Source: Salinivirgaceae bacterium (GTDB lineage Bacteria > Bacteroidota > Bacteroidia > Bacteroidales > SZUA-534). From it: a DNA stretch of 64,000 bases. How positions within the stretch are numbered: position 1 is the first letter of the stretch; every line of letters begins with the position of its first letter. Shown here in pieces: positions 1-64,000 of this stretch. The position numbers were made by a program, and so were the translations under genes. The notes beneath the pieces are model-generated. The model ran no database searches, was not told where the DNA came from, and saw only the letters and a list, made by a program, of their open reading frames with translations. The DNA lies in assembly GCA_017557785.1 (NCBI GenBank), contig JAFYYA010000050.1, forward strand, positions 32,281-96,280. The letters run 5' to 3'.

Positions 1-327
1 ACTTGCATTTGTGAACATGCTTTTGCTCTGTGCAAAAGTTTAGTTTCTATAAGAATTCCAGATTCAGTTACAATGATTGGAAAGGATGCATTCTTCAAAT
101 GTGGAGGTTTAATATCGATAAACATTCCAAAATCGGTTGAATACATTGAGAAGGGGGCGTTTTTCGGATGCACAAATGCAATAATAGAATGTGAAGCGGA
201 AGCATTACCAAAAGATTGGAACGAAAACTGGAATGAAGGTTCAAGGGAAGAAGATTATGATAAGTGGACGATAAAAGTGGATTATAAGGGAGGAAATGTT
301 ATTTGGGGCGTCAAAGCCAACCAATAA
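1..327 (+). CDS. BspA/LRR_5 leucine-rich repeat protein, C-terminal part (5' truncated by window edge)
   Basis: Frame open from base 1: TCICEHAFALCKSLVSIRIPDSVTMIGKDAFFKCGGLISINIPKSVEYIEKGAFFGC = IPxSVxxIxxxAFxxC repeats; AT-rich. Confidence 0.85.
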   Translation, partial: TCICEHAFALCKSLVSIRIPDSVTMIGKDAFFKCGGLISINIPKSVEYIEKGAFFGCTNAIIECEAEALPKDWNENWNEGSREEDYDKWTIKVDYKGGNVIWGVKANQ

Positions 328-348
328 CTCTCATAATTTCAACAGAAT

Positions 349-381
349 AAAAAAGGTGAGCCGTTCTGACTCACCTTTTTT
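349..381. terminator. Bidirectional intrinsic terminator
   Basis: AAAAAAGGTGAG-ccgttctga-CTCACCTTTTTT between convergent genes. Confidence 0.85.
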
Positions 382-399
382 GTATCGTGTTTTTTCGGT

Positions 400-2022
400 T
401 TACTCACTAATCCTGAACCAATCGAAATCGGCATAGCCGCCTGGCTCTTTGGTAGAGTAGAAGAAGAGTGCGTAGCGCTGGCCCATAAAGTGGTCGAGGC
501 TGTACGACATTGGCAGGGTGTCGCCGATTTGGTTCCATTGCTTGCCGTCGAGCGAGTAGTGGAAGACGGCCTTGTCAACGCCGTGGCTGCCAATGGCGCT
601 CTCGTCGGCAATGCGGCTGAAGTCGCAGTCGGCTTTGAAATAGACGGTGCTGGCATTGACAGGAACGCTTGCCACAACGTGCTGAACGCCGCGGCGTGGC
701 GGCCAGGGTGCACCGTCGGCGTTGGCTTCGGGCTGGTTGTTAACCATCACAATCGATTTTTTATCACCATCGTTCTGAATGGCCACAAAGCCGAATTTTC
801 CAGCCAGCAGGGCAAGTCCTGCAACATCGCCGTCTTTCAGGTTCGATGCATCGAGACAGGCGCTGCCCGAGCATTTCGGACCAATGGTGCGCTGTGTGAG
901 CATATTGCGGCTCTGGGTGAACAGTGTGTCGGTGCGGTCGGTGCGGAAGCGGATAAAGCCTTTGCGCTCGCTCATTGTCCAGAGGCTGTTCACGGGATTG
1001 TGGTTCCACTGCCAGACAATTTTCGGCTGGTCACCATCGAACTCATCGCTATCGACAATGCCTGGAATCAGGCTGCCGTTTGCTGGCAGGTCGAGCGTTT
1101 CGGGCACTTTGCCATCGACACCCAGAACTGGCCAACCATCTTCCCAAACAACCGGGACAAGGTAGGGGATTCGGCCCACAGCGCCACGGTCGCCGAACAG
1201 GTAGGCGAACCAGCGGCCGTCGGGCGTGTCAATGAGTCCGCCCTGAGCCACACCCTTGTCCTGCAGCAAAACGCGGCCTTCGTACGGGCCGAACAGGTTG
1301 TCGGCGCGGTGGCAGATAACGGTGCGCACACCGCCGCGCGGCCAGCAAATGTTGAACAGGTAGTATTTGCCGTTGATTTTGAACATCTGCGAGCCTTCGG
1401 CGCCCAGCATCAGGTTTTCGCCTGCGGGCAGACCAGCGTTCTCAATCAGAACCTTCTCTGATTCTGGCTTGATTCCGCTGAAATCGGGCTCAACTTCGCG
1501 AATGAAGATTTTGCCGCCGCCGTTTATCATATAAATGTGTCCATCTTCTTCAAACACAATGGTATGGTCGTGGTGCGAAGGACGGAACTCGTGGCGTTCC
1601 CACGTGCCATTCTCAATGTTGTCGGTGGTGAAAAAGTAGGTTTTGCCCGTCACCTGGTCGAAAGTGCTGACAAAGAATTTGCCGTTCACGTAGCGAATGC
1701 AACTTGCCCACGAGCCTTTGCCGTAGGTGTTCTTGCCGTTCAAGAGCATCGTCTCGTCCTGGTCGCCCAAGGTCTCGTATGCGTAGCCGGCTATCTCCCA
1801 ATTGCTCAAGTCTTTCGACTTCATAATTGGCACGCCTGGGTTCATATGCATCGTGGTGCTACTCATATAATATGTGTCGCCCACGCGCATCATCGACATA
1901 TCGGGCACATCGGCCCAAATCATTGGGTTGGTGAAGCCCGTTTCGGTGCTTGCACTCTTCTGGCCGTTGCATCCGCACATTATCGCGGCAGCGGCTAACA
2001 GGGTGATTGATAGGTGTTTCAT
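400..2022 (-). CDS. GH43 beta-xylosidase/arabinofuranosidase lipoprotein with C-terminal beta-sandwich
   Basis: Lipobox-like MCGC; NPMIWADVPD, WAS, HHD, AEGSQ motifs; WQWNHNP C-domain. Confidence 0.9.
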   Translation of the reverse strand: MKHLSITLLAAAAIMCGCNGQKSASTETGFTNPMIWADVPDMSMMRVGDTYYMSSTTMHMNPGVPIMKSKDLSNWEIAGYAYETLGDQDETMLLNGKNTYGKGSWASCIRYVNGKFFVSTFDQVTGKTYFFTTDNIENGTWERHEFRPSHHDHTIVFEEDGHIYMINGGGKIFIREVEPDFSGIKPESEKVLIENAGLPAGENLMLGAEGSQMFKINGKYYLFNICWPRGGVRTVICHRADNLFGPYEGRVLLQDKGVAQGGLIDTPDGRWFAYLFGDRGAVGRIPYLVPVVWEDGWPVLGVDGKVPETLDLPANGSLIPGIVDSDEFDGDQPKIVWQWNHNPVNSLWTMSERKGFIRFRTDRTDTLFTQSRNMLTQRTIGPKCSGSACLDASNLKDGDVAGLALLAGKFGFVAIQNDGDKKSIVMVNNQPEANADGAPWPPRRGVQHVVASVPVNASTVYFKADCDFSRIADESAIGSHGVDKAVFHYSLDGKQWNQIGDTLPMSYSLDHFMGQRYALFFYSTKEPGGYADFDWFRISE

Positions 2023-2160
2023 TGAGTTGAAAGTTTAAAAGTTATAAGTTTAAAGAGTTGAAACGCTTCGCTGTTTAACAGGTTTAATCACTATTCAAAA
2101 ATCAAAAATCGAAAATTAAAATCTGCGTAAATCCGTTAAATCTGTGTCATCTGCGTTCCT
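2023..2160. repeat. Composite intergenic tandem micro-repeat block (AAGTTTA-type, AAAAATC heptamers, ATCTGCGTA nonamers)
   Basis: agttgaa agtttaa aagttat aagttta...; aaaaatc aaaaatc gaaaatt; atctgcgta aatccgtta aatctgtgt catctgcgt. Confidence 0.8.
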
Positions 2161-2169
2161 TAATACACT

Positions 2170-3387
2170 CTATTCAAACAGCCCCAAATCAACATACTCG
2201 CCCAGAGCCTTGTGACCGTTGGCGTTGGGGTGCAGGTTGTCGTTGTCGTGCAGATTGGGGTTCATTACGGTGGTGTCCGAATCGCTGCAAATGGCTTTCT
2301 CAAAGTCGATTACGGCGTCGAACTTGCCGCAAGTGCGAATCCAGTTGTTTACGGCCAGACGGCACTCTTCCTTCTCGGGAGAGCCGTAGAAGCACTCTTT
2401 GAACGGCGTTACGGTTGCGCCGTAAATCTTCAGCCCGTGAGTGTGTGCCGAGTCAATCATTTTCGAATAGGCATCAATCAGTTCTTTTTCGGTCACGGCC
2501 GGATTTGGCGAGTAGCCCATATCGTTAACGCCTTCAAACAGAATAACATACTTAACGCCGGGCTGCTCAATCACGTCGCGATTGAAGCGCACCGAAGCGT
2601 TGGGGCCCAGTCCGCCGCGAATGACGCAGTTGCCGCCAATGCCCATATTGAGCACTGAAAGTTTGCTTGTGGCAGGATTGGCCAGCAGGCGCTCCGAGAA
2701 GACGTCGGTCCAGCGGTTCACCTTGTTGGTTGTCGAGCCGCGGCCGTCGGTAATTGAGTTGCCAACAATGGCAATGGCAGCTGTCGGTTCGTCGGCAACA
2801 ACGTCGAGGCGCTCAATGGTGTACCAGTGGTCGGTTGTGACGGCATCGGCAAAATCGGTGTTATTCAATTCGTTACCTGTCAGGATGTACGATGTTGTGC
2901 GTGACCCCGGATGGCCGGTGATGTCGCTTGGCACAAAGGTGTAGGCGATGGTCACAGCCACGTCCATACGCGGTGTCAGCGCAAACGGCAGCGCGTCGGA
3001 AATCACCGACTGGCCTTTTTCAATATCAATGGCCTGCTTTCCGCCAAATAGCACGTTCACGGCCTTTGCGGCGTCAATCTTGCTGCCTTCGAGGGCGGGA
3101 GCGAGGCTTACGGCGGCAATCTTCAGCACATCGTTGCCGAACTCGTTCGAGAGTTTCAGGCGCACGGTCTCGCCGCCGATTGACACGCGGATTTTCTGAC
3201 GAATAGTGTTTCCGCTGATTCCTGGCTCGGGCGGGCAGTTGTGCGGCTCGGTGAGTTGCACGGCAGTGCCCCAGGTTCCAACCCATCGCTGATTGTCAGC
3301 CTGTTTCACTGTTGATGATTGGCACGAAGTGCCCAAAATGGCGGCTGCCACAAGGCAGCAACTGATGAATTTGTTTAGTGATTTCAT
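2170..3387 (-). CDS. SGNH/GDSL hydrolase lipoprotein (putative carbohydrate esterase)
   Basis: Lipobox LGTSC; GNSITDG block I, GIGGN block II, EGVND block III, DNLHPN block V. Confidence 0.9.
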   Translation of the reverse strand: MKSLNKFISCCLVAAAILGTSCQSSTVKQADNQRWVGTWGTAVQLTEPHNCPPEPGISGNTIRQKIRVSIGGETVRLKLSNEFGNDVLKIAAVSLAPALEGSKIDAAKAVNVLFGGKQAIDIEKGQSVISDALPFALTPRMDVAVTIAYTFVPSDITGHPGSRTTSYILTGNELNNTDFADAVTTDHWYTIERLDVVADEPTAAIAIVGNSITDGRGSTTNKVNRWTDVFSERLLANPATSKLSVLNMGIGGNCVIRGGLGPNASVRFNRDVIEQPGVKYVILFEGVNDMGYSPNPAVTEKELIDAYSKMIDSAHTHGLKIYGATVTPFKECFYGSPEKEECRLAVNNWIRTCGKFDAVIDFEKAICSDSDTTVMNPNLHDNDNLHPNANGHKALGEYVDLGLFE

Positions 3388-3589
3388 TTTTGTAAAAATT
3401 TGTGCGTAATAATAATAAATGTATGTGATTGGTAATAAGTTTTAGGGGAAAACTTGCAAAGGAATGCTATTGTAAATCTATTGACGATTGATAATCAAAG
3501 AGTATTGTAAAATATGCTGCGATGAACTATTGCTCAAAATTTTGATTGCCAATGGTAAAGATTTTTTTTGGAAAGGCGAGATTATGGCT

Positions 3590-3597
3590 TATTTTTG
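3590..3597 (+). promoter_or_regulatory. Bacteroidota sigma-A -7 box for tRNA-Arg
   Basis: TATTTTTG (TAnnTTTG) 20 bp upstream of tRNA; TTTG at 3567-3570 as -33 element. Confidence 0.7.
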
Positions 3598-3617
3598 CGC
3601 CCGCAAAAGTAAATGAT

Positions 3618-3694
3618 GGTTCGGTAGCTCAGCTGGATAGAGCAACAGCCTTCTAAGCTGTGGGTCTTGGGTTCGAATCCCAACCGAATCACCA
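3618..3694 (+). tRNA. tRNA-Arg (anticodon TCT), CCA encoded
   Basis: Acceptor GGTTCGG/CCGAATC, anticodon arm ACAGC-CTTCTAA-GCTGT, T-loop TTCGAAT. Confidence 0.97.
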
Positions 3695-3696
3695 AA

Positions 3697-3732
3697 AAAA
3701 ACTCTCAAAGCCATTGACTTTGAGAGTTTTTC
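3697..3732. terminator. Bidirectional intrinsic terminator between tRNA-Arg and RND gene
   Basis: AAAAACTCTCAAAG-ccattga-CTTTGAGAGTTTTT. Confidence 0.85.
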
Positions 3733-3751
3733 TGTTTTATAAAAACATTGT

Positions 3752-6700
3752 TTATTTATAGTTTCCCGTTATCACCAAATACTTTGCCGCAGTAATCTGA
3801 TAGTTGCAGTTGGCTTCGGTCAGATTGTCTTTGGCTTGCTGGTAAACGGCTTGTGCCTCAAGTAAATCCGATATTCCGATGACGCCCGCCTGATAGTTGT
3901 TCTGGCTCACGGTCAGGTTCTCCTGTGCCTGGTCGACGGATTTTTGCGAGACTGAAATCTGGAAATCGTTCACGCTCAATTCATCGGTCATTTGGCGGAT
4001 CTGCAGGTTCATCAGTTCGGTTTTTTCGCTCAGTTGCATACGCGCCTGCTCAAGTTTCACGTTCTGCTGCTTGATTTTGTGGCTGCCGCCCCACCAGTCG
4101 GTGAGCGGAATGGTCACGGTGAGCATTCCCAGGGCGTTGGTCGAGCGGTTGTCCATCATATCGAGCCAGTAGCCCGCGCCAGCCACGGCCACCTGCGGCA
4201 TATACTCGCCGCGAATCATCTTCTTCTGCAACTCCTGCGCCTCCACGGCTTTGTTCAGCAGTTGGTACTCCTTGCGGCCTTCAACCAACTCCTCGGTTGT
4301 CGATTGGCTGACCTCCACAAGGCGGTCGAAATGGGCGGGCTCGAACTCAATGCTGTCGGTGTAAGGAATGCCAACGTGCTGACAGATAGCGCGTTTGGTG
4401 AGTTCAATGCCATTCTGAACCTTGCGGTAGTTGGTCTCCAACTCGTTCTGCTTCAACTGCACTTTCAGCAGGTCGTTGCGCTGCGCCAGGCCAGCCTCCA
4501 CGTAGTTGTTCACGTCGCGGTATAGCGTGTCGAGCATATTCTTGTACTCTTGCACCGTCTTGCCCTTCTCAATGAGCGACTGCAGCGTCCAGTAGAGTTC
4601 CTCGGTGCGAATCATCACCTCGTCAACGGCCATATCTTTCTTGTAATGGCTCACATCCTCGGCCAATGCAGCCAGTTTGTTGCCGTTGTGGATTCGGCCA
4701 CCGGCGTAGAGCGGCATTGCAACCGTCAGGGCGGCAGTGTTCATATAGTCCAGACTGTTCTTTTTATCTTCGATAATTTCTTGAATGATAGGTAGAAACT
4801 CCGACATTGTACCCATTATCGACTGCATTCCCTGCATCTTTGTCGAGAGTTCCGAAATCTGCTGCAGTTTGGCTGCGGCTTCGGCGTTGCCGGCCATTGC
4901 GGCTTGTTGCAGTTGTTCAATTTGGCCCGAAGCCTGCATCTGCTGCAGTTGTGCGGCTTGCTCCATCATGCCGTTGTAGGTGGGACTCGACGAGAGCATA
5001 TTGTCCGTCGACATATCCATATCGATTAGCGGATTAACCGATTTCATTGCCACGGCGGCTGCGCTCACAGTTGGGAAGTGCTTTGTGAAAGCCTCTTTTT
5101 TCTGCTGTTCGGCTGCTTCAATCTCCAAATCCGACTGCTTTATCTGTTGGTTGTTGAGCAGTGCGGCGTGTTTCAGCGAGTCAAGGCTAATCGGCTGTGC
5201 TTCAGCACGATTGGCAATCAACGCCGAAGCGCCGACGAGCAACACCACAACACCGAATTTGGCGAATTTCGGGTGGTAAGGAACCGACCACATATCAGGT
5301 TTCTTCAATTTATCATCGTACGAAACATCGTACAGAATCGGCAGAATGAAGAGTGCCAGCACCATTGATACGAGCAGGCCGAAGCAGATGACCGTTCCAA
5401 GCGGGCCCCACAGCGGTGAGCGGCTGATAATCATTGGCACAACGCCCATTGCGGCCGCAGCCGATGTCAGGAAGATTGGGCGCATACGGCGTTTGCCAGC
5501 GGCAATGGCGGCTTCGCGCACTGTAAGTTTCTCTTTGTCACGCAGTTCACGGGCGTAGTCGATTAGAATGATACCATTACGGACAATCATTCCGCAAAGA
5601 CTTGTGATGCCCACAAAAGCAGTGATACTGAACGGATAACCCATTAGTTTCAAACCGATTACGGCGCCAGGGATGGTCATCAGCATACCCGACATGATGA
5701 GCAGCACAACTTTGAATTTCTTGAATTGGAACAGCAACACGAAGAAAATCAGTATAATGCTCAGTCCCAATGCTATACCCATCGGCACAAACACTTCTTC
5801 GGTGCCTTCGTAGTCGCCGCCGTAGCTGATTGACGTTCCCACCGGCAGGTCGAGTGCGGCAATCTGCGGCATCATCTCGTTCAGAATGTTCGAAGCCACG
5901 TAGCCCGGCTTCTCGTCGATGACGATAGTGAGTGTGGGCACGCCGTTGCGGTGAACCACAGTGCCTTCGTTCCATTCAGGCCGCAGCGTGGCAATCGAGC
6001 GCAAGGGCACGGTTGTGAATGTCTTGGGCGACATAATGTATTTATTTTCAAGCGATTCGATGCCGTCAGTCTCGCCTTCGTTTTTCATTGTCAGCTCAAC
6101 GTCAACAGGATAGTCGCCTTCCCAGATGGTGGTGAGCGGCAGACTGTTGAATCCGGCCAGCAACGATGTGGCAATCAGGCTCTTGGATATGCCCATGCGG
6201 TTGGCTTTGTCGCGGTCAACATCGATGCGGACATTCTGTTGCATTTGGTCCCAGTCGGTGCGGGCCCAGCCGATGCCGTCAGTGCGGTTTACAATCTCAA
6301 ATATCTGTTTTTCAACCTTATGAATATCGTTTATCGAGTCAGATGATATGCGGATCTCGATTGGCGATGATGTGAACTGCATTGCCAGAATCTTCCACTT
6401 CACGTGTGCTTCGGCAAAACGGTCGGAATAGGTTGTCTCATAATCTCTTACGATGTCTTTTGTGGCCTGATTCGACACGGTGTTCACCAGCAGCTGACCG
6501 AAATTCGGCGCCGGCATTTTGGGCGCGTAAACAGTGTGGAATCGCGGCGAGCTTGTGCCGATGAAACTTGTGACATTGGTAACACGGCTGTCGTTAAGTA
6601 ACAGTTTTTCAACACTATCCACAACAACTTCGGTCTGCTTGAGCGACGAGCCGGTTGGCAGGTAAATCTCAACGGCAAACTGATTTCGTTCCATCTTCGG

Positions 6701-8374
6701 GAACAGCTCTTGGTCGATGGTGGTGAAGCCCCATAAAGACACACCGATTATCGCCAACGTGGCTAAAATCATCAGTCCGCGGTGTTTGAACGAACGTTCG
6801 AGCAGACGGTCGTAAACGCCTTGCATTACATCAAGGAACGAACGGCGCTGCTTCGTTTCGTCTTCATTTTCAGAGTGTTTCTTCAATCCTTTCTTAATGA
6901 ATACGAAATTCAGATATGGCACCATCAGTAGGGCCACAATCACCGAAATGACAAGCGCGATGGCTACCACTGTCGGTATGATTTCAAGGAATTCGCCGGC
7001 CGAGCCCGGAATCATGAAGCCCAGCGGCACATAAACGCAGATGATGGCGATGGTGGCCACAATCACCGAGCCGCTCAGCTCTTTGGCGCTCTTGATGGCC
7101 GAGTGCCATGGCGACAGACCATGGTCAATCATCTCTACGTGGTTGTCAATCACCACAATAGAGTTGTCTACAATCATGCCTAAAACCAAAATCAGCGATG
7201 CCAGTGACACCATTTCGAGCGTGATGCCGCAGAAATAGAGCACCGCCAGTGTTATCAGCACCGATATGGGCACTGTGATGCCGGCCACCGAAGCCACACG
7301 CAGCGGTAGAAGCAGCATTGTTACGCAGATGACGCAGACAATGGCTATCAGAAACTCGCGCATGAAGTCGTTCACCGACTCTTTCACGTATTTCGGCAGT
7401 TCCGAAATCTTCTCAACGTCAATTCCGTCAGGCAGTTGCGCTTTGAAAGTCTCGATGGCTTTGTCCACAGCTTCGCCGTACTCAACAATGTTGTTGCCGT
7501 TCTGCATCTCGAGCGAGAGCAGAATGGTCTTGCGGCCGTTTTGCTTGATATAGCTGTCTGGGTCTTCGTAGCGGCGCTCAATGGTGGCTATATCTTTGAG
7601 TCTCACCACATTGCCGTCGGGGTCAGAATAGACAATCTGCTCGGCAAGGTCTTTTTCCGACTCGAAATTCTCGCCAAAATGCATGTTGAGCTGCGTCTCG
7701 CCGTCGTCGATGTTGCCGGCATAACCCACAAGACCGTTGGCTTGGAACGCACTCAACAGCGATAACGATTTGATATTGTACTCGTTAAGCTTGTCGGGGT
7801 CGACGTTCACAAAAATCTTCTCTTTCTGCAATCCCACGTGCTTAACCTTTGATGTGGCGGGGATTTTGCGTACTTCGGCTTCAAGTTTTTTCAACTGAAG
7901 CTCAAGGTCTTTATAGGTGTGGTTATCGCTCGAAAGTGTTATCAATAAGGCAGATGTGTCGCCGAAATCAGAATTGGCGAAGAGCATCAGCACCCCCGAC
8001 GGCAACGTGGACTTCAGTTGGTCCAATCCGTGCTTGTATTTCGACCAGAACTCATCGGCATCTTTGCACTCAGGGGTCAGTTCCACAAACATATACATCA
8101 TTCCTTCGCGCGAATACGAATAAGTTCCGCTCTTCTTAACTTCCTTATAACCAAAGGTATAATTCTCAACGGCGGTGGTCAGTTGCTCGGCCACCTGTTC
8201 CGACGACGCGCCCGGATAAACGCCCACCACAAGTCCCTGACGGATAGTGAAAACGGGCATCTCATTGCGCGGCATCTTAATCAGCGCCACAATGCCCACA
8301 AGCATTAGCGAGAGCACAATGGTAATAACAACCGTGTTATTGCGCATTGCCCGTTCTATGAATGTTATTTTCAT
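3752..8374 (-). CDS. RND (AcrB/AcrD/AcrF family) efflux permease fused to C-terminal TolC-family outer-membrane factor
   Basis: N-terminal ~1020 aa: YPGAS, GMIVDNSIV, GMIVRNGIILID, RMRPIFLTS; C-terminal ~480 aa OEP repeats (HFPTVS, PLYAGG, YMPQV, YQAGVIGISDLLEAQ). Confidence 0.9.
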   Translation of the reverse strand: MKITFIERAMRNNTVVITIVLSLMLVGIVALIKMPRNEMPVFTIRQGLVVGVYPGASSEQVAEQLTTAVENYTFGYKEVKKSGTYSYSREGMMYMFVELTPECKDADEFWSKYKHGLDQLKSTLPSGVLMLFANSDFGDTSALLITLSSDNHTYKDLELQLKKLEAEVRKIPATSKVKHVGLQKEKIFVNVDPDKLNEYNIKSLSLLSAFQANGLVGYAGNIDDGETQLNMHFGENFESEKDLAEQIVYSDPDGNVVRLKDIATIERRYEDPDSYIKQNGRKTILLSLEMQNGNNIVEYGEAVDKAIETFKAQLPDGIDVEKISELPKYVKESVNDFMREFLIAIVCVICVTMLLLPLRVASVAGITVPISVLITLAVLYFCGITLEMVSLASLILVLGMIVDNSIVVIDNHVEMIDHGLSPWHSAIKSAKELSGSVIVATIAIICVYVPLGFMIPGSAGEFLEIIPTVVAIALVISVIVALLMVPYLNFVFIKKGLKKHSENEDETKQRRSFLDVMQGVYDRLLERSFKHRGLMILATLAIIGVSLWGFTTIDQELFPKMERNQFAVEIYLPTGSSLKQTEVVVDSVEKLLLNDSRVTNVTSFIGTSSPRFHTVYAPKMPAPNFGQLLVNTVSNQATKDIVRDYETTYSDRFAEAHVKWKILAMQFTSSPIEIRISSDSINDIHKVEKQIFEIVNRTDGIGWARTDWDQMQQNVRIDVDRDKANRMGISKSLIATSLLAGFNSLPLTTIWEGDYPVDVELTMKNEGETDGIESLENKYIMSPKTFTTVPLRSIATLRPEWNEGTVVHRNGVPTLTIVIDEKPGYVASNILNEMMPQIAALDLPVGTSISYGGDYEGTEEVFVPMGIALGLSIILIFFVLLFQFKKFKVVLLIMSGMLMTIPGAVIGLKLMGYPFSITAFVGITSLCGMIVRNGIILIDYARELRDKEKLTVREAAIAAGKRRMRPIFLTSAAAAMGVVPMIISRSPLWGPLGTVICFGLLVSMVLALFILPILYDVSYDDKLKKPDMWSVPYHPKFAKFGVVVLLVGASALIANRAEAQPISLDSLKHAALLNNQQIKQSDLEIEAAEQQKKEAFTKHFPTVSAAAVAMKSVNPLIDMDMSTDNMLSSSPTYNGMMEQAAQLQQMQASGQIEQLQQAAMAGNAEAAAKLQQISELSTKMQGMQSIMGTMSEFLPIIQEIIEDKKNSLDYMNTAALTVAMPLYAGGRIHNGNKLAALAEDVSHYKKDMAVDEVMIRTEELYWTLQSLIEKGKTVQEYKNMLDTLYRDVNNYVEAGLAQRNDLLKVQLKQNELETNYRKVQNGIELTKRAICQHVGIPYTDSIEFEPAHFDRLVEVSQSTTEELVEGRKEYQLLNKAVEAQELQKKMIRGEYMPQVAVAGAGYWLDMMDNRSTNALGMLTVTIPLTDWWGGSHKIKQQNVKLEQARMQLSEKTELMNLQIRQMTDELSVNDFQISVSQKSVDQAQENLTVSQNNYQAGVIGISDLLEAQAVYQQAKDNLTEANCNYQITAAKYLVITGNYK

Positions 8375-8376
8375 GA

Positions 8377-9405
8377 TTACAAACTAATTAAGCAATTGTT
8401 GGTTAATTTTTCCTTACCATTTTTCACAACCAAATCGCCTTCGTTCAGGCCCGATGTGATTTCCAGATATTTATCGTAATAATTTCCAGTTGTGACAATG
8501 CGTTTTTGCGCTGTATTTGTCTTTTTGTCAATCAGATACACATATTGCTGATTTTCGTTGTCCTTCGACACGCACAGGTAGGGCAGGAGCAGCCTTTTGG
8601 CGTTGTCGGCAATTTCGATTCTCACATCGCAAACCATACCAGGTTTGAGTTCGCCGCCGCGATTATTCACCTGAATTTTAGCCTCATAGGTGCGCGACAA
8701 GCGGTCGGCCACGGGGCTGATGTTGGTAACTTCACCGTTGAATTCCTTGCCGCCAAGCGCGCCGACAGTAAAGGTGGCGTCGGTACCTTTTGCAAGCTTG
8801 CCGATTTCCTTCTCGGGAATCGATATTTTGATGTTAACGGTTTTTAAATCAACAATTTCGATTGGTGCACCGGTGATTGAGATGGCCGACATTCCAGGCT
8901 CAACATTGCGGCGGCCAACAACACCGCTCACAGGCGATTTCAAGTCGCACTTTTTCAGGTTGTTTTCGGCAATTTTCAGCGACGAGTTGGCTTGTTCCAA
9001 ATTGGTCTGCATCTCAATCCACTTCACTTCGGGAAGGCTGCCCTTCTCGTAAACCGTTTTCAGGCGGTCGTAGGCGTCCTGTGCTTGTTTCTGTTTGGCT
9101 TGCGCCATATCGTACATGTTTCGTGCGTCGGTTTTGTCGATGGTGGCCAGCAGTTGTCCTTCCTTAACCGCATCGCCAGCTTCAACCAGCACCTTCTGCA
9201 CTGTTCCGGTCATCTCAAAAGTAAGCGGAATGGTCTGCCCGGCTTCCACCGTGCCGCTGAAATTCAGCCGCTGAACCGTCGACTGATTTACAACCGTAGC
9301 CGTTGTAACCTTGATTGGCGCGGTCTCAGCCGCTTTCTCGTTTTTGTTGGCACAGCCTGCAAGCAGTGCAAGCGCAAGTGCCGGTGTTAAAATTCTGATT
9401 TTCAT
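8377..9405 (-). CDS. RND periplasmic adaptor (membrane fusion) lipoprotein
   Basis: Lipobox LAGC; GDAVKEGQLLA, LKSPVSGVV, LKPGM, GLNEGD motifs; adjacent to RND gene. Confidence 0.92.
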   Translation of the reverse strand: MKIRILTPALALALLAGCANKNEKAAETAPIKVTTATVVNQSTVQRLNFSGTVEAGQTIPLTFEMTGTVQKVLVEAGDAVKEGQLLATIDKTDARNMYDMAQAKQKQAQDAYDRLKTVYEKGSLPEVKWIEMQTNLEQANSSLKIAENNLKKCDLKSPVSGVVGRRNVEPGMSAISITGAPIEIVDLKTVNIKISIPEKEIGKLAKGTDATFTVGALGGKEFNGEVTNISPVADRLSRTYEAKIQVNNRGGELKPGMVCDVRIEIADNAKRLLLPYLCVSKDNENQQYVYLIDKKTNTAQKRIVTTGNYYDKYLEITSGLNEGDLVVKNGKEKLTNNCLISL

Positions 9406-9418
9406 TTTGTTTTGTTAT

Positions 9419-9449
9419 TTTATGATTTGTGAATTATGATTTCTAATTG
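9419..9449. repeat. Heptamer tandem micro-repeat upstream of MFP start
   Basis: ttatgat ttgtgaa ttatgat ttctaat. Confidence 0.5.
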
Positions 9450-9482
9450 TTTTTATGGGTTCTATTGTCAGTTTTTTTTTAT

Positions 9483-9500
9483 TAATTGAACGTTCGGTAT
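9483..9500. promoter_or_regulatory. Putative TetR operator, copy 2
   Basis: taatTGAACGTTCGGTAT matches 13/14 of the core of the palindrome at 10134-10151. Confidence 0.6.
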
Positions 9501-9519
9501 CTTTGTTCGTTTTTAAAAA

Positions 9520-10113
9520 TCATTTCTTGAGCAGTGCGTAAAACTGATTAAGTTCAGCGCGCAGGTTGTTCACTGTTTCTTCGATAGTGTGATTGTGTAG
9601 CACTTCGGTGGCCGTTCCCAATGTGGTTGAGAATAGTTGTTTTGCCACAATGGTAGGGTCGATGTCCGAGCGAATTTCTTCACTGTCGATGGCTCGCACC
9701 ACCACGTCGCGTAGCCGGTTGATGCAAGTGTCAATCTCGTTGAGTTTCGATTTGGCAAATTCGGAGTAGTGACGGAAGGCATCGCTCATTATGCCAATAA
9801 AACTGATGGGGTTGAATTTCATATCCTTGGGACACAGGCTGCGTAAAACGTTTTCAGCATCTTGCGCGCAAATCTCAATCACTTCCTTAACGGTGATATC
9901 GGCTCGTCCATCTTTAGATAAAAATGATGGAAAGTGCTTGTCAATCACCGCTTTGAATAAATCTTCCTTGTTGGTGAAGTGGTGATAGAGAGCCCCTTTT
10001 GTCAGCCCAATGGCATCGCTGATGGTGCTAATTGAAACGGCTTCGTAGCTTTGTGTCAGGAAAAGCTTGTAGGCTTCGTCGATGATAAAATCTCTCGTAT
10101 CGTTCATAATCAA
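9520..10113 (-). CDS. TetR/AcrR family transcriptional regulator
   Basis: N-terminal HTH LFLTQSYEAVSISTISDAIGLTKGALYHHFTNKEDLF. Confidence 0.93.
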   Translation of the reverse strand: MIMNDTRDFIIDEAYKLFLTQSYEAVSISTISDAIGLTKGALYHHFTNKEDLFKAVIDKHFPSFLSKDGRADITVKEVIEICAQDAENVLRSLCPKDMKFNPISFIGIMSDAFRHYSEFAKSKLNEIDTCINRLRDVVVRAIDSEEIRSDIDPTIVAKQLFSTTLGTATEVLHNHTIEETVNNLRAELNQFYALLKK

Positions 10114-10133
10114 TAATTTATATTAACCGTTAA

Positions 10134-10160
10134 ATACTGAACGGTCGGTATGCAAATGTA
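10134..10160 (-). promoter_or_regulatory. Putative TetR operator palindrome directly downstream of -7 box
   Basis: ATACTGAACGGTCGGTAT imperfect palindrome (10134-10151); TACATTTG on minus strand at 10153-10160. Confidence 0.7.
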
Positions 10161-10399
10161 AGGCGGTTTTTTGATTTGTCAAGAGTTTTTTTAGAAAAAA
10201 TATCTTTATTGCTATTGTTTTGAAAACAAGCGTGTTATAGTTAACACGTTCCGATTTTTAAACAAGAAATAACTGAAATAATTGCTTGGTTGCAAACAAA
10301 AAATGGCTTAACAGTTGGTATTTTTTTGTGGGGAAAAACAAGTTGTTGGGTTATAGATACATTAAAACTTGATAATCAATGTTATGTAGGAGAATGTAG

Positions 10400-12526
10400 T
10401 TACGAAATCTGCCCCCAGTCGAACTCATATTTCCAGCGGCGCTTGATTTCCGAGTCGAGAATGACGTGCTCGGGCTGTTTCAGGTTCGGGTCGACTTCCA
10501 GAATGTGCGATGCTTCGTCGCGGGCCAGCATCAGAATCTGATTGTCTTTTCCTAAATCGGCGATTTTCAGGTCGATGGCGATGCCGCTCTGCTGCGTGCC
10601 TTCAATATCGCCAGGGCCGCGCAGTTTCAGGTCGGCTTCAGCAATCACAAAGCCGTCGTTGGTCTCAACCATCGTCTGGATGCGCTTGCGGCCTTCGGTG
10701 GTCAGACGGTCGCCAGTCATCAGAATGCAATACGACTGGTCGGCACCGCGGCCCACGCGCCCGCGCAGTTGGTGCAATTGGCTCAATCCAAACCGCTCGG
10801 CGTTCTCAATCACCATTACCGATGCGTTCGGCACGTTCACGCCAACTTCAATCACCGTGGTGGCTATCATTATATTGGTGATGCCTTTGGCGAAATATGT
10901 CATCGATTTTTCTTTCTCGGCCGACGGCATCTGTCCGTGGACAACGCTGATGGCGTAGTCGGGCGGGGGGAAGGCGCGCGATATGCTCTCGACGCCGTCT
11001 TCAAGATATTTCAAATCAGACGCTTTTGGCTCGCTGATGAGCGGATAGACGATGTAAACCTGCCGTCCCTGCTTAAGTTGCTCGCGCAGAAATCCGAACA
11101 TCTGCAAACGCCGCGAATCGTTGTAGTGTATGGTCTTGACGGGTTTGCGGCCTGGCGGCAGTTCATCGATTACCGACACGTCCAAATCGCCGTAGAGCGT
11201 CATTGCCAGCGTGCGCGGAATAGGGGTGGCGGTCATCACCAATACGTGCGGCGGAATGCTGTTTTTCGACCACAGCCGTGCACGCTGCGCAACGCCAAAA
11301 CGGTGCTGCTCATCGATGACCACAAGACCTAAACTGTTGAAAACCACGCGGTCTTCAATCAGCGCGTGTGTACCGATGAGTATTTTCAACTGGCCGCTGG
11401 CAAGGTCGGCAAGCAGTTGAGTACGAGTGGATTGCTTTGTTGAGCCCGTCAGCAGCGCCACTTCGATGCCCATCGGCGCAAGCATCTCGCAGAACGATTT
11501 GTAGTGCTGCTGCGCCAGAATCTCGGTGGGGGCCATCAGACACGACTGGAAGCCGTTGTCCAACGCCAAAAGCATCGACATCAGCGCCACCAGCGTCTTG
11601 CCGCTGCCCACATCGCCTTGCAGCAGACGGTTCATCTGCAGGCCAGTGTTGGTGTCGCGGCGGATTTCGCGCAGAACGCGTTTCTGGGCGTTGGTCAGGC
11701 TGAAGGGCAGATGGTTGTTGTAGAAATCGTTGAAATTTTGACCTACAACTTCGAACTTGTGTCCACCGTTGGCTCGGGCGCGTATCTTTTTGAGTCTTAA
11801 TAGTTTGAGTTGAATGTAGAATAACTCTTCGAACTTGAGCCGCAACTGCGCCCGCTGCAAATCGTGCTGATTTTTAGGCAGATGAATATCGGTCAGTGCG
11901 GTTTTCAGGTTGGGCAGATTCAGTTTTTCGAGTAGTTCGCGCGGCAGAGTTTCAAAAATTGTGGTGTTTTTGATGGCTTCGTGCAGGTTGATTTGCAACT
12001 GGTGGATGGTTTTCGACGTAACCATCTTGGTTTTCATCTTTTCAGATGTGTTGTAGAGCGGCTGCAGCGAGAACTCGGGTTTGGCCTGGTATTTGGCCAT
12101 ATCTTCAATCTCGGGGTGCACAAAATTCAACTGGTGGTTGAATTCCGTCGGCTTGCCGAAAACCACATATTCGGCCCCGACCTTGAATCGGTCTTTAATC
12201 CATTTGATGCCCTTGAACCAGACCAGCGGCACGGCGCCCGTTTCATCGGCGAACCACGCCACAAAGCGCTGGTTGCGGCCTTCGCCCACAAGTTCGGTCT
12301 TGGTGATTCGGCCTTTCACCTGAATCAGCCCCAAATCTTCGTTTATCGAGTTGATGGAATAGAAGCGCGTGCGGTCGAGGTAGCGGTAGGGGAAATAGTA
12401 GAGCAGGTCGGCGTAGGTTTTCACGCCCAACTCGTCGGCAAGCGTCAGCGCCCGCTGCGGGCCAACGCCCTTCAGGTACATTATGTCAGTGTCGAGAATG
12501 TTCTGTGCTACCATTTGTCCCAGCAT
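10400..12526 (-). CDS. recG: ATP-dependent DNA helicase RecG
   Basis: LKGVGP N-terminus, RLLQGDVGSGKT, DEQHRFGV, MTATPIPRTLA, QLHQLRGRVGRG; likely start ATG 12526 or 12514. Confidence 0.97.
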   Translation of the reverse strand: MLGQMVAQNILDTDIMYLKGVGPQRALTLADELGVKTYADLLYYFPYRYLDRTRFYSINSINEDLGLIQVKGRITKTELVGEGRNQRFVAWFADETGAVPLVWFKGIKWIKDRFKVGAEYVVFGKPTEFNHQLNFVHPEIEDMAKYQAKPEFSLQPLYNTSEKMKTKMVTSKTIHQLQINLHEAIKNTTIFETLPRELLEKLNLPNLKTALTDIHLPKNQHDLQRAQLRLKFEELFYIQLKLLRLKKIRARANGGHKFEVVGQNFNDFYNNHLPFSLTNAQKRVLREIRRDTNTGLQMNRLLQGDVGSGKTLVALMSMLLALDNGFQSCLMAPTEILAQQHYKSFCEMLAPMGIEVALLTGSTKQSTRTQLLADLASGQLKILIGTHALIEDRVVFNSLGLVVIDEQHRFGVAQRARLWSKNSIPPHVLVMTATPIPRTLAMTLYGDLDVSVIDELPPGRKPVKTIHYNDSRRLQMFGFLREQLKQGRQVYIVYPLISEPKASDLKYLEDGVESISRAFPPPDYAISVVHGQMPSAEKEKSMTYFAKGITNIMIATTVIEVGVNVPNASVMVIENAERFGLSQLHQLRGRVGRGADQSYCILMTGDRLTTEGRKRIQTMVETNDGFVIAEADLKLRGPGDIEGTQQSGIAIDLKIADLGKDNQILMLARDEASHILEVDPNLKQPEHVILDSEIKRRWKYEFDWGQIS

Positions 12527-12663
12527 TGATTGACCGTTATTCAGGTCAAATTCCAAATCGTAAAGAAAACAATTTTGACAATTAGGCGCAAGCCGATGGG
12601 GGCGTTCGCTTGCAAAAACCTTCTTGTCGGTTTCCCCGATGGTGCTGTTTTCGAAAAAGAATC

Positions 12664-12671
12664 TAAATTTG
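12664..12671 (+). promoter_or_regulatory. -7 promoter box for mltG
   Basis: TAAATTTG 22 bp upstream of GTG start. Confidence 0.6.
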
Positions 12672-12693
12672 CGGCTCGAAAAACAACACAATC

Positions 12694-13749
12694 GTGGCAA
12701 AAAAAAGTAAGAAGAAAATAGGCCGATGGCTTGCTCTGAGCGGCTTTGCGGGTGCAATTGTCTTTGCGGTGATGGCCTATCATATATATGGTGAAGTGCA
12801 GCGGCCCAACGTCAATCTCGACGGACGCAAGACTGCCTATCTCTATATTCGCACGGGCAGCGTTTATGCCGATGTGCTCAAGATGCTGAAAGACAGCAGT
12901 TTCGTTATCGATGCAGAATCGTTCGACTGGGTGGCGCGGCAAAAAAACTATCCGCAACTTGTCAAAGCCGGACGGTTTAAGATTCGCAATGGTATGAGCA
13001 ACAATCAGTTAGTCAATCTGTTGCGAAGCGGCTCGCAGGAACCGGTCAAAATCACAATTGGCAAGGTTAGGTCGGTGAAGCGGCTGGCTGAATTGATTGG
13101 CAACAAACTTGAAATGGGCGATGAAGAGTTGTATATGTTGCTGACAGACAATGTCTATTTGGCGAATTACGGAAAAACACGCGAAACGGCTTTCACGCTT
13201 TTCATTACCGACACCTATTATTTCAACTGGAACACAAGCGCCAAACAGTTCATTGAGCGGATGTACGCCGAGTCGGTCAAGTTTTGGGATGCCAACCGTC
13301 GCGAGAAGGCCAAAGCCGTCAATCTCACACCCGACGAAGCCTACACGCTGGCGTCGATTGTGGAAGAGGAAACCATCAAAAACGACGAGAAACCCGATGT
13401 GGCCGGCGTCTATCTGAACCGCATCCGCATTGGAATGCCGCTGCAGGCCGACCCGACGGTGAAATTCGCTGTCGGCGATTTCGAAATCAAGCGCATTCTG
13501 AACCGCCATCTTGAAATTGAAAGCCCGTATAACACATACAAACACAAAGGGTTACCGCCGGGACCGATTTGCATTCCGTCGAAATCGTCAATCGATGCCG
13601 TGCTTAACCACAACAAGCACAAATATTTGTATTTCTGTGCAAAAGACGATTTTTCGGGCTATCACGCATTTGCCCGCACGCTGATTGAGCACAACGCCAA
13701 TGCCGAAAAGTATCGTAAGGCGCTGAACAAGAACCGGATATATAGATAG
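12694..13749 (+). CDS. mltG: Endolytic transglycosylase MltG (YceG)
   Basis: N-terminal TM; LASIVEEE, LQADPT, SPYNTY, GLPPGPI, YLYF motifs. Confidence 0.95.
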   Translation: MAKKSKKKIGRWLALSGFAGAIVFAVMAYHIYGEVQRPNVNLDGRKTAYLYIRTGSVYADVLKMLKDSSFVIDAESFDWVARQKNYPQLVKAGRFKIRNGMSNNQLVNLLRSGSQEPVKITIGKVRSVKRLAELIGNKLEMGDEELYMLLTDNVYLANYGKTRETAFTLFITDTYYFNWNTSAKQFIERMYAESVKFWDANRREKAKAVNLTPDEAYTLASIVEEETIKNDEKPDVAGVYLNRIRIGMPLQADPTVKFAVGDFEIKRILNRHLEIESPYNTYKHKGLPPGPICIPSKSSIDAVLNHNKHKYLYFCAKDDFSGYHAFARTLIEHNANAEKYRKALNKNRIYR

Positions 13750-13761
13750 TTGGCTGATTTT

Positions 13762-13792
13762 CGGACAGCAGACATCAGACTACAGACAACGG
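13762..13792. repeat. (CAGACTA)n heptamer array just after mltG stop
   Basis: cggacag cagacat cagacta cagacaa cgg. Confidence 0.8.
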
Positions 13793-13907
13793 CTTGAGTT
13801 GTACTCGTAGCCACATTGTCTGCTATTTTCTATCGCATTCCACCTTACGCAAATCACACTTTACACTTTAATCTTTGTTATCTTGGCTTTTCGTACCAAA
13901 ATTCTTT

Positions 13908-13915
13908 TACTTTTG
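13908..13915 (+). promoter_or_regulatory. -7 promoter box for secA operon
   Basis: TACTTTTG upstream of secA. Confidence 0.6.
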
Positions 13916-13980
13916 CCGTATTTGCAAAAAATATGTATTTGATAATTAATCATTTGATAAACAAATAATTACAATAATAT

Positions 13981-16900
13981 ATGGGAATAATTGACGGCTT
14001 CCTGACAAAGTTGTTCGGGAACAAATCCGACCGAGACATCAAAGAGATAATGCCATACGTTATCGCAACCAACGAGGAATACGCCAAACTGGCTAATCTC
14101 TCGAACGATGAGTTGCGTCAGCAAAGCATTGAACTTCAGCAGATTATACAAGACCGCATCAGCGATGAGAACAAACAGATTGCCGATTTGCGTCAGCAGA
14201 TTGAGCAAGAGGAAGACATCGAAAAGAAGGAAAATCTTTACAATCAGATAGATAAGATTGAAGAGACCATCGACACGAAAATTGCCGATGTGCTCGACGA
14301 GTTGCTGCCGCGCGCTTTCGCCATCATCAAGGACACCGCGCGCAGGTTCAAAGAGCACACCGAGGTCGAGGTTACGGCAACGCAGTTCGACCGCGACATT
14401 GCCGCCGTCCGCGACAGCGTTGAAATCCGCGGCGACAAGGCCATCTGGTTCAACACCTGGACCGCTGGCGGCTCGCCAATCACGTGGGATATGGTGCACT
14501 ACGACGTGCAACTTATCGGCGGTGTGGCTCTGCACAAAGGCAAGATTGCCGAGATGGCCACTGGCGAGGGCAAGACACTTGTGGCCACTCTGCCTGTGTT
14601 CCTTAACGCGCTGACACACAGAGGCGTGCATATGGTCACCGTGAACGACTATCTGGCAAAACGTGACGCCGAATGGATGGGCACGCTCTACGAATTCCAC
14701 GGTCTTCGCGTGGATTGCATCGACAAACACGACCCCAATAGCGAGCCGCGCCGCAAGGCTTATCAGGCCGATGTTACGTTCGGTACCAACAACGAGTTCG
14801 GTTTCGACTATCTGCGCGATAATATGGCCATCAGCCCCGACGACCTTGTACAACGCCGTCACAACTACGCTATTGTCGATGAGGTCGACTCTGTGTTGAT
14901 TGACGATGCCCGTACACCGCTTATCATTTCAGGTCCTGTGCCAAAAGGCGACAACCAACTGTTCGACCAGTTCAAGCCGCAGGTGATGAAACTCTATCAG
15001 GCACAGCGCGACTTGGTTACAAAGCTTCTGGCCGACGCCAAGAAACTCATATCCGAAGGCAACGAGGAAGAGGGTGGAAAGCTGCTGCTGCGTGCACAGA
15101 AAGGCCTGCCGAAGCACAAACCGCTCATCCGCTACTTGAGCGAGCCGGGTGTGAAGGTGATGGTGCAGAAGACCGAGAACTTCTATATGCAGGACAACAG
15201 CAAGAATATGTACTTGATTACTGACGACCTGTACTTCATTATCGAAGAGAAGCAAAACGCCATCGAACTCACCGATAAGGGTATCGATTTGATTTCAAGC
15301 GACTTGGAAGACAAGAATTTCTTCGTGATGCCCGATGTCGGCGCAGAGATTGCCGAGCTTGAGCACAAGAATCTGTCTACAGCCGAGCTGGTTGAGCAGA
15401 AAGACAAACTACTGCAGGACTATTCGATTAAAACCGAACGTATCCATACCATCAACCAGTTGCTCAAGGCTTACGCGATGTTTGAGCGCGATGTTGAGTA
15501 TGTGGTTGTCGACAACAAGGTGAAGATTGTGGACGAGCAGACGGGCCGTATTATGGAAGGCCGCCGCTATTCCGACGGTTTGCACCAAGCCATCGAGGCC
15601 AAGGAAAACGTGAAGGTCGAGGCCGCAACGCAGACCTACGCAACCATCACGCTGCAGAACTATTTCCGTATGTATAAGAAACTTGCAGGTATGACTGGTA
15701 CCGCAGAGACCGAGGCTGGTGAGTTCTGGAACATCTACAAACTCGATGTTGTGGTCATCCCGACCAACCGCCCCGTGCAGCGTATCGACTACGACGATTT
15801 GGTTTACAAAACGGCCCGCGAGAAATACAACGCCGTCATCAACGAGATTGTGAAACTCAACGAGGCCGGACGTCCGGTGCTTGTGGGTACCACATCGGTT
15901 GAAATTTCCGAACTTTTGAGCCGAATGCTGAAAATGCGTGGCATCAAACATAATGTGCTGAATGCCAAGCAGCACCAGCGTGAGGCCGAGATTGTGGCGG
16001 AAGCAGGTAAGACGGGCACCGTGACCATCGCCACCAATATGGCCGGTCGTGGTACCGACATCAAGCTGACACCCGAAGTTCGTGAGGCGGGCGGTTTGGC
16101 AATTCTTGGCACTGAGCGCCACGAGTCACGCCGCGTCGACCGCCAGTTGCGTGGTCGTGCAGGACGTCAGGGCGACCCGGGTTCGTCACAGTTCTTCGTG
16201 TCGCTCGAGGACAACCTGATGCGACTCTTCGGCTCTGACCGCATTGCTGGACTGATGGACAAGATGGGACTTGAGGAAGGCGAGGTGATTCAGCACTCAA
16301 TGATTTCGAAATCAATTGAGCGCGCACAGAAAAAAGTGGAAGAGAACAACTTCGGCATTCGTAAGCGCCTTCTCGAGTACGACGACGTGATGAACAACCA
16401 GCGTGAGGTAATCTACAAACGCCGCCGCCACGCTCTGTTCGGCGACCGCCTGCAAGTGGACATCGTGAACAACATCTACGACGTGTGCGAGCAGATGGCC
16501 AACGAGTACAAGGACGCCAACGACTTCGAGGAACTGAAGCTCGCTAATGTGCGCACGCTTTCAATCGACACGCCGTTCGACGAGGACACCTTCAACCACG
16601 AGAGCGTTGCCGAGATTACAAACCGTCTCTATCAGGCCGCCATCGACGCCTACAAGCGCAAATCGGCTACGATTCAGCAGCGCGTATGGCCAGTTATCAA
16701 GAATGTGTATGAGACTCAAGGTCAGACATATACCAACATCGTAATTCCGATTACCGACGGCCGCAAGACATACAACATCGTCACCAATCTGAAACGCGCC
16801 TACGAGTCGGAAGGCAAGGATTTGGTAACGTCTATCGAAAAGAGTATCAGCTTGTTGACCATCGACGACGCTTGGCGCGAGCACTTACGTGAGATGGACG

Positions 16901-17265
16901 ATTTGAAACAATCAGTTCAGAACGCCACCTACGAGCAGAAAGACCCGCTTTTGATTTATAAATTCGAGTCGTTCAACCTATTCAAGGCGATGATTGAGAA
17001 GATTAATTCCGAGCTTGTGTCGATAATAATGAAAGGCAATCTGCCTGTTCAGGACCCCGAGCAGGTTCGCCAGGTTGAGCAGCGCCGCCAGCTCGATATG
17101 AGCCGATTCAACACAGGCCGCACCGAGCAAGGTCAGGGCCAACGCCCCGAGGACCGCAAGGTACAGCCCGTGAGAGTGGACAAGAAGGTTGGCCGCAACG
17201 ACCCGTGCCCGTGTGGTAGCGGCAAGAAATTCAAGAACTGCCACGGAATGAATCTGCCTGAATAA
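13981..17265 (+). CDS. secA: Preprotein translocase ATPase SecA
   Basis: [49 protein letters not shown]-terminal [23 protein letters not shown]. Confidence 0.99.
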
Positions 17266-17272
17266 CAGCATT

Positions 17273-17809
17273 ATGCAGAAACGGTACAATCCTATTCGGC
17301 TGAAATTGAGCCAACTCTTTGTTGGTGAGCACGATGTACAAAATCGTGTGGCCGTGCCTTGCCCGCTCGAGAAGGCCACAAGGGTGGGGTTGCTGTTCGC
17401 CGTTTCGTCAGATTCCGACATTGCCGACGCCAACTACGCCTACAGCCAGCTCTCGGCTTTCAAGGCGGGTGTGACAGCTTTGGGCTACGTGCCAAACCGC
17501 AAGGAACTGTCGGCCTATCAGCAGCAGTGCCATTTCAACCTGTTCACCGATGCCGACCTTGACTTTATGTACCGCCCCAAAAGCAGTATGGTGGCCGATT
17601 TCGAGGCAACAGCGTTCGACATTCTCATCGACTTGAATTCAGCCGATTACTATCCGACAAGGCTGATGCTGCATCGGACAGCCGCGAAGTTCCGCATAGG
17701 CCGCTTTGCCGAGCGTCAGCCGTTCGACCTGATGTTGAGCATCGACGACACAAAAGACGCGAAATACTATTTTGAACAGATACAGTTTTATCTAAAGAAA
17801 TTTAATTGA
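17273..17809 (+). CDS. Conserved Bacteroidota hypothetical protein (DUF6913-like) upstream of dapA
   Basis: FDILIDL...AKFRIG...FDLM pattern; operonic position secA-X-dapA. Confidence 0.65.
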   Translation: MQKRYNPIRLKLSQLFVGEHDVQNRVAVPCPLEKATRVGLLFAVSSDSDIADANYAYSQLSAFKAGVTALGYVPNRKELSAYQQQCHFNLFTDADLDFMYRPKSSMVADFEATAFDILIDLNSADYYPTRLMLHRTAAKFRIGRFAERQPFDLMLSIDDTKDAKYYFEQIQFYLKKFN

Positions 17810-17817
17810 TTATCAAT

Positions 17818-18702
17818 ATGATGCAACAATTGCGAGGTGTGGGCGTGGCAATGGTAACGCCATTCAGCACCGATGGAAAAATTGATTATCAGGCACTTGA
17901 AAACATTATTGAGTCGCAAGTGGCCAACGGCACCGATTACATTGTGGCGTTAGGCACCACGGGCGAACCTGCAACTCTCTCAAAATCAGAGAAAGACGAG
18001 TTGCTCGACTTCATTATCGGCAAGGTCGCGGGCCGCATCCCGATTGTGGTGGGCTGTGGCGGCAACAACACCGCCGACGTGATTGCGCAGGCCAAGGAAT
18101 ACGCCAAAAACGACAAAATCGCGGCTCTGCTTTCGGTTGCGCCGTTCTACAACAAGCCCAACCAGCGCGGCGTGTACGCCCATTTCAAGGCTTTGGCCGA
18201 CAATGTTGACAAACCGATACTTTTATATAACGTGCCAGGCCGCACGGGCATCAACATCTCGCCCGACGTGGTTGTGAGCCTTGCCAACGACTGCCGCAAC
18301 ATTGTGGGCGTGAAAGAGGCGTCGGGCAATGTGGCACAGTGTATGCAACTTGCCAGCCGCTGCCCGAAGGATTTCATCTTGATTTCGGGCGACGACGCAC
18401 TGACTCTGCCGCTCATTGCCTGCGGATTCTCAGGCGTGATTTCGGTGCTTCAGAACGCATTCCCCGCGCAGTTCAGCAAGATTGTCCACCTTGCTCTCGA
18501 CGGCCGTTTCAGCGATGCCCGCGAGCAGCATCTGAAGTTCCTGCCTGTCATCGATACTCTGTTTGCCGAGGGTAGTCCGTCGGGCGTAAAAGCCTATCTT
18601 GAACTGCAGGGCAAAGCGAAAAACATCGTTCGTCTGCCGCTTGCAACGGTGAGCGACACGCTCTATGAGAAAATCAAGACACTGAATGCCAGTGTTAAGT
18701 GA
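17818..18702 (+). CDS. dapA: 4-hydroxy-tetrahydrodipicolinate synthase
   Basis: VAMVTPF, LGTTGE, PFYNKP, LYNVPGRTG, GVKEASG, SGDD. Confidence 0.96.
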   Translation: MMQQLRGVGVAMVTPFSTDGKIDYQALENIIESQVANGTDYIVALGTTGEPATLSKSEKDELLDFIIGKVAGRIPIVVGCGGNNTADVIAQAKEYAKNDKIAALLSVAPFYNKPNQRGVYAHFKALADNVDKPILLYNVPGRTGINISPDVVVSLANDCRNIVGVKEASGNVAQCMQLASRCPKDFILISGDDALTLPLIACGFSGVISVLQNAFPAQFSKIVHLALDGRFSDAREQHLKFLPVIDTLFAEGSPSGVKAYLELQGKAKNIVRLPLATVSDTLYEKIKTLNASVK

Positions 18703-18782
18703 TTGAATTTTATATTGTTGTGGTGGCAAATCTTTTTATTTAAAAAAAACATTTGCCAGGTTGCAACAATTCAAAAAACGCA

Positions 18783-18790
18783 TATATTTG
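18783..18790 (+). promoter_or_regulatory. -7 promoter box for tRNA-Arg(ACG)
   Basis: TATATTTG 12 bp upstream of tRNA. Confidence 0.7.
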
Positions 18791-18802
18791 CAACCGCTTT
18801 AG

Positions 18803-18876
18803 GGCCCCGTAGCTCAACTGTATAGAGCATTTGACTACGGATCAAAAGGTTGTGGGTTAGAATCCCGCCGGGGTCA
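18803..18876 (+). tRNA. tRNA-Arg (anticodon ACG), CCA not encoded
   Basis: Acceptor GGCCCCG/CGGGGTC, anticodon arm TTTGA-CTACGGA-TCAAA, T arm GTGGG-TTAGAAT-CCCGC. Confidence 0.93.
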
Positions 18877-18886
18877 CAAGTTTTTT

Positions 18887-18921
18887 AAACCTCTGTCAGA
18901 CAATTGTTTGCAGGGGTTTTG
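18887..18921. terminator. Hairpin terminator between tRNA-Arg and convergent hydrolase
   Basis: AAACCTCTGTCAGAC...GTTTGCAGGGGTTTT. Confidence 0.55.
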
Positions 18922-18980
18922 CTATTTTTAGGCGATTATGCCTTTTCTTGTAAAAAACTGGTGATTTGAGCCGTTAATCC

Positions 18981-19880
18981 TTAGAATTTGTTGAAAGTCA
19001 GCCAACGGTAGAAACTTTCGCGCCAAGTGCCGCTGGTATTTCCCATGTCGTTAGGTCCAAATGGTCCGTAACCATCATCGTAGATATGAAGTTCGGCATT
19101 GGCACCGGCTTTTTTCCAATCGAGATAGAGCGATAATAGTCCGGCTGCAACGTTTTGGTGGTTGCCACGGGTGGCAATAAACAAATTAGGCGCATTTGCC
19201 GGTACATCAACATCAGTGAGTGCCGGACCGAAAATGGTGGCCAGGAATGCCGGTTTGTGCATGTTGTCGGCACGAACTGTTGCCCCGATGGCTACGCCGC
19301 CGCCAGCAGAAAAACCGAGATAGCCGATCTTTGTTGTGTCAATATTCCATTCAGCAGCATGTTGCTTGACGATTTCCATTGCACGCAAGGCGTCAGCAAT
19401 GGCGTTGTTGATATTTGCATCGTCAGCATCAGTCAGATTGGGATTGGCGTTCGATTTCACCAGTTTATCGAAATTGGTAATGTCAACATTAAGCATTTTC
19501 AACGGGTCGAATTTGGGGCGGGGGCCGTTGGAAATGCGGGTGCGGTATTTGAGTCCGATGGCAACAATTCCACGCTTATTAAGCCATTCAGCCATATTAA
19601 TCACGTTGTCGCCCCACGAGTGAGCCGACAGTCCGCCACCAGAGCAGAGAATCACGGCAGTGCAGCCTTTCGATTTGCTTGTTTCCGGCAGATATACAGT
19701 GATTGTAGGGTCGACAACGCCGTAGATGGTTTGAATCTGGCCGTTTGCATCGCGCAGGGCTTTCTCTTTGTTCTCAACGTTCTCGCTCCCTGGTGCAGTC
19801 CCTTCGTATAGTCTGATTTCTTGTTGCCCTAAGGCACCCATCGACAAAAAAATCAGCACAATTGCTAAAGTCTGTTTCAT
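18981..19880 (-). CDS. Secreted alpha/beta hydrolase (BD-FAE/xylan esterase-like)
   Basis: Signal peptide; PTITVYLP, SGGG, LKYR, WNIDTTKIGYLGFSAGG nucleophile elbow, AELHIY. Confidence 0.8.
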   Translation of the reverse strand: MKQTLAIVLIFLSMGALGQQEIRLYEGTAPGSENVENKEKALRDANGQIQTIYGVVDPTITVYLPETSKSKGCTAVILCSGGGLSAHSWGDNVINMAEWLNKRGIVAIGLKYRTRISNGPRPKFDPLKMLNVDITNFDKLVKSNANPNLTDADDANINNAIADALRAMEIVKQHAAEWNIDTTKIGYLGFSAGGGVAIGATVRADNMHKPAFLATIFGPALTDVDVPANAPNLFIATRGNHQNVAAGLLSLYLDWKKAGANAELHIYDDGYGPFGPNDMGNTSGTWRESFYRWLTFNKF

Positions 19881-20057
19881 TATATTGCTGATTAACAATG
19901 TTGTTGCTGTGGTAAAACACCGCCAGCAATCATTTTTTAAAAATAGTCCGATTTTGTTATCGGCCTTCAGTCAATCATCAATAATAATTGATTGATAGTC
20001 AAATATGGAAGGATTATTGTCAATAGGAAAGGGGAATGGTATATCTGACGGGGGTAC

Positions 20058-20097
20058 AAAAAAACAAGCAGAGCCGTCAATTTCTGGCGGCTCTGCA
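20058..20097 (-). terminator. Intrinsic terminator of GH8 gene
   Basis: GCAGAGCCGTCA...TGGCGGCTCTGC hairpin followed by U-tract on minus strand. Confidence 0.75.
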
Positions 20098-20122
20098 TTG
20101 TAATTGGCTGACTATCTATTTA

Positions 20123-21553
20123 TTATTTCTTCTCAATTGGTGTATAGCGGCCGCTCAGATGCATCAGAGCAAACAAGTTGAGCAAACCGTCGTAGTAAGC
20201 GTCGAAATAGCCGTCTTCGTATGGTTCGTGTTTCGAGTTCCAGAACTCGTTGATGAAGTCGCGGCTGTTGCGCAGCGGCTGTGTGAGAGACACTGCAGCA
20301 ACCGTGCCTACAAGGCCGATTGAGTGGCGCAGAGCCTTGTATCCGCCGGCTTCGGCAATGTTCTCAACAGGAGTGCCATCCAAGTTGTACTGGTCAACAA
20401 AAGTGTTCACACCCTGGCTGCGGAAGAATGTCTGCAGACGGTAGCCATAGTCAAACTGCCAGTCAGCATCGGCGCCGCTCCATGTATAGTCGAGAGCGAT
20501 GTTCATTGGCACGCGCCATGAGTCGAAGCGGAATTTTGCGCCCCAGTCACCGCGCGGCGGGGCCATCACTGTGCCGTCGTAGTTCGAGTAGTCGGGGTTC
20601 AGGCCGGTAATCGAGTCGCACGCACGGTGCAGATACTCACGCGATTTTTGTGCACATTCCAAATAGAAATCGGCACGGCCGTCTTCAGCATATTTAGCCC
20701 AAATCTCGTAGAAAGCAGGAATGTGGTACGACGGATCGGTGTAGCGTGCGCCAAAGCCGTCGGGCACAAAGGTGATGAGTTTCTCTTGTGTGTTGATGAT
20801 GTTCAGAATCTCTGGCTCCGGGAACTTCATACCCGGACGGAAAGCCGGCATCTGTGGTGCGCCGCCTTGGCCGGCTTTGGGTGCTTCGCCAGGTTTGCGG
20901 TCGGGTTTCTGGCCGTTGCCGTCAGGCTTCTGCTGCGGTGGGCGTTGTCCGCCAAACGGACCAAATCCGCCTTGATTCTCGCTGTAGCCTTTCTTGGCAA
21001 ACATCGCATTCAGAATGCGTTGTGCTTCAGCCAAGTAGTTGATATCGCCATCGTTGCCCCATTGGTTCGATGCCAGAATGAGCGAAGTGACATAGTAGAG
21101 TTCGCCGTCAGATGCTGAGCCGGGTGAGTTCTGCTCTCCGGTTGTTTTGCAACTCCATGCAAAATAACCATCGCGCGGGCCGCCTTGATGCTGCATGTAT
21201 TTCTGCGACCAACGCCACAGACGATTGAACATATCCTGCTTGTTCCACTGCACGGTAATCATCATGCCGTAACTCATACCTTCGGTGCGAACATCGTGGT
21301 TTTTCACGTCAGAGATGTATGCCATCGAGTCGCCGACTTCGAAATAAACCTTGTTGGGGCCTTCGAAAACATTGTAGAATGCTTCGTTCAGTTTGGCGTC
21401 GATTTGTTCTTGAGTGTAACCGGCTTCGAGCAGAAGATTGCGCGTCTGGCCGGGTTGCGGCTTATTTGCGGGGTCCGATGTCGGTGTCTCGTTGTTGCAC
21501 GATGCCAGCGAAAAAGCCATCGCGCAAGCCATAATCAAATTTGTTTTATTCAT
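20123..21553 (-). CDS. GH8 reducing-end xylose-releasing exo-oligoxylanase (Rex)-like lipoprotein
   Basis: Lipobox LASC; DVRTEGMSYGMM, GYFAWS, ASDGE, TDPSYHIPAFY, FDSWR, YYDGLL. Confidence 0.88.
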   Translation of the reverse strand: MNKTNLIMACAMAFSLASCNNETPTSDPANKPQPGQTRNLLLEAGYTQEQIDAKLNEAFYNVFEGPNKVYFEVGDSMAYISDVKNHDVRTEGMSYGMMITVQWNKQDMFNRLWRWSQKYMQHQGGPRDGYFAWSCKTTGEQNSPGSASDGELYYVTSLILASNQWGNDGDINYLAEAQRILNAMFAKKGYSENQGGFGPFGGQRPPQQKPDGNGQKPDRKPGEAPKAGQGGAPQMPAFRPGMKFPEPEILNIINTQEKLITFVPDGFGARYTDPSYHIPAFYEIWAKYAEDGRADFYLECAQKSREYLHRACDSITGLNPDYSNYDGTVMAPPRGDWGAKFRFDSWRVPMNIALDYTWSGADADWQFDYGYRLQTFFRSQGVNTFVDQYNLDGTPVENIAEAGGYKALRHSIGLVGTVAAVSLTQPLRNSRDFINEFWNSKHEPYEDGYFDAYYDGLLNLFALMHLSGRYTPIEKK

Positions 21554-21677
21554 AATTCTCAATTTTTGGTTCGTTTATGGCTGCCAAAGTATCTTATTAT
21601 AATATAAGGTGATTTTTAAAATCGATAAACCGACAATATTTGCCAACGAGATGGAAAGAAAGGGAAAAAATGAAATG

Positions 21678-21760
21678 GTCTTCAGTCTTTAGACTACGGA
21701 CTGCAGACAACAGACTTCGGACATCAAAATCAGTTAATCAATTAATCAGTAAATCAATCA
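21678..21760. repeat. (GACTACA)-type heptamer array plus AATCAGTT octamer array at DUF1848 3' end
   Basis: gactacg gactgca gacaaca gacttcg gacatca; aatcagtt aatcaatt aatcagta aatcaatc. Confidence 0.8.
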
Positions 21761-22825
21761 TTTCCCTGTGATTGTCTCTGATTTCCAGCCTGTTTCGCGG
21801 GCGCGGGCAAAGTTGCGAAGGGCGGCTTCCTTGCTTGTGTTGGCGTAGCAATACTCGCATTGGTGCGGACAGGTGTTGTATTCGCCAATGTCTTTGCTCA
21901 TAATGCAGCCGCAGGCGGGGCGTTGGCCTTTGTCGCGGTTGTCTTTCCGCTTGATGGCATACAGATTATCGTTGATAATCAGTGCGTTTTGCGGTAGTGG
22001 TTCTTCGCCGAAAAGCGACACTTCGCGCGTGTGGATTTCCACGCCCAGAAAGCCCATCAGTGCCTTGTCGTTGTGGGCAAAGCGAATCATCAAGTCGTCA
22101 TCAACGCAGCGGTTGTGTTGGATGCCATATTGCTCAATATCAATCTTTTCGCCGCAGGTGGCAAGTTTGTAGTTCCATTGTTGGTTGAGTTCCGAAAGTT
22201 GCCGCGCAAATTGGTCCATCTGTTCAACGGTCCATTCGGAATAGTTCACGCGGTTGCGCTCAAGATTGGTCTTCACCTTTTTATACAAGGCAATGTCGGC
22301 AAAACTGAAAACAAGTTTTTCGGTATAGCCATTGAGTTGATTGCCAATGTGTTCAATTTTCTGCAAGAGCGTTTCGGGCGTGATTTTGTCAGTGAGAATC
22401 AGCGGGTCGAAGCGCCAGACAACGCGGCCTTTGCCCAATGTGTCAACCAGCCTTCGGAAGGTGTCGATACGGTGGGCAAGGGGCGGCACACCTCGCTCAA
22501 GGCCTTCGGTTTCGTAGTCGTTCAGTGTGAATTGAATGTAGCAACCGATATTGCGTTCTTTCAGATAATCAATGTGTTGCAGCAGCGGTTCGGGGTTCTT
22601 CGACCAAAAGACAATGAACCGCGTGTTTTGGTACGACACAAAACTCTGCGCGCCGTTGAACGGGTTGGTCCACGCCGAGTAGCCGACCTTGAGCCTGTGG
22701 AAGAACCAGTCGGCGTAGAAGGCGGGAATGTCGGTCGAGCGGCTTGCTGAGACAATCACAGGCGCCTGCGCTTCAGCCATCGCGCCGTTCTCTCGCTCAA
22801 TTCGTATCTTATTCCATTGTGCCAT
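21758..22825 (-). CDS. DUF1848 domain protein (C-terminal CxxxCxYC Fe-S motif)
   Basis: IVSASRSTDIPAFY, VFWSKNP, WRFDP, CGCIMSKDIGEYNTCPHQCEYCYAN. Confidence 0.9.
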   Translation of the reverse strand: MAQWNKIRIERENGAMAEAQAPVIVSASRSTDIPAFYADWFFHRLKVGYSAWTNPFNGAQSFVSYQNTRFIVFWSKNPEPLLQHIDYLKERNIGCYIQFTLNDYETEGLERGVPPLAHRIDTFRRLVDTLGKGRVVWRFDPLILTDKITPETLLQKIEHIGNQLNGYTEKLVFSFADIALYKKVKTNLERNRVNYSEWTVEQMDQFARQLSELNQQWNYKLATCGEKIDIEQYGIQHNRCVDDDLMIRFAHNDKALMGFLGVEIHTREVSLFGEEPLPQNALIINDNLYAIKRKDNRDKGQRPACGCIMSKDIGEYNTCPHQCEYCYANTSKEAALRNFARARETGWKSETITGK

Positions 22826-22955
22826 AGCGGTTTATTGTCGGTTTTGTTAAATGCCCGCAACAGTCAAAGGTAATGAAAAAATGTGGCTAAAATGCACCAA
22901 TTGTATGTTTCGGGTGACCTGAAGGTCGCTCGCGTGGACGGACAATAGACCTTTT

Positions 22956-22999
22956 TTCAGTCATTACAACATTCACACATTCAGTCCTTCAATCCTTCA
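22956..22999. repeat. Octamer tandem array overlapping MATE stop codon
   Basis: ttcagtc attacaac attcacac attcagtc cttcaatc cttcaatt. Confidence 0.75.
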
Positions 23000-24328
23000 A
23001 TTTCCCGCCCTGTTCCGTCTGTAAAGCGGCACAGCCAGCAGAAAGGTCAGAAAATCGGATAGGGGTTGGGCGGCAATGATGCCCATCAGGCCGTAGAAGT
23101 GCGCGCCAACCACAAGCAGCGGCAGGAAGAACAAGCCCTGGCGGGCAACGGCCACAAGCAGAGCGCCAGCAGTGTGGCGGGTTGTCTGCAAATACATATT
23201 AGTCAGCACAATAAATCCGTTAAGAATGTAGGTGCAGCAGTGGAATTTTAGCACTAGGGCGCCAAGGCTTATCACATCGGTGTCGGCAACGCTGAAGAGC
23301 GACACAATGGCATCGGCAAAGACGATTCCCGCAGCGGCAACCGCACCGCAATAGGCCGTCGAGACTGCGACGCTGAACTTGAAAGCGCGGCTAACACGCT
23401 GATAGAGCCCCGCACCGTAGTTGAATCCGCACACGGGTTGGAATCCCTGCCCAAAGCCAAGCAGAGCGGCCGTAGCAAACATCATTATTCGTCCGACAAC
23501 CGAAAAAGCCGCCACCGCCGAATCGCCGTAATGGCTTGCGTAGTTGTTCAGACAGATGCTCACAATGGCCATCAGGCATTGCCGCACAAGCGATGGCGAG
23601 CCACCCGCAAAAATCTCGTTGTAGCGTTCGGCAGATGGTTTGAAATTGCTGATTTTTAGTCGGATTCCACCGCGCAATCCCGTCATTTTCAGCATTATGA
23701 CAAAACTTACGAATTGCGACAGAGCCGTGGCCAGGCCAGCACCGCCAATGCCCATATCGAGCGTGAAAATGAACAGTGGGTCGAGAACAATGTTGAGCGT
23801 GGCGCCAATCATCACGCCAACCATCGACATTGCCGCGTTGCCCTGAAAGCGCATCTGGTTGTTCATCACAAAAACGCCCGTAATGAACGGTGTTCCAGCC
23901 AGAATCCAGAAGAAATACTCTTTTGCGCGCGGCATAATGGTGGGGGTTGAGCCGAACAAGGTCAGCACGGGTTCCATCAGCGCCAACCCGACGCCGGCAA
24001 TGCACGTTGTGAACGCAATGGCGGTGAAGAAGCCAGTGGACGCCATTGTTGCGGCCTGTTCTGACTTCTGCGCGCCCAAAGCCCGCGATATGAAATTGCC
24101 CGAGCCGTGGCCAAAGAAGAACGAAACGGCTTGAATGATAGCCATATATGAGAATACGATGCCCAGGGCGGCTGTCGATTGCGTGTCGATGCGGCCCACA
24201 AAATAGGTATCGACAATGTTGTAGAATGCGCTCACGAGCATACACACCATCGACGGCACGGCAAACTCGCAAACCAGTCGGCCGACGGGTTGGGTGGTGA
24301 TTTTCGTGAATTTTTCGTGCTGATTCAT
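22997..24328 (-). CDS. MATE family efflux transporter
   Basis: FYNIVDTYFVG, NIVLDPLFIF, MGIGGAGLAT, GFQPVCGFNYGA; ~12 TM. Confidence 0.93.
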   Translation of the reverse strand: MNQHEKFTKITTQPVGRLVCEFAVPSMVCMLVSAFYNIVDTYFVGRIDTQSTAALGIVFSYMAIIQAVSFFFGHGSGNFISRALGAQKSEQAATMASTGFFTAIAFTTCIAGVGLALMEPVLTLFGSTPTIMPRAKEYFFWILAGTPFITGVFVMNNQMRFQGNAAMSMVGVMIGATLNIVLDPLFIFTLDMGIGGAGLATALSQFVSFVIMLKMTGLRGGIRLKISNFKPSAERYNEIFAGGSPSLVRQCLMAIVSICLNNYASHYGDSAVAAFSVVGRIMMFATAALLGFGQGFQPVCGFNYGAGLYQRVSRAFKFSVAVSTAYCGAVAAAGIVFADAIVSLFSVADTDVISLGALVLKFHCCTYILNGFIVLTNMYLQTTRHTAGALLVAVARQGLFFLPLLVVGAHFYGLMGIIAAQPLSDFLTFLLAVPLYRRNRAGN

Positions 24329-24539
24329 CGCTTTTCTCGTTCTGTGGTGCAAAAATATGGCACTTCGGCGGCTGCCCTACATCGCGAAAGCGAAAAAAAT
24401 GATTATTTTATTTCATTGATTATCAAATCGTTGAGCAAAAATTGAAAAATTTTTGCAAAAAAAACGCATTTCAAGGTAGGGTAATGTGCGGTTTGATTGT
24501 CTTATAGGTGTAAAAACGATAACAAAAAAGACACAATAT

Positions 24540-24782
24540 ATGGAACGTCAAGTTAGATTAGGAATGTACAGAGTGCTTCGCAAGGTGGGTGTTAACCGCC
24601 AGGATATTATGCCAGAAGCTTCATTTTCAAATGATTTGTTCTTTGACGAGATTGATTGGAAATGTTTCCTTTGCTTTGTTGAAGAGCGGTTCCACATTCT
24701 TCTCGGTGACGACGAGATTCGTCAACTTGTGACCGTTGAGAATTCGATTGAATTGGTGAATAAGCATTTGTCGCTTAATTAA
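24540..24782 (+). CDS. Acyl-carrier-protein-like small protein lacking the phosphopantetheine serine
   Basis: 80 aa; IMPEASFSNDLFFDEIDWKCFLCFVEERFHILLGDDEIRQLVTV aligns by eye to ACP consensus ItpeasF.eDLGaDSLD.velvm.lEeeF.i.ipdeea..i.TV. Confidence 0.7.
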   Translation: MERQVRLGMYRVLRKVGVNRQDIMPEASFSNDLFFDEIDWKCFLCFVEERFHILLGDDEIRQLVTVENSIELVNKHLSLN

Positions 24783-24804
24783 TTAGTTTTTAGTTTGAAA
24801 GACG

Positions 24805-24832
24805 AAGGCCTTTCGCGCGAGCGGAAGGCCTT
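24805..24832 (+). terminator. Hairpin downstream of ACP-like gene
   Basis: AAGGCCTTTCGC-GCGA-GCGGAAGGCCTT. Confidence 0.6.
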
Positions 24833-24850
24833 TGGCGGTTTGGGGACAAG

Positions 24851-24899
24851 TGAAGGACTGAAGTCCCGATAGCTATCGGGATGAATAACTGAATAACTG
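24851..24899. repeat. Octamer array containing perfect 18-bp palindrome TCCCGATAGCTATCGGGA (24864-24881)
   Basis: tgaaggac tgaag[tcccgatagctatcggga]tgaataac tgaataac tg. Confidence 0.8.
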
Positions 24900-25025
24900 T
24901 GGGAAATTGGGGGCGGGGCGATTTTTATCTTTGTCGTTGGGGCGAAAAAAATCTCACAACATATCATAAAATAGAGAAAAACGGCTATTCTTGTATCTGT
25001 AATGATAGAAGGTGAGAGCTTTATT

Positions 25026-25361
25026 ATGACAGATTTTATTGCCTATTGCGGATTGGATTGCGAGAAGTGCGAAGCGCGTTTGGCCACAATCAACAACGAT
25101 GACCGTCTGCGCAATAAAGTGGCGCGGCTTTGGTCGGAACTGAACCACGTGGAAATCACGCCTGAAATGATAAACTGCACGGGCTGCCGAATAGCGGGCG
25201 CCAAAACGCCATTCTGCGAGTCGATGTGCCCGATAAGGCTGTGCGCCAAAGGGCGGGGCTACGACACCTGCGGCTCTTGCGTCGAAATTGACGGCTGCAA
25301 AAAACTTGCTATGGTCACGGCCAACAACACGGAAGCACTCAACCGCTTGAAACAAAAATAG
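25026..25361 (+). CDS. DUF3795 cysteine-rich protein
   Basis: IAYCGLDCEKC, CTGCR, CPIRLCA, CGSC...C pattern. Confidence 0.85.
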   Translation: MTDFIAYCGLDCEKCEARLATINNDDRLRNKVARLWSELNHVEITPEMINCTGCRIAGAKTPFCESMCPIRLCAKGRGYDTCGSCVEIDGCKKLAMVTANNTEALNRLKQK

Positions 25362-25363
25362 AT

Positions 25364-25984
25364 ATGAAGCACGAAATCGACCCGAAAGAGACCAGCCGCG
25401 CGCAGGCTTTCAGCCTTTGGATGACTTCGCCAATGCCGATGGTGACGCTCACTAAAACTTTCGATGTTACTCGCATTCAGAAGGTTAGCCGCAAAAAGCG
25501 GATGAAGTTCAATATGCTTTTGTGTTGGTGCGCGGGCAAGGCTGCGAGCAAGATTGACGAATTCTACACTCTGCCCGAAGGCGGAAAACTCTTCCGCTAC
25601 GACCGTTTGGCCGTCAACGTGATTGTGAACAACGCGCGTGGCGGTATCAATTCGTGCGACATTCCGTACAGCGATGATATAGAGCAGTTTAACGCCGATT
25701 ATATTGCCCGCACGCAGGCGGCAGCCGAATCGTGCGAAAGCAGTTTTGAAGATGGCGCAATGATTGTCGGCACGTCGGCTATGACCGCCACAGAACTTGA
25801 CAGCATTGTCAATCAGTACACCGACAAATTCAGCAACCCAATGTTGATGTGGGGCCGCTACCGCAAGGGATTGTTTAAAACCACTCTGCCCATATCGTTC
25901 CAGTTTCACCACGTTCAGATGGACGGCGGCCAAGCGACACGGTTTCTTGAAGAGTTGCAAAGGGTGATAAACTCAATCAAATGA
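25364..25984 (+). CDS. CatA-like (chloramphenicol acetyltransferase fold) O-acetyltransferase
   Basis: PMLMWGRY, LPISFQFHHVQMDG (HHxxxDG catalytic motif). Confidence 0.8.
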   Translation: MKHEIDPKETSRAQAFSLWMTSPMPMVTLTKTFDVTRIQKVSRKKRMKFNMLLCWCAGKAASKIDEFYTLPEGGKLFRYDRLAVNVIVNNARGGINSCDIPYSDDIEQFNADYIARTQAAAESCESSFEDGAMIVGTSAMTATELDSIVNQYTDKFSNPMLMWGRYRKGLFKTTLPISFQFHHVQMDGGQATRFLEELQRVINSIK

Positions 25985-25991
25985 CCCGATT

Positions 25992-26675
25992 ATGTGCACA
26001 AGCATAGTAGTGAACAAGCGGAAGACCATTGTCGGGTGGAATCTCGACATTATGGATTTTGAGTACCGAATCCGACCGACCGACGATGGTGTTTACATTG
26101 AAATCAACGATGCCACCGAAGGGTGGATGCCGCTTTTCGGGGCCAACCGCCGCGGCGATTTTGTCGGGATGCCGACCTGTTGGCCGCACAACGAGCGCAG
26201 CAATCCCGTCGGCGGCGACACCAACATTATAATGCTGAATATCGACCTGCTTCTGATGAAAATGACATTGCAGCAGGTTCTTGATTTTGTGCAGACAAAC
26301 AGAGTCTGCAGCGTGCCAGGGCTAACGTTTATGTCTTCATTGTCAGACAGCAGCGGCAACGTGCTGCATATTGTTCCAGGGCGCGGGTTCAAGTACTACG
26401 AGAAGCCCGATTACAAGATAATGACCAATTTTCCGCCGTTTGTGCCGACACCGCTGCAGCACCCGTGGATGGGGCTCGACCGCTATCAGAAGGCGGAAAG
26501 TCTGCTCGCCGCGGCCACCGACAATTTTGATGTTGACGACTGCTTCAGTGTGCTCAAAGAAGTGTCGCAAACCGTTTGTCCCACAGTGATTTCGATGTTT
26601 TACGATGTGACCGAGAAAACCGTCTATTGGTGCTACGACCGCAACTACAGCCAGATTGAGACTAAAAGGTTTTGA
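25992..26675 (+). CDS. N-terminal nucleophile (Cys) hydrolase, choloylglycine hydrolase/C45-like
   Basis: Begins MCTS; GWNLD, GAN..G, MTNF, DRY motifs. Confidence 0.7.
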   Translation: MCTSIVVNKRKTIVGWNLDIMDFEYRIRPTDDGVYIEINDATEGWMPLFGANRRGDFVGMPTCWPHNERSNPVGGDTNIIMLNIDLLLMKMTLQQVLDFVQTNRVCSVPGLTFMSSLSDSSGNVLHIVPGRGFKYYEKPDYKIMTNFPPFVPTPLQHPWMGLDRYQKAESLLAAATDNFDVDDCFSVLKEVSQTVCPTVISMFYDVTEKTVYWCYDRNYSQIETKRF

Positions 26676-26937
26676 TATTGTAACACAAAGACAATCAATT
26701 TGATTTCAGTTGATGATAAGCACAAAAAGAAAGTTGTTTGTCGTTTCAAGCATTATTTACTAATATTGTTTCCGTTTGCAGAAAAGACTATTATTGAATA
26801 CTGATTTGCAACAATATGTTGAAACAAAAGTGATTTATATAAAAGTTATTGTGTGATTAAAAACTTATAACTGCCAATGAAATAAACAGATAGTAATGTA
26901 CATATTTTAAATAGGGAAAAGCAAGTAGTTTGATTTG

Positions 26938-27065
26938 GATTCTTTGAAACTTCGACACTTTCAAATAGTCTGTCCAAAATCGGATAACGATGTGATTCAC
27001 GCCTTTTGGCGTGGTATTATTCGTTGTAGTTGGATAGACACGGCAGTCGAAGGCCTCAAAGAGTC
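26938..27065 (+). ncRNA. Candidate structured RNA: 128-nt nested imperfect hairpin upstream of OM protein gene
   Basis: Five nested helices: GATTCTTTGA/TCAAAGAGTC, CTTCGAC/GTCGAAG, GTCTGTCCAA/TTGGATAGAC, CGGATAA/TTATTCG, CACGCC-TTTT-GGCGTG; mismatches are G-U wobbles on + strand. Confidence 0.5.
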
Positions 27066-27181
27066 TGATGAACACGAAATTAGTATCACGCTTTTTTTAT
27101 ATGTGCATTTTTCCTCTGATACGGCGCTTCCGAAAAGCCTTACGAGTAGGAAATAATTGTATTACTATATATTGTTTGAAT

Positions 27182-27913
27182 ATGAAAAAGATATTTATAC
27201 TACCATTGTTGCTTTTGCTTTGTGTAACGGCTTATTCTCAAAAAGGAAGTGACATTGTTTATCTGAAAAACGGGAGCAAGATAAAGGGAACAATAATTGA
27301 GCAAGTTCCAAATGTGTCGTTGAAAATACAATCAGGCGAAAATGTTTTTGTATATCAGATGGATGAAGTGGAAAAGATTGTTAAAGAGCAATTACAAACC
27401 AAAAACAATCTTTCGGAACCAGTTGAACTGAAAATAAATTACCCAAACAAGGGCTACCGTGGTTTTGGCGAAATAAACATTGGTGCAGGAAAGGATGGTG
27501 TTGATACAGAGTTTAATCATATTGGTTTTTTATCTGTTCACGGTTATCAATTTAATTCAAAACTATTTGTCGGTGGCGGAGCAGGTTTTTATGATTATTA
27601 TAACGACAATGATGATGTCATTATGATACCATTGTTTGCTGATGTCAGGTTAGATATGGTTCCGTCAGGCATATCACCATTCCTTGATGTGCGATTAGGT
27701 TATTCCATTGGGGATAATGAAGGAGTATATTTTGCACCTTCGTTTGGTGTCCGTTTTTCGAAGTTTCATATATCTGCAGGCTATTTGCTGCAAGGGTATT
27801 ACTATGAAGTAAACCAAAAAACGGCAGCAACAGATGTCGGATTTACCAAATCATTTTTTGCTCGTATAGCAATAGATTGGGGAGCAAGATACAAGTATGT
27901 TAACGTTGATTAA
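27182..27913 (+). CDS. Hypothetical outer-membrane beta-barrel protein, AT-rich
   Basis: Signal peptide; DIVYLKNGSKIKGTI N-domain; HGYQFNSKLFVGGGAG, IPLFADVR, PFLDVRLGY barrel strands. Confidence 0.75.
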   Translation: MKKIFILPLLLLLCVTAYSQKGSDIVYLKNGSKIKGTIIEQVPNVSLKIQSGENVFVYQMDEVEKIVKEQLQTKNNLSEPVELKINYPNKGYRGFGEINIGAGKDGVDTEFNHIGFLSVHGYQFNSKLFVGGGAGFYDYYNDNDDVIMIPLFADVRLDMVPSGISPFLDVRLGYSIGDNEGVYFAPSFGVRFSKFHISAGYLLQGYYYEVNQKTAATDVGFTKSFFARIAIDWGARYKYVNVD

Positions 27914-27933
27914 CAACCTAAAAAGACAGAGAT

Positions 27934-28449
27934 ATGAAAAAGATATTGTTGTTTATGGCATTTGTATTTTGCTTTACAAATGCTTTCGGCAAAAAGAAAA
28001 TCGAAGTCGCTTACGGAAACATTACGGTGTTGAAAGAAGTGGCTACAGCAAAATTCGTGTTAGATTTGGATGAAACCACTTGGGAAGGTAAAGAAAACTA
28101 CAAGCAACGACTTGGGGACAAATTCCCTGAAAGGTTTAAACTTTCTAATGATGCTTTTGTTAGATACTTTAACGCAACGACAAAAGGTTTGAAGATAACC
28201 GATGATGAAGATGCTAAATATACAATAATCTTTAAAGTTGTTGATTTAGAGCAATATATGGGGGCTTATGGTAGGTTTGCCAAATACATACTCGGAACAA
28301 TAGATATTGTTGACAATTCGACGAAAAATGTGGTATGCAGTGTTAATGTAAAACGGCTTGAAGGTAGTGCTGATTACACGGTTCCAGGCAGAATTGAAAA
28401 AGCCTATTCAACTGTCGCTATAAAACTAAATGAATTGAATAAAAAATAG
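27934..28449 (+). CDS. Hypothetical secreted protein, AT-rich
   Basis: 171 aa ORF with signal peptide MKKILLFMAFVFCFTNAFG, co-oriented with upstream gene. Confidence 0.7.
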   Translation: MKKILLFMAFVFCFTNAFGKKKIEVAYGNITVLKEVATAKFVLDLDETTWEGKENYKQRLGDKFPERFKLSNDAFVRYFNATTKGLKITDDEDAKYTIIFKVVDLEQYMGAYGRFAKYILGTIDIVDNSTKNVVCSVNVKRLEGSADYTVPGRIEKAYSTVAIKLNELNKK

Positions 28450-28461
28450 TTGGGAATAGAC

Positions 28462-28506
28462 AACAGCCACAATTGCAGGCCAAATTAGAATGCATTTGTG
28501 GCTGTT
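28462..28506. terminator. Hairpin between convergent genes
   Basis: AACAGCCACAA-TTGCA...TGCAT-TTGTGGCTGTT. Confidence 0.7.
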
Positions 28507-28522
28507 ATTTTGTTTGATTCAA

Positions 28523-28635
28523 ATAATCTGCGCAAATCCATTCAATCTGCGTTATCTGCGTTCCTCAAAACAACTATAATTCTGTGAAACTCTGTGTTCC
28601 CGATAGTTATCGGGGCTGTGTCGTCTGTGCGTGCA
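28523..28635. repeat. ATCTGCG/CTCTGTG nonamer arrays with second copy of the palindrome (TCCCGATAGTTATCGGGG, 28598-28615)
   Basis: aatctgcgc aaatccatt caatctgcg ttatctgcg ttcc; ttctgtgaa actctgtgt[palindrome]ctgtgt cgtctgtg. Confidence 0.8.
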
Positions 28636-28644
28636 ATTGCCGCC

Positions 28645-29775
28645 TTAAATCCGCCCTTTAAAATCCTCGTAACCGAATGATTTCCAGAGTCGGTAGTTGG
28701 CGCCTTCCTTGATGTAGATGTCGGGCAGGGGCATACCGTTGAAGGTGTTGTTTTTGACCATTGAGTAGATGGCCATATCGTCGAACGTAAGTTGTTGGCC
28801 TTCGGTGAGTTGCGTGTTGAATGAGTAGTCGCCGATGATGTCGCCAGCAAGGCACGTTGGTCCGCCAAGACGGTAGGTGAACGGCTTTTCGCCAGGCTCG
28901 CCGCTGCCTTCGAGTGGCGGGCGGTAGGGCATTTCAATCACGTCGGGCATATGGCAGGCCGCCGAAGCGTCGATAATGGCCACAGGGCGCTCTTTGTGCT
29001 GAATCTCGAGCACGGTTGTCCGCAGATAACCAGCGTTCAGCGCCACAGCCTCGCCAGGCTCAAGATAGACGGTTAGGCCGCGGGCGGTCATTCGGCCGAT
29101 GCAGCGCTCAAGGCGCGGAATGTCGTAGTCGGCGCGGGTGATGTGGTGGCCGCCGCCAAAGTTCACCCATTTCATTGCGGGCAGCCAACGGCCGAATTTC
29201 TCTTCGAAAGCGTTGAGAGTCAGTTCCAAATCGTCGGAATTCTGCTCGCAGAGCGTGTGAAAGTGCAGCCCGTCGATTAAGTCGAGCAGTTGCGGCTGCT
29301 CGGCCAGTGCGGTCTCAAACTCTTGCAGAGTGGTGCCAAGGCGGCTTCCAGGGGCGCAGGGGTCGTAGATGGCGTGGCCTTCCTGTGTCGATTTTTCGGG
29401 GTTCACCCGCAATCCGACGCTCAATCCGCGCTGCCGTGCCTTTTCGCCGTAAAGGCTCAACTGACGCATTGAGTTGAAAACGATATGGTCGCAGATGGTT
29501 GTAATCTCGTCGAAATCAGCAGGTTTGAAAGCGGGTGAGAAGATGTGGTTCTCGCGCCCAGGCATTTCCTCGTGACAGAGCCTTGCCTCGTAGAGTCCGC
29601 TTGCCGTTGCTCCGCATAAATATTTGGCAATCAGCGGATAGAACGCATAACAACTGAACGCCTTCTGCGCAATCAATATGCGGCAGCCAGTGCGGTCCAT
29701 AACGCCTTTCAAGATTTTTAGATTGCTCTCAATACGTTCGGTATCAATAATATAGCACGGCGTTCGAAGGTCCAT
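28645..29775 (-). CDS. nspC: Carboxy(nor)spermidine decarboxylase
   Basis: TPCYIID, AQKAFS, ASGLYEA, YDPCAPGSRLG, GLHFHTLCEQ, GGGHHIT, EPGEA, CHMPD, TCLAGD, FNGMPLP. Confidence 0.95.
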   Translation of the reverse strand: MDLRTPCYIIDTERIESNLKILKGVMDRTGCRILIAQKAFSCYAFYPLIAKYLCGATASGLYEARLCHEEMPGRENHIFSPAFKPADFDEITTICDHIVFNSMRQLSLYGEKARQRGLSVGLRVNPEKSTQEGHAIYDPCAPGSRLGTTLQEFETALAEQPQLLDLIDGLHFHTLCEQNSDDLELTLNAFEEKFGRWLPAMKWVNFGGGHHITRADYDIPRLERCIGRMTARGLTVYLEPGEAVALNAGYLRTTVLEIQHKERPVAIIDASAACHMPDVIEMPYRPPLEGSGEPGEKPFTYRLGGPTCLAGDIIGDYSFNTQLTEGQQLTFDDMAIYSMVKNNTFNGMPLPDIYIKEGANYRLWKSFGYEDFKGRI

Positions 29776-29777
29776 TT

Positions 29778-29900
29778 CAGTTGTAAGTTTGAAAGTTATA
29801 AGTTATAAGTGGCAAGTTACAAGGCGATGCGTCATTAATATGAAGAACAGACAACAGCACGAACCGTAGTCCGTAGTCTGTTGTCTGTAGTCAGTTGTCA
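29778..29900. repeat. (AAGTTAT)n array before nspC start and (TGTAGTC)n array after CASDH stop
   Basis: cagttgt aagtttg aaagttat aagttat aagtggc aagttac; cgtagtc cgtagtc tgttgtc tgtagtc agttgtc. Confidence 0.85.
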
Positions 29901-29912
29901 AATCTAATCGTC

Positions 29913-31172
29913 TTACGGCACCAGCGTCGGGTTTTCGTCGACAACCCACGGAAGGCCCCATTTGTTGAGAGCGTCCATATACGGATCGGGGTCGAAATCC
30001 TCGACATTGAACACGCCAGGTTTCTTCCACAGGCCCTGCATAACCATCATTGTGCCAATCATTGCGGGCACGCCAGTGGTGTACGATATGGCCTGCGAGC
30101 CAACCTCTTTGTAGCATTCCTGATGGTCGCAGACGTTGTAGATGTAGATTTTGCGCTCTTTGCCGTCTTTCACGCCAGTGAAAATGCAGCCGATGTTGGT
30201 CTTGCCCACGGTGCGCGGACCGAGCGACGCAGGGTCGGGCAGAAGGGCTTTCAGGAACTGAATGGGCACAATTTCCTGACCGTTGAAATTAACGGTGTCG
30301 GTGCGAAGCATTCCAACGTTCTCAAGACACTTCATATGAGTCAGATAACTCTGTCCGAAGGTCATAAAGAAGCGGATTCGCTTAACGCCAGGGATATTTT
30401 TTGCAAGCGATTCAATTTCCTCGTGGTGAAGCAGATACATATCTTTCGGGCCCACGCCGTCGAAATTGTATTCGCGTTTGATTTCCATTGGTTTGGTCTC
30501 AACCCAGTGGCCGTTTTCCCAGTATGAGCCGTTGGCCGAAACCTCGCGCAGGTTGATTTCAGGGTTGAAGTTGGTGGCAAACGGATAGCCGTGGTCGCCG
30601 CCGTTGCAGTCGAGAATATCGATGGTGTGAATCTCGTCGAAATAGTGCTTCAGGGCGTAGGCCGAGAACACGCTTGTCACACCAGGGTCGAAGCCAGTGC
30701 CGAGCAGACCAGTGATGCCTTTGGCTTTGAAGCGGTCGTTGTAGGCCCATTGCCACGAGTAGTCGAAATAAGCCGTGAAGCCCTTCTCTTTGCAGCGTTT
30801 CTCGTAGATGGCGCGCCACGTCGGGTCTTCAGTGTCTTCGGCCTCGTAGTTGGCTGTGTCGATGTAGTGCACGCCAGTTTCAAGGCAGGCGTCCATAATG
30901 GTCAGGTCCTGATAGGGCAGAGCAAGGTTCAAAACCACGTCGGGCTTCACCTCGCGGATAAGGCTCACCAGTTCGTTCACATTGTCGGCGTCAACCTTTG
31001 CGGTAGTGATTTTTGCCTTTGTCGAGCCTTCGATTTTGGCTTTCAGCGCGTCGCATTTGCTCACCGTGCGGCTTGCAATGCAAATCTCGTTAAACACTTC
31101 GCTGTTTTGTGCGCATTTCTGAATTGCGACACCAGCCACGCCGCCGCAACCGATAATTAAAACTTTTCCCAT
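29913..31172 (-). CDS. Carboxy(nor)spermidine dehydrogenase (saccharopine dehydrogenase family, CASDH)
   Basis: IIGCGGVA, LALPYQDLTIMDAC, YIDTANYE, GFDPG, FATNFNPEINLRE, LHHEE, QAISYTTGVPA; upstream of nspC. Confidence 0.93.
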   Translation of the reverse strand: MGKVLIIGCGGVAGVAIQKCAQNSEVFNEICIASRTVSKCDALKAKIEGSTKAKITTAKVDADNVNELVSLIREVKPDVVLNLALPYQDLTIMDACLETGVHYIDTANYEAEDTEDPTWRAIYEKRCKEKGFTAYFDYSWQWAYNDRFKAKGITGLLGTGFDPGVTSVFSAYALKHYFDEIHTIDILDCNGGDHGYPFATNFNPEINLREVSANGSYWENGHWVETKPMEIKREYNFDGVGPKDMYLLHHEEIESLAKNIPGVKRIRFFMTFGQSYLTHMKCLENVGMLRTDTVNFNGQEIVPIQFLKALLPDPASLGPRTVGKTNIGCIFTGVKDGKERKIYIYNVCDHQECYKEVGSQAISYTTGVPAMIGTMMVMQGLWKKPGVFNVEDFDPDPYMDALNKWGLPWVVDENPTLVP

Positions 31173-31189
31173 TTTCGATACAATTTTTT

Positions 31190-31316
31190 GGACTTCGGAC
31201 TACAGACTACAGACAACAGTCTTTGAAATGCCTTCTGTGCTTTAATCTTCCGTCACTGTTATTTGTTAATTATTTAATTGTTAAATATTTATTCTGAATT
31301 CTGAATTCAAAATTCT
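31190..31316. repeat. (GACTACA)n array before CASDH start and (TCTGAAT)n array after speB stop
   Basis: gacttcg gactaca gactaca gacaaca; attctga attctga attcaaa attct. Confidence 0.85.
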
Positions 31317-32166
31317 AAATTGACAACAACAACTCTCTCACCACCTTGCACGCCACTGCTGTCGAAACGCCGCTTTGGTCGTATGTGGGGCAGAGTTCGT
31401 TCACGTCGGCGGCCACAATGTTGCAGTTGTCGCAGACTGTCGATATCGCGTTCAGCATGTCGTTGAAGCCAACGCCGCCTGCTTCGGGCGTGCCAGTGCC
31501 AGGGAATATCGACGGGTCGAGCACGTCAAGGTCGATGGTGAAGTATATCGGCTTGCCAGCCAGTTGTTTAACCGTGGCTTCCAGACCGTCGAAATTGAAT
31601 TTGTGCAGGTCGGTGTGCCCTTCGGCGGCCCAGCGGAACTCGTTGCGCTCACCCGAGCGGATGCCGAACTGGTGAATGCGGCCGTCGCCAATCAAATCGT
31701 GGCAGCGGCGGATGACGCAAGCGTGCGACAGACTGACGCCCAGATACTCGTCGCGAAGGTCGGTGTGGGCGTCGAAATGGATGATGTGCACGTCGGGGTA
31801 CACCTTCAGAACTTCGCGGAAAGCGCCAAGAGTGACAAGATGCTCGCCGCCAATCATTAGCGGTATCTTTTTGTCGTTGAGAATGATAGCCGTGCGTTCC
31901 GAAATCTGCTCGAGAGCCGTTTGGCTGTTGCCAATGCAAAGTTCGATGTCGCCGCTGTCGAACACGCTGATGTCCTCAAGGTCGCGGTCGAGTCGGGGGC
32001 TGTAGGTCTCGATTCCGAACGACTCGCTGCGGATGGCGTGGCTGCCGAATCGCGTGCCAGGCCTGAACGATGTTGTTGAGTCGAACGGCGCCCCGAAAAT
32101 CACAATTCGAGCATCACTGTATTCGGCGTCGCAGCCGATGAATGTTTCGATGTTCTTGTTAAGCAT
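31315..32166 (-). CDS. speB: Agmatinase (ureohydrolase family)
   Basis: GAPFD..RPGTRFG, GGEH, DAHTD, DLDVLDP..PGTGTPE, NELCP. Confidence 0.93.
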   Translation of the reverse strand: MLNKNIETFIGCDAEYSDARIVIFGAPFDSTTSFRPGTRFGSHAIRSESFGIETYSPRLDRDLEDISVFDSGDIELCIGNSQTALEQISERTAIILNDKKIPLMIGGEHLVTLGAFREVLKVYPDVHIIHFDAHTDLRDEYLGVSLSHACVIRRCHDLIGDGRIHQFGIRSGERNEFRWAAEGHTDLHKFNFDGLEATVKQLAGKPIYFTIDLDVLDPSIFPGTGTPEAGGVGFNDMLNAISTVCDNCNIVAADVNELCPTYDQSGVSTAVACKVVRELLLSI

Positions 32167-32172
32167 TGTCGG

Positions 32173-33036
32173 TCAGTCTTTTATCGATTCCACGTCCTCA
32201 AGCATTCGCTCAACATACGCGGGCAGCGCAAAGCAGCCTTTGTGCAGGTTGGTGGTGTAATAATCGGTTTTGATTCCTAATTTGTTCCACGCGTCGGCGT
32301 TCAGGTCGAGCACGGGGCGGTACTTCTTCGACGCGAATCCGAACAGCCAGTAACCCGACGGGTACGATGGTATATGTGCCTGATACACACGGCTAATCGG
32401 GAAACTGTCAACAATCCGCTTGTGGGCTTTCTGCGTCTCAATGCGGTCTTCCTCGTAGAACGGGCTCTGATGCTGATTCACCATAATGCCGTCGTCTTTG
32501 AGTGCCTTGTAGCAGCCGCCGTAGAACTCGCGCGTCAGAAGGCTCTCGCCAGGACCGTAGAATCCCGCCGAGTCAACAATTATCACATCGTACTCATTCT
32601 CGATGTGTCGGATGAACCGAAGTGCGTTTTCAGTGTAGACGGTCACGCGCTCGTCGTCCAGACTCGATGCCGTTTCGGGGAAGAACTTGCGGCAGGCTTC
32701 AACCACACCGTCGTTAACTTCCACAAGGTCAATGCGTTCAAGGCTCTTGTATTTGAGCAGTTCCTCGACAACGCCACCGTCGCCCGAACCAAAAATCAGC
32801 ACGCTTTTCGGGTTTGGATGGACGGCCATTGGCACGTGACTCAACATTTCGTCGTAGATGAACTCGTCGCGGTCAGTGAAAATAATGTAGCCGTCAACCG
32901 CCAGAAAGCGCCCGAACTCAAGCGACTCGAAAATATCGACGCGCCCCAAATCGGTCTCGTTGCTGTAAAGGTGCTTGTCCACTTTCACAGAGAACTTTAC
33001 GTTTTCGGTATGATGTTCAGAAAACCAGAATTCCAT
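32173..33036 (-). CDS. speE: Spermidine synthase (polyamine aminopropyltransferase) homolog with degenerate motifs
   Basis: WFSE, DEFIYDEMLSHVPM..HPNPK, FGSGDGG, DVIIVDS, IPSYPSGYW. Confidence 0.85.
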   Translation of the reverse strand: MEFWFSEHHTENVKFSVKVDKHLYSNETDLGRVDIFESLEFGRFLAVDGYIIFTDRDEFIYDEMLSHVPMAVHPNPKSVLIFGSGDGGVVEELLKYKSLERIDLVEVNDGVVEACRKFFPETASSLDDERVTVYTENALRFIRHIENEYDVIIVDSAGFYGPGESLLTREFYGGCYKALKDDGIMVNQHQSPFYEEDRIETQKAHKRIVDSFPISRVYQAHIPSYPSGYWLFGFASKKYRPVLDLNADAWNKLGIKTDYYTTNLHKGCFALPAYVERMLEDVESIKD

Positions 33037-33040
33037 TTTT

Positions 33041-33075
33041 CAGTTACAAGTTATAAGTTCTTAAGTTTTAAGTTA
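33041..33075. repeat. (AAGTTAT)-type heptamer array before speE start
   Basis: cagttac aagttat aagttctt aagtttt aagtta. Confidence 0.8.
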
Positions 33076-33879
33076 TTGCTGATTAATGACTATCGTATTC
33101 GACTTCAGTTCCCCTTTAAATAATGAATATCCATTGATTTTATCAAGATATTTCTCATTCCATTCAAAATAGCAAGAATCCAATTGTTCTGCATTTATTT
33201 GGGACCGATTGTAATTAATGTATCGTAAGAAAACATTGCATTTTTTTCCAGAAACCACAAGCGAATCTATTGGAATATAGTCATATACAGTCCCTTTCGC
33301 AGGAATTAGAACTATATCGGAATACTTTAATTTTAATATTGATTCTAATAACTCCTTGCTTTCTGTATTGTGTTTTATTTCCACAGGAAAACAATAATTA
33401 AGCGCAACAGGTGCTTTTAAATAATTCCGCATTTCATATAAATAGGCACTATCAACAAAATTTAAATAATCATTGAATTTTGTGTTATGTCTTATAGAAT
33501 CAATATTATACATTGTGGTTTCTGCATTCAAACGCAAAATGTGTTGTATGTCTGACAGAGAGTTGATGTTTGCATCAGTATTTATTGTTTCGGAAAATGA
33601 AAAATGCTTCTCAAAATATTTAATCTCTTTGTCAGTCACATCATTAGTGATGTCAGTGGATGACTCATCCAACATTATAATGTTTTGATTTTGTGATAGA
33701 TTGGCTATATATATATTGCTGTCGGAAAGATTTTGAATGGATATTTTTATTTGATTCTCATATATTGATGATTCATTTTTAACCAATTCGAGATTAACGA
33801 TAACAGATGTCTTTTCATTATTGCACGAATGCAGTAATGGTATGGAAATCATTATAATAAAGATTTTCACATTCCGCAT
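33073..33879 (-). CDS. Hypothetical AT-rich lipoprotein inserted in the polyamine operon
   Basis: MRNVKIFIIMISIPLLHSC lipobox; markedly lower GC than flanks; no family recognised. Confidence 0.65.
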   Translation of the reverse strand: MRNVKIFIIMISIPLLHSCNNEKTSVIVNLELVKNESSIYENQIKISIQNLSDSNIYIANLSQNQNIIMLDESSTDITNDVTDKEIKYFEKHFSFSETINTDANINSLSDIQHILRLNAETTMYNIDSIRHNTKFNDYLNFVDSAYLYEMRNYLKAPVALNYCFPVEIKHNTESKELLESILKLKYSDIVLIPAKGTVYDYIPIDSLVVSGKKCNVFLRYINYNRSQINAEQLDSCYFEWNEKYLDKINGYSLFKGELKSNTIVINQQ

Positions 33880-33949
33880 TTCAAACGAGTTCTTCCAATT
33901 ATTCAAATTCCATTTCATCTTTAAATGAAAAAAACTTTAAATCAATGAT

Positions 33950-34186
33950 TTACCCAATATTTTCAAGTTTTTCAAGAAATTCCTGCCTTGTGACATTCAG
34001 TCCTGCAATGGCGTTCTTTACAATAAATTCAGGTACGGGTTCAACGTGTGTTTGGAAGATTATGGGGCGCAACATTCCCTCTTTTGCCCACGCCTCGTGT
34101 CCGCCTTTTGTTCGTAACACTTTGAGTCCGTAACTGTTAAGCACGGCTCTGAATTCAGCAATGGTTATGTTCGACAATTTTTTCAT
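33950..34186 (-). CDS. hicA: HicA-family toxin (type II TA mRNA interferase)
   Basis: 78 aa; L..YGLKVLRTKGGHEAW (GxH catalytic motif), PIIFQTH, C-terminal GLNVTRQEF. Confidence 0.78.
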   Translation of the reverse strand: MKKLSNITIAEFRAVLNSYGLKVLRTKGGHEAWAKEGMLRPIIFQTHVEPVPEFIVKNAIAGLNVTRQEFLEKLENIG

Positions 34187-34596
34187 ACCAGAGCCGAAAG
34201 TCTGACAGGTGCCACAATGCGCTGAAAATTAACGTTTTTTTCCAGCAGTTCAATCATTGGCTTGTCTCTCAATTGCATTCGTGTTGTCGGCGGCGTGATG
34301 GATTTTTTAGTGACTTTCCACCCGTGCGCTTTCAAATCGGCGGTCAGAGTGCCCATTTCAAGGCAACTTTCGATATAGAGTTGGAAGCACTCGTAGAAAT
34401 TCTTCACTGCGTCCAAATAATCCGTTCCCGAAGTTGAAAGGTCGAGCGACGGACAATAGGCAATCTGCACGTCACCTTCCTGAAACACATAAAACGAAAT
34501 AACAAACTGATAGTCAGCATTGTTGCCTTCGGTCGCATTAACGCGAAGTTTGACTTTTTTCTTCGTTGAAATCCGTTCTGCCATTTTCACTTCCAT
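34183..34596 (-). CDS. hicB: HicB-like antitoxin
   Basis: FQEGDVQIAYCPSLDLSTSGTDYLDAVKNFYECFQLYIE partial RNase H fold; ATGA overlap with hicA; own TATATTTG box at 34618-34625 (-). Confidence 0.75.
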   Translation of the reverse strand: MEVKMAERISTKKKVKLRVNATEGNNADYQFVISFYVFQEGDVQIAYCPSLDLSTSGTDYLDAVKNFYECFQLYIESCLEMGTLTADLKAHGWKVTKKSITPPTTRMQLRDKPMIELLEKNVNFQRIVAPVRLSALV

Positions 34597-34647
34597 AACC
34601 TTAATATTTGCTTTGTCCAAATATAATTCAAATTCTACACACTTTTG

Positions 34648-34690
34648 CCTAAAACCTAACCAACACCTAACACCCAATACCCAACACCTA
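34648..34690. repeat. (AACACCT)n heptamer array overlapping decarboxylase stop codon
   Basis: aaaacct aacc aacacct aacaccc aataccc aacacct. Confidence 0.85.
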
Positions 34691-36145
34691 ATAAATGGTT
34701 TGCTCACGAATCACGTTCAGCCTCTCGATTTTCTCGTCTTCGGGGCCAGTCATTGAGCAGCCTTTCTCTTTGGCGTACAGAATATAGTCGATGATTTCCT
34801 GCGTGATACGCTCGCCAGGCGCCAGAATTGGGATTCCAGGGGGGTAGCACATAACAAATTCGGTGCAGATGCGGCCGTTGGTCTCGCGGATGGGAATCAT
34901 TTCCTCTTTGGCGGCGTAGAAGGCCTCTTGCGGCGTCATTACCACCGACGGATTGATGTACTCGTGGTCGAACAGGCCAGTGCGTTCCTTGCGGTAGCGG
35001 CGCTGAATGTCGTAGAGCGCGCTCACAAGCCTCTCAACCTCGCGCATACGGTCGCCTATCGATATGTAGGCCAATATGTTACCAATGTCGCCCAACTCAA
35101 CCTGAATGTCGTACTCGTCGCGCAGAAGGTCGTAAACCTCAATTCCAGCCAAGCCGATATCAAGAGTGAAGACCGTCAGTTTTGTGGTGTCGAAATCGTA
35201 GATGCTATCGTTGTTAATCAACTCTTTACCGTATGCGTAGTAGCCACCGATTTTGTTTATTTCGGTTCGCGCGTATTCGGCAATGCGCTGCACTTCGGCG
35301 AAAGCCTCTTTGCCGTGGATGGCCAGATTGCGCCGCGAGATGTCGAGACTTGCCAGCAGCAGATACGACGCGCTTGTGGTCTGTGTCAGGTTGATGACCT
35401 GCCGAACGTAGCCAGGGCTTACGCTTTTGCCGATGAGCAGGAACGAACTCTGCGTCAGGCTTCCGCCCGATTTGTGCATACTGATTGACGACATATCGGC
35501 GCCAGCGGCCATTGCCGTAAGTGGCATATTCTCACCAAAATAGAAGTGTGTTCCGTGAGCCTCGTCAACCAGCACCAGCATATTGTGTGCGTGCGCCAAC
35601 TCGACAATCTTTTTCAGATTCGAGCAGATGCCGTAGTAGGTTGGGTTGTTCACCAGAATGGCCACAGCGTCGGGGTTGGCCTCGATGGCCTTCTCAACCT
35701 GCGAAATCTTCATTCCAAGGGCGATACCCAGTCGGCGGTCCATATCGGGATTGACGTAGATGGGCGTTGCGCCGTTCACCACCAGCGCGTTGATGACGCT
35801 ACGGTGCACGTTTCGCGGCAGAATGATTTTCTCGCCCTTTTTGCAGGCCGTCAGCACCATTGTCTGCACCGACGATGTTGTTCCGCCAACCATAAGGAAT
35901 GCGTGGGCCGCGCCAAATGCTTCGGCGGCAAGGTCTTCGGCCTTTTTTATCACCGAAATGGGGTGGCACAGGTTGTCGAGTGGTTTCATTGAGTTCACGT
36001 CAATCTCAACACACTGTTTTCCAAAGAGTTTGGCTAATTCAGGGTTTCCGCGTCCGCGTTTGTGGCCAGGAACGTCGAAGGGTACGATTTTCTTGCGTCG
36101 GAATTCTTCCAGAGCCTCGTAGATAGGTGCCTCGTTTTGATTCAT
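34688..36145 (-). CDS. speA: Fold-type I (Orn/Lys/Arg) PLP decarboxylase, probable Firmicute-type arginine decarboxylase
   Basis: FDVPGHKRG, GGTT, PRNVHRS, NPTYYG, DEAHG, SMHKS (PLP Lys), QTTSASY, YPPGIPILAPGE; context with speB/speE. Confidence 0.85.
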   Translation of the reverse strand: MNQNEAPIYEALEEFRRKKIVPFDVPGHKRGRGNPELAKLFGKQCVEIDVNSMKPLDNLCHPISVIKKAEDLAAEAFGAAHAFLMVGGTTSSVQTMVLTACKKGEKIILPRNVHRSVINALVVNGATPIYVNPDMDRRLGIALGMKISQVEKAIEANPDAVAILVNNPTYYGICSNLKKIVELAHAHNMLVLVDEAHGTHFYFGENMPLTAMAAGADMSSISMHKSGGSLTQSSFLLIGKSVSPGYVRQVINLTQTTSASYLLLASLDISRRNLAIHGKEAFAEVQRIAEYARTEINKIGGYYAYGKELINNDSIYDFDTTKLTVFTLDIGLAGIEVYDLLRDEYDIQVELGDIGNILAYISIGDRMREVERLVSALYDIQRRYRKERTGLFDHEYINPSVVMTPQEAFYAAKEEMIPIRETNGRICTEFVMCYPPGIPILAPGERITQEIIDYILYAKEKGCSMTGPEDEKIERLNVIREQTIY

Positions 36146-36375
36146 TTACAAGCGTTTAAAAATTAAACAAAACTACCTTTCTTGTTTACTTTATCTGCTT
36201 GTGGCGAACCTTCGGCAGATTGTCAGAGTCTATATAGTAAATATTTACTTTTACTACTCTTATTGACCGTTTCTCAAGTCGGGTGGTTATAAGTAACCAA
36301 CTTTAAAAAAACTGCACATTTAAGTGCAAATCAATAAAATGGAATTACTCTAACAATCTAAAGTTTGCTCCATCG
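36146..36375 (-). promoter_or_regulatory. Long multi-hairpin 5' leader of polyamine operon (candidate cis-regulatory RNA)
   Basis: -7 box TACATTTG at 36379-36386 (-); about seven hairpins in ~230 nt, including TGCAC-TTAAAT-GTGCA followed by U7. Confidence 0.5.
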
Positions 36376-36441
36376 GTGCAAATGTAGTCATTTATTGTAA
36401 TGCTGACTGCAATTGGCGGGAAAAATAGAGAAAAAACGCGA

Positions 36442-38436
36442 CTAGCCGTTAAACTTCCTTTTTGCCTTTTTGTCCTTCTTATCCTTTTGGTGCTTGTCTT
36501 TCTTTTTCTTCAAGTCAGATTGGGCGGTTGCACGCTTTTTTGATTTGTGACGCGGAACAGCCATAAACTCGGGTTCGTCGTTTCTTTTAGCCTTGCGGCC
36601 ATGGCGGCGTTCAATGTTATCGTTGAAGAAATCGAAATTGAAGTTTGTCTCGTCGAATACGGCACCGTTGAATTTCTTCTTTTCAATTTTCAGGTTTGAG
36701 CGCTTACCACGACCTTTGTCCTTGGCGCTGTCGCGATTGCTGCGAGCGTCGGCAGCCTGCGGTTTCTTTTTCACGCGTTTGGCAGATGGGGGTGTGGTTT
36801 GATTTGTAGCCAGCCCGAATTCCACATTCTCGTTGTCGTACATGACACTTTTCAATGCGTCCATTACTTTCTCAACAGCTTCGTTTTCAATCTCGAAGAA
36901 CGAGAAGTTGCGTTGAAGGTCGATTCGGCCAATGTCGATGCTCTTGTCGTGCGTGGCGTCGTTAATCATTCCCAGAAGGCGCGGAACCGACAGCCCGCGT
37001 TTTGTGCCCACATTGATGAACAGACGCGTGTAATCTTCATCGTTGCGGTGTTTGCGCTCTTTGCGTTCCTTGCGTTCTTCGCCGTCGCTCTTGCCTTTGC
37101 CTTGGCCGGGCTCAACATTAAGGTCTTCGGCCGATTTGTAGTAATCAATGAATCGGTTGAATTCGAGCCATACAACCCGTTTGATGAGTTCGTCCTTGTC
37201 GAGCCAAGACAGTTTTTTCGTGGCCATCGGCAGATATGCGGCAATTTCGTCGTCGTTCACTTCAACACGCTCAAGCCTATCGAGCACGTTGTAAAGCCGC
37301 TTTTCGCAGATTTCGGCGCCGGTGGGCACTTTTTTAAGTTCGAACGGCTTTCCGACAAGTTTTTCAAGCTCTTTAATCTTGCGCATCTCACGCGAATGTA
37401 CAATGGTCATTGCCACACCTGATTTTCCGGCTCGTCCGGTTCGTCCGCTGCGGTGGATATACACTTCAGGGTCATCGGGCAGATTGTAGTTGATGACGTG
37501 CGTCAAGTCGTTCACATCAAGTCCGCGAGCGGCCACATCGGTGGCAATCAGCAGTTGCAGCGAGCGGTTGCGGAAGCGGTTCATAACAGTATCGCGTTGG
37601 TCTTGCGACAAGTCGCCGTGCAGTGCGTCGGCGTTGTAGCCGTCCTGAATCAATTTTGCGGCAACTTCTTTTGTCTCGATGCGGGTGCGGCAGAACACAA
37701 TACCGTATATGTTCGGATTGATGTCGGCAAGGCGTTTGAGCGCCAGATAGCGGTCGGCTGCCTTTACCATATAATACTCATGCTTAACGTTCTCGGCGCC
37801 AGAGTTTTTCTTGCCAACGGCAATTTCCTCGGCATCGTGCATGTAGTTCATTGCAATTTTGCGCACGCCGTCGGGCATGGTGGCCGAAAAGAGCAGCGTT
37901 TGCTTCGTATCGGGTGCTGAACTCAGAATGTTGTCCAAGTCTTCCTGAAAGCCCATATTGAGCATTTCATCCGCTTCGTCAAGCACCAGCCAACTGATGT
38001 TGTTTATTTTCAGTGCACCGCGACTAATCACATCGAGCACGCGGCCGGGTGTGCCAACCACAATATGCGCACCGCTTTTGAGTTGTTTTATCTGCGGATT
38101 GATGTTTGCGCCGCCATAAACGGCAACAATCGACACGCCCTCGGTGTATTTTGCGAATTTGGTCAGATCGTTTGCTATTTGCAGACACAGTTCGCGTGTC
38201 GGGCAGAGAATGAGCGCCTGAACATCGTCCGACTGCAAGTCGATTTGTTGCAGAAGTGGCAGCCCGAAGCTGGCCGTTTTGCCCGTGCCGGTTTGCGCCA
38301 ATGCAACCAAATCGGTCTTTGATGCTATTATTGTCGGGATTGTCTTTTCCTGAATAGGTGTGGGTGATTCAAAGCCCATTTCGCTTATGGCCTTGATAAT
38401 GTTCTCGTTAAGGCCGAAATCGGTAAAATTGCTCAT
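36442..38436 (-). CDS. deaD: DEAD-box RNA helicase (DeaD/CshA type with DbpA domain and basic tail)
   Basis: PTPIQ, AQTGTGKT, PTREL, GTPGR, LDEADEML, FSAT, ARGLD, YIHRSGRTGRAG. Confidence 0.93.
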   Translation of the reverse strand: MSNFTDFGLNENIIKAISEMGFESPTPIQEKTIPTIIASKTDLVALAQTGTGKTASFGLPLLQQIDLQSDDVQALILCPTRELCLQIANDLTKFAKYTEGVSIVAVYGGANINPQIKQLKSGAHIVVGTPGRVLDVISRGALKINNISWLVLDEADEMLNMGFQEDLDNILSSAPDTKQTLLFSATMPDGVRKIAMNYMHDAEEIAVGKKNSGAENVKHEYYMVKAADRYLALKRLADINPNIYGIVFCRTRIETKEVAAKLIQDGYNADALHGDLSQDQRDTVMNRFRNRSLQLLIATDVAARGLDVNDLTHVINYNLPDDPEVYIHRSGRTGRAGKSGVAMTIVHSREMRKIKELEKLVGKPFELKKVPTGAEICEKRLYNVLDRLERVEVNDDEIAAYLPMATKKLSWLDKDELIKRVVWLEFNRFIDYYKSAEDLNVEPGQGKGKSDGEERKERKERKHRNDEDYTRLFINVGTKRGLSVPRLLGMINDATHDKSIDIGRIDLQRNFSFFEIENEAVEKVMDALKSVMYDNENVEFGLATNQTTPPSAKRVKKKPQAADARSNRDSAKDKGRGKRSNLKIEKKKFNGAVFDETNFNFDFFNDNIERRHGRKAKRNDEPEFMAVPRHKSKKRATAQSDLKKKKDKHQKDKKDKKAKRKFNG

Positions 38437-38579
38437 TCTTGATTTTTTAGGCCGCAAAAGTAGTTAAAATCAGCAATTTGCCAATTGGTAGTGGGTTTAT
38501 TATTTTCATCATTGCAAACAGCTGGTCGGAACCATGTTTTACCAATAAAAAATCCTACCCGCAAAGCAGATAGGATTCG

Positions 38580-38669
38580 TGGCGGAAAGATAGGGATTCG
38601 AACCCTAGGAACAGTTACCCGTTCACCGCATTTCGAGTGCGGCCCGATCGACCACTCCGGCATCTTTCC
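38580..38669 (-). tRNA. tRNA-Ser (anticodon CGA), long variable arm, CCA encoded
   Basis: Revcomp GGAAAGATGCCGGAGTGG...CCGCA-CTCGAAA-TGCGG...GTTCGAATC...TCTTTCCGCCA. Confidence 0.97.
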
Positions 38670-38841
38670 GGGCGCAAAAGTAGTTAATTATTGATACCAA
38701 CAACTAATTGGTACAAAAAAAATGAAAGGGTGGTGCAGGCTTGAAATTCGTTTGACTGACAGGCAAACAAAAATCGAAAATTATGCCAGTGTTCGTGTTT
38801 TTATTTATCTTTCGCATCGATTTGAACTACCTTAAATGTAA

Positions 38842-40341
38842 ATGAAAATGAAAAAAAGAGAGATTACAGCCATTGCGCCGATGTTGCTTGCGGCGGCGTT
38901 GATGGCCAGTTGCGACAGCAACTCAAAGACGCAAGCCATGTTCGACAGCATCGAACTGACACAAGCCTACAAGCAACAAAACGAGCATAATCCGCTGGCA
39001 ACTCAGCGTTTCGGCGCCGACCCCTATGCAATGGAATACAACGGCCGCGTTTATGTCTACATGACTAACGACGTGCTTGAGTACGACACCGCCGGCGTTG
39101 CCAAAAACAACTCATTCCAGACTATCAACAAGATTTTCTGCATCTCGTCGGACGATTTGGTTAACTGGACCGACCACGGTGCAATGCCGATTGCGGGACC
39201 CGACGGCGCCGCCAAATGGGCGCAGTTCTCATGGGCACCAACTGCCTGCCACAAGACTATCGACGGCAAGGAAAAATTCTTCCTTTATTTCGCAAACAGC
39301 GGCAACGGCATTGGCGTTGTAACATCTGACACACCTTATGGCCCGTGGACTGATCCGATTGGCAAGGCTCTTATCTCTCGCGAGACACCAACCTGCGCAA
39401 GCGTTACGTGGCTGTTCGACCCTGCAGTTTTGGTCGATGACAATGGCGACGGCTATCTGTTCGTTGGTGGTGGCGTGCCGTTCATTCCCGGCAAGGGCCC
39501 GCAATATGCTGACCCAGGCACGGCTCGTGTAGTGAAACTCGATGCCAGCCTTACCGCTCTCGATGGCGACCCAGTGGCCATTAACCCACCGTATCTGTTT
39601 GAAGATGCTGGCGCTAACAAGATTGGTGATACCTATTATTACAGTTACTGCACCAACTTCAACAGCCCCGAACTTGGCAACGGCCGTATTGCCTACATGA
39701 CCAGCAAGAACCCGATGGGCCCGTATACCTTCCAGGGCACATTCTTCAACAATCCGGGAGATTTCTTCGGCATTGGCGGTAACAACCACCATGCTGTCTG
39801 CAAACTTGGTGACGAATACTATCTGTTCTATCATGCACAGATTCTTCGTGAGCGCATGGGCATTACTGCCGACGGCTATCGTTCAACAAATGTTGATAAG
39901 GTTACTATCACCGAAGATGGTAAAATTGAGCAAGTTACAGGTACATACACGGGCGTTGAGCAGATAAAACCATTCAATCCGTTCAACTACACCGAAGCCG
40001 AAACAATGGCTTGGATGGGCGGAATCGAAACGCGCTATCTTGACGGTACCAATATGTGTGTAACCAGCATTACTACAGGCGATTGGATTGGTTTGGCAGG
40101 CGTTGATTTTGCCGAAGGTGCAAGTCAGTTCACAGGCCGCGTGGCTAGCAACGGCAAAGGTGCTATCAAAATCTGTCTTGACAAGGTTGATGGCGAATGT
40201 GCCGGCTATCTGAATATTAAGAACACTAACGGCCAGTTTGCCAGCGTAACTGCACAACTCGCAAATCCGATCAGCGGCAAGCACGATTTGTTCTTCGTCT
40301 TTGCCGGCGATTTGGAATTTGATGGCTGGCAGTTTAAATAA
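38842..40341 (+). CDS. GH43 arabinoxylan arabinofuranohydrolase (XynD-like) with C-terminal CBM6, lipoprotein
   Basis: Lipobox MASC; FGADP, SWAP, WLFDPAV, LFED, GNNH; EAET...GVDF...HDLFFVF CBM6. Confidence 0.9.
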   Translation: MKMKKREITAIAPMLLAAALMASCDSNSKTQAMFDSIELTQAYKQQNEHNPLATQRFGADPYAMEYNGRVYVYMTNDVLEYDTAGVAKNNSFQTINKIFCISSDDLVNWTDHGAMPIAGPDGAAKWAQFSWAPTACHKTIDGKEKFFLYFANSGNGIGVVTSDTPYGPWTDPIGKALISRETPTCASVTWLFDPAVLVDDNGDGYLFVGGGVPFIPGKGPQYADPGTARVVKLDASLTALDGDPVAINPPYLFEDAGANKIGDTYYYSYCTNFNSPELGNGRIAYMTSKNPMGPYTFQGTFFNNPGDFFGIGGNNHHAVCKLGDEYYLFYHAQILRERMGITADGYRSTNVDKVTITEDGKIEQVTGTYTGVEQIKPFNPFNYTEAETMAWMGGIETRYLDGTNMCVTSITTGDWIGLAGVDFAEGASQFTGRVASNGKGAIKICLDKVDGECAGYLNIKNTNGQFASVTAQLANPISGKHDLFFVFAGDLEFDGWQFK

Positions 40342-40369
40342 CGGTTAACTAATTATTAGAAACGTATTC

Positions 40370-40399
40370 AAAAGGGCGGGAGAGATTCCGCCCTTTTTT
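40370..40399 (+). terminator. Intrinsic terminator
   Basis: AAAAGGGCGGG-agaga-TTCCGCCCTTTTTT. Confidence 0.85.
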
Positions 40400-40581
40400 C
40401 GTGATGAAACCAGTGTGCAGTTTAACTTGCTACAGAGTCGCCCAAATATTCATTACCCTAAAAAACATTTTCATTTCACACCGAACATTTCTATTTTTGA
40501 CAAATTTTGAAAAATGAACGTGTTTGTGTGATACGCAATGCGTAGCGTCTCATTTATTGGAAATTAGAATAGGTTTTGTCT

Positions 40582-41697
40582 ATGAATAAGATAAGTTGTT
40601 TCGCTGTTACAGTTGCTCTGACGGCTTCGTTGATTGGGTGCTCAACTAACGAAGATAGAATACCGAGCCTTTGCGAGTCGTTTTCCGATTATTTTCCTGT
40701 GGGAGTGATGATTAACCGCAGCATTGTGCGCAGTATGAACGACACCGTTTTTGTCAAGAAGCACTATAACAGCCTTACGAGCGAGGAAGAGATGCTGCCC
40801 GAGATTATGCATCCGAGGAAGAACCGTTTCCGCTGGCGTGTGGCCGATGAAGTGGTCGCTTTTGCGCAGCGCAACAATATGAAGGTGCGCGGCAACGCCC
40901 TTATCCGTTACGACCGCATGCCTGATTGGATGTGTTTCGACGGTGAGCGTATTACGTCGAAAGACTCGCTATTCAGCCGTATGAAAACACACATTGACTC
41001 AATAATGACGCGTTACAAGGGCAAGATTTACTGTTGGGATGTGGTGAGCAATGCCGTTGCCGACGATACAACTATTATTCTGCGTCAGAATACTTGGCTC
41101 TATCAGATTGCCGGCGACGAGTATGTTGAGCAAGCTTTCCGCTGTGCTCACGAAGCCGATTCAACCGCCTTGCTCTTCTACAACGATTACAACCTTAACC
41201 GCCCGGACAAACTTGAGCGTACCTGCCAGATGCTCCAGCGGTTGATTGACAAAGGTGTGCATATTGACGGTGTTGGAATGCAAGGCCACTGGTCGCTCTA
41301 TGAGCCGACACGCGAACAGCTCGAGACAGCCATTGCTCGATTCCGCTCAATGGGGCTTCAAGTGCACATCACGCAACTCGATGTGTCGCTCTACAAATGG
41401 GAGCCTGCTCGCCGCACAATGCGCCGTCGTGAGGTAACTGTATATGACGAAGAGAAAAAGACTGCACAATCTGCTCAATATCAGATGATTTTCGATGTTC
41501 TGTGCAAAAACAGCGATGTGGTTACCAACGTGACATTTTGGGGACTCGACGACCGCAACTCGTGGCTGAACAACTATCCGGTGCGCGGACGAAAGAACTT
41601 CCCGCTGCTTTTCGACACCTATCGTTGCCCGAAACAGGTTTTCTTCAAGTTGGTTGACGACGCAAAGGGCGTACATGGTGGCCCGGTTGAGAATTGA
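40582..41697 (+). CDS. GH10 xylanase-fold lipoprotein, predicted catalytically inactive
   Basis: Lipobox LIGC; RYKGKIYCWDVV, LFYNDYN, IDGVGMQGH, VTFWG, SWL, PLLFD present, but WDVVNE is WDVVSN and ITELD is ITQLD. Confidence 0.85.
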   Translation: MNKISCFAVTVALTASLIGCSTNEDRIPSLCESFSDYFPVGVMINRSIVRSMNDTVFVKKHYNSLTSEEEMLPEIMHPRKNRFRWRVADEVVAFAQRNNMKVRGNALIRYDRMPDWMCFDGERITSKDSLFSRMKTHIDSIMTRYKGKIYCWDVVSNAVADDTTIILRQNTWLYQIAGDEYVEQAFRCAHEADSTALLFYNDYNLNRPDKLERTCQMLQRLIDKGVHIDGVGMQGHWSLYEPTREQLETAIARFRSMGLQVHITQLDVSLYKWEPARRTMRRREVTVYDEEKKTAQSAQYQMIFDVLCKNSDVVTNVTFWGLDDRNSWLNNYPVRGRKNFPLLFDTYRCPKQVFFKLVDDAKGVHGGPVEN

Positions 41698-41738
41698 CGC
41701 ATTTTTATTAATTTCGTGCGCTTTAAAATTATAGCAGT

Positions 41739-43553
41739 ATGATACGAAAACCTATTTGCTGGATACCTGTTGCGGTGTCCTACGCAGTTTTGGCGTGGTT
41801 CGTCTTTCTTGTTGTCAATCCGTTGTGTTATAATATCTTTCAGCAACCAGCCTTTGTGTTGACTGCTGATTTTTTCTGGTCAAAAGTCGGAGTGCCGGGT
41901 GGCTTGTCAGATTATCTTCAAACCTTCATCGACCAATTCACAATGTTCCGCTTTTGGGGAACTCTGTTTTTGGTGGCAGAAGTGTTTCTGACGGCATTCC
42001 TTACAGACCGCTATGTGCGGAAAATTACATGCGACAATCCTTTTGTGTCGTTGTTAGTCTATATCCTGCCCGTGGCCGTATCGGTTGTTGCCTGGTCTGA
42101 TGTCAAATATTCGTTCGCAATCAATATGCAGGTTTTGCTGTTGGCTGCGGTGTTGAATCTGCATCTGATTCTGTCGAAGTATGACTGGCATAAATATGTT
42201 ACGCCGCTGTTGGCCATTTTGGTTTATCACGCTTGCGGGCCTGTGGCGCTCTATACGTTTGCTTTGTGCGGCATTTTGGCTTATGCACTGAAACCCGACA
42301 AACGCGAATTGGTCAGTGTGGTTGGGGCGGTGGCAGTGGCTGCGCTTTGGCCGGTGCTGGTTTATAAGTTTATGTTGCCCATCAAACCGAATGCAGCCTT
42401 CTATGATATGCGTCCGCAGGAGCAAATGTTTACAAGTTTCAAGCTCACGCCAGCGCTTTATATGCTGTATGTCAGTATGCTGGCATCAATGTTCATAGGT
42501 TATGCCTACAGTAAGGTTGGGGGAGAGAAGAGGAATCTTATAATCACCGTTGCTGCTGTCGTTGTGTTGGTTGGCTGCACTGTGTCATCACAAAAAAAAC
42601 ACGACAAACCAATTGAGCGCATTGGTTTTAAGATGGAAGTTGCAGCCTATAATAAAGATTGGAACCAGATTCTTCGTTATATCAAGGAAAACAAACAGTT
42701 GTGCGAAAGAGCGAATTATGACCGTACAGTGAATTTTTGTTACGATTGGGCTTTGGCCGAGACAAACCAATTGGCTGATAGGATATTTACATATCCACAG
42801 ATATTGGGTATCGATGGATTGTTTCTTGACCGGCCTACAGTCGTAAATGTATGTCTGCCGGTATCATTGTTTTACTATAATGCAGGTCTCATATCCAGTG
42901 CGTTGCATTATGCTTTCGAAGCGCAAACCGTATACGTCAACAGCCATTATCTGATGCGGATGGTTATTGATTGTCTGATAATTATTGGAGATTACGATAC
43001 AGCTCGTTTATTCTTGGATAAGTATAACAATGAGATGTTCTCGAAGAAGTATTGTGCTGACAGATTGGCGTTTATCAACGGTAGCCATAAAACCGAATTT
43101 GAGAAGCAGAATATTAGCACGATTCGCGAAAACCAACCCAAAAGGGACTTTTACATTTCGGGGCAGCAGAACAATGTATTGCAGCTTTTACTTGCCAATC
43201 GCCAGAACAAAATAGCCGACCAGTATCTGACATGCAGTGCATTGCTGCAGAACGATTTAGACCTTTTCACAAATATGTTGTTAGGTGGTTATAGTAACGT
43301 CAGTCTCAACAATCTGCCTAGGGCCTATCAAGAAGCCGTGGTACTCTATAAGGCAATGAACAAAGAGTGGAAATCAGGAATTGAAAAGTATAATATTCAA
43401 CCATATATTGATGAACAGTTTCAGGCGTTCCAAAAGCTTGTAAACTCGCGGCAGTCAAATAAGGATGAAGTCCTTCGAACCAGATTCGGCAATACATATT
43501 GGAAGTATTATTTCTTTGATAGTCCTAAGGTTACTGGAGTCTCGTTAAAATAA
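41739..43553 (+). CDS. DUF6057-family multi-pass membrane protein with TPR-like C-terminus (copy 1)
   Basis: QQPAF...PGGLSDYL..F..QF N-terminal motif, ~9-10 TM, A.HYAFEA, LPRAYQEA, FGNTYWKYY. Confidence 0.78.
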   Translation: MIRKPICWIPVAVSYAVLAWFVFLVVNPLCYNIFQQPAFVLTADFFWSKVGVPGGLSDYLQTFIDQFTMFRFWGTLFLVAEVFLTAFLTDRYVRKITCDNPFVSLLVYILPVAVSVVAWSDVKYSFAINMQVLLLAAVLNLHLILSKYDWHKYVTPLLAILVYHACGPVALYTFALCGILAYALKPDKRELVSVVGAVAVAALWPVLVYKFMLPIKPNAAFYDMRPQEQMFTSFKLTPALYMLYVSMLASMFIGYAYSKVGGEKRNLIITVAAVVVLVGCTVSSQKKHDKPIERIGFKMEVAAYNKDWNQILRYIKENKQLCERANYDRTVNFCYDWALAETNQLADRIFTYPQILGIDGLFLDRPTVVNVCLPVSLFYYNAGLISSALHYAFEAQTVYVNSHYLMRMVIDCLIIIGDYDTARLFLDKYNNEMFSKKYCADRLAFINGSHKTEFEKQNISTIRENQPKRDFYISGQQNNVLQLLLANRQNKIADQYLTCSALLQNDLDLFTNMLLGGYSNVSLNNLPRAYQEAVVLYKAMNKEWKSGIEKYNIQPYIDEQFQAFQKLVNSRQSNKDEVLRTRFGNTYWKYYFFDSPKVTGVSLK

Positions 43554-43567
43554 AACAATTTAAAAAG

Positions 43568-45070
43568 ATGAAAAAGTTGCTTTATATCGCATTGGGGCTG
43601 TTAGCTTTGGTTTCGTGTTCAAAATCATACGACAGTGTCAAAGTAAACTATAAACCAAATATTTATCCCGATTACACCGACATTGTCATTCCGGTCAATA
43701 TTGCACCGCTCAATTTCAAGGCCGATGGCAAAGCCAAATTGCTTGCCGTTGAGGTCAAGGCTGGTACTGATGTTGTCAATCTAAAGTGCAGCGACGGTAA
43801 GGCCGTTTGGAATAACCATAAATGGCGTTCACATCTTCGTGCTCACGTTGGCGACACAATGTTCTACTCTGTTACAATGGCTGACTCTACCGGACGGATA
43901 GTCTGCTGTGCACCGTTTTTTCAGGTGGTTTCGCCCGACAGTATCGATTCGTACATTGCCTACCGTTTAATAAATACAGGCTATGTGCAATGGGATAAAA
44001 TGGGCATTTACGAGCGTTGTCTCGAAAATTTCAAACAAAAGCCTATAATAGAAAACAAATCAATTGATGTTGCCTGCGTTAACTGCCATTCGTTCAGTGC
44101 ACAGAATCCGAACACAATGCTTCTGCACATCCGTAAATTCAATGGCGGCACGGCGATTTTGTACGATGGTAAGTTGCAGAAATTCAACACGAAAACAAAT
44201 ATTTCTATGTCTGCTGGCGTCTATCCGTCGTGGAATCCGAACGGATATATGATTGCAATGTCAACAAACCTGATAAGTCAGCAGTTTCATAACGATTACA
44301 GCAAGCGTATCTATGTATCTGATTCAAAATCAGATATAGTGCTACTGAATATGAAGACGCAGACGCTGACAACCTGTCCGCAGCTGTCTACTAAGGATTT
44401 GGAAAACCTTCCTAATTGGGCACCTGATGGTCGAACACTATATTATATTAGTGCGCCAGAACGGAAAGGAGAGAAGGGGTATGATGTAGGGTATTGGTAC
44501 AGTCTGTTGCGAATCACCTATGACGAAGCAACAAACTCGTGGGGCACGGCTGACACAGTTCTGCGGGCCAACGATTTGGGCGGCAGCATCACTTTCCCAA
44601 AGGTTTCGCCCGATGGCCGCTATATTGCCTACACGTTTGCCAATCGTGGCTATTTCACGCCGTTCAATCGCGAAGCCGACATCTATTTGCTTGACTTGCA
44701 GACAATGCAAATAACACCGCAGCCCAATGTGAACAGTAATTGTTCAGAAAGCAACCATGGTTGGTCGCACAACGGTCACTGGCTTGTTGTTGGCAGCAAA
44801 TGGCCCGACGGACTGTTCACAAAGCCATATTTCGCTCATTTCGATGGCAATGGCAACTTCTCAAAACGTTTTCTTCTGCCACAGGAAGATCCTGATTTCT
44901 ACGACGATTACACGCTGAATTATAACAACACCGATTTCATTACTGGTGAAGTTCCGACAACGCCAATCCAATGGCGCGATGCCATCAAAACTGATCCGAT
45001 TCCGGTGAAGGCCGATCCGTCAGTTGATATTGATGCGCTGTCAGGTGCAACCCAACCGGCTAAAAAGTGA
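43568..45070 (+). CDS. TolB-like/PD40 beta-propeller lipoprotein with CVNCH motif (copy 1)
   Basis: Lipobox LVSC; IYPDY..IVIPVNIAPLNF, YRLI, CVNCHSF, YPSWNP, FPKVSPDG, WSHNG, LPQEDP. Confidence 0.8.
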   Translation: MKKLLYIALGLLALVSCSKSYDSVKVNYKPNIYPDYTDIVIPVNIAPLNFKADGKAKLLAVEVKAGTDVVNLKCSDGKAVWNNHKWRSHLRAHVGDTMFYSVTMADSTGRIVCCAPFFQVVSPDSIDSYIAYRLINTGYVQWDKMGIYERCLENFKQKPIIENKSIDVACVNCHSFSAQNPNTMLLHIRKFNGGTAILYDGKLQKFNTKTNISMSAGVYPSWNPNGYMIAMSTNLISQQFHNDYSKRIYVSDSKSDIVLLNMKTQTLTTCPQLSTKDLENLPNWAPDGRTLYYISAPERKGEKGYDVGYWYSLLRITYDEATNSWGTADTVLRANDLGGSITFPKVSPDGRYIAYTFANRGYFTPFNREADIYLLDLQTMQITPQPNVNSNCSESNHGWSHNGHWLVVGSKWPDGLFTKPYFAHFDGNGNFSKRFLLPQEDPDFYDDYTLNYNNTDFITGEVPTTPIQWRDAIKTDPIPVKADPSVDIDALSGATQPAKK

Positions 45071-45073
45071 TTT

Positions 45074-45146
45074 TCGGACAACAGACAACAGATTTCAGAC
45101 ATTAGATATCAACGACTTGTATCTTGTAACTAATAACTTATAACTC
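45074..45146. repeat. (GACAACA)n array after stop and (AACTTAT)n array before next start
   Basis: cggacaa cagacaa cagattt cagacat tagatat; gacttgt atcttgt aactaat aacttat aact. Confidence 0.85.
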
Positions 45147-45149
45147 CAA

Positions 45150-46289
45150 ATGAATCCCCAAGTTGAAAAGATGTCGCCATTCATTGTGATGGAAGTGCTC
45201 GAGCGCGCCAACGAGTTGCAGCGTCAGGGCGTTGATGTGATTCATCTTGAGGTTGGTGAGCCTGATTTTGATATTCCCGAGTGCGTGTCGCAAGCAACGG
45301 TTGAAGCATTACAGAAGTCGAAAACGCACTATACGCACTCATTGGGTGACTTCGCTTTGCGGCAGGCAATTGCCGATTTTTACAAGCGCGAATGCGATGT
45401 TTTTGTAACCCCGGAATGCGTCGTCGCAACAAGCGGATCGTCGCCGGCCATCTTGCTGGCGCTTATGGTTTTGTGTGAGGCTGGGGGCGAGGTCATTGTT
45501 TCAAATCCGGGCTATGCCTGCTACAGCAATTTCATTTTGGCTTGCGGTGGCATTCCGGTTGAGGTTTCGCTCAAGGCGGAAGACGGCTTTCAGTTCGATG
45601 TTGAGGCTGTTAAGCGGGCCATCACACCCAAAACACGCGCCATCTTCATCAACTCACCAATGAATCCCACGGGTACACTTTTGAGTGCCAATGTGATGTC
45701 AGAGTTGGCGAAGTTGGATGTGCCGATTCTTTCCGACGAGATTTACCACGGCCTTGTTTATGAAGGGCGGGCGCACTCGATGCTTGAGTTCACCAACAAT
45801 GCGTTCATTCTTAACGGATTCAGCAAGCGTTTTGCAATGACGGGTTTGCGATTGGGCTATCTGATTGCGCCGCAGCAATATATGCGCAGTTTGCAAATCT
45901 TGCAGCAGAATCTTTTCATTTGTGCACCGTCGCTGGCGCAGTATGCCGGAATTGCAGCCTTGCAGAGTGCTGACGCCGATGTGGCCGCAATGCGCCAGAC
46001 CTACAACGAGCGTCGCATCTATATGATTGACCGTCTGCGGCAGATGGGCTTCACCATTCACACCGAACCGCAGGGCGCCTTCTACATCTTTGCCGACGCC
46101 AGCCGTTTCACTACCGACTCATACAAGTTCGCCTTCGACATTCTCGAAAAAGCCCACGTTGGCGTAACGCCTGGCACCGATTTCGGCTCGAACGGCGAAG
46201 GTTTCATCCGTTTCTCGTACGCCAATTCGCTCGAAAACATCGCGAAGGCGCTTGACCGCATTGCCGACTATCTGCAAAAAATAGGTTGA
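45150..46289 (+). CDS. Class I/II PLP-dependent aminotransferase
   Basis: VIHLEVGEPDF, NSPMNPTG, SDEIYHG, NGFSKRFAMTGLRLG, PQGAFY, IRFSYA. Confidence 0.93.
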   Translation: MNPQVEKMSPFIVMEVLERANELQRQGVDVIHLEVGEPDFDIPECVSQATVEALQKSKTHYTHSLGDFALRQAIADFYKRECDVFVTPECVVATSGSSPAILLALMVLCEAGGEVIVSNPGYACYSNFILACGGIPVEVSLKAEDGFQFDVEAVKRAITPKTRAIFINSPMNPTGTLLSANVMSELAKLDVPILSDEIYHGLVYEGRAHSMLEFTNNAFILNGFSKRFAMTGLRLGYLIAPQQYMRSLQILQQNLFICAPSLAQYAGIAALQSADADVAAMRQTYNERRIYMIDRLRQMGFTIHTEPQGAFYIFADASRFTTDSYKFAFDILEKAHVGVTPGTDFGSNGEGFIRFSYANSLENIAKALDRIADYLQKIG

Positions 46290-46410
46290 GAATCAGATTG
46301 TTCAATATCGCGAAAGCGGCTATTGATGGTGAAAAAAATGTTGTTTTTCTTTTGTCAACATCGGTATCGCAAAAAATTATATATTAGTGAGTTTTTAAAA
46401 AATTACAATT

Positions 46411-46683
46411 ATGGCAAGTATTAGAGATTTAAAAAGCGACGTAAAGTATTTAGTTTCAGAAATAGTTTCTGATTGCAGCAATGTCATTGTTCTTCATCCG
46501 GAAAAGAAGGACGACGTGGTGAGTCTGATTGAAAAGGCTCTCGACATTCTTGATTCGAGCCTGAACAAAATCAACGAAGGAAACGGCAAGGACAAGGCAT
46601 ATTTCAATGGTATCAAAAACGAAGCGATTGCCGCTGCCGACGACATCTACAACAAATTGCGTGAGATTGTGGGCGCAAAATAA
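46411..46683 (+). CDS. Conserved small helical Bacteroidota hypothetical protein
   Basis: MASIRDLKSDVKY start; 90 aa; operonic with PNP. Confidence 0.7.
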   Translation: MASIRDLKSDVKYLVSEIVSDCSNVIVLHPEKKDDVVSLIEKALDILDSSLNKINEGNGKDKAYFNGIKNEAIAAADDIYNKLREIVGAK

Positions 46684-46695
46684 ATGCGTTGAACG

Positions 46696-47511
46696 ATGAT
46701 TGAAGATTTCAAAAGAACAGCCGAATTCGTCTTGCAGGGGCTTAATTACAAGCCGCAGGTGGGAATTGTGCTGGGTAGTGGTCTGGGCGGTTTGGGCGAC
46801 AAAATAAAAGTTGATAAATCAATTGCTTACAAAGACATTCCTGGCTTCCCGATTTCGACTGTCGATGGGCATAAGGGACAGTTGCTGCTGGGTTCGCTCG
46901 GCAACAAGAAAGTGGTGGCAATGCAGGGGCGGTTCCATTACTACGAGAACTACGAGATGAACCAACTCACATTCCCCATCCGCGTGATGAAATTCCTGGG
47001 CATCGAGATTCTGATTGTGTCGAACGCTTCGGGCGGAATCAACCCCACGTTCAAGGTTGGCGACATTATGGTCATCCGCGACCACATCAACAATTTCCCC
47101 GAAAATCCGCTGCGCGGCTACAACTATCACGAACTGGGCCCGCGTTTCCCCGATATGAGCAAGACCTACGACGGCGAACTCATTTCGCGCGCGCACAAAA
47201 TTGCCGAACGGCACGGAATCAAACTGCAAGAAGGCGTGTACATTGGCAGCCCTGGCCCGACGCTTGAGACGCCTGCCGAATACAAGATGTTCCGCATCTG
47301 GGGCGCCGACGCCACTGGAATGTCGACTGTGCCCGAAGTGATTGTGGCCCATCATATGGGAATCCGCGTTCTTGGCCTGTCGATAATCACCAACACCGAC
47401 AAGCCCGCAACGCCCGATGGCGAGACCACGCACGACGAAGTTCAGGACGTGGCAGGCCGCGTTGAACCGCAAATGACAACAATAATCACAGAACTTATAA
47501 ACGAACTGTAA
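46696..47511 (+). CDS. punA: Purine nucleoside phosphorylase (trimeric PNP/XapA family)
   Basis: IVLGSGLG, GHKG, QGRFHYYE, NASGG, DHIN, GPTLETPAE, GMSTVPE. Confidence 0.93.
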   Translation: MIEDFKRTAEFVLQGLNYKPQVGIVLGSGLGGLGDKIKVDKSIAYKDIPGFPISTVDGHKGQLLLGSLGNKKVVAMQGRFHYYENYEMNQLTFPIRVMKFLGIEILIVSNASGGINPTFKVGDIMVIRDHINNFPENPLRGYNYHELGPRFPDMSKTYDGELISRAHKIAERHGIKLQEGVYIGSPGPTLETPAEYKMFRIWGADATGMSTVPEVIVAHHMGIRVLGLSIITNTDKPATPDGETTHDEVQDVAGRVEPQMTTIITELINEL

Positions 47512-47565
47512 TCTGATACAGAGTTGATAATCTGCGATTTAAGTCGAGATAAAATGAGAACAGCA

Positions 47566-50397
47566 ATGAGCCATACAAAAATCAGGCGGTTGCTGTTCTT
47601 GTTTTTTGCGCTTTTCGCGATGTCGGCGCAAGGCCAATTCTACGATAGCGGTCAGGACCGTTTCCGCAGGCTATCTTACATCAGGACAGCGCATTTCGAC
47701 GTGATTTTTCCGCAGAGCGAAACGGCGCTGGGGCAAATCTACGCCAACAATCTTGAGCAGGCTTACAAGTTCGGCGGCAAAACGCTCGACTGGCAGCCGC
47801 GAAGGGTTCCTGCCGTGCTGTTCACTTCGTCGGCGTACGCCAATGGCGAAGTGGCTTGGGCGCCGCGGCGGATGAACTTGCTCACAACGGCTTCGCCCGA
47901 TAACTACCAACACGTTTGGAATCAGCAACTTGTGCTGCACGAATTCCGCCACGTGGTGCAAACCGATATGCTGAATCAGGGCGCATCGCGGTTTTTCAGC
48001 ATCTTGCTCGGCGAGCAGTACACAGGGCTTCTGCTCGGGCTGCACGTGCCTTACTGGTTTTTGGAAGGCGATGCTGTGGCGTACGAAACGGGCGCTTCAA
48101 CATCGGGGCGCGGGCGCACGGGCGATTTCACCAACCGTCTGGCCGCACAGGTGGCGCAGAAGGGCGTTTTCAGTTATCAGAAAGCAATGTTCGGCTCGTT
48201 TGCCGACAATGTGCCAACGCGCTATCATCTTGGCTATCAACTAATAAGTTATGGTCGGCAGCAATATGGCGCACAACTTTGGCCGAATGCGATGACACGA
48301 GTGGCGCGCCACCCGATTGCGCTGCGACCGTTTGGCCGAGGAATACGCGAAACCACTGGTTTAAAGGAAGTTGAGTTCTATCGTGCGGCACTTCAACCGC
48401 TTGCCACGGGCCCGAAAAACGCCGCCCCCGACAATGCCCGACTGCTTACAAAGCCAACGCCGCGCGACTACACAAGTTATTTTGTGCCGCAGAAAAATGC
48501 ACAGGGTGAGGTTGTGGCCTTACGCGAGCAACTGTCTGATATTCCGTCATTTGTAGTAATTGACACCACCAAACACCGCGTCAGAAAAATCACCCGACCT
48601 GGGCCGATGAACATCAAGCATTTCTCAACATCGGGCAACTTGTTGGTTTGGAATCAGTTGCGCTACACTCGTTGGGAAAATGCCAACCACAGTCAGATTG
48701 TGACTTACGACCTTGACCGTCAACGAAAACGCACTCTGGTTCGCCGTGGGCGGTACTACGGCTCAACGCTTTCGCACTCGGCAACTCAAATAGCGTCAAT
48801 CAGTTATAGCGATTCATCACAGTGGGCTGTCGAACTTCACAACCTTGACGGCAGTCGGGCGGCGCGGTTTCAAACGGGCAATTCCGTGCCTGTGCGCGTG
48901 GCTTGGTCCGACGATGATAAACGGCTGGCTTACATTGCGATAGAGCAGGATAGCAAGTCGGTTTCGGTGATTGATTTGGAACACCACACCATCGACACCG
49001 TGCTGCCACAAATCAACGATGACATCTCGAATCTACTGTTCTGCGGCAACAAACTCTATATGACTGGCAACCACAACGGCAACACCGCCTGGTATGCTTA
49101 CAGCCTGACTGACAGTACTTTCGGCGTTGTGGCTGAAAGTCCGTTCGGGGTGGGCACAGGCAGCGTGAACGGCGACAGCCTGCTGTTCACTTACTACACC
49201 GCCGATGGCTTTCAGATTGCTGAAAAACAGATTGATAGACTTACTAAAACTGAAATGCCGACGGCCATTGTAAACAGTCAGACGCAAGCGCTCGCCGAAC
49301 AAGAGCAAAGGGTTGTTTTCGGCGGCGATAGCGTGTATAAAGTACAGCGTTACAGCCGTTTGGCGCATCTGCTCAACATTCACAGTTGGGGACCGCTCTC
49401 GGTGCGGATTGACGATTCGGAAGTTGGTCCTGGCTTGACCATAATGTCGCAAGACGCACTTTCCACATCGTTCCTAACGGCTGGTTATCAATGGCTTACC
49501 GCTGAAAGCAAAGACGATTATTTCCTTGAATACCGCTACAAGGGCTTTTTTCCGATAATCGGTGCGCGTGGCGACATCTATAAGTTTAAGGCACAGCAAG
49601 AAACGAACAAAGGCAACATTACGATTGACGTTTTGCGGAAACGCGGTGTGGCGTTTTTACAAGTGCCTATGACGCTGAAAACTAGCGTTTTCACCACATC
49701 GCTTACAGCGCAAGCATCATACCAATATCTAAACACAGAATTAAACTACGATGACTACGACCGCCGCGGCCGCCGCGTGAGCAACTCTCGCGACACCACC
49801 GACCATACACTGGGCTATTGCCTTTATTTTCAATCGTTAAGGCGGCTTGCACACCGCGATTTGCAGTCGCGATGGGGCATCGTTCTTCGCGGCGACTACC
49901 ATCACTACATCGACCAGCCCGAAAACCATCAAATTGCGGCGCAGGCGTGGCTCTATCTGCCAGGACCGTACCGCAACCAGGGCATTACGATTTATGGCGG
50001 CTGGCAGGAAAACAACCGTAACAATCTTGTATTCAATTCGTTGGTACTTTATCCGCGTGGTTACAAAGCGGTGCCGAACACTCGGCTCAAAACATTAATG
50101 ATATCGTACTGTGGACCGCTTTTCTATCCCGATTTGAGTATCGGCAGTGCGCTGTATATCAAGCGAATAAAAGGTAAACTCTTTTGTGATTTCGCCGAAG
50201 CCGTCAACGAAGGAAAAACCACATCAATGCGCTCAACAGGCTACGACCTGACGGTCGATTTCCACATCTATCGCTTTGCGGTGCCCATCTCGGCTGGTAT
50301 GCGATATGCCCACTGTTTGACGCTGAACGACAATTACTTCGGTTTGCTGCTTTCGATGAATTTCAGCGGATTGTTCGGCCAATCGCCACGTGAATAG
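47566..50397 (+). CDS. Outer-membrane protein: gluzincin-like domain + beta-propeller + C-terminal beta-barrel
   Basis: Signal peptide; HEFRH...WFLEGDA zincin motif; propeller-like middle; amphipathic C-terminal strands (STGYDLTVDF, ISAGMRY). Confidence 0.65.
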   Translation: MSHTKIRRLLFLFFALFAMSAQGQFYDSGQDRFRRLSYIRTAHFDVIFPQSETALGQIYANNLEQAYKFGGKTLDWQPRRVPAVLFTSSAYANGEVAWAPRRMNLLTTASPDNYQHVWNQQLVLHEFRHVVQTDMLNQGASRFFSILLGEQYTGLLLGLHVPYWFLEGDAVAYETGASTSGRGRTGDFTNRLAAQVAQKGVFSYQKAMFGSFADNVPTRYHLGYQLISYGRQQYGAQLWPNAMTRVARHPIALRPFGRGIRETTGLKEVEFYRAALQPLATGPKNAAPDNARLLTKPTPRDYTSYFVPQKNAQGEVVALREQLSDIPSFVVIDTTKHRVRKITRPGPMNIKHFSTSGNLLVWNQLRYTRWENANHSQIVTYDLDRQRKRTLVRRGRYYGSTLSHSATQIASISYSDSSQWAVELHNLDGSRAARFQTGNSVPVRVAWSDDDKRLAYIAIEQDSKSVSVIDLEHHTIDTVLPQINDDISNLLFCGNKLYMTGNHNGNTAWYAYSLTDSTFGVVAESPFGVGTGSVNGDSLLFTYYTADGFQIAEKQIDRLTKTEMPTAIVNSQTQALAEQEQRVVFGGDSVYKVQRYSRLAHLLNIHSWGPLSVRIDDSEVGPGLTIMSQDALSTSFLTAGYQWLTAESKDDYFLEYRYKGFFPIIGARGDIYKFKAQQETNKGNITIDVLRKRGVAFLQVPMTLKTSVFTTSLTAQASYQYLNTELNYDDYDRRGRRVSNSRDTTDHTLGYCLYFQSLRRLAHRDLQSRWGIVLRGDYHHYIDQPENHQIAAQAWLYLPGPYRNQGITIYGGWQENNRNNLVFNSLVLYPRGYKAVPNTRLKTLMISYCGPLFYPDLSIGSALYIKRIKGKLFCDFAEAVNEGKTTSMRSTGYDLTVDFHIYRFAVPISAGMRYAHCLTLNDNYFGLLLSMNFSGLFGQSPRE

Positions 50398-50497
50398 TAA
50401 GTGAAAAACGTACAATCTAACGGCTTTTCTTGCTCAAATCCTACATTTATCTACTTTTATGGACTTTTTTAAACATCAATTTTAATACGATTTAGCA

Positions 50498-50620
50498 ATG
50501 TTTGGAATTTCCGACCCTGGTATCTGGATTGTCTATCTGCTGTCGATTTTATGCGTGATAGGCTCGATAATTTTTGGCATAAAGTATTGGAACAAAGAAG
50601 ACGATGCCGACAATCTTTAG
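50498..50620 (+). CDS. Small single-TM accessory protein of sodium:solute symporter (40 aa; absent from ORF track)
   Basis: MFGISDPGIWIVYLLSILCVIGSIIFGIKYWNKEDDADNL, 23 bp upstream of SSS gene. Confidence 0.8.
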   Translation: MFGISDPGIWIVYLLSILCVIGSIIFGIKYWNKEDDADNL

Positions 50621-50643
50621 TATTAACTATCAATAATTTATAG

Positions 50644-52242
50644 ATGGAAAATTTTTCGATGTATATGATTGTGATGGTCTACTTCCTGGCCATCGCGTTT
50701 TTGGGATTTTTGGGCTATAAGAAGACGAAAAACTCAAAGGATTTCTTGATTGGCGGCGGCGAGATGAACCCCATCGTGATGTCGCTCTCGTATGGCGCAA
50801 CGTTCATATCTGCTTCAGCCATAGTGGGTTTCGGCGGTGTGGCCGCAACCTTCGGAATGGGCATTCAGTGGCTGATGTTCCTGAATATGTTTGTGGGCGT
50901 GGTCATCGCGTTCATCATCTTCGGACGGCCAACGCGTCGCATCGGCGCGAAACTGCACGCCACATCGTTCGCCCACTTCCTTGGTGCTTACTACAACTCA
51001 AAGAGAATCAGAGTTTTTGCAGCATCGGTCATCTTCCTTTGTATGCCACTCTACGCTGCGGCAGTGCTTCGCGGCGGCGTGTTCTGTATGCAGGAAGTGT
51101 TCGGAATCAGTTTCGACCTTTCTTTGCTGATTTTCACCGTGATAGTTGCATCGTATGTGATGGCTGGCGGTATGAAGGGTGTGATGTACACCGATGCCCT
51201 GCAGGCCGTGATAATGTTCATATGTATGGGCGTGCTGGTTTTCGGCGTTTACAAGGCTCTGCATATGGGCTTCGGCGAAGCCAACCGTGCGCTCGAAGCA
51301 ATGTCGGACCGCGTGCCCGAGAAACTTGCCGCTATCGGTCACCAGGGCTGGACGGCAATGCCGCGCTTCGGGTCGCAGCAATGGTTCACGCTTGTCACAT
51401 CGATGATTATGGGCGTGGGCATCGGCTGCCTTGCGCAACCGCAATTGGTTGTCCGCTTTATGACCGTCAACAGCACAAAGAAACTGAACCAAGGCGTTGC
51501 CATCGGCTGCGTGTTCCTGATTATCACCGTTGGCGTGATTTACCACGTTGGCGCACTCTCGAACCTTTATTTCCTGCAAAACGATGGCAAAATCGCCGCA
51601 GCAATGGTTGACGCATCCGACAAGATTATTCCGTATTTCATTGGCCGCGTGATGCCGACTTGGTTCGTGACCATCTTTATGCTCTGCATTCTGTCGGCAA
51701 GTATGTCGACGTTGAGCGCGCAGTTCCACACAATGGGCGCGTCGGCTGGCGGCGACATCTACGGCACTTACATCAATTCGGGCCGTCGCCTGAACCGCGA
51801 GCACAAAGACCGTATGACCATTATGATTCGTCTGGCGGTTTTGGTTTCGATACTCATCAGTTACGTAATTTGCTTTGTATTAGGCGAAAGCAGCGACTCG
51901 CCAGTCATCGCCATCAGCACATCGCTCTTTATGGGCATCTGCGCTTCGGCGTTCCTGCCGTCGTACTTCTGCGCTCTCTACTGGAAACGTGTGACTAAGC
52001 AAGGCGCTTTCGCGAGTATGATTGTGGGCGTGGTGGTGACCATTCTGCTGCTGCTGTTCATCCACGCCAAAGAAGCCACGGCGCTTGGCGTCTGCAAGGC
52101 TCTGTTCGGCACCGATGTGCTCATCACTGATGGTATGATGAAATTCATTGACCCGATTATGTTCGCCTTCCCGCTCTCGTGCATCACCATTGTTGTGGTT
52201 AGTCTGCTGACGGGGAAGAAGAAAAAGAAGATTGCCGCATAA
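50644..52242 (+). CDS. Sodium:solute symporter (SSS) family
   Basis: DFLIGG, SYGATFIS, GGMKGVMYTDALQ, QPQLVVRF, SASMST; ~13 TM. Confidence 0.92.
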   Translation: MENFSMYMIVMVYFLAIAFLGFLGYKKTKNSKDFLIGGGEMNPIVMSLSYGATFISASAIVGFGGVAATFGMGIQWLMFLNMFVGVVIAFIIFGRPTRRIGAKLHATSFAHFLGAYYNSKRIRVFAASVIFLCMPLYAAAVLRGGVFCMQEVFGISFDLSLLIFTVIVASYVMAGGMKGVMYTDALQAVIMFICMGVLVFGVYKALHMGFGEANRALEAMSDRVPEKLAAIGHQGWTAMPRFGSQQWFTLVTSMIMGVGIGCLAQPQLVVRFMTVNSTKKLNQGVAIGCVFLIITVGVIYHVGALSNLYFLQNDGKIAAAMVDASDKIIPYFIGRVMPTWFVTIFMLCILSASMSTLSAQFHTMGASAGGDIYGTYINSGRRLNREHKDRMTIMIRLAVLVSILISYVICFVLGESSDSPVIAISTSLFMGICASAFLPSYFCALYWKRVTKQGAFASMIVGVVVTILLLLFIHAKEATALGVCKALFGTDVLITDGMMKFIDPIMFAFPLSCITIVVVSLLTGKKKKKIAA

Positions 52243-52276
52243 TAAACTAGCAGTCAATCTGCAGTTTACAAATCAT

Positions 52277-52314
52277 TCCAGCAATTCCGAAATTCGGGGT
52301 TGCTGGATTTTTTT
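52277..52314 (+). terminator. Intrinsic terminator
   Basis: TCCAGCAATTCCGA-aat-TCGGGGTTGCTGGA-TTTTTTT. Confidence 0.85.
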
Positions 52315-52408
52315 GTGGAAAAACTCAAATTACAAGCCAATTACAGAATAAATGTTATCTTGCTTTGCTGTGCGATTTGAATTTAATGCATAGCGAAACC
52401 GATTGTCG

Positions 52409-54166
52409 ATGAGTAAATTATATAAATCGATTCCTTACGTTGCTGTGGCGCTTGCCGTGTACGCCTTTTACGCTTTCGCTTATGGCGCGACGTTGCAGTA
52501 CGGCGAGCAATACCAACTTTTTCAGTCCACAACAGGCTATTTTCTCGGCCTGCTTGCCCGTCCAGGCGGATTGGCAATGTATGTCGGTCGGTTTCTGACG
52601 CAGTTTTTCATAATCCCGCTAGTGGGGGCCATATTTATTTCGATGCTGTCGACTGGGATATTTGCTTGCGTGCTGCGTCTTTCAAAATCAAGCAAATACG
52701 GTTGTCAGATGGCGGTTCTGGTGGCCTTGTTGTCGGCTTGCATTTTGCTCGATAGGCAGACGCTGCTCAACGGGCTGGTTTGTATTTCGATAGGATGCTT
52801 TATTTTGCTATTAATCAACTCGATAAAAAACGATAGGTTAGTTGCCGCACTGCTTCCGATAATTGTTTTTGCCACATATTGGATTGCTGACGGAATTCCC
52901 GCGGCGATTGTTGCGGGATACGTGCTTTGCAATTATTTCGTGGCGCAAAAAGATAAATCACTATTGGTCAGTGCTTTAATCTCGCTGCTGATAGTTGTTG
53001 CGTCACCATTTATGGCGCGTCAACTGTTTGGTGTTCAACTAAATGCAACGCGCGCCTTCTTAGGGGCCGATTATTCGCGATATGTGATTTTTCTGCCGAC
53101 GCTGCCAATCGTCATTGGCTGTCTTTTGGCCTTTCTACCGATAATCGACAAATTGTTGAACAGCAACTTTTTGCAAAAGTTTGACAAGCCTTCTCGTCAT
53201 TTTTCTATTTCATCAGTAACCGTCTGGATATTAGCGTTTTCAGTTGTAAGTGCAGTTTTTGCTAGCAATGTTGATTTCAATACCAATCGCAAGTGCGCCA
53301 TTGAATATAATGTGCGGACGCAGAATTGGAAGAAGGCTGTCGAAATTGCTGACAATGAGCAAGAAATTGATGCCTTGACAATGTCGTATATCAATCTGGC
53401 TCTGGCCAAAACCAATCGGCTGGGCGAAAAGATGTTCGCTTACAAGCAGATTGGCTCATTGGGGTTGATTCCTGATTTCGAGACAGATAGCGACGTGTCA
53501 ATGGCTTTGAGCGAGATTTATTACCATTTGGGATTCATCAATTTTGCCGAGCGTTTTGCTTTTGAAGCCGCCAAAGCCAGCCCCGACTACCAGGAAAGCG
53601 TTCGTGCGGTCAAGCGGCTTGCCGAGACGAACATCATCAAAAAGAACTATCCGCTGGCTCGCAAGTATCTTGCAATGCTCGAAAACACAACGTTTTACGC
53701 CAAATGGGCACAAAAATGTCGTCGCGCCATCGACAGCAATCGCACCGATGAAAATGCCGAATGGGCGCAACTGAGAAGTTTTCGGAATGCCAGCGACTAT
53801 TATTACACTGAAAGAGAGAAAGATGCAATGCTGTTTGATAAATTCTCGATGAACCAGAATAATCGGTTGGCCTACGAGTATCTGATGACTTTCTATCTGT
53901 TAAACAAAGATATAGAGCACTTTATGCAATATGCCGAGTATGGCGGGCGTTTCTATGGCATTGCGTTCCCGCGGGCGTTCCGCGAAGCGGCCATTTTCCA
54001 TCTGCGAATGACGAACCCCGAAGCGGTGAAGGATTTCGGCACGGCCGACCGCCTGATGCTCGACAAATTCTACGAGTTCGGCAAAATTTACAACGCCAAC
54101 CATCACGATTCGCGTCTGGCCGCACGTTTTGGCGACACCTATTGGTTTTATCTGTTTAACGAATGA
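52409..54166 (+). CDS. DUF6057-family multi-pass membrane protein with TPR-like C-terminus (copy 2)
   Basis: EQYQLF...PGGLAMYVGRFLTQF, NLALA, AERFAFEA, ARKYL..L, AYEYL, FGDTYWFY. Confidence 0.82.
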   Translation: MSKLYKSIPYVAVALAVYAFYAFAYGATLQYGEQYQLFQSTTGYFLGLLARPGGLAMYVGRFLTQFFIIPLVGAIFISMLSTGIFACVLRLSKSSKYGCQMAVLVALLSACILLDRQTLLNGLVCISIGCFILLLINSIKNDRLVAALLPIIVFATYWIADGIPAAIVAGYVLCNYFVAQKDKSLLVSALISLLIVVASPFMARQLFGVQLNATRAFLGADYSRYVIFLPTLPIVIGCLLAFLPIIDKLLNSNFLQKFDKPSRHFSISSVTVWILAFSVVSAVFASNVDFNTNRKCAIEYNVRTQNWKKAVEIADNEQEIDALTMSYINLALAKTNRLGEKMFAYKQIGSLGLIPDFETDSDVSMALSEIYYHLGFINFAERFAFEAAKASPDYQESVRAVKRLAETNIIKKNYPLARKYLAMLENTTFYAKWAQKCRRAIDSNRTDENAEWAQLRSFRNASDYYYTEREKDAMLFDKFSMNQNNRLAYEYLMTFYLLNKDIEHFMQYAEYGGRFYGIAFPRAFREAAIFHLRMTNPEAVKDFGTADRLMLDKFYEFGKIYNANHHDSRLAARFGDTYWFYLFNE

Positions 54167-55632
54167 TGGCAATGAGAATAAATATTATAATCGTTTTATT
54201 GTCAATGTTTTGTGCAGCGTGCAACGAACGAGTTGACCTTTCGGCAACTTCCGATGCGCTGCCGCCCGTAACGCCCGATTATGCGTCGGTGACAGTGCCT
54301 GTAAACATTGCCCCGCTTAACATTATGGCTGACGGCAAGGCCGAAAAAATCGACGTGACTATTTGTTCGTCAGACGGGAAAGCGGTTCTTCACTCGCAAT
54401 CGGCACAAGCCACAAGTTTCAACATTGCCGAATGGCATCGTCTGCTTGCCGAAAATATCGGTAAATCAATCGTTTACAAAGTAGCGATAAAAAAGAATGG
54501 CAAATGGACGCAATACAAACCTTTTGATATTTTTGTCAGCCCCGACAGTATCGATTACGGATTGGTTTACAGGCTGATAGCGCCTGGTTACGAGACATTT
54601 GCAAGTATGGGCATCTATGAGCGCAATCTCTCAAACTTCGAGCAACGCACGATTGTTGAGAACAACTTGCTGCAGAACAACTGCGTCAACTGCCACTCGT
54701 TTTGCCAATGGAAAACCGACAAGATGAGCCTGCACGTCCGCGGTTCGCACGGCTGCACAATAATTCTGACGGACAATCAGTTGCAAGTTTATAACACCCG
54801 AACCGACAGCACTCGCGGCAACTGCGTTTATCCGTCGTGGCACCCTGACGGCCGCCATATTGCCTATTCGGTGAACGAAACCCGACAGATTTTCCACGCC
54901 GCCAATCCTAAGCGCATCGAAGTCATCGACCGCTGGTCGGATGTGGTTGTGCTTGATACCAAGACAAATACGCTCTCGAGTTCGCCGCTTTTGATGTCGA
55001 AAGACAAATTTGAGACGTTCCCTTATTTTTCACCCGACGGCAAATGGCTCTATTTCTGCAGCGCAAAAGCCGTTGATATGGACACCGCGCCCCAAAGCGT
55101 GCATTACGACCTTTGCCGCATTGCTTTCGATAGCGAATTGGGTACGTTGGGCAATCAGGTAGATACGATTGTAAACGCTTCATCCATCGGCAAAAGCGTT
55201 TCGTTTCCGCGTCCGTCGCCCGATGGCAGGTTTGTGGCCTACACGCTTTCCGATTACGGGCAATTCTCAATCTGGCATCCCGAGTCTGACGTTTGGCTGC
55301 TCAATCTTTCCGATGGCACAACCCGCCGTCTCGACAACCTGAACAGCAATGATGTCGACAGTTATCATAGTTGGTCGTCTAACGGACGATGGATGGTGGT
55401 TTCGAGCCGCCGCGAGAACGGGTTGTTTACGCAGCCGTATTTTGCCCATATCGACACCTGCGGCAATGCAACAAAGGCTTTCCGTCTGCCGCTTCGTTCG
55501 CCCGCCGACTTCGACGAGATGTTCTACTCATTCAACGTTCCTGAATTTATTGCCGAGCCCATTCGGTTGAATGTCAGAGAATTGGAAAAGAAGGTTGAAC
55601 GGCATGATTTGAAGAAATTCACGTTTAAATAA
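54163..55632 (+). CDS. TolB-like/PD40 beta-propeller lipoprotein with CVNCH motif (copy 2)
   Basis: Lipobox CAAC; PDY..VTVPVNIAPLN, YRLIAPGY, CVNCHSF, YPSWHPDG, FPRPSPDG, SYHSWSSNG. Confidence 0.82.
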   Translation: MMAMRINIIIVLLSMFCAACNERVDLSATSDALPPVTPDYASVTVPVNIAPLNIMADGKAEKIDVTICSSDGKAVLHSQSAQATSFNIAEWHRLLAENIGKSIVYKVAIKKNGKWTQYKPFDIFVSPDSIDYGLVYRLIAPGYETFASMGIYERNLSNFEQRTIVENNLLQNNCVNCHSFCQWKTDKMSLHVRGSHGCTIILTDNQLQVYNTRTDSTRGNCVYPSWHPDGRHIAYSVNETRQIFHAANPKRIEVIDRWSDVVVLDTKTNTLSSSPLLMSKDKFETFPYFSPDGKWLYFCSAKAVDMDTAPQSVHYDLCRIAFDSELGTLGNQVDTIVNASSIGKSVSFPRPSPDGRFVAYTLSDYGQFSIWHPESDVWLLNLSDGTTRRLDNLNSNDVDSYHSWSSNGRWMVVSSRRENGLFTQPYFAHIDTCGNATKAFRLPLRSPADFDEMFYSFNVPEFIAEPIRLNVRELEKKVERHDLKKFTFK

Positions 55633-55652
55633 AACGGGCGTAGTGCATTGAA

Positions 55653-56294
55653 TCAACTTCGCCCTTTCAGTGCTTCGTCTTCTTCTGCGGTGTCGTCTTT
55701 CATCAGCGGCAGACTGGCACTTTTGCGGACGGCCCAGATGCGAATCAGAATCACTGACGATGCGCTCAAAATCTCGCACATGGCATTGCCGATGCCAATT
55801 TTTTGGCAAATATAAAAGATGAAACCGCCTAATATGCAGGCAGTTGCGTATACGTCTTTGCGGAAGATGAGCGGCACTTCGTTGATGAGCGTGTCGCGCA
55901 GAATGCCGCCCGCCGCGCCCGTCAGCGTGCCCATGATGATGTTCACCCAAATAGGAAATCCCGCTGCAAGGCTTTTCTCGAATCCCACAACAGTGAACAG
56001 ACCAAGCCCGATGGCATCGAACAGGAACATTGTGGTGTTCATTCGAACCAGTTGCTTGCCGAGAATTATCACCAGCAGAAGTGCAAAACCTGTGACAATC
56101 AGATAAGAAGGCTGTAGCATCCAAAAAGGTGTGACGCCGAGCAGAAGGTCGCGGATGGTGCCGCCGCCCACAGCCGTCACCAAACCGACAACGTAGGCGC
56201 CAAACCAGTCGAATTTCTTCGCTGCCGCCATGCGGATTCCGCTTATCGCGAAAGCGAAAGTTCCGATGTAGTCGAGTATGATGGTGAAAGTCAT
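55653..56294 (-). CDS. TRIC/UPF0126 (YadS-like) membrane protein
   Basis: GTFAFAISG, TAVGGGTIRD, DAIGLGLF, GGILRD, YATA duplicated motifs. Confidence 0.92.
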   Translation of the reverse strand: MTFTIILDYIGTFAFAISGIRMAAAKKFDWFGAYVVGLVTAVGGGTIRDLLLGVTPFWMLQPSYLIVTGFALLLVIILGKQLVRMNTTMFLFDAIGLGLFTVVGFEKSLAAGFPIWVNIIMGTLTGAAGGILRDTLINEVPLIFRKDVYATACILGGFIFYICQKIGIGNAMCEILSASSVILIRIWAVRKSASLPLMKDDTAEEDEALKGRS

Positions 56295-56297
56295 GGA

Positions 56298-56379
56298 AGT
56301 TAGGTGTTGGGGGGTAGGTGTTAGTTAATTACGAATTTTGAATTACGAATTACGACCATTGTCCGTTGTCTGTAGTCTA
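56298..56379. repeat. Three heptamer families in one junction: (TAGGTGT), (AATTACG), (TGTAGTC)
   Basis: taggtgt tgggggg taggtgt; aattacg aattttg aattacg aattacg; attgtc cgttgtc tgtagtc. Confidence 0.85.
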
Positions 56380-57399
56380 AATAACAATTGCTTCTGGTTC
56401 TATTTTTACACCAAAATTTTCAAACACAGCGTTTTGAACGTGGTGAGCCACATCAATGATGTCGCGGCCAGTGGCGCCGCCCAGATTGACGAGCACCAAC
56501 GCCTGCTGTGTGTGTACACCTGCCGTTTTTGCCGCATTGGTATAGCCTTTCAGTCCGCAGCGGTCAATCATCCAGCCGGCGGCAACCTTCACGCGGCCTT
56601 CGCCCGCAGGGTAGGTAACCATGTCCGGAAACTTGGCCAAGAGTTTTTCGGCCACAACAGCATCAACCGTCGGGTTTTTGAAGAAACTGCCCACATTGCC
56701 CAGCACTTTCGGGTCGGGCAGTTTGCTGTTGCGAATGTTGATAATTGCCTGTCGGATAGTACGCAGCGATGGTCCACCCAGTTTTTCAATCTCGCCGCTC
56801 AAACTGCCGTAATGAGTCACAAACTGCGGCTTTTTCGATAGTCGATATACCACAGAGTCAACCAGATACTTGTCTTTCAACTCGTGCTTGAACGCGCTGT
56901 CGCGATAGCCGAAACGGCATTCGGCATTGGTCAGAGTGGTGGTTGAGCCATCGGTCAGGCTGACAATGTTCACACTTTCAATAGCGTCTTTGGCTTCACG
57001 GCCGTATGCACCAATGTTCTGTACAGGTGATGCGCCAACAGTTCCCGGAATAAGCGACAGATTCTCGATTCCGCCCAAATTGCGCTCAACGGCCCATTCC
57101 ACAAGCGTGTCCCACACGGTTCCCGCGCCAGCCTTCACAAGGCAGTAATCGTCGGTTTCGCTCTCAATGCTGATGCCCGAATTGTCAGGATGGATTATAA
57201 TGCCATCGAAATTATTGACAAACAAGATGTTGCATCCGCCGCCGAGAATCAGAATCCGCTTGTCGGTCAACGCACCAATCTGGCTGATGAGTTGACGTAT
57301 GTCGTCGGGTGAGTGGTAGATGCAAAGTCGTTTGGTCGTCACATCTAACCCAAACGAATTCAATTCTTTAAGCCGAGCGTTTTCAACAATCTGTGGCAT
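56377..57399 (-). CDS. murB: UDP-N-acetylenolpyruvoylglucosamine reductase
   Basis: LGGGCNILF, GIENLSLIPGTVGASPVQNIGAYG, CRFGYRDS, GSFFKNP, QALVLVN, EPE. Confidence 0.96.
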   Translation of the reverse strand: MPQIVENARLKELNSFGLDVTTKRLCIYHSPDDIRQLISQIGALTDKRILILGGGCNILFVNNFDGIIIHPDNSGISIESETDDYCLVKAGAGTVWDTLVEWAVERNLGGIENLSLIPGTVGASPVQNIGAYGREAKDAIESVNIVSLTDGSTTTLTNAECRFGYRDSAFKHELKDKYLVDSVVYRLSKKPQFVTHYGSLSGEIEKLGGPSLRTIRQAIINIRNSKLPDPKVLGNVGSFFKNPTVDAVVAEKLLAKFPDMVTYPAGEGRVKVAAGWMIDRCGLKGYTNAAKTAGVHTQQALVLVNLGGATGRDIIDVAHHVQNAVFENFGVKIEPEAIVI

Positions 57400-57597
57400 A
57401 TCTGTTGTTTTTGGCAAAGGTAATCGGCGCACGTTGATTGCCGACAGCAATTTATCAACAGTTAGAGTTGATAGGTTAGGGGCGTATAGGTTTCACAATG
57501 AATAAACGAATCGTTGAAAACTTGCTTTTAAGTCGGCTGGTTTAAGTTTTCAGTTTGCGTTTACGTTTTTATATTTGCCTGATAAAACAATACATCA

Positions 57598-59154
57598 ATG
57601 TTCAAAAATCATCCAAAAGGGCTTTTGGCGGCAGCCTTGAGTAATATGGGCGAGCGGTTTGGCTACTATATTATGAATGCCGTTCTGGTGCTGTTTCTTT
57701 GCTCAAAATTCGGTTTGTCCGAAGAGAAGGCGACAGCCATCTATTCAGTGTTTTATATGGGAATCTACATTCTGAGCCTTGTGGGTGGCATTATTGCCGA
57801 CCGCACTCAGAACTACAAGGCCACCATCCAGTCGGGTTTGTTGGTTATGGCCACGGGCTATGTCATTCTGGCGGTGCCTATTCTGGCCACTGCTGGCAAC
57901 ATTGGGTGGCTTCTGCCGCTCACTTGCGTGGCACTATTCCTGATTGCTTTCGGCAACGGTCTGTTCAAGGGCAACTTGCAGGCCATTGTGGGTCAGATGT
58001 ATGACAATTTCGAAGCCGAAGCCGCCAAGCAGGGCGAAGAAGCGCTGGCTATTGCCAAAAGCCGCCGTGACCCTGGTTTCCAGATTTTCTATATGTTCAT
58101 CAATGTAGGCGGACTGATTGCGCCGTTTGTAGCACCTGTTCTGCGTGGTTGGTGGTTGGGTGTCAACGATTTGGCCTACAACGCCGACCTTCCGGCACTC
58201 TGCCATCAGTATATTGCTGCTGGTGCGGCTATGGCGCCTGATGCTCTTGCAAAACTCAACGACCTGATTCCGGCAGTGGCTGCTGCAGTTCCTGCCGATT
58301 TGGGCGCGTTCTGCCGCAACTATCTCGATGTGTTCAACACCGGCGTTCACTATTCATTTATCGCTTCGGTGGTGGCAATGCTCATTTCGCTCACCATTTT
58401 TGTGACAACCAAACGCCAACTGCCTACACCGGCAAAACGTACGGCTCAGGCAAGTGTTGAGTACACAGCGGAAGAAAAGGCTGCAATGGCCACCGAAATC
58501 CGCCAGCGCATCTATGCTCTTTTTGCAGTGCTGGTGATTGCAGTGTTCTTCTGGTGGTCGTTCCATCAGAATGGCACGTCGATGTCGCTCTTTGCACGCG
58601 ATTTTGTCATCACATCGGCCATTCCGCCAGAGATTTGGCAGGCCGTCAATCCATTCTTTGTCATTGTGCTCACATTCCCGATAATGTGGCTTTTCGGCAC
58701 TCGCTGGGGGCGTACATTCTCGACGCCGCGTAAGATTGGCATCGGTATGGGCATTGCCGGATTGGCTTATATCATTATGACTGTGTTCTGTGCAACTAAA
58801 GGCTATCCTTCGGCAACCGCATTCCGTGAACTTGATGCTGCAACAGCCGGCACACTTAAATCGGGTCCGGTGATACTGATAATTTATTATTTCTTCATGA
58901 CTGTGGCCGAGTTGTTCATCAGTCCGCTTGGCCTGAGTTTCGTGTCGAAGGTGGCACCTAAAAACCTGCTCGGTCTGTGCCAGGGACTTTGGCTTGGCGC
59001 AACGGCCGTGGGCAACGGATTCCTTTGGATTGGACCGCTCATGTATAATAAAATTCCTATCTGGCAATGCTGGGCTGTGTTCTTTGCTGTCTGCTTCATC
59101 TCAATGGCCGTAATGTTCGGAATGGTCAAGTGGCTTGAGAAGGTGACGAAGTAA
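57598..59154 (+). CDS. POT/PTR2 family proton-dependent oligopeptide transporter
   Basis: HPKGL, ERFGYY, GGIIADR, GNGLFKGN, FYMFINVG, AELFISPLGLS. Confidence 0.93.
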   Translation: MFKNHPKGLLAAALSNMGERFGYYIMNAVLVLFLCSKFGLSEEKATAIYSVFYMGIYILSLVGGIIADRTQNYKATIQSGLLVMATGYVILAVPILATAGNIGWLLPLTCVALFLIAFGNGLFKGNLQAIVGQMYDNFEAEAAKQGEEALAIAKSRRDPGFQIFYMFINVGGLIAPFVAPVLRGWWLGVNDLAYNADLPALCHQYIAAGAAMAPDALAKLNDLIPAVAAAVPADLGAFCRNYLDVFNTGVHYSFIASVVAMLISLTIFVTTKRQLPTPAKRTAQASVEYTAEEKAAMATEIRQRIYALFAVLVIAVFFWWSFHQNGTSMSLFARDFVITSAIPPEIWQAVNPFFVIVLTFPIMWLFGTRWGRTFSTPRKIGIGMGIAGLAYIIMTVFCATKGYPSATAFRELDAATAGTLKSGPVILIIYYFFMTVAELFISPLGLSFVSKVAPKNLLGLCQGLWLGATAVGNGFLWIGPLMYNKIPIWQCWAVFFAVCFISMAVMFGMVKWLEKVTK

Positions 59155-59165
59155 ACAACACGCTT

Positions 59166-59717
59166 ATGTACGTAGCATATCAGAAAAAGAGAGAGAATAT
59201 CTGCGAGTATTTTCTCTATATGTTTCAGATAGAAGACATTATCAGGGCTTGCGGACTTAACCGGCAGACGATTGAGCAAACCGTTATGCCACGATACTCG
59301 CACGAGCCTGCTGTTCAGGCCGAAGTGAGCCAATGGTATTTCGGTCTTGCCGACCAAATGGAAGAAGAGCGCATTCAAGCGCACGGGCATCTGGTATCGC
59401 TGGCTAACAAAATCAACGAAGTGCTTGATTTTCATCTCTACCTGATGAATAATCCAAAGGAAGTGGCTTATCAGATGCAGTTTGCAAAAGTTGAGCCAAT
59501 CATTGGCGAACTGCGTCAGAAACAGCCGTCAGCCGATACGCTTAGCGACTTGCATCTGGCGCTCAACGCTGTATATGGCTTCACCATTCTGCGGCTGAAA
59601 GGCACACAGGTGTCGAAAGAAACGGCTGCTGCCATCTCATCGCTGGTGGTATGGCTCAACGCTCTGTCAGCCAAATTCAAAGATTACGAAACGGGTGAGT
59701 TGAAACTTGATTTGTAA
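59166..59717 (+). CDS. DUF4924-family conserved Bacteroidota protein
   Basis: KKRENICEYFLYMFQIEDIIRA, WY..L...M.EE....GHL. Confidence 0.8.
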   Translation: MYVAYQKKRENICEYFLYMFQIEDIIRACGLNRQTIEQTVMPRYSHEPAVQAEVSQWYFGLADQMEEERIQAHGHLVSLANKINEVLDFHLYLMNNPKEVAYQMQFAKVEPIIGELRQKQPSADTLSDLHLALNAVYGFTILRLKGTQVSKETAAAISSLVVWLNALSAKFKDYETGELKLDL

Positions 59718-62300
59718 TCAAAGGTCCTGAGAGTTGTAGCGGATTCCGATTACAAGAATGTCATCAACCTGGTCGTAGCGGCCGCGCCATTCGTCGTGAG
59801 CCTTTATAATCAGGTTTTTCTGCTCTTTCATTGGCAGGTCTTTGATTTCGTCGAGCAGGTCCTTGAATCGTTTTGTAAGGTATTTCTTGCCATCGCCGCC
59901 GCCAAACTGGTCGATAATACCGTCAGAGAAGATGTAGAACTGGTCGCCTGGTTTGAACGTGTGCTCGTGGTTAGTGTAGTTGCTGTTTACCGCTGTGCCC
60001 GAAATGTTGCTCGTAATAGGAATCTTGTCGCCTTTCAACTCAACAAACTCGTTACCACTGTAAAGGTACATCGGGCGTAGGGCACCGGCATATTCAATCA
60101 GGTGATTCTCTTTGTCGATGACAGCAACGGCAATGTCCATTCCGTCATTGTTCTGATCAAGCATTCCTTCGCTTTTCAGCGATATTTTGATTTTCCGGTT
60201 CAGGTGCTTGAGAATGTCGGCAGGGCGGTATATGGCATTGTGAATCACAATCGAATTCAGCAGATAACTTCCAATGATTGAAAGGAATGCGCCAGGAACG
60301 CCATGTCCGGTGCAGTCGACAGCGGCAATAAAATACTTGTTGTCGATGCGGTGATACCAGTAGAAGTCGCCGCTGACAATGTCTTTCGGCATGAAGAGCA
60401 CGAAACTGTCGCTGAAGTCGCGTTGTATCTGCTTGATTTTTGGCATCATGGCTGTCTGTATGCGCTTTGCGTAGCGTATGCTGCCGAAAATCTCGTTCTG
60501 CTTGGCTTCAATCTCGTCTTTTTGCAGCAAGGCAAGGTTGCGCTGCTTTTCGGCTTCAGCCTTCTGTTGCTCGACTTTCTTCTCGTACAGTTTCAGTTGG
60601 GTGATGTCGGCATCCACAGCGATAATGAGTGTCACATTCTCTTGAGCGTCTAGAATAGGGGTAAGGGTTGTCTGCATCCAGATGCTCTCGTCGTCGTCAG
60701 ATTTTTCTTCCGACTCGTACGAAGCGACCACTTTCTGGTTCAGGCAGGTAGAGAGTGCGTCCTGCAGGCTCTCTGGGGTTGCGCTGACATCGACAATGTT
60801 GATATGCGGTCCAGCCTTGTATTCTTCAAGGGTTTTGTTGATGAGTTTGCCAAACGCGGCGTTGAACCAGTCGATCTCGCCGTTGGGTTGGAATATCGAG
60901 ATGCGGTTGTTCGACAGATTTGTCACCTGCGATATTTTGTTCAACTCATTGTTTTTCAGTTGCAACAGTTCTTTTTGTGCCCGCAACTCTTCGCGTTGGT
61001 CTTGAAGTGCGTTTTTCTGTTGAATCAGTTCTTCACGTTGTGAGTTCAACTCTTCGTTCTGCTGGTTAATCAGTTCGGTGCGCTTGCTAATGCTTTTTTC
61101 CAGATTCTGGTTCATTTCGTAATATTCGGTACGCGATTTGACAAATTTCCGTCCGAAATGAAGCAGCGATAGTGCAGCCAAAGCCATCAGTGCAATCTTC
61201 ACGTAATGCTCGTTGGTATAGACAAGCATGCCGTGTTCTTTGTCGATAATATTCCTATAAATGAGCGAAATAAGAATTGTGGCCGATATCAAAACGTGCA
61301 GGATGAATACGGGTGAGCGTTTTTGCCAGTTCGATGCCACACTATAGAAGAAATATGCAAATGTGAGTGTGATCAATATCTTCAGCATTATTACCCTTGA
61401 CAGGGAATCGAACGATACTAATGATATGATTGTGGTTATAGCACCCAGCAAAATCATCATGTTCGATAAATCGTAACGCAGTTTTTTGATTGGTCGCGGC
61501 GGCATATTGTATTTCTGATAGTAGATGAACGCCGTGATCGCCAGCGGTTTCATCAATTTGCCAAACAAAATGTTGGTCGATGGTGAGTTCGGAACAAGAT
61601 ATCGGAAAAGAGTAAGGTCGTAATGCAGCAGCAGAAACAATAGGCAGAGCATCAGATTCAGACTGGCGACGTAAACTTTCTGATGTTCTGAAATGTACAG
61701 CAACAGCATTGCTAGAATGGTCAGCAGGGCGAGCGCGTACACCAGTCCGTTCATTGTTTGGTCGAAGGTGCCTTCGTCGAAGAACTGCTTGCCGGGTTTC
61801 ATCTCTATTGGGATTTGCACCACGTGGGGCTGTGCCGAGAATTTTATGCAATAAGTTGCTGTGGTCAAAGGCATTATTGTCACCACAAAATTATAGAACT
61901 TTGAGTCGCTGGGGCGCTGTGAGAATGGGTAGTTCAAGCCTGTATTAAAGAATGTTGAGTCGTTGACTGAGTGAAAGACCAGTTCGTAAATCGTTGGGTT
62001 TTTCAGGCTTAAAAAGAACGATTGCCGGCGTTTGGTGTTGTTAGTCACGCTGAAGAGCACCCATGTGTCGTTTTTGTTGCCGCCGATGGTTATCACATTG
62101 CCGGGCAGTTGGTTGTAGTTGCGGAAGAATTTTTCCGATGTGGCGGTTTCGAATGTCATTCCGCCTGTTGGGTCTTCATAGTAGAAGATGTTTTCCGAAA
62201 GGTCGAGTTGCTTGTCAACGTTGGCATCAGTCAACACAATGGCTGCCTGACACAAAAAGGTCAGATTCAGCAAAATCGCTATAATAGAGAGTCTCTTCAT
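59718..62300 (-). CDS. 7TM-DISM sensor + PAS + SpoIIE/PP2C (RsbU-like) serine phosphatase
   Basis: YYEDPTG periplasmic DISM domain, 7 TM, coiled coil, PAS (WFNAAF...WMQTTLTPI), SIRYAKRIQ, VSGDFYW, DCTGHGVPGA, DGMD, SDG..DQFGG, QVDD. Confidence 0.88.
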   Translation of the reverse strand: MKRLSIIAILLNLTFLCQAAIVLTDANVDKQLDLSENIFYYEDPTGGMTFETATSEKFFRNYNQLPGNVITIGGNKNDTWVLFSVTNNTKRRQSFFLSLKNPTIYELVFHSVNDSTFFNTGLNYPFSQRPSDSKFYNFVVTIMPLTTATYCIKFSAQPHVVQIPIEMKPGKQFFDEGTFDQTMNGLVYALALLTILAMLLLYISEHQKVYVASLNLMLCLLFLLLHYDLTLFRYLVPNSPSTNILFGKLMKPLAITAFIYYQKYNMPPRPIKKLRYDLSNMMILLGAITTIISLVSFDSLSRVIMLKILITLTFAYFFYSVASNWQKRSPVFILHVLISATILISLIYRNIIDKEHGMLVYTNEHYVKIALMALAALSLLHFGRKFVKSRTEYYEMNQNLEKSISKRTELINQQNEELNSQREELIQQKNALQDQREELRAQKELLQLKNNELNKISQVTNLSNNRISIFQPNGEIDWFNAAFGKLINKTLEEYKAGPHINIVDVSATPESLQDALSTCLNQKVVASYESEEKSDDDESIWMQTTLTPILDAQENVTLIIAVDADITQLKLYEKKVEQQKAEAEKQRNLALLQKDEIEAKQNEIFGSIRYAKRIQTAMMPKIKQIQRDFSDSFVLFMPKDIVSGDFYWYHRIDNKYFIAAVDCTGHGVPGAFLSIIGSYLLNSIVIHNAIYRPADILKHLNRKIKISLKSEGMLDQNNDGMDIAVAVIDKENHLIEYAGALRPMYLYSGNEFVELKGDKIPITSNISGTAVNSNYTNHEHTFKPGDQFYIFSDGIIDQFGGGDGKKYLTKRFKDLLDEIKDLPMKEQKNLIIKAHDEWRGRYDQVDDILVIGIRYNSQDL

Positions 62301-62353
62301 TGCCCTTCACCAACGAGCCCTAAATATAGCAAATAATATTCTAGAATTGAAAT

Positions 62354-64000
62354 CTATTTCTTTTCGTCGAATTTCTCGATTCCCTTGTCCAGAAATTCAA
62401 CAAACTCGCTGACGTTCAGGTTGTAACCCATCGGGTCGGCAAGCAGGTTGCCGTCGGTGTCGAGCAGGCAGTAGTAGGGTTGGGCGTTGATTTTAAAGCG
62501 GCTAATTTGAAAATCGGCGTTCACTTTGCCAATGCTTTTCTTCACTTTCCCGTCGTATTCCGATGTTACCCATTCGCTTTCGGGCAACACGGTCTTGTCA
62601 TCGACATAGAGCGCCACCACAATGTAGTCGTTGCGCAGCCGATCGAGTACTTCGGCATCGGCCCAGACGCGGGCTTCCATCTCGCGGCAGTTAACACATC
62701 CGTGACCGGTAAAGTCGATAAACAGCGGTTTGTCTTGCTCTTTGGCGCATTCAAGTGCCTGGTTATAATCGAAATAGCCTTGTAGGCCGTGCGGCAGATG
62801 CAGTAGGTCGGCATATTTGGGCGTTTCGCATAATGATAATTCATAGTCGTCTGCGGCAACAGTGGCTTTCGCTGAAAGGTCAAAATCGATGGTGGTTTGC
62901 GGCGGCAGATATCCCGAAAGGGCCTTCAGTGGCGCGCCCCACATTCCGGGAATCAGGTAGATAGTAAACGCCGTTGTGAGCAGTCCGAGCAGCAACCGAA
63001 ACACTTTCGGCGGGTTGTTTTGTGTTTCGCCAATCTGCAGTTTTCCAAGCAAAAACAGGCTCAAAAGGGCGAAAACGGCAATCCAGATGGCAAGATAGAC
63101 TTCGCGGTCCAGAATGCCCCAGTGGTAGGTTTGGTCGGCTACGCTCAGGAATTTCAAGCCGAGTGCAATCTCAATAAAGCCCAGCGTAACCTTCACGGTA
63201 TTGAGCCAACTGCCTGATTTGGGCAGTTTTGTGAGCCACGACGGAAAAAACGCCAGCAGAGTGAACGGCAGCGCGAAAGCCGCCGAGAAGGCCAGCATTG
63301 TGACAATCGGTTCCCAGATGTCGCCTTGCGTCGATTTGACAAGGATTGTGCCCACTATGGGACCGGTGCACGAGAATGACACCAGAACCAGCGTCAGCGC
63401 CATAAAAAGCACGCCAACCAGTCCGCCACGGTTCGATTTTGAGTCGGCTTTGTTGATTAGCGAGCTTGGCAGAACAATCTCGAACGCGCCCAGAAACGAT
63501 GCGGCAAACACCATAAAAATGATGAAAAACAGCACGTTAGGCAACCAATGTGTCGACAGCCAGTTAAAAATATCGGCGGTAACCGATTGTCCGCCAATCA
63601 GATATGTGGCAACAATAATTATTGCGATTGGAATGGTGTAGAGCGCCACAATTGCAAGTCCGAATGCCGACGCCATTGTGCGCGAGCGGCCTTTGTTCTG
63701 TTCGTTTTTCAGAAAGAACGACACGGTCATCGGAACCATGGGGAAGACGCACGGCGTGAGCAACGCGGCAAAGCCCCAAAGAATGGCCTCGAGAATCACC
63801 TTCCAGATTGAGTTTGAGTTGGCGGTGTGCACAACGGGCTCACTTTCAGTTAATTTTGCACCGTCCGATGGCTCGGCAGGGGCAGGAACAGAACTTTGTC
63901 CGCCGTCCAGAATCGACAGGCTGAACTCTTTGTCGCCCATTACGCACATCTCGTCGGAACAAGTCTGATACTCAATTTTGCCACTCACTGTGGGGGCAGG
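62354..64000 (-). CDS. dsbD: Thiol:disulfide interchange protein DsbD (5' truncated by window edge)
   Basis: YQTCSDEMC, LLTPCVFPM, SFSCTGP, LPKSGSWL, DFTGHGCVNCR; frame open to base 64000. Confidence 0.92.
   Translation of the reverse strand, partial: PAPTVSGKIEYQTCSDEMCVMGDKEFSLSILDGGQSSVPAPAEPSDGAKLTESEPVVHTANSNSIWKVILEAILWGFAALLTPCVFPMVPMTVSFFLKNEQNKGRSRTMASAFGLAIVALYTIPIAIIIVATYLIGGQSVTADIFNWLSTHWLPNVLFFIIFMVFAASFLGAFEIVLPSSLINKADSKSNRGGLVGVLFMALTLVLVSFSCTGPIVGTILVKSTQGDIWEPIVTMLAFSAAFALPFTLLAFFPSWLTKLPKSGSWLNTVKVTLGFIEIALGLKFLSVADQTYHWGILDREVYLAIWIAVFALLSLFLLGKLQIGETQNNPPKVFRLLLGLLTTAFTIYLIPGMWGAPLKALSGYLPPQTTIDFDLSAKATVAADDYELSLCETPKYADLLHLPHGLQGYFDYNQALECAKEQDKPLFIDFTGHGCVNCREMEARVWADAEVLDRLRNDYIVVALYVDDKTVLPESEWVTSEYDGKVKKSIGKVNADFQISRFKINAQPYYCLLDTDGNLLADPMGYNLNVSEFVEFLDKGIEKFDEKK

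Follow-up and report, generated by a model that had tools for sequence, protein, structure and literature searches.

The STRR heptamers of heterocystous cyanobacteria, reportedly described by Mazel in 1990, form many families in the non-coding DNA of particular lineages, as do the arrays considered here. In 23S rRNA intervening sequences, a stem is excised by RNase III. The PF05635 domain occurs in rRNA intervening sequences (PMC11270868) and resembles the DGR accessory protein Avd (PMC10053308). Rehm et al. 2015 (PMC4692102) described G-rich heptameric intergenic repeats in Xanthomonas (GGGAATC) and Nostoc PCC 7120; their G strand is the coding strand 0-50 bp past stop codons, often overlapping the stop, and the non-coding strand just before start codons. 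Direct repeats of TAACTGA were described in marine Beggiatoaceae, some Cyanobacteria and five Bacteroidetes (MacGregor 2015, PMC4679880).

The window, a 64,000-nt stretch of the genome of a rumen Bacteroidales bacterium, holds 13 blocks of short repeats. We read them as unexceptional examples of the polar simple-sequence arrays found throughout the genus, which number about 400-480 in this genome, depending on the periods counted. Taking the reading as a whole, we lean slightly towards the blocks being such genus-wide polar arrays, tolerated or useful in operon mRNA. The blocks are listed below, with z giving the RNA fold relative to shuffles.

2023-2160, minus strand: the full spacer (147 nt) between the GDSL/SGNH gene (2170-3387) and the GH43 gene (400-2022), with a ACGCAGAT-type nonamer and TTTTYGA heptamers on the stop side, the mini-hairpin motif CAGCGAAGCG in mid-spacer and AACTTWT-type units on the start side; fold no better than shuffles (z 0.27).
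9419-9449, minus strand: weak, degenerate ATCATAA-like repetition 13 nt 5' of the RND adaptor gene's start codon; the least convincing of the 13 blocks, without a TRF row at score ≥30.
13762-13792, plus strand: four GACANCA heptamers 12 nt past the mltG stop; z -0.87.
21678-21760, minus strand: TGATTRAY octamers, the first including the stop of the DUF1848 gene, then TGTAGTC-type heptamers; z -1.46.
22956-22999, minus strand: TGAAGGAY/TGAATGT octamers beginning at the TGA stop of the MATE gene; z 0.06.
24851-24899, plus strand: two copies of TGAAGGAC, the 16-nt palindrome CCCGATAGCTATCGGG and two copies of TGAATAAC; upstream lie a GC-rich hairpin and a 98-aa ORF with no family match.
28523-28635, minus strand: nspC trailer in a convergent gap, with CACAGAC-type units, the palindrome CCCGATAnnTATCGGG and ACGCAGATA nonamers; z -3.97, owed to small palindromes.
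29778-29900, minus strand: CASDH-to-nspC spacer, GACTACA-type units after the stop, ACTTATA-type units before the start and, between them, a short hairpin with the complement of the GACTACA-type units; z -3.70.
31190-31316, minus strand: speB-to-CASDH spacer, GAATTCA-type (including the speB stop), TTAACAA-type and TGTAGTC-type units, the last 17 nt 5' of the CASDH start; z -1.29.
33041-33075, minus strand: AACTTAW heptamers filling the 36-nt gap 5' of the speE start, the first unit including the stop of an AT-rich 281-aa ORF.
34648-34690, minus strand: GGTGTTR heptamers from the decarboxylase stop, with a hicBA-like gene pair next.
45074-45146, plus strand: the full spacer (79 nt) between the propeller gene and the aminotransferase gene, with GACAACA-type units on the stop side and TAACTWA-type units on the start side; MFE -4.7 kcal/mol, z +1.01, worse than shuffles.
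56298-56379, minus strand: the full spacer (82 nt) between murB and the PF03458 gene, in the order GACTACA-type (with the stop), TCGTAAT and, at the start, TAACACC units; MFE -3.6 kcal/mol, z +1.71, worse than shuffles.

TRF arrays (score ≥30; period 7, 8, 9, 14 or 16) lie inside 12 of the 13 blocks, which together with the intergenic enrichment across the genome upholds the original prediction that these are true tandem repeats. Their placement against stop or start codons is likewise as described there. By our own ORF calls, 12/13 blocks begin or end at most 13 nt from such a codon, and in six of the 13 the first unit contains the stop codon of the upstream gene (21758, 22997, 31315, 33073, 34688 and 56377); the exception is block 24851-24899, which lies 69 nt past the 98-aa ORF. 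Genes were called with a home-made ORF and codon-score caller, whose start positions are approximate. Read in sense orientation, the unit families and the gene sides assigned to them also agree with the earlier reading: GACTACA-type units stand 3' of mltG, CASDH, the propeller gene and murB, GGTGTTA-type units 3' of the decarboxylase gene, GAATTCA 3' of speB, the ACGCAGAT-type nonamer 3' of the GDSL gene and nspC, and TGAAGGA-type units 3' of the MATE gene, with TGTAGTC, TAACACC, TCGTAAT and ACTTATA as the start-side types.

Across the genome, array units are 7-8 nt long, a few of them 9 nt, and the spacers in which they lie are untranslated and mostly separate co-directional genes. Coding DNA makes up 91% of the 3.0-Mb genome, and 302 of the 376 period-7 arrays are intergenic, so that array frequency is not equal in coding DNA and gaps. 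Intergenic placement holds for 135/206 arrays of period 8 and 77/93 of period 14; period 9 is mostly coding (68/276 intergenic). Arrays of period 6-18 occupy 6.8% of intergenic bases vs 0.73% of coding bases. Co-directional gaps, 65% of gap length, hold 364 of the 437 period-7/8 arrays, and 292 of the 934 such gaps of at least 30 nt contain arrays. Divergent gaps are under-filled (32/437 arrays vs 22% of gap length), as are convergent ones (31/437 vs 13%). Arrays lie within 10 nt 5' of a start codon in 88/428 cases and overlap or abut a stop codon in 56/427. The genome has 138 different exact units, 78 of them occurring once. The 26 units found at five or more loci, one of them at 24, suggest that particular words were copied or selected, not produced by unconstrained slippage.

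The orientation of the arrays relative to the nearest stop or start is fixed, not random. On the sense strand genome-wide, arrays within 15 nt of a stop have G>C in 91 cases and the reverse in 27, and those within 15 nt of a start have G<C in 85 and the reverse in 17. The stop-side polarity holds in convergent gaps too (23 vs 9), and polarity is absent from divergent gaps (15 vs 15). The rule of placement is a sense strand rich in G and poor in C just after a stop, and one poor in G just before a start. The stop-side half of the arrays has C 0.116 and G 0.205, the start-side half C 0.200 and G 0.096. Array-free leaders are G-poor already (0.11-0.13 at positions -1 to -20); array-free trailers have C 0.17 and G 0.17-0.19, and the depletion of C after stops is therefore not explained by trailer composition. 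Stop triplets occur in all three frames in 73 of 146 stop-side arrays, a modest excess over the 59.2 ± 4.8 of a composition-matched shuffle.

The arrays change far faster than the adjoining genes, and whole spacers are replaced between congeneric species with polarity kept. The flanks of CASDH are entirely different among 10 genomes of the same genus in which the CASDH protein is 95-99% identical. The 29778-29900 spacer is 88% identical to that of G003 and 46-53% to those of G004, G013 and G014, with flanking proteins 91-99% identical in relatives; the 31190-31316 spacer is 98% identical to that of G003 and 41-45% to those of G004 and G013, and in G014 it measures 461 nt. Array spacers are thus 41-53% identical to those of three relatives vs 86% for an array-free spacer. 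Array copy number varies between close relatives, and one junction of 0 nt in G000 holds 394 nt of pure arrays in G003. Five genomes of the genus have 8-14 period-7 TRF rows per ~40 kb and ten of other genera have 1-3, nine of the latter covered over 34-40 kb and G026 over only 10.6 kb. The extra genes that relatives carry at the window junctions (GH95, FMN reductase, BspA-type LRR) are ordinary accessory genes without paired arms.

Arrays of this kind also make up the two complementary arms of small cassettes that carry PF05635 (Avd-like four-helix-bundle) genes; such a cassette lies between the stop codon of one operon gene and the start codon of the next in some genomes and is missing there in others. 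All six PF05635 genes of the genome lie in co-directional junctions, with a G-rich array past the upstream stop and a complementary C-rich array before the next start, and in all six the arms pair over 22-54 bp when each whole spacer is folded as RNA. Complementary G-first arms also occur at 10/10 evaluable PF05635 loci in relatives, three other genera included. The original prediction had named a link to four-helix-bundle genes, which is true of this genome, and had rightly placed no such gene in the window: the six places are all outside it, the nearest (C25:126250) ~30 kb beyond its end. The link to GxxExxY genes is borne out in part, as the single PF13366 (GxxExxY) gene has an inverted repeat on both sides, with the arm order opposite. 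The filled and empty alleles foreseen at array junctions were found outside the window: at a transporter-uxaC-like junction in 15 genomes of the genus, six are empty (5-22 nt, no array), six hold an array-PF05635-array cassette of one of two unrelated types and three hold a 228-nt gene-less insert. PF05635 genes number 0-16 per genome and are found in 29/31 genomes; they are equally common in genera with few solo arrays, and the cassette link thus fails to explain the array richness of this genus.

These cassettes raise the possibility that every array is an arm or leftover arm of a mobile cassette, the solo arrays of the window being scars left where cargo was lost or exchanged. Solo arrays have the polarity of cassette arms and share with them the unit families GGTGTTR/YAACACC, TGAAGGA/TCCTTCA, TTGTTAA and GGCATTA. 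At the transporter-uxaC-like junction, the empty allele is without any array, so the arms there arrived with the insert; the arms of the two cassette types differ jointly and stay complementary, the cassette interior looks (by eye only) far more diverged than the flanking genes, and the gene-less insert retains a G-arm remnant of the cassette type of G000. At a second junction, 15 genomes vary between cassettes of at least four types, blocks made of arrays alone and spacers of 36 nt. The hicBA-like pair of the window is present or absent at the decarboxylase-speE junction, between outer arms found also in empty alleles. However, those arms are not complementary and the pair has no Pfam support (HicA E = 0.2), and the proposal that hicBA is cassette cargo is not supported. 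DUF1848 was rejected as cargo, being conserved in all four relatives examined. Complementary halves (score ≥12) occur in only 27 of 276 array-bearing gaps vs 4.0% of permuted pairs, and there are six PF05635 genes vs 408 period-7/8 arrays. The rate of inverted sharing across a single gene does not rise above background (35/1687 vs a random rate of ~1.7%), and ordered pairs of adjacent unit types recur no more often than under permutation (2 observed, null 0.80 ± 0.87). Length differences of at least 300 nt between G000 and G003 are not enriched at array junctions (9/36 vs 15/105 elsewhere, p = 0.20; 9/34 vs 9/39 when the shorter allele measures 60 nt or more), gene gain and loss not being particular to them, and the extra genes of relatives at the window junctions, noted above, also speak against scars. 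Given the above, a cassette origin of every array is unlikely; the cassette system originally proposed has partial support, from the PF05635 cassettes outside the window with their filled and empty alleles, and most arms in the window are not complementary.

Alternatively, the arrays could be a neutral by-product in which polymerase slippage favouring 7-8 nt units fills unconstrained spacer and the polarity reflects strand-biased mutation or repair at gene ends, with no role in RNA. Copy number is indeed unequal between close relatives, 78 of the 138 exact units are found once, and the most frequent long simple repeats of many prokaryotes are heptamers, with slippage as the proposed cause (Mrazek 2007 via PMC4679880). 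Such an origin appears quite improbable when the sign of the polarity switches by position within one spacer and does not change after stops in convergent gaps, when divergent gaps are avoided and convergent ones under-represented, and when array density distinguishes a single genus within the order. Post-transcriptional regulators were proposed for such repeats by MacGregor 2015 (PMC4679880), and by extension the arrays might be RNA or single-stranded DNA sites of a dedicated repeat-binding protein (S1, Csp or CsrA), in keeping with the 88/428 arrays within 10 nt before start codons. With 138 different exact units in a single genome, and sister species swapping whole spacers for unrelated units while the genes stay unchanged, one sequence-specific binder cannot fit, and we regard this last explanation as highly improbable.

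Under the favoured reading of polar arrays tolerated or useful in operon mRNA, the arrays would arise by unit slippage and wholesale spacer exchange, and would persist because they are tolerated, or useful, in that mRNA. The G-poor half would serve as a weakly structured leader of the next gene that cannot contain ATG, GTG or TTG, and the C-poor half would be rich in stop triplets. Translation initiation in Bacteroidia relies on mRNA structure and the bases upstream instead of SD pairing (PMC6847099, PMC7797042), and a G-poor leader fits initiation without Shine-Dalgarno pairing. Array-rich spacers (70 sampled of 100) have a median z of -1.30 and an MFE/nt of -0.164, array-free spacers (70 of 307) -2.25 and -0.229, and the two pure-array spacers of the window fold worse than shuffles. 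No long stem of complementary arms was found in the window blocks; a short arm-complement hairpin occurs only in 29776-29912 (z -3.70). Gene-less and mostly non-complementary, the window arrays behave as unstructured linkers rather than insertion scars. Where halves are complementary, they would form a long stem around the cassette gene, which RNase III could cut by analogy with 23S rRNA intervening sequences. A single contig of an RNA library spans the CASDH-nspC spacer and extends 20 nt into nspC, possibly from DNA carry-over.

Compared with described systems, the cassettes resemble 23S rRNA intervening sequences in having a small PF05635 gene between complementary arms that form a long stem, but they sit in operon spacers between protein genes rather than in rRNA and have arms made of tandem heptamer arrays. 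The window blocks themselves were rejected as cassettes of this type, having no PF05635 ORF inside and no long-stem arms. Like the arrays here, TAACTGA repeats form short heptamer arrays a few nt 5' of starts in a 'forward' orientation, are spread sporadically, with repeat-less relatives that have equal gene neighbours, and share spacers with other heptamers in Gramella and Aequorivita. Unlike the arrays here, they are a single unit, mostly on the start side, and the abstract and passages of PMC4679880 consulted here describe neither a stop-side partner rule nor cassette genes. TAACTGA is not among the commonest units of this genome and in the window occurs only inside the post-stop octamer array 21728-21758, and identity with that repeat was rejected. 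Long simple sequence repeats (Mrazek 2007 via PMC4679880) are likewise many tandem heptamer families in the non-coding DNA of particular lineages.

The repeats of Rehm et al. are, like these arrays, mostly intergenic tandem heptamers with an equal polarity rule, and they are reported to occur on transcripts (PMC4692102). They differ in belonging to a single unit family whose G-runs can form quadruplexes, whereas this genome has 138 exact units and the window units GACTACA, ACTTATA and AATTACG have no G-runs; by reading, 11 of the 12 commonest exact units lack a run of three G, the exception being GGGTGTT at 11 loci. Many of the Rehm repeats form nearby inverted pairs, which are a minority here (27/276 gaps vs 4.0% permuted), and their repeat regions are reported as more conserved than controls, whereas here spacers are replaced between sister species. 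Departing from the class of Rehm 2015 in its G-tracts, the arrays share its tandem, intergenic arrangement and its polarity, and those of this rumen bacterium are a new example of a published, still unexplained repeat class.

Short-period tandem arrays were detected by TRF in 12 of the 13 repeat blocks of the window, the block at 9419-9449 showing loose repetition only. The unit types in the original prediction, and the sides assigned to them, are correct in the sense orientation of the flanking genes. The described placement at gene borders is confirmed: 12 of the 13 blocks have a stop or start codon no more than 13 nt away, and six have the stop codon within their first unit. Comparison of the gene names with NCBIfam and Pfam identified the supposed TRIC gene as encoding a PF03458 protein and gave no significant family match for the 'ACP-like' ORF. 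The assignment of a gene pair as hicBA was rejected, as no Pfam match was obtained at E ≤ 0.001 and HicA appeared only at E = 0.2. At gathering scores, the Rfam families present in the window are two tRNAs and nothing else. One gene in the window was placed as follows:

Window 21758-22825: DUF1848 gene.

The wider census covered the assembly under study, G000 (3.0 Mb, 153 contigs, 47.5% G+C), in which the window is C25:32281-96280, with a gene set from a home-made ORF and codon-score script (2362 genes, 91% of the genome, starts approximate). Arrays cover 6.8% of intergenic bases versus 0.73% of coding bases. Most arrays of period 7 (302 of 376), 8 (135 of 206), 14 (77 of 93) and 16 (34 of 41) are intergenic, while those of period 9 are mainly coding (68 of 276 intergenic). 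Co-directional gaps, 65% of gap length, hold 364 of the 437 period-7 and period-8 arrays, and divergent and convergent gaps are poor in them; 292 of the 934 co-directional gaps of at least 30 nt contain an array. There are 138 exact units in G000, 26 at five or more loci and 78 occurring once. Single-linkage clustering of the units merged too much and was dropped, and a fixed order of neighboring unit types, as expected of copy-and-paste modules, was rejected given no excess over permutation.

The arrays are polar. Within 15 nt of a stop codon, the sense strand is richer in G than in C for 91 arrays versus 27 with the opposite bias, and within 15 nt of a start codon G is below C in 85 versus 17. 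The stop-side bias also holds for trailers in convergent gaps (23 versus 9), and polarity is absent from divergent gaps (15 versus 15). The polarity rule has the symmetry of a hairpin, the strand leaving either gene border into the spacer being G-rich. As leaders without arrays are already G-poor, start-side arrays prolong a general feature of leaders; C-poverty after stop codons is no general trait of trailers. A pad of stop codons in all frames was rejected as the cause of C-poor trailers, the excess over shuffles being just modest.

Comparison with relatives revealed rapid turnover of the spacers. Array spacers of the window are 88-98% identical to those of G003, an independent genome, which along with the strong enrichment statistics rules out chance or an assembly artefact, and 41-53% identical to those of three other relatives (G004, G013 and G014). 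An array-free window spacer is 86% identical among relatives, and spacers of 6-7 nt are unchanged. In ten same-genus genomes the CASDH protein is 95-99% identical, with unrelated unit families in the spacers on both sides that are invariably G-rich after the stop codon and G-poor before the start codon. At G000:C129:56172 a stop codon and the next ATG abut with no spacer at all; the same junction in G003 (C1:196189-196582) has 394 nt, almost all arrays (284 nt in TRF rows), with an internal duplication of about 100 nt. High array density is a trait of the genus: per about 40 kb, 8-14 period-7 rows were counted in five of its genomes versus 1-3 in ten of other genera (for G026 among these, the sample was 10.6 kb only). 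About a third of operon junctions in the genus carry arrays, and longer isolated arrays are also present in other genera of the order.

Other elements recur in or near these spacers. The 16-nt palindrome CCCGATAnnTATCGGG (window 24865-24880 and 28599-28614) has 21 copies in G000, 20 of them intergenic and 12 of those 20 within 40 nt of an array; in the spacer preceding CASDH some sister genomes have it, and others have an otherwise identical array lacking it. In this it resembles a tiny mobile hairpin. The motif CAGCGAAGCG (window 2064-2073, minus-strand sense), which includes the mini-hairpin word GCGAAGC, has 31 intergenic copies in G000, 24 within 40 nt of an array, is central in array blocks and also recurs in spacers of sister genomes. 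REP-like palindromes of the form GTAGAGACG ... CGTCTCTAC occupy about 40 intergenic sites in G000 (e.g. C25:108417), and their half-sites (33 and 42 intergenic, respectively) lie mostly away from arrays.

Arrays with a clear partner were found at genes for the Avd-like four-helix-bundle family PF05635, likened to the DGR protein Avd in PMC10053308. G000 encodes six, none within the window. In each case the neighboring genes are co-directional; a G-rich array follows the stop codon of the upstream one, and the complementary array precedes the start codon of the one downstream. Whole-spacer RNA folds of these six cassettes give 22-54 arm-to-arm pairs. Loci in relatives have the same build in all ten evaluable cases, three of which come from other genera; an eleventh was truncated and left out. 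The original prediction had placed such arms around both four-helix-bundle and GxxExxY genes. This stands for PF05635; the sole PF13366 (GxxExxY) gene, G000:C44:5218-5538, also lies between two co-directional genes, but the C-rich arm comes first in its imperfect inverted repeat, the reverse of all PF05635 cassettes. No further cargo family was convincing in gaps with complementary arms, where the other ORFs are short and had no library scan. A link between PF05635 genes and heptamer arms was not found in the literature searched, with subscription journals and supplements outside its scope.

The junction between a transporter gene and a uxaC-like gene, compared in 15 genomes of the genus, has four states: empty, with a 5-22 nt spacer lacking arrays (six genomes); a cassette with GGTRTTG arms (two); a cassette with GGCAYTA arms (four); and a 228-nt gene-less insert with a short remnant of the G-rich arm (three). 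By alignment judged by eye, the interior of the GGCAYTA cassette looks far more diverged from the GGTRTTG type than are the flanking genes. At a second junction the states include no fewer than four cassette types, blocks of arrays alone (119-251 nt) and spacers of 36 nt.

Cassettes with clean empty and filled alleles, as originally envisaged, exist in the genus. The accompanying claim, that the window arrays are themselves arms or leftover arms of mobile cassettes, is improbable; those arrays are gene-less polar linkers. Complementary halves occur in only 27 of 276 array-bearing gaps, versus 4.0% of permuted pairs, and inverted sharing of arms across one gene is at background. Gene-enclosing inverted arm pairs were accordingly rejected as a general rule: among 1687 pairs of flanking gaps, 35 share an 11-mer inverted and 74 directly, with about 1.7% each expected at random. 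With inverted sharing at background, the CASDH case, TGTAGTC before and GACTACA after, is not special. The RNA folds also speak against leftover arms in the window, since spacers rich in arrays are less structured than array-free ones and two pure-array window spacers fold more poorly than their shuffles.

Nor do the junction alleles favor leftover arms. When 467 kb of G003 was compared with G000, a length difference of at least 300 nt was found at 24 of 141 conserved junctions. Arrays are in the shorter allele at 36 of the junctions, 9 of which differ to this extent, versus 15 of the 105 others (p = 0.20); where the shorter allele has at least 60 nt, the counts are 9 of 34 versus 9 of 39. The additional genes at the MATE-DUF1848-GH8 junctions of relatives are GH95, FMN reductase and BspA-type LRR genes. 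The hicBA-like pair is found in G000 and G013 but not in G003 and G004. The arms on either side of it are non-complementary and occur in the empty alleles as well, so that the junction is a mosaic whose breakpoints lie at array borders. PF05635 genes are present in 29 of 31 genomes (0-16 copies), and across the order no correlation of copy number with array density is visible.

Some window ORFs also vary among the relatives. A CatA-like O-acetyltransferase gene (window 25364-25984; NF040637, E 1.8e-97) has spacers of 2 and 7 nt without arrays; a tblastn search of the syntenic stretches in G003, G004, G013 and G014 gave no match, and there about 31 nt separate its neighbors. AT-rich ORFs of 281, 171 and 281 aa (window 27068-28449 and 33073-33918) have no family match and, save one weak 38% match in G003, no counterparts in the syntenic stretches of the four relatives; they look like strain-specific insertions. 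A 1540-aa ORF (window 3752-8374) encodes both an RND efflux permease (residues ~5-1020) and a TolC-family outer-membrane factor (~1204-1538), an apparent fusion of two usually separate genes.

We infer, as the preferred reading, that the arrays arise by slippage and spacer exchange. Start-side arrays may be retained in operon mRNA as weakly structured leaders free of start codons and stop-side arrays as stop-rich trailers, while complementary pairs would serve as cassette stems. RNA data came from four runs as contigs only, covering a small share of the stretch, such that neither uncovered parts nor the ends of contigs at gene borders count as evidence; the sole hint is one contig spanning the CASDH-nspC spacer. 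Divergence begins exactly at gene borders in several contigs from related strains, a pattern consistent with spacer replacement and uninformative on RNA ends.

A bolder and doubtful possibility is that arrays in general are made by or for mobile junction cassettes, in which a PF05635 gene with two self-complementary arms would land precisely at operon junctions, after one gene's stop codon and before the next gene's start codon, bring its own trailer and leader and be cut from the mRNA at the arm stem, the hundreds of solo polar arrays of the genus being decayed or recombined arms. If true, the bacterial heptamer repeats, a 35-year-old puzzle, would have a concrete source. The genus offers a natural experiment, with unrelated arrays at one junction despite 95-99% identical proteins in sister species, and a single junction may be empty, array-only or occupied by PF05635. 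Contrasts between these states make testable both the mobility of PF05635 cassettes and a role of arrays in tuning translation or mRNA processing in a phylum without Shine-Dalgarno pairing.

The window alone is an ordinary example of a published, unexplained repeat class. Polar heptamer arrays are known from cyanobacteria, Xanthomonas, Beggiatoaceae and some Bacteroidetes. MacGregor (2015, PMC4679880) describes TAACTGA arrays on the start side, five Bacteroidetes included. Rehm et al. (2015, PMC4692102) describe 70-75 inverted pairs for the Xanthomonas and Nostoc heptamers, and the placement rule of the Xanthomonas GGGAATC and the related Nostoc unit is that of the G000 arrays, overlap with the stop codon included.
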